Sequence record: SRR20825006_493
DNA length: 43,474 bases
Reading direction: 5' to 3' (one strand)
Positions 1 to 43,474 of this stretch are shown here, one piece after another (the first letter of the stretch is position 1; each line of letters starts with the position of its first letter). The notes below the pieces were generated by a model. The model saw nothing but the letters and a program-made list of their open reading frames with translations. It searched no databases and was not told where the DNA came from. Made by a program: the position numbers and the translations under genes.

Positions 1-246
1 GGAGCATTCAAATCTCGATTATCGAGTAAATTACTTTGCACTAAAAATCAATTTGACACGAAATCAAAAATAAATCTTTTATTCCATGCCTAACGGAACT
101 CTTCTATGTTGTGAGAAAGATATATCTGTAAATTATGACAAAAAATTGCGTGAAATAATATAAAAAATAAGTTCATAACAATACTTATAAAACAAATATG
201 AAATTTGAAAAATAAATTGTTATTTTAGTGCATATTTACGAGTGCT

Positions 247-720
247 ATGTCAAAAAAACTTACCAGAATATTAATTGCAGTAGTAGTATGTTTAGTTGTT
301 GGCTTTCTCTCTGGATTTGCCACACAAAGCTCTGTAGACACATGGTATCCCACACTCAATAAGCCCTCTTTCAATCCTCCAAATTGGATTTTTGCCCCTG
401 TATGGACAATCTTATATATTATAATGGGAATTTCCGCTGGAATTGTATGGGCAAGAGGTTTTTATCATTTATGGGTAAAAACAGCGTTGTATCATTTCGG
501 ATTTCAACTGTTATTTAATGCTATGTGGAGTATTGTTTTTTTTGGATTTCAAAAACCATTTTGGGCTTTACTCATCATAATAACACTTGTTGTCCTCATT
601 TTACTTACCATTAAATGGTTTAAAGTAGTAAATAGGGTAGCTGCGTATTTGTTAATTCCTTACTTATTATGGGTTTGCTTTGCCACCATCCTAAATTTTA
701 GCATTTGGCAACTTAATTAA
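247..720 (+). CDS. tspO: TspO/MBR family tryptophan-rich sensory (translocator) protein
   Basis: 157 aa with 5 hydrophobic segments; signature WYPTLNKPSFNPPNWIFAPVWTILY, LLFNAMWSIVFFG and LLIPYLLWVCFATILN. Confidence 0.95.
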   Translation: MSKKLTRILIAVVVCLVVGFLSGFATQSSVDTWYPTLNKPSFNPPNWIFAPVWTILYIIMGISAGIVWARGFYHLWVKTALYHFGFQLLFNAMWSIVFFGFQKPFWALLIIITLVVLILLTIKWFKVVNRVAAYLLIPYLLWVCFATILNFSIWQLN

Positions 721-1973
721 GCTACTTCTGTTATTGCTTTAGCAACAATATAAGCACCCGTCCATGCATTTTGGAAATTAAATCCTCCTGTAATGGCGTC
801 AACGTTAATAACCTCGCCAGCTAGAAACATATTCTTACAAATTTTACTTTCGTAGGTTTTAAAATTAATTTCTTTTAAATCTACTCCTCCAGCAGTTACA
901 AACTCTTCTTTAAATGTACTTTTCCCATTCACATCAAATGTGGCCTCTGTAAGTTCTTGTGATAACTGCTGTAGTTGATTTTTATTAACTTCCGCCCATT
1001 TATGCAGATTTGTAATCCCTGAAACCTCTAATATTTTAAACCATAATCGTTTTGGAATCTCAAACGGACGCGTATTAAAAACAAGCTTTTTAGCTTCGGA
1101 AGTTTTTAACTCTTTTAAATCTGATAAAACTTCTTCCTGATTATATGTTGGCAACCAGTTTACTTGAATTTTAAACTGATAATTCTGTTCAAATAATTTA
1201 CGAGCTCCCCATGCTGATAACTTTAAAATAGCAGGGCCACTCATCCCCCAATGCGTTATTAAAAGTGGTCCTTTTGCAGTTGCTTTTTGTCCGTTTTCTA
1301 GTTTTATAGGATTATTTTTACGGTCTATTAATTTCACTTCCGCAGGAGATGAGAGTCCCATTAACCCATTAATTCGTATATCTTTGATGTTAAAAGTAAA
1401 TAAAGACGGAACTGGAGATACAATTGTATGTCCAAGTGCTGCCAACTGATTCCATATTTTAGGGTTACTCCCAGTGCTGATTACAATTTTTTTTGTCTGA
1501 AAAATACCTTGTGAAGTTTCAATCTCCCATGAAGAATTTTCGGACGATAACTCTTTTATATTCTTAACTCCACAGCTGGTATTTACTTTTATACCCAACC
1601 GCTCTGTTTCTGCTAAAAAACAATCGATAATAGTTTGTGAAGAATCACTTTCTGGAAACATGCGCCCGTCTTCTTCAATTTTCAAAGCAACCCCTCTGTC
1701 TTCAAAAAAAGCAACCGTATCCCCGCTACAAAATGTATGAAAAGGACCTCTAAGTTCTTTCTCCCCTCTAGGATATGATTTTACTAATTCATTGGGAACA
1801 AATTCAGCATGCGTAACATTACAACGTCCGCCACCAGAAACTTTAACCTTGGTGAGTACTTCCTTTCCTCGCTCCAAAATAACTACTTTTAATTGCGGAT
1901 TATGGGTTGCAATTTGTATGGCCGAAAAAAAACCAGCAGCGCCACCTCCTACAATTATCACATCGAATATCAT
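717..1973 (-). CDS. NAD(P)/FAD-dependent oxidoreductase, HI0933/YhiN/BaiN family
   Basis: GGGAAG dinucleotide-binding motif, KVKVSGGGRCNVT, GRMFPESD, LITHWGMSGPAIL, VTAGGV, AGEVINVDAITGGFNFQNAW. Confidence 0.93.
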   Translation of the reverse strand: MIFDVIIVGGGAAGFFSAIQIATHNPQLKVVILERGKEVLTKVKVSGGGRCNVTHAEFVPNELVKSYPRGEKELRGPFHTFCSGDTVAFFEDRGVALKIEEDGRMFPESDSSQTIIDCFLAETERLGIKVNTSCGVKNIKELSSENSSWEIETSQGIFQTKKIVISTGSNPKIWNQLAALGHTIVSPVPSLFTFNIKDIRINGLMGLSSPAEVKLIDRKNNPIKLENGQKATAKGPLLITHWGMSGPAILKLSAWGARKLFEQNYQFKIQVNWLPTYNQEEVLSDLKELKTSEAKKLVFNTRPFEIPKRLWFKILEVSGITNLHKWAEVNKNQLQQLSQELTEATFDVNGKSTFKEEFVTAGGVDLKEINFKTYESKICKNMFLAGEVINVDAITGGFNFQNAWTGAYIVAKAITEVA

Positions 1974-1977
1974 GGCG

Positions 1978-1985
1978 CAAAGATA
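1978..1985 (-). promoter_or_regulatory. Bacteroidota -7 promoter element (TATCTTTG) of the HI0933-family gene, probably leaderless
   Basis: Exact TAnnTTTG on the minus strand, ending 4 nt before the ATG at 1973; no -33 TTTG seen at the canonical spacing. Confidence 0.55.
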
Positions 1986-2055
1986 CAGTTATTTTGAGTT
2001 TAATAGTTGATAGTACAAAAATTGATGAATCATAGGAAACAAGAATAAAGATGCT

Positions 2056-2200
2056 TCTCTGTTCTCTTATCTCCCGCATACTTTGTACTGAATACTTAAT
2101 TCTGCTAACTGCTACTGAAAACTGTACACTACTCTTCAGACTCCCGATTATTTATTCCCGCATAAAGCATACTTTGTACTCCGTACTCTATACTTAATAC
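2056..2200. repeat. Degenerate 7-nt-period tandem repeats
   Basis: TACT at 2079/2086/2093 and 2170/2177/2184/2191; CTG at 2102/2109/2115/2122; TCT at 2056/2063/2070; GCATACTTTGTACT duplicated at 2076-2089 and 2167-2180. Confidence 0.8.
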
Positions 2201-2206
2201 CGCCTA

Positions 2207-2959
2207 TTATTCACTAATTCGTTCAGGAAAATCGGTTATAATCCCATCAACTTTAAAAGATTTCATTTTAGAAATATCAACTGGCTCGTTAACCGTCCAC
2301 GGATATACTTTAAAATTTTTAGCATGCATTTTCGCTACATTCTCAGCGTTTAAGCTTTTATATGAAGGGTGAATAGCAACAGCATTTAGCTTTTCACCTT
2401 CTGCTATTGCATCATCAATTTTTTTACTGACTAAAATTCCAATTGGCATTTCTGGGTTTAAGCGATGTGTTTCTTCTAGCTCTTCCCATTTAAAGCTCGA
2501 AATGATAAAATCGGAGTTTTTCCATCCTTTTTCAGTTATGTACTGCTGAAGAATTTTATGGACAGGAACTGCTGTATTTGATCCTTTTAATTCTATATTG
2601 AGCACTACTCTTTTATCAATCAAATCCAAAACCTCTTTTAAAGTTGGAATTTTCACTCCTCCTTCTAAAGACAACGTATCTAAAGTTAACTTTGTATAAT
2701 TCTCTATAGAACCTGTAGCTTCTGTTAAACGGTCTACTGTATCGTCATGAAAAACAACTATAGAACCATCTGCAATTTTAAAAACATCTATTTCTATGGC
2801 GTCGGCTCCAAGAGCTATTCCTTTTTCTATGGAAGGTAAACTGTTTTCAACCACATGCCCTCGGGCACCTCTATGTCCAATAATAATGGGTTCTTGCATC
2901 TGACTATAACTTTGAAAAAACACTAACAGTGCTCCTAAAACAACTACTTTTTTTATCAT
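2207..2959 (-). CDS. Glycerophosphodiester phosphodiesterase (GDPD) with signal peptide
   Basis: IIGHRGARG, ENS, EIDV, VFHD, IELK, ISSF, WTVN and VDGIITDFP motifs; start moved from 2977 to 2959 because MIKKVVVLGALLVFFQSYSQ reads as a signal peptide. Confidence 0.92.
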   Translation of the reverse strand: MIKKVVVLGALLVFFQSYSQMQEPIIIGHRGARGHVVENSLPSIEKGIALGADAIEIDVFKIADGSIVVFHDDTVDRLTEATGSIENYTKLTLDTLSLEGGVKIPTLKEVLDLIDKRVVLNIELKGSNTAVPVHKILQQYITEKGWKNSDFIISSFKWEELEETHRLNPEMPIGILVSKKIDDAIAEGEKLNAVAIHPSYKSLNAENVAKMHAKNFKVYPWTVNEPVDISKMKSFKVDGIITDFPERISE

Positions 2960-3120
2960 TTTTATACAAATAAACATATCTTGAATAATTGATTTTTAAA
3001 TATTTTATATGATTACAAAAAAATCACTCTCTCTTAAAAGCTGTTGCTTTATTCATTTTCCTTTGTGAAGGTAATTATTTTAGTCATAATTAATCCTTCC
3101 ATGAGGGTTTCATATAAAAT

Positions 3121-4986
3121 TTAGAGCTTAAAAATAAATGATTCTAAAGGAGCCAACGATACATTTATAAAACCTTCACCATTTCTTAATATTAGCTTGT
3201 TATTTTGTTGATATAACAAGTCCTCTAATTCATAGGTATTTTCCGATAACCCCCATTGAGAAATGATATCTTGAGGAATTCTAAGTTCAAACTGATGCGA
3301 AACTTCTGCATCAAAATTAGTAACCACAATTAGCTTTTCTTCCTTAGAGAATCTAACAAAAGAAAAAACACGGTGGTTATAATTTTCGGTATGTTCTTTA
3401 TTATAATAATGAATTTCTCGACTCTCCCCAGTAAGGGCATCATTACTTATGGCAATATTCAATAAGCGCTTGTAAAAGTTACGCAACGATTTTTCTTCTT
3501 CGGTTGATTGTCCGCCATCAAATTTTCCTTTATTCATCCATCTTTGGTGGGCTGGAACTCCAATATAGTCAAAAATGGAAGTCCTACTTGGATCGCCAAA
3601 ACCAGCATCCTCAGCGCCAGGCTCCCCCAATTCTTGTCCAAAATAAATCATTAACGGAGACGTTCCAATTGTTGCTAAAACCGTCATTGCAGGTTTTGCA
3701 GTATTAGCATTTCCAACAAACTCAGGACTCGCAATACGCTGTTCGTCATGGTTTTCAAGGAAATATAGCATATGAGATTCGATATCATCATACTTATTCC
3801 GAACAACTGGAATATGGTCTGTCCAGCCATAGCCTTTCATAATATGCTTCAACGAATCGTACATATCAACCTTATCATACAGATAATCCATTTTTCCTAA
3901 ACGAATGTAATCTCGATATAAATCAGGATTGTACACTTCCGCCATTAAAAAGGCATCTGGATTTTTCATTTTGATTGCAGAATTCATATAACTCCAAAAC
4001 TCTACGGGCACCATTTCTGCCATATCATAACGGAATCCATCAACCCCAAAATCAAGCCAATACAAGGCAATATCTTTAAACTTTACCCAAGAGGAGGGCA
4101 CCTCTTTTCCTTGCCAGAATTCAAAGTGTTTTTTATAGGACTCGCTATCAAAATTTTCTGGTAACGTATCAAAATCTCTATGTCCTTCTGGAGATACTCC
4201 ATAATTTACTTTTACCGTTTCATACCAATCGTTTTGATCTGGCTTAGAAGCTCTAGACCCATTTCCTGTCCATTTAGCAGGATTTTCATCAAATTCTCCA
4301 TCAATTAAAGCATTTGCTTCTCCTCCAAGTGGCAAATATCCATCTCTCCAATCTGGAAGAGAAAAAGCTTCGTTTGGCGAATAATAAAAGTTATTATTTT
4401 TATGATAAACAACCGAGGTATCATCAGAAGCTCCAAAACTTTCTACACCTTCTGGATTGCTAATTCCCTCGTAATCTCGAGCCACATGATTGGGAACAAT
4501 ATCAATAATTACTTTTAAATTCTTGTGGTGAGTACGCTCAATAAGCTCCTTAAATTCTGTTAACCTATTTGCGGGATTGGTTGCTAAATCAGGATTTACA
4601 TTGTAATAATCTTTTACCGCATAAGGAGAGCCTGCACGCCCTTTTACCACCTCTGGGTCGTCATTAGAAATTCCATACTCCGTATAATCATTCACTAAAG
4701 CATGATGCGGAACTCCAGTATACCAAATATGCGTTATTCCTAAATCTTTAATTTCCTGCAAAGCTTTATCGGTAAAATCGGCAAATTTACCAACTCCGTT
4801 TTCCTCAATAGTCCCCCATGGTTTATTGTTGGTATTGGTATTTCCAAACAAGCGTGTAAACACTTGATAAATTACAATTTTTGAAGGTTTTACCTCCTTA
4901 GTTTCTTCCATTATTTTTGTATTAGAACAAGCAACAACTAAAGATACTAAGATTATAAAAAGGAAGGTGCTTTTTAGTTTTATCAT
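3121..4986 (-). CDS. GH13 alpha-amylase-family lipoprotein (probably GH13_38 alpha-glucosidase-like)
   Basis: Lipobox VVAC; DIVPNH, GVDGFRYDMAEMV (Asp), FLMAEVY (Glu), FLENHDE (Asp); N-terminal YQVFTRLFGN..GVGKF; start at 4986 (ORF track 5001) lies 1 nt past the upstream stop; subfamily assigned from memory. Confidence 0.88.
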   Translation of the reverse strand: MIKLKSTFLFIILVSLVVACSNTKIMEETKEVKPSKIVIYQVFTRLFGNTNTNNKPWGTIEENGVGKFADFTDKALQEIKDLGITHIWYTGVPHHALVNDYTEYGISNDDPEVVKGRAGSPYAVKDYYNVNPDLATNPANRLTEFKELIERTHHKNLKVIIDIVPNHVARDYEGISNPEGVESFGASDDTSVVYHKNNNFYYSPNEAFSLPDWRDGYLPLGGEANALIDGEFDENPAKWTGNGSRASKPDQNDWYETVKVNYGVSPEGHRDFDTLPENFDSESYKKHFEFWQGKEVPSSWVKFKDIALYWLDFGVDGFRYDMAEMVPVEFWSYMNSAIKMKNPDAFLMAEVYNPDLYRDYIRLGKMDYLYDKVDMYDSLKHIMKGYGWTDHIPVVRNKYDDIESHMLYFLENHDEQRIASPEFVGNANTAKPAMTVLATIGTSPLMIYFGQELGEPGAEDAGFGDPSRTSIFDYIGVPAHQRWMNKGKFDGGQSTEEEKSLRNFYKRLLNIAISNDALTGESREIHYYNKEHTENYNHRVFSFVRFSKEEKLIVVTNFDAEVSHQFELRIPQDIISQWGLSENTYELEDLLYQQNNKLILRNGEGFINVSLAPLESFIFKL

Positions 4987-4987
4987 T

Positions 4988-6832
4988 TTACAAAACTTCA
5001 ATAATATAACTCGTTTTCCCAGCTATTTCCAGTTTTTCTTCTAAAGAAAAATTCTTTTCAGAAATAATATCTTTCCCTTGTTTAGCCTCTTTTAAATTTT
5101 CTTTAAAGCGACTCAAATCTAAGCTACGGTTTTCACTACTATTATTAACAACTACCATTACCGTTTGGTTTTCATTACTTCGAAAATATACATACACTTC
5201 ATTCTCTGGGAGGTATTGTGTTGTTTTTCCTGAATGAATTACCTTCTTATTTTTTCTCCAATTAAAAAGCTTCGAAGTAAAATTAAAATACTCATTTTGC
5301 GTTGCGGTTCGTCCGGAGGATAAAAATGCATTGTTAGAATCTCCTTCCCATCCGCCAGGAAAATCTCTTCGGATATCGCCATCCCCTTTTCCTTTGTCGC
5401 CTTTCATTCCTATTTCCGAACCATAATATAATTGTGGAATCCCTCGAACGGTAGCCATTAAGGTCATAACCAATTTATAATCTTCTATATTTTCATAAAT
5501 TTGATTGATACGTCCTGTGTCGTGATTTTCAGCAAAAACAAGAATATTATCAATATCAGGATATAAAAAATCGTTTACAAAATTTTCATATAACTGAATC
5601 GTTCCTTTATCCCACGACGGATTTTCCTCATTAAAAACGCTAGTAACAGCATCGTGCAACGTAAAATCCATTACACTCGGTAAATGCGTGTTATAATTCT
5701 GAATAGCTCCTACTTTACTATCCTTTTGCCAATAGGCAATTTGAGCTTGATCGTGCAGCCAAATTTCTCCTACAATATTAAAATTTGGATACTCATCCAT
5801 AATAGCTTTAGTCCAAGTTGCAACTCCCTCTTTATCGTTATAAGAATACGTATCCACTCTAAAACCGTCTAAATTGGCATACTCAATCCACCAAATAGCA
5901 TTTTGAATTAAGTAATTTAACACCAACGGATTTTGCTGATTTAAATCGGGCATCGTTTTTACAAACCACCCATCCATGCACATTTTATAATCAATTTCCG
6001 AAGCATTTGGATCCATTTGCGTACTCATTCGGTAATTTGTTTGCGCATACCCAGGAAATTGATGAATCCAATCGTAAGTAGGTAAATCTTTAATCATCCA
6101 ATGCTCCACTCCCCAATGGTTCACCACATAATCCATAATAAGTTTCATTTCTCTTTTATGCAGTTCACTCCCCAATTTTTTATAATCTTCGTTAGTTCCG
6201 TAACGGGCATCAATTTTGTAAACATCGCTTTGTGCATAGGTATGATATGAGTATTTGGCATCGTTATCCTCACAAAGTGGCGTACTCCAAATTGCAGTTG
6301 CTCCAAGATTTTCTATATAATCTAGGTGTTGAATAATTCCATCAATATCGCCTCCATGACGACCACCTTGCTCTTCTCGGTTTGCTTTTTCTGTTAATGC
6401 TGAATTGCTATCGTTAGTAGGGTCTCCATTAGCAAAACGGTCTGGCATTACTAAATAAATCATATCAGAGGAGTCGAAACCTTTTCGGTTGGCTGAATTT
6501 TCACGTCTCGACTTTAATGCGTACTCCTTACTATCAACAATTTTTTTCCCTTTTTTAAAATTGATCGTATAATTTTTTGCTGAAGCATTTTCAGTTTCAA
6601 TAGTAACAAACAGATAGTTTGGATTCTCGGTTTTTTTAACCTCTTTGATTTCTAATCCGTCAATTTCTGGCGTTAAAGAAGAAATATTATCTCCATATAC
6701 CATTAATTGAAGTTCTGTTTTCTGCATTCCACTCCACCAAAATGGTGGCTCAATTTTTTTTATTTGTGCTTGCAGTGAAACACTTAAAAAAACAAATACT
6801 ATTGTGATAATAAAAGAATATTGATTTTTCAT
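4988..6832 (-). CDS. susA: GH13 cyclomaltodextrinase/neopullulanase, SusA-like, periplasmic
   Basis: Signal peptide; IEPPFWWSGM..LQLMVYG N-domain; YLVMPDRFANGD, GGDIDG, GFRVDT, VGEIW, ENHD. Confidence 0.88.
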   Translation of the reverse strand: MKNQYSFIITIVFVFLSVSLQAQIKKIEPPFWWSGMQKTELQLMVYGDNISSLTPEIDGLEIKEVKKTENPNYLFVTIETENASAKNYTINFKKGKKIVDSKEYALKSRRENSANRKGFDSSDMIYLVMPDRFANGDPTNDSNSALTEKANREEQGGRHGGDIDGIIQHLDYIENLGATAIWSTPLCEDNDAKYSYHTYAQSDVYKIDARYGTNEDYKKLGSELHKREMKLIMDYVVNHWGVEHWMIKDLPTYDWIHQFPGYAQTNYRMSTQMDPNASEIDYKMCMDGWFVKTMPDLNQQNPLVLNYLIQNAIWWIEYANLDGFRVDTYSYNDKEGVATWTKAIMDEYPNFNIVGEIWLHDQAQIAYWQKDSKVGAIQNYNTHLPSVMDFTLHDAVTSVFNEENPSWDKGTIQLYENFVNDFLYPDIDNILVFAENHDTGRINQIYENIEDYKLVMTLMATVRGIPQLYYGSEIGMKGDKGKGDGDIRRDFPGGWEGDSNNAFLSSGRTATQNEYFNFTSKLFNWRKNKKVIHSGKTTQYLPENEVYVYFRSNENQTVMVVVNNSSENRSLDLSRFKENLKEAKQGKDIISEKNFSLEEKLEIAGKTSYIIEVL

Positions 6833-7067
6833 CTGTTACTATTTATTGTTTTTGAATGGTCCGATGGAATGCCCTTGATTATCATATTGGTTGGTTTCCA
6901 AATTTGTTAATGGGCAATTCACAAGACTATCTTTAAGTTAATTATTTTATTTACAGCATTTTACATACCCCATAAAGAACACTACCTCTCAAAACCTTTG
7001 CTTTACTCATCTCCTTTTGTAGAGGTAACTATTTTGTTTATTACAAATCCCTAAAATCAGGTGCTCT

Positions 7068-9215
<2,148 letters not shown>

Positions 9216-9220
9216 CTAAA

Positions 9221-9284
9221 CTTCGACAAGCTCAGTTTGAAAAGCTCCTTTGACAAGCTCAGTTTGAAAAGCTCAGTTCGACAA
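9221..9284 (+). repeat. Tandem array of 13-14-nt units TTYGAMAAGCTCAG (REP-like)
   Basis: Units at 9222-9235, 9236-9248, 9249-9262, 9263-9276 and a partial unit at 9277-9284; GACAAGCTCAGTTTGAAAAGCTC exact at 9225-9247 and 9252-9274; degenerate copy at 9337-9358. Confidence 0.85.
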
Positions 9285-9363
9285 TAATTCAACAGAATCA
9301 ATTTAACAATAACCCGCCAAGCATTGTACACCAATATCTCGACGAGTTCAGTTTGACATTAAT

Positions 9364-11667
9364 TTATATGGTTGTTGAAGTTGCTTTTACCTCAACTTCT
9401 TTTCCGTTCAATTCAATTTTTAAATCCTCTTCTCCTACAACTGTAAATGTAGTTTCTTGATGACTCACATCTACTTTTACAATACTTCCTCTAAAATTAA
9501 CTTTAAAAGAAAAAGCTTTCCATTGTTTTGGAATCCGAGTTTCAAAAGTTAGGTTTCCATCTTTAATTCTCATTCCTCCAAAACCTTCAACAATACTCAT
9601 CCAAGTACCCGCCATAGAAGTAATGTGTAACCCTTCATGAACCTCTTTATTATAATCGTCTAAATCCAATCTAGAGGTACGTAAATAAAAGTTATAAGCC
9701 TGTTCCATTTTATTTAAAACAGCCGCTTGAATGCTGTGAACGCAAGGCGATAACGAAGATTCATGCACCGTAAAAGGCTCATAAAAATCGAAATGACGTG
9801 CCAATTCTTCTTTACTAAAATGGGCTTCAAAAAAGTAAAATCCTTGTAAGGTATCTGCTTGTTTTATGTAAGGCGAACGCAAAATTCTATCCCAAGACCA
9901 TTTTTGATTTATTGGTCGCTCGTCTTTTGAAAGATTTGCTACAGTAATTAATTCTTTATCCAGAAATCCATCCTGTTGTAAAAATACTTGATGCTCTTCA
10001 CTGTAAGGAAAATACATATTTTGAGCAACTTCCAACCATTGTTTTATTTCTTCAGAAGAAAGCTTTGCTTTTGAAATAACTCGTTCGTAATCTGAAGCGT
10101 ATTCCAACTTTACTTTCTCAATATTTTCGGTAGCATATTCAATACACCACTTTGCAATATAATTTGTAAACCAATTGTTGTTTACGTTGTTTTCGTATTC
10201 ATTAGGCCCCGTAACTCCAAGAATTACATATTTATTTTTAGCTGTTGAAAAGTTAGCTCTTTGGTGCCAAAAACGAGCAATTGCTATCATTACCTCCAAG
10301 CCCATTTCTGGAATGTAACTGTAATCTCCCGAATAGCGAACGTAATTATAAATAGCATACACCATGGAACCATTACGGTGAATTTCTTCAAAGGTAATTT
10401 CCCATTCGTTATGACTCTCTTCTCCATTCATTGTTACCATTGGATACAAAGCAGCTCCATTTTTAAAGCCTAATTTCTCTGCATTTTCTATAGCTTTTGA
10501 TAAATGGTTGTAACGATATTTTAAAAGATTTCTAGCTACTTTATCGTCTTTGGTAGCCATATAAAAAGGAATGCAATAAGCCTCGGTATCCCAATAAGTA
10601 CTCCCTCCATATTTCTCTCCTGTAAATCCTTTTGGACCAATATTTAAACGAGCATCTTTTCCAGAATAGGTTTGATTTAAATGAAAAATATTAAATCGGA
10701 TTCCTTGTTGCGCTTTTACATCGCCATCAATAGTAACATCTGCCATTTCCCAAATAGAAGCCCAAGCCTCTTTTTGCTTTTCTAGCAAGGCATCAAAACC
10801 AATTTTTGAAGCATTGCTTAGCACTTTTAATGAAGCTTCTACAAGATTTTCTGCTTTATAATTTAAAGAAGTAACATAGCCTCCCATTTTTTCAATTGCA
10901 GCAGTTTCTCCTTTTTTTGCTTCAATAGTATATGAAAAAGTAGCTTTTAGCGCTTCAATATTTTCTTGTGGAGCAATGGTTAGCTTCTCATTATTCAAGA
11001 ATAATGTACTAATCATTCCAGTACACACATGGTATTCTGTTTTATTAGTTTTAGAAACTACATACCCAAAATCATTTTGGGCTTCCGTTTTATAAACATC
11101 CCAGAAAGCATCGTCCCAATTAGTATCTTCATTAGTAATTCCACCATCTACATATGGTAAAAAAGTAATTTCTGCTGAAGTATTTAGCGGTGTTACCTCA
11201 TATTTTATAGCTCCTACTTCGTCCATTTCTAAACTTAAAAAACGAGTAGCAGTAACTTTTATCTGCACATTGTTTGGCAAAGTAGCTTTAAAACTACGTT
11301 GATGCCATCCTTCTTTCATATTTAATTCTCTACGGAAATCTTCAACCGATTTACACGTATTTAAATCTAACATTTCACCATTAACTAGCACGTTAATTCC
11401 TATCCAATTTGGCGCATTAAGTACTTTAGCAAAATACTCTGGATATCCATTTTTCCACCAACCAACACGAGTTTTATCAGGATAATAAACCCCTGCTATA
11501 TAACTCCCTTGGAAAGTAGCACCAGAATAATGCTCTTCAAAAGTTGCACGTTGCCCCATAGCACCGTTTCCAATACTAAATAAACTTTCAGACGATTTTA
11601 CTTTTTCTGGCTGAAATCCTTCTTCTATTAATGACCATTCGTTTGGTACAATATAATCCTGATTCAT
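9364..11667 (-). CDS. GH65 maltose phosphorylase
   Basis: ESLFSIGNG, PKGFTGEKYGGSTYWDTE, GPNEYE (catalytic Glu), KQAD, HESSLS, EGLHITSMAG; adjacent to pgmB; no signal peptide. Confidence 0.93.
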   Translation of the reverse strand: MNQDYIVPNEWSLIEEGFQPEKVKSSESLFSIGNGAMGQRATFEEHYSGATFQGSYIAGVYYPDKTRVGWWKNGYPEYFAKVLNAPNWIGINVLVNGEMLDLNTCKSVEDFRRELNMKEGWHQRSFKATLPNNVQIKVTATRFLSLEMDEVGAIKYEVTPLNTSAEITFLPYVDGGITNEDTNWDDAFWDVYKTEAQNDFGYVVSKTNKTEYHVCTGMISTLFLNNEKLTIAPQENIEALKATFSYTIEAKKGETAAIEKMGGYVTSLNYKAENLVEASLKVLSNASKIGFDALLEKQKEAWASIWEMADVTIDGDVKAQQGIRFNIFHLNQTYSGKDARLNIGPKGFTGEKYGGSTYWDTEAYCIPFYMATKDDKVARNLLKYRYNHLSKAIENAEKLGFKNGAALYPMVTMNGEESHNEWEITFEEIHRNGSMVYAIYNYVRYSGDYSYIPEMGLEVMIAIARFWHQRANFSTAKNKYVILGVTGPNEYENNVNNNWFTNYIAKWCIEYATENIEKVKLEYASDYERVISKAKLSSEEIKQWLEVAQNMYFPYSEEHQVFLQQDGFLDKELITVANLSKDERPINQKWSWDRILRSPYIKQADTLQGFYFFEAHFSKEELARHFDFYEPFTVHESSLSPCVHSIQAAVLNKMEQAYNFYLRTSRLDLDDYNKEVHEGLHITSMAGTWMSIVEGFGGMRIKDGNLTFETRIPKQWKAFSFKVNFRGSIVKVDVSHQETTFTVVGEEDLKIELNGKEVEVKATSTTI

Positions 11668-11669
11668 TT

Positions 11670-12329
11670 TTATTTAGGTTGAAGTGTTTTTAAAAAATTA
11701 AATGTTATTTCTGTGAAGCTCGAAAAATTATAATCGGCTTCTTTTAAGTTTTGTTCGTTTCCTAATCCTATTGAGATCATTCCTGCTGTATTTGCTGCTT
11801 CTATTCCTGCTTCGGCATCTTCAAAAACAATACAGTTATTTGGAGCTACATTAATTTTTTCTGCAGCAATTAAAAACACCTCTGGATTAGGTTTTGCTTT
11901 GGTAACGCTATTTCCATCAACTATAACGTCAAACAGATCCATTATACCTACCTTTTGTAAGATTTTAGGAGCATTTTTACTAGCCGATCCCAATGCAATT
12001 GGATACCCTCCTTTTTTAATCTCTGCGAGAATCTCTTTTATGCCAGGCAAAATATCTGCTGCTGTCATTTTATCAACATACGTTAGATAATCGGCATTTT
12101 TATTGGCTGCTAACTCATCAAATTTCTCTTGAGAAACTTCTGCATTAGCCCAGTTCAATATTTTCTTTAAGGAGTCTACTCTACTTACCCCTTTAAGTTG
12201 TTCGTTTTGTTGGTGTGTAAGTTCAAAATTAAATTCGGCTGCCGCTTTTTTCCACGCTAAAAAGTGGAACTTAGCAGTATCTACAATAACGCCGTCTAAA
12301 TCAAATATAAATCCTTTTTCTTCCTTCAT
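11670..12329 (-). CDS. pgmB: Beta-phosphoglucomutase (HAD family)
   Basis: FDLDGVIVDTA..HFLAW, LKGVSR, SASKNA, KPNPEVFL, FEDAEAG; 2 nt from the GH65 gene. Confidence 0.95.
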   Translation of the reverse strand: MKEEKGFIFDLDGVIVDTAKFHFLAWKKAAAEFNFELTHQQNEQLKGVSRVDSLKKILNWANAEVSQEKFDELAANKNADYLTYVDKMTAADILPGIKEILAEIKKGGYPIALGSASKNAPKILQKVGIMDLFDVIVDGNSVTKAKPNPEVFLIAAEKINVAPNNCIVFEDAEAGIEAANTAGMISIGLGNEQNLKEADYNFSSFTEITFNFLKTLQPK

Positions 12330-12369
12330 TTTAATTTCTTTTAAAACAAAGACTAATATTTTAGAAATA

Positions 12370-13743
12370 CTAATCTATGGTATATGCAATAGCTTTTTTA
12401 TTAACGATAAGTAGGTTTGCCAATCCGGCTAAAATCAAGCAAATTCCAGCAACAATCATGGAATAAATAGTTTCTTCTCCTATTAATTTATAGGCATAAT
12501 TTATACCTCCTATTGCAGCTATTATCTGCGGAAGCACAATAAACATATTAAAGAGTCCCATGTAAACGCCCATCTTATTAGCATCGATAGAACTGGATAA
12601 CATAGCATAAGGCATGGAAAGTATGCTTCCCCATGCAATTCCAATTAATATAAAACTGATATATAAATAAGAAGGATCAGGAACATAATACATAGATATA
12701 AATCCAATCCCTCCTAAAATCAAGGAAGCCATATGGGTGTATTTACGGTTTACACGCTTTCTGGAGGCATAAAAAGTTAGCAACAAAGCAAAAACCATGG
12801 AAGAAAGTCCGTAAACCCCCATTGCAGAACCTACATTATCTGAGGCATCTTGATATTTTTTATTGGCAACATTAAAGGCTGTTTGCTGTGCTACCTCTTG
12901 AAAATTAAAAGCTGTTTCTACAGGAGCTGGTGCGTTATAAACATGCTCGGTAAGAGCTGGCATTGCAAGGCTCCACATGGTAAAAAATGCAAACCAGCTA
13001 AAAAACTGAATCACTCCTAACTTAATCATCGTAGGAGGCATATTACCAATATTTTCAATAATATCTCTTACAAAATGCCCTTTTGTTTCAGCTTTCATTT
13101 TGTTAAAAGCCTCCATGTCTTCCGGCGGATATTCGTCCGTAGTAAAAATGGTATAAAGAATACTGGTTATAAAAACAAGAGCTCCAATAGCAAAGGCTAT
13201 TTTAACCGACATAGGGACTATTCCTGGTGCGGCTTCATTGCTTACTCCTAAGTAATTAACCAACCATGGCAAATTACTAGCCACCCAAGTACCAATACCT
13301 ATAATAAGTGTTTGCACAACAAAACCATATGAACGTTGCGACTCATGCAATTTATCGGCAACGAGCGCTCTAAAAGGTTCCATACTTACATTAATGGAAG
13401 CATCTAAAACCCATAGGAGACCTGCTGCAACCCATAATGCTGGAGAATGAGGTACTATAAATAAGGCTATAGAACTTAAAATAGCTCCAATAAGAAAATA
13501 GGGTCGGCGTCTACCTAGTTTGGAATGCCAAGTTTTATCACTTAAATAACCTATAATGGGTTGAATTAACAAACCTGTGAGGGGAGCTGCAATCCATAGA
13601 AGAGGAATATTGTCTTTTTCAGCACCGAGTGTCTGAAAAATACGAGACATAAACCCTCCTTGAAGAGCAAAACCAAATTGAATTCCTAGAAAACCGAAAC
13701 TCATGTTCCAGATTTCCCAGAAACCTAAAATACGCTTTTTCAT
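12370..13743 (-). CDS. MFS sugar permease (maltose/maltodextrin, SLC45/MalT-like)
   Basis: WNMSFGFLGIQFGFALQ, GRRRPYFLIGA, DASINVSMEPFRA, QFFSWFAFF, GIAWGSILSMPY; about 12 TM segments; context next to pgmB/GH65. Confidence 0.9.
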   Translation of the reverse strand: MKKRILGFWEIWNMSFGFLGIQFGFALQGGFMSRIFQTLGAEKDNIPLLWIAAPLTGLLIQPIIGYLSDKTWHSKLGRRRPYFLIGAILSSIALFIVPHSPALWVAAGLLWVLDASINVSMEPFRALVADKLHESQRSYGFVVQTLIIGIGTWVASNLPWLVNYLGVSNEAAPGIVPMSVKIAFAIGALVFITSILYTIFTTDEYPPEDMEAFNKMKAETKGHFVRDIIENIGNMPPTMIKLGVIQFFSWFAFFTMWSLAMPALTEHVYNAPAPVETAFNFQEVAQQTAFNVANKKYQDASDNVGSAMGVYGLSSMVFALLLTFYASRKRVNRKYTHMASLILGGIGFISMYYVPDPSYLYISFILIGIAWGSILSMPYAMLSSSIDANKMGVYMGLFNMFIVLPQIIAAIGGINYAYKLIGEETIYSMIVAGICLILAGLANLLIVNKKAIAYTID

Positions 13744-13806
13744 TATCGTAATGTGTTAGTTTATTATACGATAAGCGCTATGACTTATCAAAGCTTAATT
13801 TAAATT

Positions 13807-13823
13807 GAGAAGTAAAAATATAA
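13807..13823 (+). repeat. 17-bp direct repeat GAGAAGTAAAAATATAA, copy 1 (upstream of the MFS gene)
   Basis: Identical to 15190-15206. Confidence 0.85.
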
Positions 13824-13904
13824 ACTTTGACGGCTGCAAGATAGTATTTTAGCAGATAAGAAACTAATAGTCTTACTATTAAACTTTAACAACTACGAAA
13901 ACTA

Positions 13905-14927
13905 CTAGATAGGTTTCGTAGATTCTCGTTCTAGAATAGAGGTTTTTATAACCTCTGTTTTGAAACTCGATTCATCATCATTTGTTTCAAGTCGGTCGAT
14001 TAACATTTTAGCTGCTTTTTCTCCCATTTCAAAACCATGCTGAATAACAGTGGTAAGAGTTGGGTAAGAATATTTAGATAAAATTCCGTCGCTAAAACCT
14101 ATAAAACTCATTTCTTGAGGAATCTTAAATCCGCGGTTATGCGCTTCTCTCATTGCTACCACGGCATATAATTCGTTCACCCCAAATACAGCATCAAATT
14201 TTTCAGTATCAAAAAGATGCTTCACTTTTTCGTCTAATTCTTCTACTTTATCAACCTTTACAATTAAATTTTCATCTAATTCAATTCCAGCATCATAAAG
14301 TGCATTTACATAGCCTTGCGTACGGAGTTTCCCTATAGAAATATAATCGGCTGTAGTAATTAAAGCAATACGTTGACAACCCGAATAAATTAAATGTTGA
14401 ATGGCATTATAAGAAGCTCGGGCATCGTCTATTATAATTTTATCACAATAAATTTCGTCGGAAGTTCTATCAAACATCACTAAAGGCATTCCTTGATTAA
14501 TTACTTCCCGTAAGTGATGAAAATCCTTCTTTAAGAGGGTTTCTTTTGAAAGTGATAATAAAAACCCATCTATTTGTCCATTAGCCATCGTTTCCATATT
14601 AATCACTTCTTTATCAAAAGATTCGTTAGACAAACAAACAATTACATTATAACCGAGCTCATTTGCCTTCTTTTCGATTCCACTAATAATTAACGTAAAA
14701 AAATGATGGACAATTTCAGGAATAATTACTGCTATATTCTTAGTTTTTTTGTTCTTAAGACTCAGCGCAATATTGTTAGGTTTGTAATTATAGAGTTTGG
14801 CAAAAGCTTGTACTTTCTCAATAGTATCTTTACTAATTTCAGAGCTATTACTCATTGCTTTAGACACTGTAGAAATAGAAACATCTAGCTCTCTAGCAAT
14901 CTCTTTAATTGTAATTTTTTTCTTCAT
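13905..14927 (-). CDS. LacI-family transcriptional regulator of the alpha-glucan locus
   Basis: ITIKEIARELDVSISTVSKAM HTH, YKPNNIALSL hinge, sugar-binding domain ..IGFSD..YPTLTTV; start 14927 preferred over 14972 because a TAnnTTTG element lies inside the extension. Confidence 0.93.
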   Translation of the reverse strand: MKKKITIKEIARELDVSISTVSKAMSNSSEISKDTIEKVQAFAKLYNYKPNNIALSLKNKKTKNIAVIIPEIVHHFFTLIISGIEKKANELGYNVIVCLSNESFDKEVINMETMANGQIDGFLLSLSKETLLKKDFHHLREVINQGMPLVMFDRTSDEIYCDKIIIDDARASYNAIQHLIYSGCQRIALITTADYISIGKLRTQGYVNALYDAGIELDENLIVKVDKVEELDEKVKHLFDTEKFDAVFGVNELYAVVAMREAHNRGFKIPQEMSFIGFSDGILSKYSYPTLTTVIQHGFEMGEKAAKMLIDRLETNDDESSFKTEVIKTSILERESTKPI

Positions 14928-14957
14928 TATATAGCAGAAATTAGATTTTAATATATG

Positions 14958-14965
14958 CAAAAATA
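14958..14965 (-). promoter_or_regulatory. -7 promoter element (TATTTTTG) for the LacI gene
   Basis: Exact TAnnTTTG 30 nt upstream of the ATG at 14927. Confidence 0.55.
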
Positions 14966-15114
14966 CATACAATAATTGCTCTTTTCCAATTTAAGCACAG
15001 AATTCTGCTTTTATGAAAAATTAAACTATTCACAATAATCCACTTCATTTATTATGAATAGTAAAATTAAAGTCTATGAATAGAGCTTTCTGTTAAAAAA
15101 TAAAAAGTTCTCAA

Positions 15115-15132
15115 CACTAAAACGTTTTCGTG
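15115..15132. promoter_or_regulatory. Probable LacI operator CACTAAAACGTTTTCGTG
   Basis: 18-bp palindrome with one mismatched pair and a central CG, the typical LacI-family architecture; lies between lacI and susC; weaker AACGTTTTC copy at 15151-15159. Confidence 0.75.
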
Positions 15133-15189
15133 ACCCTTCAAACGAACTCCAACGTTTTCTTTACTCAAATTTTACATAGTTTTAACGCC

Positions 15190-15206
15190 GAGAAGTAAAA
15201 ATATAA
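15190..15206 (+). repeat. 17-bp direct repeat GAGAAGTAAAAATATAA, copy 2 (upstream of susC)
   Basis: Identical to 13807-13823. Confidence 0.85.
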
Positions 15207-15240
15207 GCTAACAATTATCAAAACTATTTTACAATTTCTT

Positions 15241-18147
15241 ATGAAAATAATTAAAAAAATAAGCCTACTAATGTTCCTAATACCGGTATGCATTTTTGCG
15301 CAACAATCGGTTAGTGGAGTTGTTACAGACGCTTCAACAAATACCCCAATTCCAGGTGTAAATGTTGTAATAAAAGGAACAACTACAGGAACAACTACAG
15401 ATTTTGATGGTCAGTTTACCATTAATGCTGAAAATGGCACAGTTATTCAATTTTCTTATATCGGTTTTAATACACAAGAAAAGCCTGTAACGGGAGCAAC
15501 TATGAATGTTGTACTAACAGAAGATACCCAACAACTAGACGAAGTTGTAGTTATTGGGTATGGTTCCGTAAAGAAAAAAGATGCTACTGGAGCTGTTGAC
15601 CAAGTTTCTACGGAAGATTTTAACCAAGGACCTGTTTTAAATGCAGGGCAATTAATTACAGGTAAAATTGCCGGGGTATCTGTTACTTCTGGTGGTGGAG
15701 CCCCTGGTGAAGGTCAGAATATTGTAATTCGTGGACAAGGATCTTTATCGCTCAACAGTTCGCCTTTATACGTAATAGATGGGGTTCCAATTGCAGATAG
15801 TGGCGTTGGAGGTGCTAGAAGTCCGCTAAACTTTATCAACCCTAATGATATTGAAAGTATGACGGTTCTTAAAGATGCATCGTCTACGGCAATTTATGGA
15901 GCTAGAGCTGCCAATGGAGTAATTATGATTACTACCAAAAAAGGAAAAGGCAACGATTTTAAATTTAGCTATTCTGGTTCTACAACCCTTTATACCCCTA
16001 CAAATTATGTAGATGTTATGGATGCCAATGAGTTTAGAACTCTCGTAAATGAAGTAGGAAGTGCAGATGCAATTAGTCGTTTAGGAGCTAGCAACACAAA
16101 CTGGCAAGATCAAATCTATGGCGATGCTTTTGGATTTGAACACAACCTTAGTACCACAGGAAATATTGCTGGCTTTATGCCCGTAAGAGCTTCTATTGGG
16201 TATACCGACCAAGATGGTGTTTTACAAGGGGATAACTTTGCTAGAACTACAGCATCTATTAATCTACGTCCATCTTTTTTAGATAATCATTTAAAAGTTG
16301 AGTTAAATGGACGCGGTTCTTATACCGAAAACAAGTTTGCCAATAGGGATGCAATTGGGACGTCTGTAGATTTTGACCCAACACAAGCTATTTATGACGA
16401 AAACTCTCCTTTTGGCGGTTACTTTACTTGGCTAAACAACGATAATGTTCAAAATAGTTTAGCACCAACAAACCCTGTTGCCTTAGTTAATTTAAAAGAT
16501 GATACTGCGGAAGTAAGAAGATTTATTGGAAATGCTAAAGTTGACTATAAACTTCATTTCTTTCCAGATTTAACAGCTACTGTAAATGTAGGATTGGACA
16601 AAAGTAATAGTCACGGAAGAACAATAGTTTCAGATCAAATGCCTTCTTCTCAATTAGACTGGAACGGATCTTTTTCTAATTACACAAACGAAGCTACCAA
16701 TAAATTATTCGACGCTTACGCTACTTATTCAAAAGAAATTGATGTTCATTCCATAACTGCTGTAGCTGGATATTCTTATCAGAGTTTTGAAAATGATAAT
16801 TACAGTTTCGATAGTGAGGCAGAAGAAGAAGGAAACAACCCTATTAGAATTGATAAATGGAGAAGTGTTTTACTTTCTTACTTTGGAAGATTTAATTACA
16901 ACTTCGACAACAGATATTTAGTTACTGCAACTTTAAGAGCAGATGCTTCTTCTAAATTAAATCCAAACGACCGTTGGGGATATTTTCCTTCTGTAGCAGT
17001 AGCTTGGAATTTAAACAACGAAAGTTTCTTAGAAGATTCAGAAGTAATAAACCAATTAAAATTAAGAGTTGGATATGGTGAAATTGGAAATGTAAATGGT
17101 TTAGGAGATTATAATTTCCTAACTAAATATACAGCCAGTAGAACCAATGCAAATTACCAATTAGGAGATGGCTTTTACCAAACCTATAGACCAGAAGAAT
17201 ATAATGAAAACTTACGATGGGAAGTTGGTAAAACGCTCAATGTAGGAGTAGATTACGGATTTTTTAACAATAGAATCTCTGGTTCTGTAAATGCTTATTT
17301 AAAGAAAACAGAAGACTTAATAAGTTTTGTAACTGTAGACCCATTTACAAATTTCTCTAACGGTATCGACAAAAATATTGGAGATATGGAGAACAAAGGA
17401 ATTGAGTTTGAATTAAATGTTGTCCCAGTACAAACCGATACTTTTAATTGGAGTATTGGTTACAATATTTCTGTTAATAGCAATGAAATTACCAATCTTC
17501 CAGATCAAGTAGAAGTAGGAGGAATTAATGGTGGAACTGGTAATAATATTCAGCTACATAAAGAAGGATATTCTCCTTTTAGCTATTGGGTATACAAACA
17601 AGTCTATAATGAAGCTGGAGCTCCAATTGAAGGTGCTTATGTAGATAGAAATGGTGATAACCAAATAAACGACGACGACCGTTATTTATACAAAGACCCT
17701 TATGCAGATGTTATTATGGGTTTAAACACCAATTTAAACTACAAAAATTGGGATTTAGCGGTGGTTACAAGAGCAAATATTGGAAACTATGCCTATAACA
17801 ATATGGCCTCTAGTAAAAGCTATGAATTAAGGGCTACTGAAAATAGCATTCTTACTAATTTACATAGAGATTACTTTAATTCTAGATTCCAATCAATTAC
17901 GGAAACTAATTTACAAAGCGATTATTACATCCAAGATGCTTCCTTTATTAAAATTGACAATATCACTTTAGGATACACTTTACAAGATGCTATTCCAAAC
18001 ACAAGTTTACGTTTTTACGGTTCCGTACAAAATGTAGCCACTTTTACAGATTATGACGGACTAGACCCTGAAATTGGTGGAGGTATCGACAACAACTTCT
18101 ACCCAAGACCTAGATCTTTTGTATTTGGTGTTAATCTTAATTTTTAA
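15241..18147 (+). CDS. susC: SusC/RagA TonB-dependent transporter (alpha-glucan PUL)
   Basis: Signal peptide; LDEVVVIGYG, PLYVIDGVP, NPNDIESMTVLKDASSTAIYGARAANGVIMITTKKG; C-terminal YPRPRSFVFGVNLNF. Confidence 0.96.
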   Translation: MKIIKKISLLMFLIPVCIFAQQSVSGVVTDASTNTPIPGVNVVIKGTTTGTTTDFDGQFTINAENGTVIQFSYIGFNTQEKPVTGATMNVVLTEDTQQLDEVVVIGYGSVKKKDATGAVDQVSTEDFNQGPVLNAGQLITGKIAGVSVTSGGGAPGEGQNIVIRGQGSLSLNSSPLYVIDGVPIADSGVGGARSPLNFINPNDIESMTVLKDASSTAIYGARAANGVIMITTKKGKGNDFKFSYSGSTTLYTPTNYVDVMDANEFRTLVNEVGSADAISRLGASNTNWQDQIYGDAFGFEHNLSTTGNIAGFMPVRASIGYTDQDGVLQGDNFARTTASINLRPSFLDNHLKVELNGRGSYTENKFANRDAIGTSVDFDPTQAIYDENSPFGGYFTWLNNDNVQNSLAPTNPVALVNLKDDTAEVRRFIGNAKVDYKLHFFPDLTATVNVGLDKSNSHGRTIVSDQMPSSQLDWNGSFSNYTNEATNKLFDAYATYSKEIDVHSITAVAGYSYQSFENDNYSFDSEAEEEGNNPIRIDKWRSVLLSYFGRFNYNFDNRYLVTATLRADASSKLNPNDRWGYFPSVAVAWNLNNESFLEDSEVINQLKLRVGYGEIGNVNGLGDYNFLTKYTASRTNANYQLGDGFYQTYRPEEYNENLRWEVGKTLNVGVDYGFFNNRISGSVNAYLKKTEDLISFVTVDPFTNFSNGIDKNIGDMENKGIEFELNVVPVQTDTFNWSIGYNISVNSNEITNLPDQVEVGGINGGTGNNIQLHKEGYSPFSYWVYKQVYNEAGAPIEGAYVDRNGDNQINDDDRYLYKDPYADVIMGLNTNLNYKNWDLAVVTRANIGNYAYNNMASSKSYELRATENSILTNLHRDYFNSRFQSITETNLQSDYYIQDASFIKIDNITLGYTLQDAIPNTSLRFYGSVQNVATFTDYDGLDPEIGGGIDNNFYPRPRSFVFGVNLNF

Positions 18148-18159
18148 TCAGAATTTACA

Positions 18160-19785
18160 ATGAAAAACACATATAAATTACTCATCGCATTATTGGCAAC
18201 TGGAACCATTATGGTTTCTTGTCACGACGACCTTGATCAAACTCCTATCGATCCAGATAGTTTTACAGAGCAAGATGTTTTTGCTAATGCAGACGAAGCA
18301 AAAGGGGCACTAGCCAAACTATATGCTAGTTTAGCCCTAACTGGGCAAGAAGGTCCTGCTGGAGATGCAGATATTACAGGTATAGACGAAGGTACTTCTC
18401 AGTACACAAGAATGCTTTTTAGTTTAAACGAATTAACTACAGACAATGCCGTTGTAGGTTGGGGAGATCCTGGTTTACCAAATTTACACGCCATGAGCTG
18501 GAATGCAAGCAACGACTTTGCTACGGCAATGTACTATCGTTTGGCGCAAGAGGTTTCTTTTTGTAATTCTTTTATTGAAAAAGCTACTCCGCTAAACGAT
18601 ACTCCAGAAGTTACTTCTTTTATTGCTGAAGCAAGATTTCTTAGAGCTTTTGCCTATTACAATTTAATAGATTTTTATAGTGATGTTCCGCTGGTTACAG
18701 TTGTTTCTACCGATTTACCAGAACAAAACACAAGAGCTGATATTTTCAGTTTTATTGAATCAGAATTAACAGAAATAGAAACTTCTCTTAAAGAAAGTGG
18801 CGCTAATGAATATGGACGCGTAGATCGAGTTGCTGCTTGGGCTTTATTGTCAAAACTTTATTTAAATGCCGAAACCTGGATTGGAGAAGCTAAGTATACA
18901 GAAGCAATTACTTATTCAAACAAAGCTATAAATTCTACTTATGCTTTAAACACAACAGATGCCAATGGAAATGGCTCTGCCTATGATGAACTTTTCTTAG
19001 CCGACAACGATTCTAATGGAGCACAAAATGAATTTATTTTTGCACTGAATTTCGACGGAAATCAATCAAGAACCTATGGAGGTACTACCTTTTTAGTACA
19101 CGCAGCTGTTGGTGGTTCTATGGAGCCTGCAGAGTTTGGTGTTAATGGCGGTTGGGCTGGCCTACGTACTACAAAATCTTTAGTTGAAAAATTCCAAACC
19201 TCAATTACAAATTCTGACGACGATGGAAATCCAATTGAGTGGGCAGACTCTAGAGCAATGTTCTACACCGATGGACAGTCGTACGAAATTAACACTATTG
19301 CTAATACTTTCACAGACGGTTATGCAATTACTAAATTCAAAAATATCGACTCTCAAGGAAATGCTGGGAGTGATGAAGGAGGAGATTTTGTAGACACCGA
19401 CCTCCCAATTATTAGAGTTGCCGAAATCTATTTAAACTACGCAGAGGCTGTTGTTAGAGGCGGATCTGGAGGCGATTTAAATACGGCTACAAATTATATC
19501 AATCAAATTAGAGCACGTGCTTTTGGAAATAATTCTAACAATGTTTCTAGTAGCAATTTAACCCTTGATTTTCTTCTAGATGAAAGAGCTAGAGAATTAT
19601 ACTGGGAAGGTCAACGTAGAACCGATTTAGTTCGTTTTGGATATTTTACTTCAGGAAGCTACCTATGGCCATTTAAAGGTGGTGCAAAAAATGGAACTGG
19701 TGTAGAAGACTACAGAAACTTATTCCCATTACCTAGTAATATTGTTTTAATCAATACAAACCTAACTCAAAACCCTGGTTACTAA
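18160..19785 (+). CDS. susD: SusD/RagB glycan-binding lipoprotein (starch SusD-like)
   Basis: Lipobox MVSC; GPAGDADITGIDEG, EARFLRA, GGWAGLR, RVAEIYLNYAEA, LDERARELYWEGQRRTDLVRFG, NLTQNPGY. Confidence 0.95.
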   Translation: MKNTYKLLIALLATGTIMVSCHDDLDQTPIDPDSFTEQDVFANADEAKGALAKLYASLALTGQEGPAGDADITGIDEGTSQYTRMLFSLNELTTDNAVVGWGDPGLPNLHAMSWNASNDFATAMYYRLAQEVSFCNSFIEKATPLNDTPEVTSFIAEARFLRAFAYYNLIDFYSDVPLVTVVSTDLPEQNTRADIFSFIESELTEIETSLKESGANEYGRVDRVAAWALLSKLYLNAETWIGEAKYTEAITYSNKAINSTYALNTTDANGNGSAYDELFLADNDSNGAQNEFIFALNFDGNQSRTYGGTTFLVHAAVGGSMEPAEFGVNGGWAGLRTTKSLVEKFQTSITNSDDDGNPIEWADSRAMFYTDGQSYEINTIANTFTDGYAITKFKNIDSQGNAGSDEGGDFVDTDLPIIRVAEIYLNYAEAVVRGGSGGDLNTATNYINQIRARAFGNNSNNVSSSNLTLDFLLDERARELYWEGQRRTDLVRFGYFTSGSYLWPFKGGAKNGTGVEDYRNLFPLPSNIVLINTNLTQNPGY

Positions 19786-19888
19786 CCTAAACTAATTAAG
19801 ATGAAACATTTATGATTAATTCTATACACACCGCAAAATGATTTTATAAATGTTCCATTTGACCGTTAAAAACAATAAATATAAACAG

Positions 19889-20953
19889 ATGAAAAAAATA
19901 TCACTTTTACTACTTGCTTTTATAGCAACTTTAAGTTTTAATGCTTGTTCTGATGATGACGAATTCACTTTCGTGGCAAAGCCTGACCCAGAAGGTATTG
20001 CATTTGAAAATACGGTGTTAGACTCCTACCCTCTTGAAGCGTCAAATGGTGACAATCTAGCAGAAAGATTTGTATGGAATGCTGTTGATTTTGGAGTCTC
20101 AACTCCAGTTTTTTATGAACTACAAGCTTCTACAACTACAGATTTTGAAGGAATTACTGTATTGGGAAGTAATCTAAGCGAAACAAATTACGGGGTTACA
20201 GTAACTAATATGTTAAGCTTGGCAGAAGAAGCAGGACTAGATAATGATCCTGAAACGGAAGCTCCTAATACAGGAACCCTATACTTTAAAGTTAGAGCGT
20301 ATGTTGGGAGTAATGGCGGGAATACTGTTGAGCAATTTTCCGATTCTCTACCTATTAATGTTGAATTAGTAGAAAATACAGAGGAAGTAGAAAGCATTGT
20401 TACCACCTGGGGATTAGTAGGAGATGCAACGCCAAATGGATGGGATGGTCCAGACGTCTCTTTTGTTAAAACCGAGGATCCAGATGTAATTATTGCGTAT
20501 GCTAACCTTATAGAAGGTGAAATTAAAATAAGAGAAAACAACGATTGGGCTCTTAATTATGGAGATACAGGAGCAGATGGAACACTAGAAGAAGGAGGAG
20601 ATAATATCCAAGTAGAAGCTGGTTCTTACAAAGTGACCTTCAACACAAAAGAACTTACCTACACAATAGAACCTTTTACATGGGGATTAGTAGGTTCTGC
20701 AACTCCAAATGGCTGGGATGGACCAGATGCTGCATTGACTTACGACCCAGCTACCGATTCTTGGTCTGCAACAGTTACACTTGTAGACGGCGAAATGAAA
20801 TTCCGTCAAAACAACGAATGGGTGGTTGATTACGGAGACACAGGTGCAGATGGAATGCTAGAACAAGGTGGAGATAACATTGCAGTTAGCGGAGGAAGCT
20901 ATAATGTAACTGTAAGTTTTACAAAGTTAACCTATACTTTGGAAGCTCAATAA
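19889..20953 (+). CDS. SusE/SusF-like starch-binding outer-membrane lipoprotein
   Basis: Lipobox FNAC from the ATG at 19889 (ORF track 19850); N-terminal SusE-type domain plus two 91-aa repeats (TWGLVG.ATPNGWDGPD..YGDTGADG.LE.GGDNI) at 20405-20677 and 20678-20950. Confidence 0.9.
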   Translation: MKKISLLLLAFIATLSFNACSDDDEFTFVAKPDPEGIAFENTVLDSYPLEASNGDNLAERFVWNAVDFGVSTPVFYELQASTTTDFEGITVLGSNLSETNYGVTVTNMLSLAEEAGLDNDPETEAPNTGTLYFKVRAYVGSNGGNTVEQFSDSLPINVELVENTEEVESIVTTWGLVGDATPNGWDGPDVSFVKTEDPDVIIAYANLIEGEIKIRENNDWALNYGDTGADGTLEEGGDNIQVEAGSYKVTFNTKELTYTIEPFTWGLVGSATPNGWDGPDAALTYDPATDSWSATVTLVDGEMKFRQNNEWVVDYGDTGADGMLEQGGDNIAVSGGSYNVTVSFTKLTYTLEAQ

Positions 20954-20973
20954 CCTATCTATAAAATTAAAGA

Positions 20974-21004
20974 AAGTCGGAAAACTAGATTCGTTTTCCG
21001 ACTT
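20974..21004 (+). other. 12-bp perfect stem-loop between susE/F and the amylase gene (mRNA stabiliser or partial terminator)
   Basis: AAGTCGGAAAAC / GTTTTCCGACTT with a 7-nt loop and no long U-tract. Confidence 0.75.
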
Positions 21005-21028
21005 AACTTCCATTACTAAAACTAAACC

Positions 21029-22468
21029 ATGAAAACTAAACTCCTATACTTTTTTGTAACCAGTTTTTTAATCTTATCGTCATGCTCAAACAATGATGAT
21101 AGTTCTACTACCCTCCCAGAACCTACCACTCCAGAAGCTGGAGAAGTAACCCCTTTAGATCTCACAAAATATGAGAGCGGAAACAATGTAATGATGCAAA
21201 CCTTCTATTGGGATGTAGAACCAAGAGGAGATTGGTGGGATATTTTGAGCGAAAAAGTAGCTGGTTGGGCAGATGCAGGAGTAGATCGCCTTTGGTTACC
21301 AGTTGCCACTAAAGGTCAGTCTGGAGGTTACTCTATGGGGTACGACCCTTCAGATTATTTTGATTTTGGGGAATATGAACAACATGGAACTACAGAAACA
21401 CGATTTGGAAGTAGAACCGAATTAGAAAATTTAATCAAAAAAGCGCACGAAAATAATCTTGAAGTTATTGCAGACATTGTAATAAATCATAATTCTGGTG
21501 GTGGCGAAGAGTACAATCCGTATAGAGATAAAAATACCTATACTTTATTTGATGAAACTCATGGAAATGCTTCAGGATTATTCAATAGAAATTACGAAAA
21601 TTTTTATCCTAACAGCACTAGTAATTATGACGAAGGAAGTCTTTTTTATGCTGAACAGAACTTGGATCATAACCAAGATTATGTTCAAAATTGGCTTTGG
21701 AAACAAGATAATTCTGTAGCAAAATACTATAAAAATACTATGGGATTTGATGGCTGGCGTTTTGATTATGTTTTAGGGTATGAGCCATGGATTGTAAAAG
21801 CCTGGCTTGATGAAGTAGGCGGATTTTCTGTAGCCGAATTATGGGATGGTAATCCCGTAGTTTTAAAAAAATACATTGAAGAAACAGGAAGTAATGTATT
21901 CGATTTTTCTACTTTCTATAAACTCGAAGAAGCTTTAGACCGATATGAAGATCTGACTTATTTAGACAAAGAAATGCTTTGGCAAACCTACCCTGAAAAA
22001 GCAGTCACTTTTACCGCTAATCACGATACCGAAAAAGATAGCAATGAAGATAACTTTATAATGGCCGAAAATAAATTAATAGCCTATGCTTACATTTTAA
22101 CACACCCTGGCTATCCTACAATTTTTTATTCTGATTATGAAAATGGAGCTTTTCAAGAAGAAATAAAACAACTTATAACAATTCATAACAGTTTGGCAAT
22201 TGGGGAAACGGAAATTTTATATGTTGATGCAGACGAATATATTATGAAAAGAAAAGGAACATCCGAAAATCCAGGTCTTATTATTTATATAAATACTTCT
22301 GACACTACTAAAAGACGTACCGTTAAAAGCAATTGGACAAGCAGTACATTAATAGATTACTCTTTAAATTCCACATATGCTCCTTACGCTAAAGAAGATG
22401 GAGAAGTGAATTTAGAAGCACCTGGAAAAGGTTATGCTGTATGGTCTACCACTACTCCACAGGAGTAA
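21029..22468 (+). CDS. GH13 alpha-amylase lipoprotein, GH13_7 (archaeal Thermococcales-like) type
   Basis: Lipobox LSSC; VMMQTFYWDV, SGGYSMGYDPSDYFDFGEY..GTTETRFGS, GWRFDYV (Asp), AELWD (Glu), AVTFTANHDT (Asp). Confidence 0.9.
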   Translation: MKTKLLYFFVTSFLILSSCSNNDDSSTTLPEPTTPEAGEVTPLDLTKYESGNNVMMQTFYWDVEPRGDWWDILSEKVAGWADAGVDRLWLPVATKGQSGGYSMGYDPSDYFDFGEYEQHGTTETRFGSRTELENLIKKAHENNLEVIADIVINHNSGGGEEYNPYRDKNTYTLFDETHGNASGLFNRNYENFYPNSTSNYDEGSLFYAEQNLDHNQDYVQNWLWKQDNSVAKYYKNTMGFDGWRFDYVLGYEPWIVKAWLDEVGGFSVAELWDGNPVVLKKYIEETGSNVFDFSTFYKLEEALDRYEDLTYLDKEMLWQTYPEKAVTFTANHDTEKDSNEDNFIMAENKLIAYAYILTHPGYPTIFYSDYENGAFQEEIKQLITIHNSLAIGETEILYVDADEYIMKRKGTSENPGLIIYINTSDTTKRRTVKSNWTSSTLIDYSLNSTYAPYAKEDGEVNLEAPGKGYAVWSTTTPQE

Positions 22469-22525
22469 GAAATTTTTTTTTAAAATACACATTTTTCAAA
22501 ATGCTTAAACGCTTTTGAAGTTAGC

Positions 22526-22560
22526 AACGGAGAACTATTAGGTTCTCCGTTTTATTTTTC
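22526..22560 (+). terminator. Intrinsic terminator ending the susCDE-amylase unit
   Basis: AACGGAGAAC / GTTCTCCGTT stem with a 6-nt loop, followed by TTATTTTT. Confidence 0.85.
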
Positions 22561-22783
22561 TTCAACTTAAATTTTAACAGTATTTACTACATTTAATAAT
22601 ATAACAAAATACTAAGATAAAAAATATCAATGTTAAAATTATATGCATTTTTTTTACTATATTCACACTATATTATTATAATTTAACAATTATCTGATAA
22701 TCCTTTTTCAACACAAGCTAACTGGAAAAAAGATTACTCATTGTTAAATAAAGCTAACTATTTGAACTTTAAAATTTAATTGT

Positions 22784-25700
22784 ATGAAGAACAATTTAAT
22801 CAAAGGCTTAGCCTTGGTTGGAGCATTTCTGTGTTTCAGCATGGCTAAAGCCCAGACTGTGAGTGGAACAGTCTCTGACGCTACTGGTCCTCTCCCAGGG
22901 GCAAACGTTCTAGTAAAAGGAACATCCAATGGAACACAAACAGATTTTGACGGAAATTACACTTTAGACAATGTGGATGCCACAGCTACTTTAGTGTTTA
23001 GCTATGTTGGATTTACATCTAAAGAAGTAGCTGTTAATGGGCAATCTACTATTAACGCAACACTTACTGAAGACGCGCAGGCTTTAGATGAAGTAGTAGT
23101 TATTGGATACGGTACTACTACTAAAAAAGATGCAACAGGAGCAGTTGCGGTAGTTAATTCTGAAGATTTTAACCAAGGGGTTATTGCCTCTCCAGAGCAA
23201 CTTATTCAAGGTAAAACCGCTGGGGTTCAAATTACTCAAACAAGTGGGGAGCCTGGTGCTGGGGTTCAAGTTAGAATTAGAGGTACGGCCTCTGTTCGTT
23301 CTAACAACAACCCTCTATTTGTTGTTGATGGAGTACCGCTTGCAGGAGGAAATACTGCAGCAGACGGTGCAGATTTAGGAGCGGGAACTAGCTCTGCTAA
23401 AAACCCACTTAACTTCTTAAATCCTAATGACATTGAAAGCATGACCGTTTTAAAAGACGCTTCGGCAACTGCTATTTACGGTTCTCGTGCTGCAAATGGA
23501 GTAATTATTATTACTACTAAAACAGGAAAAGCAGGTCAAGGAGGGAAATTTGAATTCTCTTCAAACACCAGTGTTTCAGTAGCTGCAAAAAAATATGATT
23601 TACTTGACAGAGAACAATATTTAGGCGCTATTACCCAATATGGTGGTGACGCTAATTCATTAGATTTTGGTGCAGATACAGATTGGCAAGACTATTTATT
23701 AAGAACTGCCTTTTCAACAGATCAAAATATTGCTTACTCAAACAACTATGGCTCTGGATTTGTAAGAGCTTCTTTTAGTTATGGTGATCAAAATGGAATA
23801 ATTAAAAACTCCTCGCAGGAAAGAATTACTGGTAGGTTAAATTTATCTCAACGTTTTTTAGACGATAAATTGAAACTTGATTTTAATGGAACCATCTCAA
23901 GAATAAATGATGATGCTCCTATGATTACTAATACTGCTGGTTCCACTGGAGATTTATTAGGAGCCACTTATTTTGCTAATCCAACTTGGCCTACAGATCC
24001 TTCTTTTTCAACTGGTAGTGATTTAATTCCTTCTCAGGCCTTAAACTATTTTAAAGACCAGACCAATACAAACAGATATTTAGCAAATATTTCTGCAGAA
24101 TATGAAATTATTGATGGGTTAAAAGCAAAAGTAAACCTTGGATATGATGAATCTTCTGCTGATAAAAATCAAGCACTTTCTGGAAATATTTCTGGATTAA
24201 GTAATGGTGCTCCTGTTAACGGTAGAGGTTTTTTTGCTGAAAACTATAATAAAAACACTCTTTTAGATGCAACCTTGAATTATGTAACGGAATTTGAAAA
24301 TTCTAAACTTGAAGTATTAGTTGGATATTCCTTTCAGAGCTTTAAAGCCGCTGGTAAAACAATTCAAGGATTTGGATATTCTTCTACAAATATGGATGAA
24401 ATGTTTGATGAGCTAGAAATATCAAGAAATATAATAGAAAATTCTATTACAGGTTCATATCAACAGTATGGTTTTGATTCAGATGGATTATTTGTTAATA
24501 GACTATTTCCTGATGTCTCAAGTAACGAACAACTTACTCCTCCATCAAACGTGCCGTTGGCAGCTGTAACTGGCGACACATATAATAACACAGATGAATT
24601 ACAATCGTATTTTGGAAGACTTAATTATACACTATTCCAAAAATTCATTTTCACCTTCACTTTAAGAGCCGATGGTTCTTCAAGGTTTGGTCCAGATAAC
24701 AGCTATGGATACTTCCCTTCCGGTGCTTTTGCATGGAGACTAGATGAAGAAGATTTTATTGGAGAATCTTTTTCAACACTTAAACTTCGTCTAGGATACG
24801 GTATCACTGGTAATCAAGATGGCATAGGATATGGTAACTTTACATACAGACAACGTTTTGGAGGTATTGGTATAGGAAATGGTGGAGATGTAAACCCACC
24901 TACTCTAGGACTAGTTGCATTTCCTCAATCGGGTCTTAAGTGGGAAGAAACAGCGCAAGCTAATATAGGTTTTGATTTTGGATTTATGGATGAACGCCTA
25001 AATGGTAGTATTGATCTTTATCATAAAACCACAAACGATTTACTACTAAAACAAGAAGCAGCACAACCTTCTCCGCAACCTTTTTACTTTGATAATGTAG
25101 ATGCTGACGTTATTAATAAAGGAATTGAATTTGCTATTAATTACGATTTTATTCAAACCGATAACCTAAACTGGAATGTGGGCTTTAACATAGCTTATAA
25201 TGACAATATGGTGAAAAATTTTGATGGCCAAATTCAAACAGGAGCTATTAGCGGTAATGGACTAACTGGAGCATATGCTCAGTTATTAACCGGTGGTCAT
25301 CCTTTATTCTCCTACTATTTAAGAGAATTTGGAGGATATGATCAAAACGGAATTTCTATTTACCCAAATGGAGATATTCAAGAATTTGTAGGGAAAAGTG
25401 CTTTGCCAAAAGTAACTTCTGGTCTCTCTACCAGTTTATCATATAAGAATTGGGATTTCAATGCATTCTTTACGGGTCAGTTTGGTCAATATCTATATAA
25501 CAATAATGCCAATGCATTCTTTACTGCTGGTATTATTGGGGGTGGAAAAAATGTTACAGAAGATGTATTAACTAATGGAGAGTCTGCTGCAAATGCACCT
25601 GATGTTTCTACAAGATTTTTAGAAAAAGGAGATTTTGTTAGACTTCAAAATGCTTCTATTGGATACAGCTTCCCTATTAAAAAAGATTGGTTCCTTGATG

Positions 25701-25873
25701 CATTAAGATTTAACGTAACTGGACAAAATTTATTTGTAATTACAGATTACTCTGGCTTAGATCCAGAAGTAAATACGCCAAAGCCTTTAAACGACATTCC
25801 TTCTCTAGGAATAGACTACACAAGTTTTCCAAGGCCAAGAACGATTACGTTTGGTATTAATGCAACATTTTAA
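22784..25873 (+). CDS. susC: Second SusC/RagA TonB-dependent transporter
   Basis: Signal peptide; LDEVVVIGYG, NPNDIESMTVLKDASATAIYGSRAANGVIIITTK; C-terminal FPRPRTITFGINATF. Confidence 0.96.
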   Translation: MKNNLIKGLALVGAFLCFSMAKAQTVSGTVSDATGPLPGANVLVKGTSNGTQTDFDGNYTLDNVDATATLVFSYVGFTSKEVAVNGQSTINATLTEDAQALDEVVVIGYGTTTKKDATGAVAVVNSEDFNQGVIASPEQLIQGKTAGVQITQTSGEPGAGVQVRIRGTASVRSNNNPLFVVDGVPLAGGNTAADGADLGAGTSSAKNPLNFLNPNDIESMTVLKDASATAIYGSRAANGVIIITTKTGKAGQGGKFEFSSNTSVSVAAKKYDLLDREQYLGAITQYGGDANSLDFGADTDWQDYLLRTAFSTDQNIAYSNNYGSGFVRASFSYGDQNGIIKNSSQERITGRLNLSQRFLDDKLKLDFNGTISRINDDAPMITNTAGSTGDLLGATYFANPTWPTDPSFSTGSDLIPSQALNYFKDQTNTNRYLANISAEYEIIDGLKAKVNLGYDESSADKNQALSGNISGLSNGAPVNGRGFFAENYNKNTLLDATLNYVTEFENSKLEVLVGYSFQSFKAAGKTIQGFGYSSTNMDEMFDELEISRNIIENSITGSYQQYGFDSDGLFVNRLFPDVSSNEQLTPPSNVPLAAVTGDTYNNTDELQSYFGRLNYTLFQKFIFTFTLRADGSSRFGPDNSYGYFPSGAFAWRLDEEDFIGESFSTLKLRLGYGITGNQDGIGYGNFTYRQRFGGIGIGNGGDVNPPTLGLVAFPQSGLKWEETAQANIGFDFGFMDERLNGSIDLYHKTTNDLLLKQEAAQPSPQPFYFDNVDADVINKGIEFAINYDFIQTDNLNWNVGFNIAYNDNMVKNFDGQIQTGAISGNGLTGAYAQLLTGGHPLFSYYLREFGGYDQNGISIYPNGDIQEFVGKSALPKVTSGLSTSLSYKNWDFNAFFTGQFGQYLYNNNANAFFTAGIIGGGKNVTEDVLTNGESAANAPDVSTRFLEKGDFVRLQNASIGYSFPIKKDWFLDALRFNVTGQNLFVITDYSGLDPEVNTPKPLNDIPSLGIDYTSFPRPRTITFGINATF

Positions 25874-25884
25874 AAAATTGATTT

Positions 25885-27465
25885 ATGAAAACATATAAAA
25901 TATATAATCTATTAATAGCTGCTCTCCTCCTTGGGATAACTGGATGTACAGATCTGGAGATTGAAGAGACGGATTCTCGGTTTCCAAATTTATCTGGAGA
26001 ATTTACGGGAGTTGATGCAGCTGGAAGTTTGGAAAACTTGTATAACTCTGTAAGAAGTCAAGTTCAAACACAAGAAAACATGTATGGTATCACCGAAGTA
26101 TCATCAGATGAATTTTTGGTTCCTACAAGAGGAACAGATTGGGGAGATAATGGAGTATGGAGAACATTACATAGCCATACTTGGAGTACAACTCACAATC
26201 TTATCAAAAATACATGGAATGAATTAAATTCAAATGTATATAATGCATCTACTATTATTGATCCTTTAAGTGAACCTACACCTCAACAAGCAGCTGAAGC
26301 TAAATTTATTAGAGCTTATAGCATGTTTTGGTTAATCGACCTTTTTGGGCAAGTGCCTTTTAGAAGTCCTCAAGATGGTCCTGATGTAACTCCTTCAGTA
26401 ATGACAAGAGTAGAAGCTTTTGATTTTGCTGTTAAGGACTTAACGGAAGCTATCCCTGCTCTACCTAGCACTGGCCCTGGAGATGGTTTAGTAAAGGCAT
26501 CTAAAGCATCAGCTCGTTATTTACTTGCTAAACTAATGCTAAATAAACACATTTACACTGGAGCAGGTTCTCCAAATGCAGCTGATATGACACAAGTTGT
26601 TGATTTGGTAAACGCAATTCAAGGAGATGGTTTTGCACTTCAACAGGGATATTTTGAACTTTTCACAAGCGATACTGATAACGAAACAATATTTTTTACT
26701 ACTTCCGACATAGGGTCTCGTATTTGGAATGGATTACATTACAACCAAGGAGCTCCAGATAACACTGGTGGTGGATGGAATGGATTTACAACTCTTGCTG
26801 AATTTTACGATTTATTCGAAGGCGATCCTAATGTAAACACCCCTGGATCTGGACAAGAGGAACGAAGAGGTTTTGTCCCTACTGGAGGTGTAGCAGCAAC
26901 TGGAGATGATATAGATGCTGATGGAGATGGAATAAAAGATGGTTCTAATATTGGTTATGGTTTCCTTATCGGACAACAATTCGGTCCTAAAGGAGAACAG
27001 CTTAAAAACCGACAAGGGAACCCTCTTTCTTATACTAAAGACTTACCAGGACTTTTAGGTAACAATGAAGTAACTGGAATTAGAGTTCTTAAATACAGTC
27101 CAGAAAATGGTTCTTTTGCTAACCATATGGTGCTATTTAGATATGCCGATGCACATTTAATGAAGGCTGAAGCTATTATGCGTGGAGGTACTTCTTCTGG
27201 AGAAGATGCACTTACTTTAGTAAATGATTTAAGAACACTTAGAGGCGCAACCCCTTTTGGCTCATTAACAGAAGAAAACTTGTTGGATGAAAGAGGTAGA
27301 GAATTGTATGGCGAATATTGGAGAAGAAACGATTTAATTCGCTTCGGAAAATTTAATGACACATGGGAGTTTAAAGATAATACTGAAGCGTTTAGAGTAT
27401 TATTCCCTATTCCTGAAACTGCTATTATTACTAATCCTAACCTAACTCAAAACGAAGGTTACTAA
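25885..27465 (+). CDS. susD: Second SusD/RagB lipoprotein
   Basis: Lipobox ITGC; PTRGTDWGDNG, EAKFIRA, FRYADAHLMKAEA, LDERGRELYGEYWRRNDLIRFG, NPNLTQNEGY. Confidence 0.95.
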   Translation: MKTYKIYNLLIAALLLGITGCTDLEIEETDSRFPNLSGEFTGVDAAGSLENLYNSVRSQVQTQENMYGITEVSSDEFLVPTRGTDWGDNGVWRTLHSHTWSTTHNLIKNTWNELNSNVYNASTIIDPLSEPTPQQAAEAKFIRAYSMFWLIDLFGQVPFRSPQDGPDVTPSVMTRVEAFDFAVKDLTEAIPALPSTGPGDGLVKASKASARYLLAKLMLNKHIYTGAGSPNAADMTQVVDLVNAIQGDGFALQQGYFELFTSDTDNETIFFTTSDIGSRIWNGLHYNQGAPDNTGGGWNGFTTLAEFYDLFEGDPNVNTPGSGQEERRGFVPTGGVAATGDDIDADGDGIKDGSNIGYGFLIGQQFGPKGEQLKNRQGNPLSYTKDLPGLLGNNEVTGIRVLKYSPENGSFANHMVLFRYADAHLMKAEAIMRGGTSSGEDALTLVNDLRTLRGATPFGSLTEENLLDERGRELYGEYWRRNDLIRFGKFNDTWEFKDNTEAFRVLFPIPETAIITNPNLTQNEGY

Positions 27466-27494
27466 ATAGAGTTTTTAACTATTTTTGAACATGC

Positions 27495-27520
27495 AAAACG
27501 CCTCTTCATAGAGGCGTTTT
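27495..27520. terminator. Bidirectional intrinsic terminator between susD2 and the response regulator
   Basis: AAAACGCCTCT-TCAT-AGAGGCGTTTT perfect 11-bp stem between convergent genes. Confidence 0.88.
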
Positions 27521-28207
27521 CTATTCTGTTAACTTTAATAGAAATCCTTTATTATGGATATTTTCAATAGCTATTGTAGCATCTTTACTTAAATATTTTC
27601 GAAGATGAGAAATAAATACATTTAAACTCTTTCGGTTAAAATAATCATTTTCTCCCCAGATACTTGTTAGAATATCTTTATGCGGCGCTAATTCATTTTT
27701 ACGCCTCCATAAAAACAGTAACAATTCACTTTCCCTTGAGGTTAGTGAAATAATCTCTTCCTCAAATTTTAACTGCTGAAGCTTAGGATTAAAAATATAC
27801 CGCCCAATTTGGATTTCATTAAAATTTTCTTCATTACTAGTAACTTGCAACCTTGATAACAACGTCTGTATTCTAACTACCAATTCTTCTTCATCAATCG
27901 GTTTCTTTAAATAATCTACTGCTCCTAAAGAAAACCCTTTTAAAACATCAATTTTTAAAGAACGTGCTGTTAAAAATATAAAAGGAACAGATGGGTATAA
28001 ATCTCTAATTTTTTCTGCCAATGTAAATCCGTCCATTTCTGGCATCATTACATCTAAAATTAGTAAATCGAAATTCTCTTTTTCCAGAATTGCCAAAGCC
28101 TTGACTCCATTGGTAACCCAATGCAATTGAAAATTCTTCATTTTTAAATATTCACTCAGTAAATACCCAAGGGAATTATCATCTTCTACTAATAATATTT
28201 TATTCAT
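27521..28207 (-). CDS. OmpR/PhoB-family response regulator (RprY-like)
   Basis: KILLVEDD, LLILDVMMPEMDG, FLTA, DYLKKP receiver domain; winged helix LTSRESELL..IWG..SLNVFISHLRKYL..IHNKGF. Confidence 0.94.
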   Translation of the reverse strand: MNKILLVEDDNSLGYLLSEYLKMKNFQLHWVTNGVKALAILEKENFDLLILDVMMPEMDGFTLAEKIRDLYPSVPFIFLTARSLKIDVLKGFSLGAVDYLKKPIDEEELVVRIQTLLSRLQVTSNEENFNEIQIGRYIFNPKLQQLKFEEEIISLTSRESELLLFLWRRKNELAPHKDILTSIWGENDYFNRKSLNVFISHLRKYLSKDATIAIENIHNKGFLLKLTE

Positions 28208-28242
28208 TTCCTTTTTGTTTCATTTTAACACTTCTTAGGCTT

Positions 28243-29520
28243 TTACCGAGGTAATTGATGGGGTACTTTAATTGTAACTACAGTTCCTTCGTTAATTTTA
28301 CTTTTCAAAAACACCTTCCCTTTATGCAAGCGTATTACTTGCTTTACATAACTTAGTCCAAGACCGTAGCCTCGCACTTTATGGAGATCGCCAGAGATTA
28401 TTCTATGATACTTTTTAAAAACATTCTTCAATTCATTTTCTGCAATTCCAATTCCATTATCCTTCACTTCAACATACATTTGATTGCCCTTTGTAACCGC
28501 TGTTAATCTTATTACTGGTTTACCTTCAGAATATTTCTTGGCATTATCTAATAAATTATTAATGGCATTCTCTAAATGATTTGGTTCACACAAAATCCAA
28601 TACGCTCCATCTTGAAGTTCATATTCAAAATCTATATTTTCCAAATTGGATAATTTAGAAAAAGAAGTTGCCAAGGAAAGTAAATTAGGTCTAAAATCTG
28701 TTAATTGTAAATCCATCACACTTTTTCTACTCTCCAAACCTGCCAAGTCCAAAACCTTTTCAATTTGAACTTTCAATTTATTATTTTGCTCTCTAATAAT
28801 AGCTACAATTGGCTTTGTTTCGTCAGTAGCTTTTTCAGACAACAATTTGGTAGCAAGCCCTATTGAAAAAACAGGAGTTTTTAATTCGTGTGTAAGGTTA
28901 TTTATAAAATCATTGGTAGTAGTTATAACACTCCGCTGCCAATAAAGCGATCGTAACACCCATATTACAACGAGAATAATAGCTATTATAAAAATTAAAC
29001 TCGGAATAGTTAAGCCATTTAATTGTGAAAGAAAATAATTATTCAAATCTTCAAACTGAAGCTCTAAAATTAATCGTTCATTTATTTTTTCAGGTAAATA
29101 TCCACTAAGAACTATCGGAAATTTAAGCTGCTCTTCATCGGAAACTTTATAATTAGGAGATGTTAAATATACAGTGGAATCGTTTTTAAAAAGACGGTAA
29201 TTAAATTCAGATTTAATTCCACTTTGCATCAATCGGTCTACTAAAAAATCATTCAAAAAATAACGAGAAGCATCTTGAATGCTATCTACACTCATCTTAA
29301 AATAGGAACTGTCTTTGGTAATAGCCTGTTCCATTAAAAAAGTTAGTTCATTTTGGTGATTCAAATCTTGCTTAATAGCTTGTACCGCCTGCCCTGCTTT
29401 AGAATTAAATTGAACCTTTGCTAAATTCAATCCAACTTTTAAGTATTGATATTGAATAAAAGCCAACCCAATTACCGAAATAATGAAAATTATAATATAT
29501 CCTTTTTTGAAATTGAGCAT
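28243..29520 (-). CDS. Membrane sensor histidine kinase (2 TM, HisKA + HATPase)
   Basis: FINNLTHELKTP H-box, NLLDNAKKYS N-box, DNGIGI G1, GYGLGLSYV G2. Confidence 0.94.
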   Translation of the reverse strand: MLNFKKGYIIIFIISVIGLAFIQYQYLKVGLNLAKVQFNSKAGQAVQAIKQDLNHQNELTFLMEQAITKDSSYFKMSVDSIQDASRYFLNDFLVDRLMQSGIKSEFNYRLFKNDSTVYLTSPNYKVSDEEQLKFPIVLSGYLPEKINERLILELQFEDLNNYFLSQLNGLTIPSLIFIIAIILVVIWVLRSLYWQRSVITTTNDFINNLTHELKTPVFSIGLATKLLSEKATDETKPIVAIIREQNNKLKVQIEKVLDLAGLESRKSVMDLQLTDFRPNLLSLATSFSKLSNLENIDFEYELQDGAYWILCEPNHLENAINNLLDNAKKYSEGKPVIRLTAVTKGNQMYVEVKDNGIGIAENELKNVFKKYHRIISGDLHKVRGYGLGLSYVKQVIRLHKGKVFLKSKINEGTVVTIKVPHQLPR

Positions 29521-29570
29521 ACTTACTAACTTAACAATCTGCCACAGCAGAAATTTATAGGCATTATTAC

Positions 29571-29608
29571 CTCAGAAAGGGTTTAATACCTCAAGGCTTC
29601 CCTCGAAG
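29571..29608 (-). repeat. Dispersed REP/MITE-like repeat fragment
   Basis: Reverse complement CTTCGAGGGAAGCCTTGAGGTATTAAACCCTTTCTGAG aligns with 40012-40050 TTTCGACAAAAAGCGTCGAGGAACTAAACCCTCTGTGAG. Confidence 0.6.
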
Positions 29609-29707
29609 TTCTTGATTTAAACAAATCTAAAAAATAAATCGACTTATGGCCTCTCTCATTTTAAATATCACTTTATGAGAACTATAATTTATAAAAATCT
29701 GTAACTC

Positions 29708-29766
29708 ATTAAGCTATTATTAATCTAATTAACCTTTCATTAATCTTTTTCATTTATCATTAACCT
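29708..29766 (+). promoter_or_regulatory. Phased ATTAANCT direct repeats, candidate OmpR-family binding boxes
   Basis: Copies start at 29708, 29719, 29728, 29739 and 29759 (spacing 11/9/11/20), upstream of and divergent from the kinase gene. Confidence 0.55.
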
Positions 29767-29796
29767 CAACATATATAAAACCTTACTATTTTAGTA

Positions 29797-29870
29797 GTGT
29801 TCAAAATAGTTTAAATAATTCTTCAACAATTAACTATGAAAAAAGCTAGCTTTCAAGTTAGCTTTTTTTA
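29797..29870 (+). ncRNA. Candidate small RNA (or 11-aa micro-ORF transcript)
   Basis: TATTTTAG -7-like element at 29787-29794, about 45 nt of AT-rich body, then a terminator with no upstream plus-strand gene to terminate. Confidence 0.35.
29839..29869 (+). terminator. Orphan intrinsic terminator
   Basis: AAAAAAGCTAGCT-TTCA-AGTTAGCTTTTTT with one G-U pair and a T7 tail. Confidence 0.8.
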
Positions 29871-29991
29871 ATGTAAAACTTTCTCGGAGCTTGTCTAATC
29901 AAAGTTAGATGGACTAGTCAACGAGATAGTATAAAAAAGTTAGAACATTTCAATGCAAATTCTCTGGCAAAATCAGGACAGGCTTTGAAAT

Positions 29992-30015
29992 ATTTAAATC
30001 TCGATTATTGAGTAA
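29992..30015 (+). repeat. Dispersed repeat fragment shared with the window start
   Basis: ATTTAAATCTCGATTATTGAGTAA versus 6-29 ATTCAAATCTCGATTATCGAGTAA (22/24 identical; the 6-29 copy forms a CTCGA-TTA-TCGAG hairpin). Confidence 0.75.
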
Positions 30016-30086
30016 GGCAATAACTAAAAACAAATTAACTACCTTGGGATAAACCCACGAAGGATTTAAAAAACGACTATATAATT

Positions 30087-33000
30087 ATGATAAAAAAGTT
30101 TTTACTATTTCTAATTGCATCTATTTTATTTTCTTGCAATAAGGAAGAGAAACTTTTTACGTTTATAAATCCTTCAAAAACTACCATTAATTTTAATAAC
30201 CAATTAACAAATACACCAGATCTTAACATTCTTAACTACCTCTATTTTTACAATGGCGCTGGGGTTGCAACTGGAGATTTTAATAACGATGGTTGGCTTG
30301 ACCTTTATTTTACAGCCAATCAAACTAATGATAAACTGTATCTCAATAAACAAAATTTTCAATTTGAAGATATTACAGAACTAGCGAGAATTGATAATGC
30401 AAAAAATTGGACAACCGGTGTTACAACGGTAGACATAAATAACGATGGATGGCTAGATATTTACATTTCTAAAGTAGGGGAACTCTCCAATAAAAGTCAT
30501 AATCTCCTATACATTAATCAAGGGGTTGATAAAAATGGCGTTCCAACTTTTAAAGAGGAAGCTAAAAAATACGGCTTGGCAATTTCTTCTTATGCAACTC
30601 AGACAACTTTCTTTGATTATGATTTGGATGGCGATTTAGATATGTACTTACTTAACCATTCGGTGCATCCAAACAGAACGTATGGAAGTGGCAAAAAAAG
30701 AAATACGGTGGACTCTTTATCGGGAGACAGGCTTTACAGAAACGAAAATGGATTTTATAAAGACGTTTCTAAAGAAGCTGGTATTTACCAAGGAAGTATA
30801 GGTTACGGGCTGGGCATTTCTATTTCAGATATAAATAATGACGGTTATCCAGATATATATGTGGGGAATGATTTTTTTGAAAACGATTATTTATATCTCA
30901 ATCAAAAAAATGGAACTTTTAAAGATTTGATTGCTGAAGATGAAACAAAATTAGGGCATACGAGTCATTTTTCCATGGGAAATGATATTGCCGATATCAA
31001 TAATGATGGAAATGCGGATATTATTTCTGTAGATATGCTTCCAGAAGAATTGAAGAGTTTTAAAACCTCTGGAACCGAATATAATTTCCAAACTTATAGC
31101 GGATATCTTAAAAATGGATATGCACCTCAATTTATGCAAAATGCGCTTCATCTAAATAATGGGAATGAAAATTTCACAGAAACTGCCTATGCAAGCGGAT
31201 TATCAGCTACAGAATGGTCTTGGGCTCCACTTATTGCCGATTTTGATAATGATGGAAATAAAGACGTTTATATTACCAATGGAATTATAGGAGCTACTAA
31301 CGATATGGATTTTATCAGTTTTATAGCAAATGAAAATATCCAAAAACGACTTAGTAAAGGCATGGAAAAAGAAGACATGGCTTTTATAAATGAAATTCCA
31401 AAAAAGCATGTTCCTAATTATTTCTTTAAGAATAACGGAAATCAAACTTTTAAAAACGCAACCAAGGATTGGCTTTCCGAAACCCCTTCTTATAGTAATG
31501 GTGGCGTGTATGCCGATTTAGATAATGATGGCGATTTAGACCTTGTGGTAAACAATACCAACGAAAAAGCCTTTATTATAAAAAACAACACGAAAGAACA
31601 TTTTGACACTAGAAATTATTTGAAAATTAAATTTAAAGGATCTGATAAAAACACATTTGGAATTGGAGCCAAAGCAACTGTTTATTCAGATTCTTTAAAA
31701 CTATCAGCAGAAAATTTCAATACAAGAGGATTTATGTCGGCAGTAGCTCCAGAACTTCACTTTGGATTAGGAACACATTCAGAAATAGATTCAATACGTA
31801 TTATATGGGCGGATGGAAAGTCGGAAAAAATAACGCATCCTAAAGTAAACGTTACTATTACGGCCTCTCATAAAAATGCACAAGAGAATTATTCCTACAA
31901 ATCAACAAACACAAATTCTTATTTAAAAAATGTAAGTGCACCGCTTACATTCAAACATAAAGATTTTACTTCTATTGAATTTAATAGAGATCCTCTTGTT
32001 CCTTTTGCAAATACCAATCAAGGTCCTAAAACTACTATTGCAGATATTAATAACGATGGTTTAGATGATGTTTTTATTGGAGGAGCTAAAACACAAAGTT
32101 CTACTTTGCTTTTGCAAACAAAAGATGGCTCTTTTGAAGAAGTTCAAAAAAATATTTTTGAAGAAAATGCCATCAATGAAGATGTTGACAATTTATTTTT
32201 TGATGCCGATAATGACGGCGATAAAGACTTAATTGTTGTAAGTGGAGGAAACGAATTTATTACTGGAAACCCTCTTTCTCCTAGACTCTATTTTAATCAA
32301 AATGGATTGATGATGAAAGACACACTTCAGTTTAAAAATATTTTTATAAATGCCTCAACTGTTAACGCAGTTGATATTGATAATGACAACGATTTAGATA
32401 TCTGTATTACCTCCAACGGTATTCCAAGAGCGTTCGGAAAAACACCAAAGCAATATATTTTTCAAAATGATGGAAATGGAAGCTTTAAAGATATCTCCTC
32501 CTCCTATGCAAAAGCTTTTCAAAATATAGGAAATGTTCAAGATGCTATTTGGATTGATATTAATAAAGACAATTTCTTAGATCTTATAACGGTTGGACAC
32601 TGGATGCCGATTTCTATTTTTATTAATGATGGAAAACAACTAAAACTTCAAAAAAATAATCTTGGAGAGAGCAATGGTTGGTGGAATACTTTAGAGGTAG
32701 CCGATTTTGATAAAGACGGAGACTTGGATCTAATTGCTGGAAATTGGGGACTTAATACTCGCCTAAAAGCTTCAAAAGAAGAACCTATTACACTATATAG
32801 TAACGATTTTGACGATAACGGAAACATTGAACCTATAGTTACTTATTTCTATAAAGGGGAAGAAACTACCTTTTCTTCAAAAGACGAAATTGTAAAGCAA
32901 ATCCCAATGTTAAATAAAAAATTCCTCTCCTATACCGATTTTGCAAACGCTTCTTTTTCTGAATTGTTTCCAGAGGAAAAACTAGAAGCAGCGTATAAAA

Positions 33001-33383
33001 AAACAGTTTTTGAACTCGCCTCTTGCTATTTTGAAAACGATGGAAATGGAAATTACACCAAACATATTTTACCATTTATGGCGCAGAGTTCTGCTATTTT
33101 CGATCTTCAAAAAGATGATTTTAATAATGATGGATATGAAGATATTTTACTAGTTGGAAACAATTATGAAATAAGCACACAATTAGGAAGATTAGACGCT
33201 TTACACGGCTTGTTATTAATAAACAACAAAAATGGTTTTTTTAAGGTTTTAGAAAATCCAACGTTTGACATTCCAGGGCCTGCAAGGAACATCAACAAAA
33301 TAAATATACAAGACAAAACTTATTATATAGTTACTATAAATAATGGTAATCCGATTTTTTTAGAAAAGATAATAACTCCATGA
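30087..33383 (+). CDS. FG-GAP/VCBS-repeat + ASPIC/UnbV-domain lipoprotein (CRTAC1-like), paralog 1
   Basis: Lipobox LFSC; many D(F/I/Y)(N/D)xDGxxD repeats in two blocks separated by NYLKIKFKG..GIGAK..RGFMS..LHFGLG..IDSIRIIWADG. Confidence 0.9.
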   Translation: MIKKFLLFLIASILFSCNKEEKLFTFINPSKTTINFNNQLTNTPDLNILNYLYFYNGAGVATGDFNNDGWLDLYFTANQTNDKLYLNKQNFQFEDITELARIDNAKNWTTGVTTVDINNDGWLDIYISKVGELSNKSHNLLYINQGVDKNGVPTFKEEAKKYGLAISSYATQTTFFDYDLDGDLDMYLLNHSVHPNRTYGSGKKRNTVDSLSGDRLYRNENGFYKDVSKEAGIYQGSIGYGLGISISDINNDGYPDIYVGNDFFENDYLYLNQKNGTFKDLIAEDETKLGHTSHFSMGNDIADINNDGNADIISVDMLPEELKSFKTSGTEYNFQTYSGYLKNGYAPQFMQNALHLNNGNENFTETAYASGLSATEWSWAPLIADFDNDGNKDVYITNGIIGATNDMDFISFIANENIQKRLSKGMEKEDMAFINEIPKKHVPNYFFKNNGNQTFKNATKDWLSETPSYSNGGVYADLDNDGDLDLVVNNTNEKAFIIKNNTKEHFDTRNYLKIKFKGSDKNTFGIGAKATVYSDSLKLSAENFNTRGFMSAVAPELHFGLGTHSEIDSIRIIWADGKSEKITHPKVNVTITASHKNAQENYSYKSTNTNSYLKNVSAPLTFKHKDFTSIEFNRDPLVPFANTNQGPKTTIADINNDGLDDVFIGGAKTQSSTLLLQTKDGSFEEVQKNIFEENAINEDVDNLFFDADNDGDKDLIVVSGGNEFITGNPLSPRLYFNQNGLMMKDTLQFKNIFINASTVNAVDIDNDNDLDICITSNGIPRAFGKTPKQYIFQNDGNGSFKDISSSYAKAFQNIGNVQDAIWIDINKDNFLDLITVGHWMPISIFINDGKQLKLQKNNLGESNGWWNTLEVADFDKDGDLDLIAGNWGLNTRLKASKEEPITLYSNDFDDNGNIEPIVTYFYKGEETTFSSKDEIVKQIPMLNKKFLSYTDFANASFSELFPEEKLEAAYKKTVFELASCYFENDGNGNYTKHILPFMAQSSAIFDLQKDDFNNDGYEDILLVGNNYEISTQLGRLDALHGLLLINNKNGFFKVLENPTFDIPGPARNINKINIQDKTYYIVTINNGNPIFLEKIITP

Positions 33384-36300
33384 AAAAGATAATTTTTACA
33401 TACTGCATTTTTAGTTTATTTATTTCTTGTAACTCCAAGAATAAAAATAAAGAGCGTATTGAACCTGATAAAGAAACGCTGTTTACACTTGTATCTCATG
33501 AAGAAAGCGGTATTGATTTTATAAATGAAATTGAAAACCAGAAGGATTTTAACATCTTTAAATACCGAAACTTTTACAATGGCGGAGGTGTTGCCATTGG
33601 AGATATTAATAACGATAATCTCCCCGATATCTACTTAACAGCTAACATGGGGAAAAACAAACTTTTTCTTAATAAAGGAGATTTTAAATTTGAAGATATT
33701 ACAGACAAAGCAGGTGTAGGTGGTGATAAACCTTGGTCTACTGGAGTTACTATGGTGGATATAAATAGCGATGGATTATTGGATATTTATGTTGCAAATG
33801 CTGGAAACATGGAAGGAAACAACCATGATAATGACCTCTACATTAATAATGGCGACTTAACTTTTACTGAGAAAGCAAACGATTATAATTTAGCAAGAAG
33901 CGGCTTTACCACCCATGCTGCTTTTTTTGACTACGATAAAGATGGCGACCTTGATGCGTATATCTTAAATAATAGTAATATTCCAGTAAGTAGTCTCGGG
34001 TACGCTGCACAAAGAAAAGTAAGGGCTCAAGATTGGGAAGGAGTCCCTGATATTTTTAAAGGCGTTGGAGATATGCTTCTTAGAAATGACGACGGAAAAT
34101 TTGTAGATGTAAGTGAGGAAGCTGGTATTTATGGAAGTCTTATTGGTTTTGGTTTAGGTGTTATGGTTAGTGATATTAATCAAGATTCTTATCCTGATAT
34201 TTATGTCTCTAACGATTTTTATGAACGAGATTATCTATATATCAACAATCAAGATGGTACTTTTAGGGAAGAAATAAAAAACTGGACTTCTCATTTAAGT
34301 CTTTCTTCCATGGGAGTGGATATGTCGGATATTAATAACGACGGACTTGCAGATATTTTTATTACCGATATGCTCCCAGAAGGAGATGAGCGAACAAAAA
34401 CTGTAACCGAATTTGAGGGATATGATATTTTTAAACTGAAACAAAGTAAAGATTTCTCTCAACAATTCATGCAAAACACCCTACAGGTAAATAATGGAAA
34501 TGAAACTTTTTCCGAAACCGCTTATTTCAGTGGTATTGCAAAAACAGATTGGAGTTGGGGTGGTGTATTATTTGACATGGATAACGATGGATATCGAGAT
34601 ATTTATGTAGCAAACGGAATTAATCATGACTTAACAGATATCGATTTTGTAAACTTCTTTGCTAATGAAATCATCCAAAAAATGGCGTTAACTGGCAAAA
34701 AACAAGCTATCGATTCAATTATCGACAAAATGCCTGTTAAACCAGTACCCAATTATGCTTTTAAAAACAATCAAGATTTAACTTTTAAAGACGACACAAA
34801 AGAATGGGGACTCTACCGCCCGAGTATGTCAAACGGAGTGGCGTATGGAGATTTGGATAATGATGGAGATTTAGACCTCATTGTTAATAATGTAAATATG
34901 CAGGCTTTTGTATATAAAAACAACAGTGATAAACTCACAAACAACAACTTCATAAGACTCAAATTAGTTGGTGAGAGTCCGAATGTTTTTGCTATCGGAG
35001 CAACTGTAAAAATGTACATAAAAGGAAAAACACAACTTTATGAACAAATTCCTTACAGAGGTTTTCAATCTTCTATGGACTATATCATGACGATTGGAAT
35101 TGGAAATGCTGAAAAAATAGATTCTATAAGAGTTATATGGCCAAATAATACAACTAAGAAATTGGAGCTTGTAGATGCAAACCAAACACTTACTCTAAAA
35201 CAAGCAGAGGCAGTCGATATTTATAAAATTCCGAAGAAAAAAGAACTCAAAACTTTCTTTACAGAAATAGAAAATAATGTTGTTGAACCTCATAAAGAAA
35301 ATAATTTTGTAGACTTTGATTATGAAGGATTAATTTCTAAAATGACCTCACAAGAAGGCCCTGCTGTGGCAAGTGGCGATATAAATGGAGATGGTAATGA
35401 AGATTTGTATGTTGGTGGAGCAAAAAATCAATTAGGAAACTTATACCTCAATTTAGGAAACGGAAAACTTCGTAAAGCAGGACAAAAAGTATTTGAAGAG
35501 GATAGTTTTTTAGAAGATACCTATGCCTCTTTCTTTGATGTAGATGGAGATGGCGATCTTGATTTAATGATAGGATCTGGTGGAAATGAAGAAAGAGATG
35601 CTACTAATTACAAAGCACGACTGTATCTAAATGACGGAAAAGGTAAGTTTACAAAAGACAAAAATACACTCCCTTCTACTTTTCATAATATTTCTGTAAT
35701 TGCTCCCTACGATTTTGACAATGATAATGACATTGATGTATTTATTGGGTCTAGAAGTGTTCCAGGAACTTATGGCGTAAATCCGAAGCATTTATTTTTA
35801 GAAAATCAAGGAGATGGCACTTTTAAAGATGTAACAGAGAGTAAAGCATACGACCTAAAAGATGCAGGTATGATTACCAATGCTAAATGGGTTGATATTG
35901 ATGGAGATGCTATAAAAGATTTAATTCTAGTTGGCGATTGGTTAGCTCCAAAGATTTTGAAAAATTCTGGTCGAAGATTAACGCTAGAAAAATCTAATTT
36001 AGATAATTACAGCGGTTGGTGGAACACCATAGAAAATGTAGATCTTGATAAAGATGGCGACCAAGATTTAATCCTTGGAAATCAAGGATCCAATATTGCA
36101 TATAAAGCCACAAAAGATGCTCCAATGCGAATGTTTATAAACGATTACGACAATAATGGTACTATAGAGCAGATTGTAACACATTCTATTAATGGAAAAG
36201 ATATGCCTATTCATATGAAGAAAGAATTAACAGCACAATTATCATCATTAAAAAAGCAAAATCTAAAGGCTTCTGAGTATTCTAAAAAATCCATTCAAGA

Positions 36301-36724
36301 GTTATTTTCAAAAGAAATTTTTGATCGCTCCATTAAAAAAGAGGTAAATATTACAGAATCTGTTGTTGCTATAAATAATGGAAATGGAAACTTTACAGTT
36401 AAAAAACTTCCAAACCAAGTACAACTTTCTTGTGTTTGTGATATCAGTACTACAGATCTTAATGGGGATGGAAATCTAGACCTTATTATGGCGGGGAATA
36501 ATTATGAATTTAAACCTCAGTTTTCAAGGTTAGATGCCAATTATGGAAGTGTCCTTCTAGGCAATGGAAAAGGCGATTTTGAATGGCAAGATTATAATAA
36601 ATCTGGCTTTTTTGTAAAAGGAGAAGTAAAAAAAATAGAGCAATTTAAAGATGCTGCTGGTAATTCATTCCTTTTTGTTGCAATTAATAATGAACAACCC
36701 AAAATTTTCAAAATCAATGAATAG
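33380..36724 (+). CDS. FG-GAP/VCBS-repeat + ASPIC/UnbV-domain lipoprotein, paralog 2
   Basis: Lipobox FISC; same architecture (..AIGATV..RGFQSS..IGIG..IDSIRVIWPN); ATGA overlap with paralog 1. Confidence 0.9.
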   Translation: MKKIIFTYCIFSLFISCNSKNKNKERIEPDKETLFTLVSHEESGIDFINEIENQKDFNIFKYRNFYNGGGVAIGDINNDNLPDIYLTANMGKNKLFLNKGDFKFEDITDKAGVGGDKPWSTGVTMVDINSDGLLDIYVANAGNMEGNNHDNDLYINNGDLTFTEKANDYNLARSGFTTHAAFFDYDKDGDLDAYILNNSNIPVSSLGYAAQRKVRAQDWEGVPDIFKGVGDMLLRNDDGKFVDVSEEAGIYGSLIGFGLGVMVSDINQDSYPDIYVSNDFYERDYLYINNQDGTFREEIKNWTSHLSLSSMGVDMSDINNDGLADIFITDMLPEGDERTKTVTEFEGYDIFKLKQSKDFSQQFMQNTLQVNNGNETFSETAYFSGIAKTDWSWGGVLFDMDNDGYRDIYVANGINHDLTDIDFVNFFANEIIQKMALTGKKQAIDSIIDKMPVKPVPNYAFKNNQDLTFKDDTKEWGLYRPSMSNGVAYGDLDNDGDLDLIVNNVNMQAFVYKNNSDKLTNNNFIRLKLVGESPNVFAIGATVKMYIKGKTQLYEQIPYRGFQSSMDYIMTIGIGNAEKIDSIRVIWPNNTTKKLELVDANQTLTLKQAEAVDIYKIPKKKELKTFFTEIENNVVEPHKENNFVDFDYEGLISKMTSQEGPAVASGDINGDGNEDLYVGGAKNQLGNLYLNLGNGKLRKAGQKVFEEDSFLEDTYASFFDVDGDGDLDLMIGSGGNEERDATNYKARLYLNDGKGKFTKDKNTLPSTFHNISVIAPYDFDNDNDIDVFIGSRSVPGTYGVNPKHLFLENQGDGTFKDVTESKAYDLKDAGMITNAKWVDIDGDAIKDLILVGDWLAPKILKNSGRRLTLEKSNLDNYSGWWNTIENVDLDKDGDQDLILGNQGSNIAYKATKDAPMRMFINDYDNNGTIEQIVTHSINGKDMPIHMKKELTAQLSSLKKQNLKASEYSKKSIQELFSKEIFDRSIKKEVNITESVVAINNGNGNFTVKKLPNQVQLSCVCDISTTDLNGDGNLDLIMAGNNYEFKPQFSRLDANYGSVLLGNGKGDFEWQDYNKSGFFVKGEVKKIEQFKDAAGNSFLFVAINNEQPKIFKINE

Positions 36725-39700
36725 GTGCTATCTGTACATAGTAACGATTTTTATAATTGCTTCTTGTAAAAAAGAAGGCGAGTTGTTTATGAATCCTTCT
36801 GAAAAAGAAACGGGTATTAATTTTACAAATACACTCACCGAAACAAACGATTTAAACATCCTAGATTACCTATATTTTTATAACGGCGGTGGTGTTGCGG
36901 TTGGAGATATTAACAATGATAATTTACCCGATATTTTCTTCTCTGGAAACCAAGTAAAGAACAAACTTTATCTCAATAAAGGTAATTTAAAATTTAAAGA
37001 CATTTCGGTTGCTGCTGGTGTGGAAGGAAACAGCACGTGGAATACCGGAGCCGTTATGGGCGATGTTAATGGCGATGGTTTTTTAGACATTTATGTGTGT
37101 GCAGTAGTGGGAATTAATGGATTTAGAGGCTATAATGAACTGTACATAAATAATGGCGACACTACTTTTACTGAAAGTGCTAAAGAATATGGTTTAGACT
37201 TTGAATCTTATAGCTCCTCTGCAGCGTTTCTAGATTACGATTTGGATGGCGATTTAGATATTTATTTATTGAATCATGCTGTTCATACTCAAGAATCTTT
37301 TGGTAAAGCAGCGCTTAGAAATCAAAGAAATTATGAAACAGGCGATAAATTATTGAGAAACGACAACGGAAAATTTACCGATGTAAGTGAGCAAGCCAAT
37401 ATCTTTGGCGGTGTAAATGGATATGGATTAGGAATTGCTATCTCCGATTTTAATCAAGATGGCTATCCAGATATTTATGTTGGAAACGACTTTCATGAAG
37501 ACGACTATTATTATCTTAATAATGGTGATGGTACTTTTACTGAAAGCTTAAAAAAACATTTTGGGCATACAAGTCGGTTTTCTATGGGAAATGATGTTGC
37601 AGATATTAATCACGATGGTCTCCCAGATATTTTGTCTTTAGATATGCTCCCAGAAGATGAAGCTGTTTTAAAATCTTCAGCAGGGGATGAAAATGTGCAA
37701 ATGTTACAAATGCGTACCGAAAAACTAGGATACCATTATCAATATACTAGGAATATGCTTCAGTTAAATAATCAAGACGGAAATTATACTGAGACAGCTT
37801 TGATGAGCGGGATTGCGGCAACCGATTGGAGTTGGAGTGCCCTTTTTGCTGATTATAATGAGGATGGAGAGCAGGATCTTTTTATAGCTAACGGAATTCC
37901 AAAACGCCCTAACAACTTAGATTTTATAAAGTTTACCTCTAATGAACAGATTCGTAAAAAACTAGATAACACAAAACTTGTAGACCAAAAAGCATTGGAA
38001 TTAATGCCTTCTGGAGTCTACCATAATTATATTTTTGAAGGGAAAAAAGAAACTCAGTTTTCAGACCAATCTGGGAAATGGATTATAAAAGACAGCTTAA
38101 TTTCTGGCGCAACTGCCATGGCAGATTTTGATAATGATGGCGATATTGATTTAGTAACAAATAACATCAATCAACCAGCAACGCTTTATATCAATAAATC
38201 AACAAACAAAAGAAACTATTTAAAACTGAAGTTCAATTACACAAAACCAAATAGCCTTGCCATAGGAACCAAAGTTTTTGCCTACCAAAAAGGAGTTTTA
38301 CAATTTCGTGAATTATATACCGTTCGTGGATTTCAAGCTTCTTCGGAGCCTTTTATCCACTTCGGGTTTCCTACAAATTCTAAAATAGATTCGTTGGTTA
38401 TTGTATGGCCAGATAAAACATATCAAACCTTAAAAAATATTAATCCGAATCAAACAGTAACAATTTCAGCTGAAAAAAATAGAAATCAATTTGCCTACAA
38501 CTCTCTAAAGAACAAACAACAACCCCTTTTTACAAAAGTAGAAGGAAATTTAGGAATTAACTACAAGCACAAAGAAGATGATTATATAGATTTTCTAAGA
38601 CAAAAATTAATTCCTTATCAAATTTCCGATCGTGGACCTGCAACCGCAATTGGCGATTTAAATGGGGATGGGAAAGATGATATTTTTTTCGGAAGCTCAA
38701 AGTTTAAACGTTCACAAGTATATTTTCAAAATGATACTGGTTTTATAGAACAAACAGATAATTTTATAAAAAATGATTCTATTAACGAAACTGTGGTTGC
38801 CTTAATTTTAGATTTTAATAAGGATGGTAAGAATGATATTTTTACAGGCAATGCTGGCGGTGATTTCTACGGGGAATCTAAGCCCTTAAATGATGTGGTG
38901 TATTATAAAAAAGACAGTTTATTTATTAAAAGTATCCTCGAAAATGAGTTTGAAAACACCTCTGTAATTAAACCTTTTGATTTTGATACCGATGGAGATC
39001 TAGATGTTTTTGTAGGTAGTAATACTGTTTCTTACGACTTTGGAGCCATTCCAAACTCTTTTATTCTAAAAAATGAAAATGGGAAATTTGAGGCTCTTAA
39101 AAATTTAGAATTGCAAAAAGCAGGAATGGTTACCGATGCTATTTGGACGGACTTTACCAATGATGGCACAAAAGATTTAATTGTGGTAGGAGAATGGATG
39201 TCGCCAAAATTCTTCAGCAATCTAAATGGTAATTTTAAAGAAGTATTTCCTTCCGAAGAAAAACTAAACGGGCTTTGGAGAAGTATTACTGAATTTGATA
39301 TGGATGGTGATGGTGACAATGATTACCTATTAGGAAATTGGGGAACTAATTCTAAATTTAAGGCTTCCAAGGAATACCCAATGCGGATGTATTATGCCGA
39401 TTTTGATAACAACAAACGCACAGAAACAATTTTGGCGACCGAAAAAGATGGAGCTTACTATACCGTAGCAAATTTTGATGAACTTTCAGAACAATTAGTT
39501 TCTATAATGCGAAAAAAGTTTACTGACTATAAATCTTTTGCAGGAAAAAATATAGAAGAAGTTTTTGGTGAGAAATTACTTAACAATGCTACCCTCTTAG
39601 AAGTTCACACCTTGACATCTGGTTGGCTAGAGAATGAAAATGGAAAATTTAAATTTCATGCTTTCGAAAGTAAATTACAAACGGCTCCCATTACTAATTT

Positions 39701-39983
39701 TTTAAAACACGACTTTAATAATGACGGAAAAGAAGAAGTTTTAGCTGCTGGAAATTATTTTGGAGTAAAACCGTATCATGGAAAATTTGATGCTTTTCCT
39801 GGGGCACTCATAAGCAACAAAAAGAATATTCAGCTAACCTCAAATATTGGATTGGATTTATCAAACAAAGCTATTACACAGTTAAATACTATTAGAATTA
39901 ACAATCAAAATTACCTTTTGGTAACAGTAAATAATAACGGTGCAGAACTGTACCAAATCAAAAATCTCGGGGGAAATCCATGA
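36717..39983 (+). CDS. FG-GAP/VCBS-repeat + ASPIC/UnbV-domain lipoprotein, paralog 3
   Basis: Start at 36717 (MNRCYLYIVTIFIIASC lipoprotein signal; ORF track 36651) overlaps the paralog 2 stop by 8 nt; ..AIGTKV..RGFQAS..IHFGF..IDSLVIVWPD. Confidence 0.9.
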   Translation: MNRCYLYIVTIFIIASCKKEGELFMNPSEKETGINFTNTLTETNDLNILDYLYFYNGGGVAVGDINNDNLPDIFFSGNQVKNKLYLNKGNLKFKDISVAAGVEGNSTWNTGAVMGDVNGDGFLDIYVCAVVGINGFRGYNELYINNGDTTFTESAKEYGLDFESYSSSAAFLDYDLDGDLDIYLLNHAVHTQESFGKAALRNQRNYETGDKLLRNDNGKFTDVSEQANIFGGVNGYGLGIAISDFNQDGYPDIYVGNDFHEDDYYYLNNGDGTFTESLKKHFGHTSRFSMGNDVADINHDGLPDILSLDMLPEDEAVLKSSAGDENVQMLQMRTEKLGYHYQYTRNMLQLNNQDGNYTETALMSGIAATDWSWSALFADYNEDGEQDLFIANGIPKRPNNLDFIKFTSNEQIRKKLDNTKLVDQKALELMPSGVYHNYIFEGKKETQFSDQSGKWIIKDSLISGATAMADFDNDGDIDLVTNNINQPATLYINKSTNKRNYLKLKFNYTKPNSLAIGTKVFAYQKGVLQFRELYTVRGFQASSEPFIHFGFPTNSKIDSLVIVWPDKTYQTLKNINPNQTVTISAEKNRNQFAYNSLKNKQQPLFTKVEGNLGINYKHKEDDYIDFLRQKLIPYQISDRGPATAIGDLNGDGKDDIFFGSSKFKRSQVYFQNDTGFIEQTDNFIKNDSINETVVALILDFNKDGKNDIFTGNAGGDFYGESKPLNDVVYYKKDSLFIKSILENEFENTSVIKPFDFDTDGDLDVFVGSNTVSYDFGAIPNSFILKNENGKFEALKNLELQKAGMVTDAIWTDFTNDGTKDLIVVGEWMSPKFFSNLNGNFKEVFPSEEKLNGLWRSITEFDMDGDGDNDYLLGNWGTNSKFKASKEYPMRMYYADFDNNKRTETILATEKDGAYYTVANFDELSEQLVSIMRKKFTDYKSFAGKNIEEVFGEKLLNNATLLEVHTLTSGWLENENGKFKFHAFESKLQTAPITNFLKHDFNNDGKEEVLAAGNYFGVKPYHGKFDAFPGALISNKKNIQLTSNIGLDLSNKAITQLNTIRINNQNYLLVTVNNNGAELYQIKNLGGNP

Positions 39984-40050
39984 GGTTTTCAAACAAAATA
40001 ACCTTAACTCATTTCGACAAAAAGCGTCGAGGAACTAAACCCTCTGTGAG
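39966..40050 (+). repeat. Dispersed REP/MITE-like repeat, degenerate two-part copy
   Basis: CTCGGGGGAAATCCATGAGG resembles 30042-30063 CCTTGGGATAAACCCACGAAGG; second half matches the reverse complement of 29571-29608. Confidence 0.55.
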
Positions 40051-40069
40051 AAATTAAAAAACAATTAAA

Positions 40070-41431
40070 ATGAAACGTATTTCCCTCTTATTATTTAGCG
40101 CTTCCCTTTTATGCATTATTGCTTGCAATAAGGAAGAACAGCCTATTGAAGTAACTTCAGAAAACATGCATCGGGCAATTGATAAAGTTGTTGAAGTTAT
40201 GATTCATGATATTTTTTCGCCAGTGGTAGCGAGTAGGATTTTTGTATATCCAGATATTGCTGCTTATGAAATTATTGCAAAGAATGACCCAAATTACAAT
40301 TCGCTTGCAGGTACTATAAATGGATTAAAACCCATTCCAAATCCTATTGATACTGTAAATGTAAACTACAAGGTTTCTGCATTGATTGCTCATTTGGAAT
40401 TAAGTAAGAGTCTTATTTTTTCTGAAGATAGAATAACTGCTTATCAAGATAGCTTATACAATACTTGGAAAAAAACCAACGAAAAAGAGTTTGAAAAATC
40501 TAAAGAATATGCCATGCAAGTGGTAACACATATGAAAAAATGGATGGATACGGACAATTATAAACAAACCCGAACCATGCCAAAATTTACAGTAAACACA
40601 GACGATCCTTCTCGTTGGCAACCAACTCCTCCTGCATATATGGACGGAATTGAACCCCATTGGATGAAAATAAGAACCCTTGCAATAGACTCTGCTGCTC
40701 AATTTAAACCGATTCCACCTCCTGAGTTTTCAATGGAAGAAGATAGTCAGTTTTACAAAGAAACTATGGAAGTTTATAATGTGAGAAATAAAATGACTGA
40801 GGAAGGCGATGATTCTGAAGAAATTGCTATTGCTAAGTTTTGGGATTGTAACCCATATGTTTCTGTTACCAAAGGACATTTAATGTTTGCAACCAAAAAA
40901 ATTACTCCAGGCGCACATTGGATTGGTATTACTAAAATAGCCTGTAGGAAAACAAATACAGATTTTAATAAAACAGTTTTTGCTTATACTAAAACTGCCA
41001 TTTCTATATTTGATGGTTTTATAAGCTGTTGGGATGAAAAATACAGAAGCAACCTTATCCGTCCGGAAACTGTAATTAATCAATATATAGACGAGAATTG
41101 GAAGCCTGTTTTACAAACCCCTCCTTTCCCTGAATATACGAGTGGACATTCGGTAGTTTCTGGAGCTGCAGCAAAAACACTGACTTCTATTTTTGGAGAT
41201 GATTTTGCTTTTGACGACGATACTGAAACTCCATATGGAATTCCTGTTCGCTCCTTCTCTTCCTTTAACAATGCTTCTACTGAAGCTGCTTTAAGTAGAA
41301 TGTATGGTGGAATTCACTACCGTGCAGCTATAGATGTTGGTTTGAGTCAAGGTCGATCTTTGGGAGAGTATGTAATTAATAAATTATCGGTAATGACTAA
41401 TAAAGAAGTAGCAAGTACTTCCGTAAAGTAA
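40070..41431 (+). CDS. Vanadium-dependent haloperoxidase family lipoprotein (PAP2/haloperoxidase superfamily)
   Basis: Lipobox IIAC; vanadate-site motifs CWDEKYRSNLIRP, TPPFPEYTSGHS, SRMYGGIHY; also WQPTPP and FWDCNP. Confidence 0.88.
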   Translation: MKRISLLLFSASLLCIIACNKEEQPIEVTSENMHRAIDKVVEVMIHDIFSPVVASRIFVYPDIAAYEIIAKNDPNYNSLAGTINGLKPIPNPIDTVNVNYKVSALIAHLELSKSLIFSEDRITAYQDSLYNTWKKTNEKEFEKSKEYAMQVVTHMKKWMDTDNYKQTRTMPKFTVNTDDPSRWQPTPPAYMDGIEPHWMKIRTLAIDSAAQFKPIPPPEFSMEEDSQFYKETMEVYNVRNKMTEEGDDSEEIAIAKFWDCNPYVSVTKGHLMFATKKITPGAHWIGITKIACRKTNTDFNKTVFAYTKTAISIFDGFISCWDEKYRSNLIRPETVINQYIDENWKPVLQTPPFPEYTSGHSVVSGAAAKTLTSIFGDDFAFDDDTETPYGIPVRSFSSFNNASTEAALSRMYGGIHYRAAIDVGLSQGRSLGEYVINKLSVMTNKEVASTSVK

Positions 41432-41441
41432 TAAAAATCAA

Positions 41442-42335
41442 ATGAAAAAAATTATAAGCGTTTTAATCCTTATTGTTTTATGTATTCTTGGCTGGTATTT
41501 ATTCATTAAAAAAAGTGATTATATCTATAGATTTGAAACCAAAACTAGTCAGGCTACAGTGTTTTATAGTATCTCAAATTGGAAAAAAACTAACGATTCT
41601 ATTCACACAGAAACCATAGATAGCACCCTATATAAATCCATCACCCAAAAGCTAAATTATTTGGATAAAAACTATACATTATTTTGGGATATTAAAGCTG
41701 AAAATGATTCCGTTACAAAAGTAGCGCTTGGCATTAAAGGAGCTAAAAACAATGCCATTAATAGAATTACAGCGCCTTTTTTAAATACTGAATTTAAAAG
41801 TATGTCAAAGGATATTGCAATGAACTTTATCCGTAAATTAAAAATGAATCTATCTACTTTTAGAGTAAAAATTACAGGAAAAACAGATTCTCCAGCTAAA
41901 AAATGTGCTTGTGTAAATGCAAAAACAAAACTAGAAAACAAGGCTAAACACATGATGCGAAATTACAATTACATAGCCGATTTTGTTGATGAAAACAATT
42001 TGCAACCAGATGGCAGACCAATGGTGGTTATTAATAACTTTAATAAAGAGGAAAATACTATTGATATGGATTTTTGTTTCCCTGTAACAAGAATTGATAA
42101 ACTCCCTGAAAACCCTGATATTTTCTTTAGGGAATTAAAGGCTGTCCCATCTCTTAAGGCTGTTTTTAATGGGAATTATATGTATTCTCATCATGCTTGG
42201 TTTCAAATTTTTGATTATGCTGAAAATAATGCTATTGATTTAAAAAACAATATTATAGAGAAGTTTCATAACAACCCTAATTTTGGGGGAGATGCATTGC
42301 AATGGACCACAGAGGTATATATTCCAATTAAATAA
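41442..42335 (+). CDS. Membrane-anchored protein with a C-terminal GyrI-like small-molecule-binding domain
   Basis: N-terminal hydrophobic anchor; GRPMVV..MDFCFPV..LKAVFNGNYMYSHHAW..EKFHNNP..WTTEVYIPI; 10 nt after the haloperoxidase stop. Confidence 0.75.
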   Translation: MKKIISVLILIVLCILGWYLFIKKSDYIYRFETKTSQATVFYSISNWKKTNDSIHTETIDSTLYKSITQKLNYLDKNYTLFWDIKAENDSVTKVALGIKGAKNNAINRITAPFLNTEFKSMSKDIAMNFIRKLKMNLSTFRVKITGKTDSPAKKCACVNAKTKLENKAKHMMRNYNYIADFVDENNLQPDGRPMVVINNFNKEENTIDMDFCFPVTRIDKLPENPDIFFRELKAVPSLKAVFNGNYMYSHHAWFQIFDYAENNAIDLKNNIIEKFHNNPNFGGDALQWTTEVYIPIK

Positions 42336-42398
42336 TCCTCTATGCGCCTTTTAATGGAGAGATTTATAACTAAATTTTATAGAAACTAAAAAGAATCA

Positions 42399-42520
42399 TT
42401 AATGGTCTCGTATAAGAATAGTAGCGGTTTACGCCCTAATTTTCGGTTAAACACAGACCTTTTTATATTTACTTACTTTCGTTTTAGCGATAAAACCACT
42501 ATTATTTTTATACATTGTAA
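42399..42520. repeat. Long imperfect palindrome A (attC-like cassette element)
   Basis: GTATAAGAATAGTAGCGGTTT (42410-42430) pairs with AAACCACTATTATTTTTATAC (42493-42513), 18/21 Watson-Crick pairs. Confidence 0.65.
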
Positions 42521-42522
42521 GG

Positions 42523-42678
42523 GTTGCACAAGCCATTAATTTTATAAAAAAAGAGGATTATGCTAATTTTTAATAATAGGTAAATTGTTGTTTTCTAAGC
42601 ATATGTCATTTTCAAGAACTGGTTTTAATTAGAAATTTGGTTAAAAAAAAGCTTGTGCAACAGCCACCATTGTTAGCC
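42523..42678. repeat. Long-spaced palindrome B (attC-like), abutting the PIN stop codon
   Basis: GTTGCACAAGC (42523-42533) / GCTTGTGCAAC (42651-42661) perfect 11-bp inverted repeat; PIN stop lies within minus-strand GGCTAAC (42678-42672). Confidence 0.6.
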
Positions 42679-43095
42679 ACTGGCTTTTCCTTTCAAATAA
42701 GTTTCTGGTGTCAATATTGCTAAATCACTTTTTTTGAAATCCTTTATATTTCTTGTCAGGATAATATTTATTTTTCCAATTTGAACCGCAGAAAAATTTT
42801 GTAAAGCATCTTCGAAATCTTTAAATTCTGAATTAAGAGCATCCAAAACAACATCTCTGTCCATTTCTATGATTTCTATTATACTTAATAGCTGTTTGAT
42901 TTTTTCTATTATCAGTTGATGTTTTGCTGTTTTTCTCAATAAATAATAAACATTACAGATTATGACTGGTGTTGTAAAACCATTTAGTCTTTTTTCTTCA
43001 CAGCGATTTAAAATTTCAGTCGAAAATTGAGCAAAAGGTTCACGGTCAAAAAAGAAATCCATTAATACATCAGTGTCGATTAAAATGTTGTCCAT
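42673..43095 (-). CDS. PIN-domain protein (VapC-like toxin)
   Basis: ILIDTDVLMD..FKDFEDALQ..ILTRNIKDF..ILTP acidic PIN motifs; 140 aa. Confidence 0.9.
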   Translation of the reverse strand: MDNILIDTDVLMDFFFDREPFAQFSTEILNRCEEKRLNGFTTPVIICNVYYLLRKTAKHQLIIEKIKQLLSIIEIIEMDRDVVLDALNSEFKDFEDALQNFSAVQIGKINIILTRNIKDFKKSDLAILTPETYLKGKASG

Positions 43096-43346
43096 TATAA
43101 ATATTTTTCTTCTAATCGATTTCTAAGCTCTTTTTTATAATCCATATTTTTAGGCATTTTAAAAGAACCTTTTAAAGACTTCACAACTGGATTTAATTTT
43201 GTTGATTTATTGGCTTTTTCTTCTTTTGTTAGAATTTTTAAATAATTTTCTATAATATCAGATAAGCTCCTGTTTTTATCTTTGGCATATTTTTTAGCTT
43301 TTTGGATAATTTCCTTCTCTATTGTCAAAGTGAGTTTTGTGTTCAT
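43095..43346 (-). CDS. Putative ribbon-helix-helix antitoxin (DUF6364-like)
   Basis: MNTKLTLTIEKEIIQKAKKYAKDKNRSLSDIIENYL beta-alpha-alpha pattern, VKSLKG; TAATG overlap with the PIN gene. Confidence 0.85.
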   Translation of the reverse strand: MNTKLTLTIEKEIIQKAKKYAKDKNRSLSDIIENYLKILTKEEKANKSTKLNPVVKSLKGSFKMPKNMDYKKELRNRLEEKYL

Positions 43347-43373
43347 TTTGATTGACTTAATTTATTATTGAAT

Positions 43374-43426
43374 CAAAGATAAGAATTTAATTTATTGCAC
43401 GTGCTGTTTTGTATTTATTTACACGT
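43374..43426 (-). promoter_or_regulatory. TA promoter (-7 TATCTTTG) and candidate autoregulatory operator
   Basis: TATCTTTG at 43381-43374; GCACGTGC palindrome at 43397-43404; ATTTATTGCACGT (43390-43402) and ATTTATTTACACGT (43413-43426) direct repeats. Confidence 0.55.
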
Positions 43427-43474
43427 TTTCTGGCTTGTGACTATTGTCCGAGTAAAAATACAAGACCGCTTTGC

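Follow-up and report, generated by a model that had tools for sequence, protein, structure and literature searches.

The window, a stretch of 43,474 nucleotides, carries at 22784-42335 an intact copy of a gene cassette that is widespread but unstudied in marine Bacteroidota and whose linkage is far beyond chance. The cassette encodes a SusC/SusD pair, CRTAC1-like double-propeller lipoproteins (ASP1-ASP3), a vanadium-dependent iodoperoxidase (VIPO) and a membrane-anchored GyrI-like protein. We lean towards the view that it replaces or supplements the outer-membrane front end of a LacI-controlled regulon for small α-glucosides or α-glucan fragments. The substrates of the regulon would be of the maltose, maltodextrin or trehalose type, and SusC2/SusD2 would be the importer. 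Together with SusCD at the cell surface, ASP2 and ASP3, which are ancient paralogues, and in some genomes ASP1 may capture the substrate in a calcium-dependent manner or serve as a scaffold. VIPO, docked on ASP3, would use H2O2 from the surroundings or from a local source to turn iodide into HOI where uptake takes place, as a shield against peroxide or for iodine acquisition, while the GyrI-like protein could be a periplasmic binder of a small hydrophobic ligand.

Each of the nine ORFs is uninterrupted at the coordinates assigned to it in an earlier note made from the sequence alone, and an ORF check, Pfam, NCBIfam and the lipoboxes recovered every gene and domain listed there. SusC2 (22784-25873, plus strand) is a SusC/RagA-type TonB-dependent outer-membrane transporter with a TIGR04056 match of 703 bits (cut-off 368), the TIGR04057 signature, and CarbopepD_reg_2, Plug and barrel domains. 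SusD2 (25885-27465, plus strand) is a SusD/RagB lipoprotein with the lipobox ITGC that matches PF07980 (82.6 bits) and PF14322. Its nearest solved relatives, 3JYS (E 3e-28) and Bacteroides thetaiotaomicron SusD 3CK7 (E 1e-23), are the top two for SusD1 as well. However, SusD2 scores only 136 bits with the SusD equivalog NF033071, below the cut-off of 725, and is only ~31% identical to SusD1. Judged from these matches, SusD2 is a divergent relative of starch-type SusD. The four lipoproteins and one membrane-anchored protein described further downstream are borne out by the lipoboxes of ASP1 (LFSC, followed by NKEE), ASP2 (FISC), ASP3 (IASC, followed by KKEGE) and VIPO (IIAC, followed by NKEE), and by the single N-terminal hydrophobic helix of the GyrI-like protein (residues 1-26), which lacks a lipobox. 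None of the nine proteins matched a glycosidase, lyase, sulfatase or peptidase family in Pfam and NCBIfam, in line with what the earlier note had reported for the five exported proteins. The note's term "glycosidase-free", however, is true only inside the chosen borders, because the glycosidases normally lie on the divergent arm (10/20 contexts).

The gene order recurs in other genomes. VIPO homologues (E ≤ 1e-40) occur in 63 of the 151 genomes of the family. At 27 of the 30 best family loci, VIPO is immediately preceded by an ASP3-type gene and immediately followed by a GyrI-like gene. Sampling across the phylum added 28 new loci, of which 18 have a propeller gene immediately before VIPO. This recurrence clearly upholds the proposal that the genes form one conserved module. 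In a neighbourhood sample of 20 contexts of 20 kb from 20 genera, 13 had same-strand SusC2 and SusD2 homologues, 17 had two or more propeller genes and 14 had a GyrI-like gene of full length. SusC2 orthologues with 55-65% identity lead the cassette in other genera, and the distance to VIPO is 8-22 kb for 27 of the 31 SusD2 orthologues; the tally of 31 among 151 genomes is a lower bound, since nine candidates were scored per genome and the nearest genome was missed. Some genomes (e.g. G150 and G140) carry the ASP-VIPO-GyrI unit apart from SusCD and GH65, and many propeller cassettes are devoid of VIPO, with PF07593 present in 126 of the 151 family genomes as compared to 63 for VIPO.

The neighbouring genes suggest that the cassette usually forms the outer-membrane arm in an α-glucoside regulon. 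In 10 of the 20 contexts (one per genus), LacI and/or β-PGM/GH65 are the immediate divergent neighbours of SusC2, and in nine of these ten a ACGAAACCGTTTTCGT-type palindrome is located upstream of SusC2, ~100 nt from the SusC2 orthologues. The same palindrome constitutes the LacI-type operator ACTAAAACGTTTTCGT of the window (15116-15131), which is situated in the LacI-SusC1 spacer, outside the cassette. Of 47 genomes, 23 have GH65 at a distance of 14-38 kb from VIPO; in six it is more than 80 kb away on the same contig, and in 15 it is on a different contig, which is uninformative. A Na+/solute symporter is found within or beside the cassette in 9/20 contexts, and the neighbours are instead xylose genes in three of the 20 copies and galactose genes in one. 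A SusD1 homologue (E ≤ 1e-20) was detected in none of the five genomes with the divergent LacI-SusC2 layout (E = 0 in the control, G001). The earlier suggestion of an α-glucoside-related substrate or co-regulation is thus backed by the conserved LacI/β-PGM/GH65 adjacency and the shared operator in other genera.

The copy in the window is peculiar in several respects. It stands in tandem with a complete classical starch locus, so that both front ends are present. The starch susCDE-amylase operon ends upstream of SusC2 in an intrinsic terminator (22526-22560, plus strand; stem 22526-22551), which is real as claimed: an 11-bp stem with five G-C pairs is followed by a T-run. A second strong terminator, a hairpin with an 11-bp stem at 27495-27520, separates SusD2 from the convergently oriented gene of the response regulator and thus divides the cassette in this genome into two transcription units, SusC2-SusD2 and ASP1-to-GyrI-like. 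With up to three mismatches allowed, the window has no such site other than the operator at 15116-15131, and neither SusC2 nor ASP1 has one; compared with its relatives, this copy has lost its own operator. With no operator at SusC2 or ASP1 and a strong terminator ahead of SusC2, the proposed co-regulation with the starch genes is therefore unproven here. No RNA run was found to cover this region. The two-component pair on the minus strand consists of an OmpR-type response regulator (27521-28207) and a histidine kinase (28243-29520), both assigned by Pfam; hydropathy predicts two hydrophobic segments and an outer loop of ~135 aa in the kinase. Such a pair was found between SusD2 and the propeller genes in none of the 20 other genera; it is a lineage-specific insertion that splits the cassette and does not belong to the system. 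The pair shares a divergent 566-bp control region with the ASP1-to-GyrI-like unit, which the inserted system probably now controls.

VIPO (40070-41431, plus strand) is a PAP2 protein that aligns over residues 1-449 with Zg-VIPO1 of Zobellia galactanivorans (phmmer against PDB; 4CIT/4USZ, E 1.2e-217) and is a full-length orthologue of this crystallized iodoperoxidase. K324, R331, S358, H360, R410 and H416 do not vary among 21 VIPO orthologues (41-71% identity). The same is true of W321 and F353 near the vanadate site, where C320 and D322 reach a conservation of at least 90%. Zg-VIPO1 was reportedly described by Fournier in 2014 as an iodide-specific peroxidase. The earlier assignment as a vanadium haloperoxidase thus holds as regards the vanadium enzyme, but has to be narrowed to an orthologue of a characterized iodide-specific enzyme (4CIT). 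Natural fusions join VIPO to other domains. A whole double propeller with a C-terminal VIPO (45-48% identity) was found in six cluster representatives of 1147-1648 aa, one of which stands for 13 member sequences, and a single propeller with UnbV_ASPIC and a VIPO-like domain in eight representatives of ~950 aa. Further fusions join VIPO to trehalase (424 bits), GH97 and GH20.

The three propeller ORFs comprise 1098, 1114 and 1110 aa and match FG-GAP_3 with 221-238 bits and UnbV_ASPIC with 70-71 bits each. They encode ASP1 (30087-33383; 238 and 71 bits), ASP2 (33380-36724) and ASP3, all on the plus strand. The ASP3 ORF is open from 36651, the start originally given, but the ATG at 36717, which yields MNRCYLY...IASC, is most likely the true start (36717-39983). 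In the propeller tree, three position-specific paralogue clades are each supported by an SH-aLRT of 100, with nine rows in the ASP1 clade and 13 in the ASP2 clade. ASP1 is optional, being absent from six of the cassettes sampled in the 20 contexts, and ASP2 and ASP3 are the core paralogues, ASP3 always being the one beside VIPO. Each propeller protein has 10-12 predicted calcium loops, with 12 Dx[DN]x[DN]G loops in ASP1. Between genera, ASP2 (64-70% identity) and ASP3 (61-68%) are conserved to about the level of VIPO (65-71%) and more strongly than SusD2 (47-61%). Such high conservation is unusual among surface glycan-binding proteins, and we count it against our best explanation. In the AlphaFold model of ASP3 (pLDDT 89.4, pTM 0.89), residues 21-587 superpose on murine CRTAC1 (9ETN) with Z 39.8 and an rmsd of 2.3 Å over 456 residues, while all of the other matches are generic propellers (Z 22-31). 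As these comparisons gave no enzyme-specific, lectin-specific or oxidase-like match, "capture or scaffold" is a default reading and not a finding.

Several other explanations have to be weighed against the uptake front end. The highest-ranking of these, though unlikely, is that VIPO-type proteins act in vivo as PAP2 phosphatases that dephosphorylate sugars or glucans for glycosidases and transporters. In the PAP2 superfamily, to which VIPO belongs, the vanadate and phosphate sites are built from the same K, R, S-G-H, R and H residues, and fusions to trehalase, GH97 and GH20 make better sense if the enzyme is a phosphatase than if it halogenates. Against this, Zg-VIPO1 was deposited in the PDB as a vanadium-dependent haloperoxidase, and the full-length match to it (E 1e-217) includes the surroundings of the vanadate site. 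Next, and also unlikely, the propellers could be calcium-dependent surface sugar oxidases, or have another H2O2-linked activity, and feed H2O2 to the iodoperoxidase, making the cassette a sugar-fuelled machine for iodide oxidation and iodine uptake or for non-hydrolytic oxidative processing. The whole propeller-VIPO fusions, with the order oxidase then peroxidase, the fusions of VIPO to the glucose-releasing trehalase and GH97, the enzyme-like conservation of ASP2 and ASP3 and the number of calcium loops would all fit. So would an iodine-accumulating Flavobacteriaceae strain with at least five VIPO homologues in its genome, whose iodine uptake needs glucose, O2 and Ca2+, and in which an H2O2-generating system can substitute; a membrane glucose oxidase and a haloperoxidase were proposed there (PMC5064120). 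However, the propellers showed no redox-cofactor motif, 47 sequences have H618 as their only invariant His, a single invariant Met and no invariant Cys other than that of the lipid anchor, no oxidase-like structure was matched, and many propeller cassettes do without VIPO.

Just behind these ranks the improbable reading that the main job is defence by iodine or peroxide chemistry, through scavenging of algal or photochemical H2O2 or through biocidal HOI at the surface, with the sugar genes as regulatory or positional company only. The known biochemical activity of the orthologue agrees with this, as do the units found apart from SusCD and GH65 and, as reported in PMC9296495, the joint up-regulation of the Zobellia iodoperoxidase vIPO3 and oxidative-stress genes on fresh brown alga. 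Yet in most genomes the module is accompanied by one orthologous SusC/SusD clade, the arrangement of promoter and operator puts the entire cassette under a sugar repressor, and no further starch-type SusD exists in the genomes arranged in this way (0/5). Finally, SusC2/SusD2 and the ASP-VIPO-GyrI genes could be unrelated units that merely adjoin each other behind the starch locus. In this genome they are separate transcription units, with two terminators and the inverted two-component pair between and the LacI operator absent from both, but the same uninterrupted order in most of the 20 genera and phylum-wide contradicts this reading, which we consider very improbable.

The favoured uptake front end has relatives among known systems, part by part. 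The GyrI-like protein (41442-42335, plus strand; PF06445, 30.5 bits against a cut-off of 26) is composed of an N-terminal helix, a small β-rich domain and a C-terminal GyrI-like ligand-binding domain (model pLDDT 88.5). Its C-terminal half shares the fold of CTR107/Rho-tag, CtaZ, EcmrR-C and SbmC (TM 0.72-0.82, E down to 3e-9). Whereas known GyrI-like small-molecule binders are cytoplasmic, free-standing or fused to DNA-binding domains, this protein adds a membrane anchor and the β-rich domain, and its gene is part of an envelope operon. Vertebrate CRTAC1 (cartilage acidic protein 1) has an N-terminal FG-GAP propeller and a UnbV/ASPIC domain in common with ASP3, but the bacterial ASPs are lipoproteins with a second propeller (residues ~600-1085). 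We know of no biochemical activity of CRTAC1, so the likeness gives the ASPs no function. Zg-VIPO1 agrees with VIPO in length, lipoprotein-type N-terminus and K/R/S-G-H/R/H positions, but was studied as an isolated protein. Full-text literature searches found no mention of a SusCD/propeller gene context of Zg-VIPO1 and, as the earlier note had supposed, no functional description of the whole module.

In classical Sus and the flavobacterial α-1,4-glucan PULs, SusC/SusD diverge from LacI/β-PGM/GH65, with or without GH13, as in the cassette (PMC6298971), and the nearest solved relatives of SusD2 are starch-type SusDs. In contrast to these systems, the cassette encodes a SusD2 divergent from SusD1, lacks SusE/F and a surface amylase, and instead has two or three 120-kDa CRTAC1-like propellers, the iodoperoxidase and the GyrI-like protein. 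For PULs 103 and 116 of North Sea Flavobacteriaceae, labelled "trehalose-like α-1,1-glucan", the main text of Kappelmann et al. (PMC6298971) gives no gene content and mentions no ASPIC, FG-GAP or haloperoxidase, but reports their SusC/D-like proteins in bloom metaproteomes. The "trehalose-like" label of these PULs has a counterpart on the side of the cassette in the natural fusion of VIPO to trehalase.

The window has a GC content of about 34% and its DNA belongs to the Flavobacteriaceae. It contains a starch locus of textbook layout on both strands (3121-22468), with two GH13 genes, GH97, GH65, a HAD-type β-phosphoglucomutase (β-PGM), an MFS transporter and LacI on the minus strand, and SusC1, SusD1, a SusE/F protein and a lipoprotein GH13 on the plus strand. 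In the spacer between GH97 and GH65 (9201-9363), a unit of about 27 nt, similar to GACAAGCTCAGTTTGAAAAGCTC, occurs three or four times. A clean intrinsic terminator (22526-22551) precedes the cassette under study (22784-42335), which begins with the second transporter pair, SusC2 (22784-25873) and SusD2 (25885-27465). A second terminator (27495-27520) closes SusC2-SusD2, and the cassette therefore consists of two transcription units in this genome. An OmpR-type response regulator and a histidine kinase (27521-29520, minus strand) are followed by three propeller lipoproteins, ASP1 (30087-33383), ASP2 (33380-36724) and ASP3, whose start is probably at 36717, and by the PAP2 protein VIPO (40070-41431) and a GyrI-like protein (41442-42335). 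Directly after the cassette lies a PIN-domain gene (42673-43095, minus strand; PF13470, 66.7 bits), probably a toxin-antitoxin remnant, which is also present in the nearest genome (locus L001).

All nine ORFs of the cassette are open, and each has the domains that the earlier note had assigned to it. The exported set proposed there was likewise borne out, as lipoboxes are found in ASP1-3 and the PAP2 protein, and also in SusD2, while the GyrI-like protein has an N-terminal hydrophobic helix only. SusC2 is a SusC/RagA TonB-dependent transporter, which exceeds the cut-offs of TIGR04056 (703 bits vs 368) and TIGR04057 (70.6 vs 46.2) and carries the plug and barrel domains PF07715 and PF00593. SusD2, which starts 12 nt past the SusC2 stop codon, belongs to the SusD/RagB family (PF07980, 82.6 bits; lipobox ITGC). 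Its nearest solved relatives are 3JYS and B. thetaiotaomicron SusD. SusD1 has these two at the top of its list as well, but SusD2 matches them much more weakly. An assignment of SusD2 to the starch-binding SusD proper (NF033071) was rejected, as its score of 135.9 bits, as compared to the cut-off of 725, is that of a distant relative only. The adjacent susC/susD pair by which a PUL is recognized is present at 22784-27465. The description of the system as glycosidase-free holds for the cassette itself, in that no CAZyme, sulfatase or peptidase family was found in the nine proteins with Pfam and NCBIfam. It does not hold for the surroundings, where the window has GH13, GH97 and GH65 immediately upstream of the cassette.

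VIPO homologues (E ≤ 1e-40) were found in 63 of the 151 sampled genomes of the family, and the UnbV_ASPIC domain in 126, at up to 15 matches in a genome; G001, the nearest genome, served in place of the window's own assembly. Among the best 30 VIPO loci, taken from 30 genomes with 1.5 kb on either side, VIPO is immediately preceded by an ASP3-type C-terminus and immediately followed by a GyrI-like gene in 27; at one locus the sole neighbor is an ASP1-like gene upstream, and two loci have neither neighbor. In the 20-kb contexts from 20 genera (VIPO identity 41-71%), same-strand upstream homologues of SusC2 and SusD2 are present in 13, two or more propeller genes in 17 and a full-length GyrI-like gene in 14. 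Beyond those 13 contexts, one has a SusD at the locus edge and one has a SusD2 orthologue 21 kb away. The two-component pair was found between SusD2 and the propeller genes in none of the 20 contexts, and it is an insertion of the window's lineage. Of the 31 SusD2 orthologues detected (E ≤ 1e-60), 27 share a contig with VIPO at a distance of 8-22 kb; the total of 31 is a lower bound, as nine candidates per genome were scored and G001 itself was missed. In a phylum-wide sample of 301 genomes, 53 have a VIPO homologue (E ≤ 1e-60); in the 28 new loci, the propeller gene is directly upstream of VIPO in 18, downstream in one and absent within 1.5 kb in nine, and a GyrI-like gene follows VIPO in five, all from the same family as the window. 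The proposal that these genes form one conserved module thus gains support from the linkage check, in which the order ASP3-type gene, VIPO, GyrI-like gene recurs in 27 of the 30 loci and the order of the whole cassette in most of the 20 genera. The system is real, conserved and uncharacterised. G044, from the same genus as the window, has GH65 and no VIPO or UnbV_ASPIC match, showing that the cassette is accessory. At one locus (L045 of G002, 14539-18733), genes for an ImuB-like Y-family polymerase and a DnaE2-like polymerase part the propeller genes from the SusCD pair by about 10 kb.

A search for longer VIPO homologues yielded 33 proteins, whose architecture was read from Pfam scans and from BLAST comparison with the proteins of the window. 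Six cluster representatives (1147-1648 aa), one of which comprises 13 member sequences, combine a whole double propeller with a C-terminal VIPO (45-48% identity), and eight others of about 950 aa combine one propeller, UnbV_ASPIC and a VIPO-like domain (33-36% identity). The propeller-VIPO order of the domains is the gene order ASP3-VIPO, and of all observations these fusions speak most strongly for a physical cooperation of the propellers with the iodoperoxidase. VIPO (52% identity) is also joined to a trehalase (PF01204, 424 bits) in one lipoprotein, a part of VIPO to GH97 in another fusion, and VIPO to a GH20 chitobiase in a third. The trehalase and GH97 fusions tie VIPO again to enzymes releasing glucose from α-glucosides. 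Six of the proteins are tandem double VIPOs. This architecture recurs in lipoproteins of about 860 aa (P0003-P0010), whose two VIPO-like domains are each 33-37% identical to the VIPO of the window.

In 10 contexts out of 20, SusC2 is transcribed directly away from LacI and/or β-PGM, behind which come GH65 and, in some genomes, GH13. This catabolic arm is the one found opposite SusC1 in the window. In the genomes with this divergent layout, a palindrome, ACGAAACCGTTTTCGT, preceded by TTAACAC, lies some 100 nt in front of SusC2, in perfect form in five genomes and as a close variant in four more, and a degenerate copy is found upstream of SusC2 in G115. The window copy, ACTAAAACGTTTTCGT, is located in the LacI-SusC1 spacer (15116-15131). 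It is the only such site in the window at up to three mismatches, and none was found upstream of SusC2 or ASP1 at that threshold. Among 47 genomes whose best full-length VIPO match has at least 59% identity (the fragmentary G083 was left out), GH65 lies 14-38 kb from VIPO in 23, at 54 kb in one and, still on the VIPO contig, beyond 80 kb in six; it is on a different contig in 15, and in two it was not found. In G150, the SusD2 orthologue is 7 kb from GH65, and ASP1-3, VIPO and the GyrI-like gene are 800 kb away, beside galactose genes.

A starch-type SusD1 homologue (E ≤ 1e-20) was detected in none of the five genomes with LacI diverging from SusC2, and G107, where β-PGM flanks SusC2, has no SusD1-type match above 30% identity. 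In the control search, G001 was recovered at E = 0, and G138, G115 and G059, in which the cassette does not flank the GH65 arm, have a SusD1-type gene beside GH65 elsewhere; in G059, the cassette is accompanied by a weaker LacI homologue of its own (34% identity). These results indicate that the catabolic arm has as its partner either the classical SusCDE-amylase front end or the present cassette, and both front ends stand in tandem in the window and in G115. The other recurrent neighbors are sugar genes as well. A Na+/solute symporter is present in nine of 20 contexts, and a xylose-isomerase-like gene with an FGGY kinase (three contexts), a PfkB kinase (L040 and L042), a GH100-like gene (L042), a galactokinase (one context) and a sugar MFS transporter (one context) were also observed. 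The earlier note had suspected an α-glucoside association, which the divergent LacI/β-PGM/GH65 arm and the palindromic operator in other genera corroborate. We have shown that the cassette is positioned opposite α-glucoside catabolic genes, under the control of a predicted operator, and that its distribution is complementary to that of the starch-type SusD. The accompanying guess of co-regulation is backed in other genera by the operator upstream of SusC2; for this copy, which has no such operator at SusC2 or ASP1, co-regulation with the starch genes is a conjecture. The cassette is more accurately seen as a variant front end of the α-glucoside regulon than as a stand-alone glycosidase-free machine.

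In the window, SusC2-SusD2 is placed behind the starch operon and its terminator, without an operator of its own. A search for RNA runs covering the region gave none. A divergent spacer of 566 bp separates the histidine kinase/regulator operon from the ASP1-to-GyrI-like unit. Within this spacer, at 29706-29766, there are six ATTAA-type repeats (TCATTAAGC, TATTAATC, AATTAACC, TCATTAATC, CATTTATC and CATTAACC) with a phasing of about 10-11 nt, which could be candidate binding sites for the inserted OmpR-type regulator or, as the region is AT-rich, a product of chance. That the inserted two-component system controls the ASP1-to-GyrI-like unit is a reasonable guess. The same spacer contains a 23-nt imperfect inverted repeat (29830-29877), flanked by A- and T-runs and terminator-like in both directions, with no adjoining ORF of 100 aa or more. 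A scan for sigma-70-type promoters was uninformative (74 sites found vs 84 expected). The Bacteroidota-type box TAnnTTTG is absent upstream of SusC1, SusC2, ASP1 and VIPO in the window, and is present upstream of SusC2 in five of the six other genera checked.

The GyrI-like protein matches PF06445 with 30.5 bits (cut-off 26). As judged from its predicted model (pLDDT 88.5), the C-terminal domain is a true GyrI-like fold, and Foldseek aligned it with CTR107, CtaZ, EcmrR-C and SbmC at TM-scores of 0.72-0.82 (0.8 for CTR107, 0.72 for SbmC; best E 3e-9). In the family, the profile gave 40 strong matches, nearly all directly after VIPO; in G047, the match lies behind a propeller gene without VIPO. 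A paralogue of about 340-370 aa (E 1e-16 to 1e-32 to the profile) occurs once in most family genomes, unlinked to the cassette (e.g. G136:C35:6751-7518 and G012:C34:24659-25429).

In each of ASP1-3 (about 1100 aa), FG-GAP repeats (PF13517) are followed by a single UnbV_ASPIC domain (PF07593). In the ASP3 model (47-sequence alignment; pLDDT 89.4, pTM 0.89), residues 21-587 superimpose on murine CRTAC1 (9ETN; Z 39.8, rmsd 2.3 Å over 456 residues; Foldseek E 3e-27). Unlike CRTAC1, ASP3 has a second propeller, at residues ~600-1085. The other fold matches are generic propellers, namely LGI1 (Z 29-31), aldos-2-ulose dehydratase (Z 26.7) and WD40 proteins (Z 22-25), and GH74 is listed at a TM-score below 0.3. 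No CAZyme match for the propeller proteins was obtained with Pfam or NCBIfam, and the fold search with the whole 1088-residue ASP3 model returned, after CRTAC1, generic propellers; a protein-atlas search returned VCBS/UnbV clusters only. Each ASP contains 10-12 calcium loops of the form Dx[DN]x[DN]G, outside of which few residues are invariant (R201, E261, Q342, N346, W371-S372-W373, H618, E691 and Q988). In a maximum-likelihood tree of 47 propeller proteins, ASP1 (9 sequences), ASP2 (13) and ASP3 (16) form position-specific clades (SH-aLRT 100 each), and the propellers of a second cassette type, from three genera, fall into three clades of their own. ASP2 and ASP3 are always kept, and ASP1 is absent from six cassettes. 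In the second cassette type (L042, L046 and L047), the first and second propeller genes enclose a conserved ORF of about 190-200 aa that matches no Pfam family. The SusC of L047 (G049, 14783-17786) is split into two ORFs (535 and 470 aa) by a frameshift or as a pseudogene.

Over residues 1-449, VIPO matches Zg-VIPO1, the crystallised vanadium-dependent iodoperoxidase of Zobellia galactanivorans (PDB 4CIT/4USZ; phmmer E 1.2e-217, 726.6 bits). The other solved relatives follow at E 1e-4 or worse. The residues that bind vanadate in this family, K324, R331, S358-G359-H360, R410 and H416, are all present, and they are invariant in 21 orthologues (41-71% identity), except for G359 (at least 90%). 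At the level of sequence, VIPO is thus shown to be an orthologue of a known iodoperoxidase, and a vanadate-dependent, iodide-specific peroxidase activity is predicted for it. The PAP2 active site is shared with phosphatases and allows that VIPO may act as one, a reading to be set beside the iodoperoxidase match. The papers searched for the Zobellia enzymes and locus tags provided enzymology citations only, with no mention of the gene context.

A bolder reading, which we consider quite unlikely, is that the double propellers represent a new class of calcium-dependent cell-surface enzymes in one complex with VIPO, for example oxidizing sugar to supply H2O2 for the formation of HOI, and that they would account for iodine accumulation. 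Their substrates could be imported or released glucose or α-glucosides, oxidized with O2. In the Flavobacteriaceae strain C-21, iodine uptake needs glucose, O2 and Ca2+, and an external H2O2 source can drive it (PMC5064120). Identity across genera is 64-70% for ASP2, 61-68% for ASP3, 65-71% for VIPO and 47-61% for SusD2, and such conservation of ASP2 and ASP3 is more in keeping with an enzyme, or with a complex that is tightly packed, than with a glycan-binding lipoprotein of the ordinary kind. Since both are as conserved as VIPO, and more than SusD2, the possibility that the propellers make H2O2 stays alive; on the other side, no supporting cofactor motif or oxidase-like fold was found in the ASP sequences or the model. 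If true, this reading would give the genetic basis of glucose-, O2- and Ca2+-dependent iodine accumulation in marine Flavobacteriaceae. It would also assign, for the first time, a biochemical function to the CRTAC1/ASPIC-UnbV family, whose members are abundant in marine Bacteroidota and whose conservation extends to vertebrates. The coupling between propellers and iodoperoxidase is directly testable.

As a front end for α-glucosides, the cassette may work as follows. SusC2 and SusD2 would import small α-glucosides or α-glucan fragments, with ASP2 and ASP3, and ASP1 in some genomes, as surface subunits in place of SusE/F and SusG. VIPO, docked on ASP3, would oxidize iodide with H2O2 at the uptake site, and the GyrI-like protein may bind a small hydrophobic ligand at the periplasmic face of the inner membrane. 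Among the papers searched, none joins ASPIC/UnbV or FG-GAP propellers with SusD PULs, or a haloperoxidase with UnbV or SusC/SusD, and a literature search on CRTAC1 gave no functional lead. Kappelmann et al. (PMC6298971) list PULs 103 and 116 as targeting a 'trehalose-like alpha-1,1-glucan' and detected the SusC/D-like proteins of these loci in metaproteomes of blooms. If the SusC/D proteins of the cassette correspond to these 'trehalose-type' proteins of the North Sea blooms, the system would be active in the sea.

The cassette brings three long-standing questions into one operon, the physiological role of bacterial vanadium iodoperoxidases, the function of the CRTAC1/ASPIC-UnbV family and the role of CAZyme-less SusCD loci, and the comparative data on the operator, the place in the locus and the fusions turn them into concrete experiments. 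In starch loci, the transporter pair is accompanied by SusE/F and a surface amylase, whereas in the cassette this place is occupied by the propeller, VIPO and GyrI-like genes.
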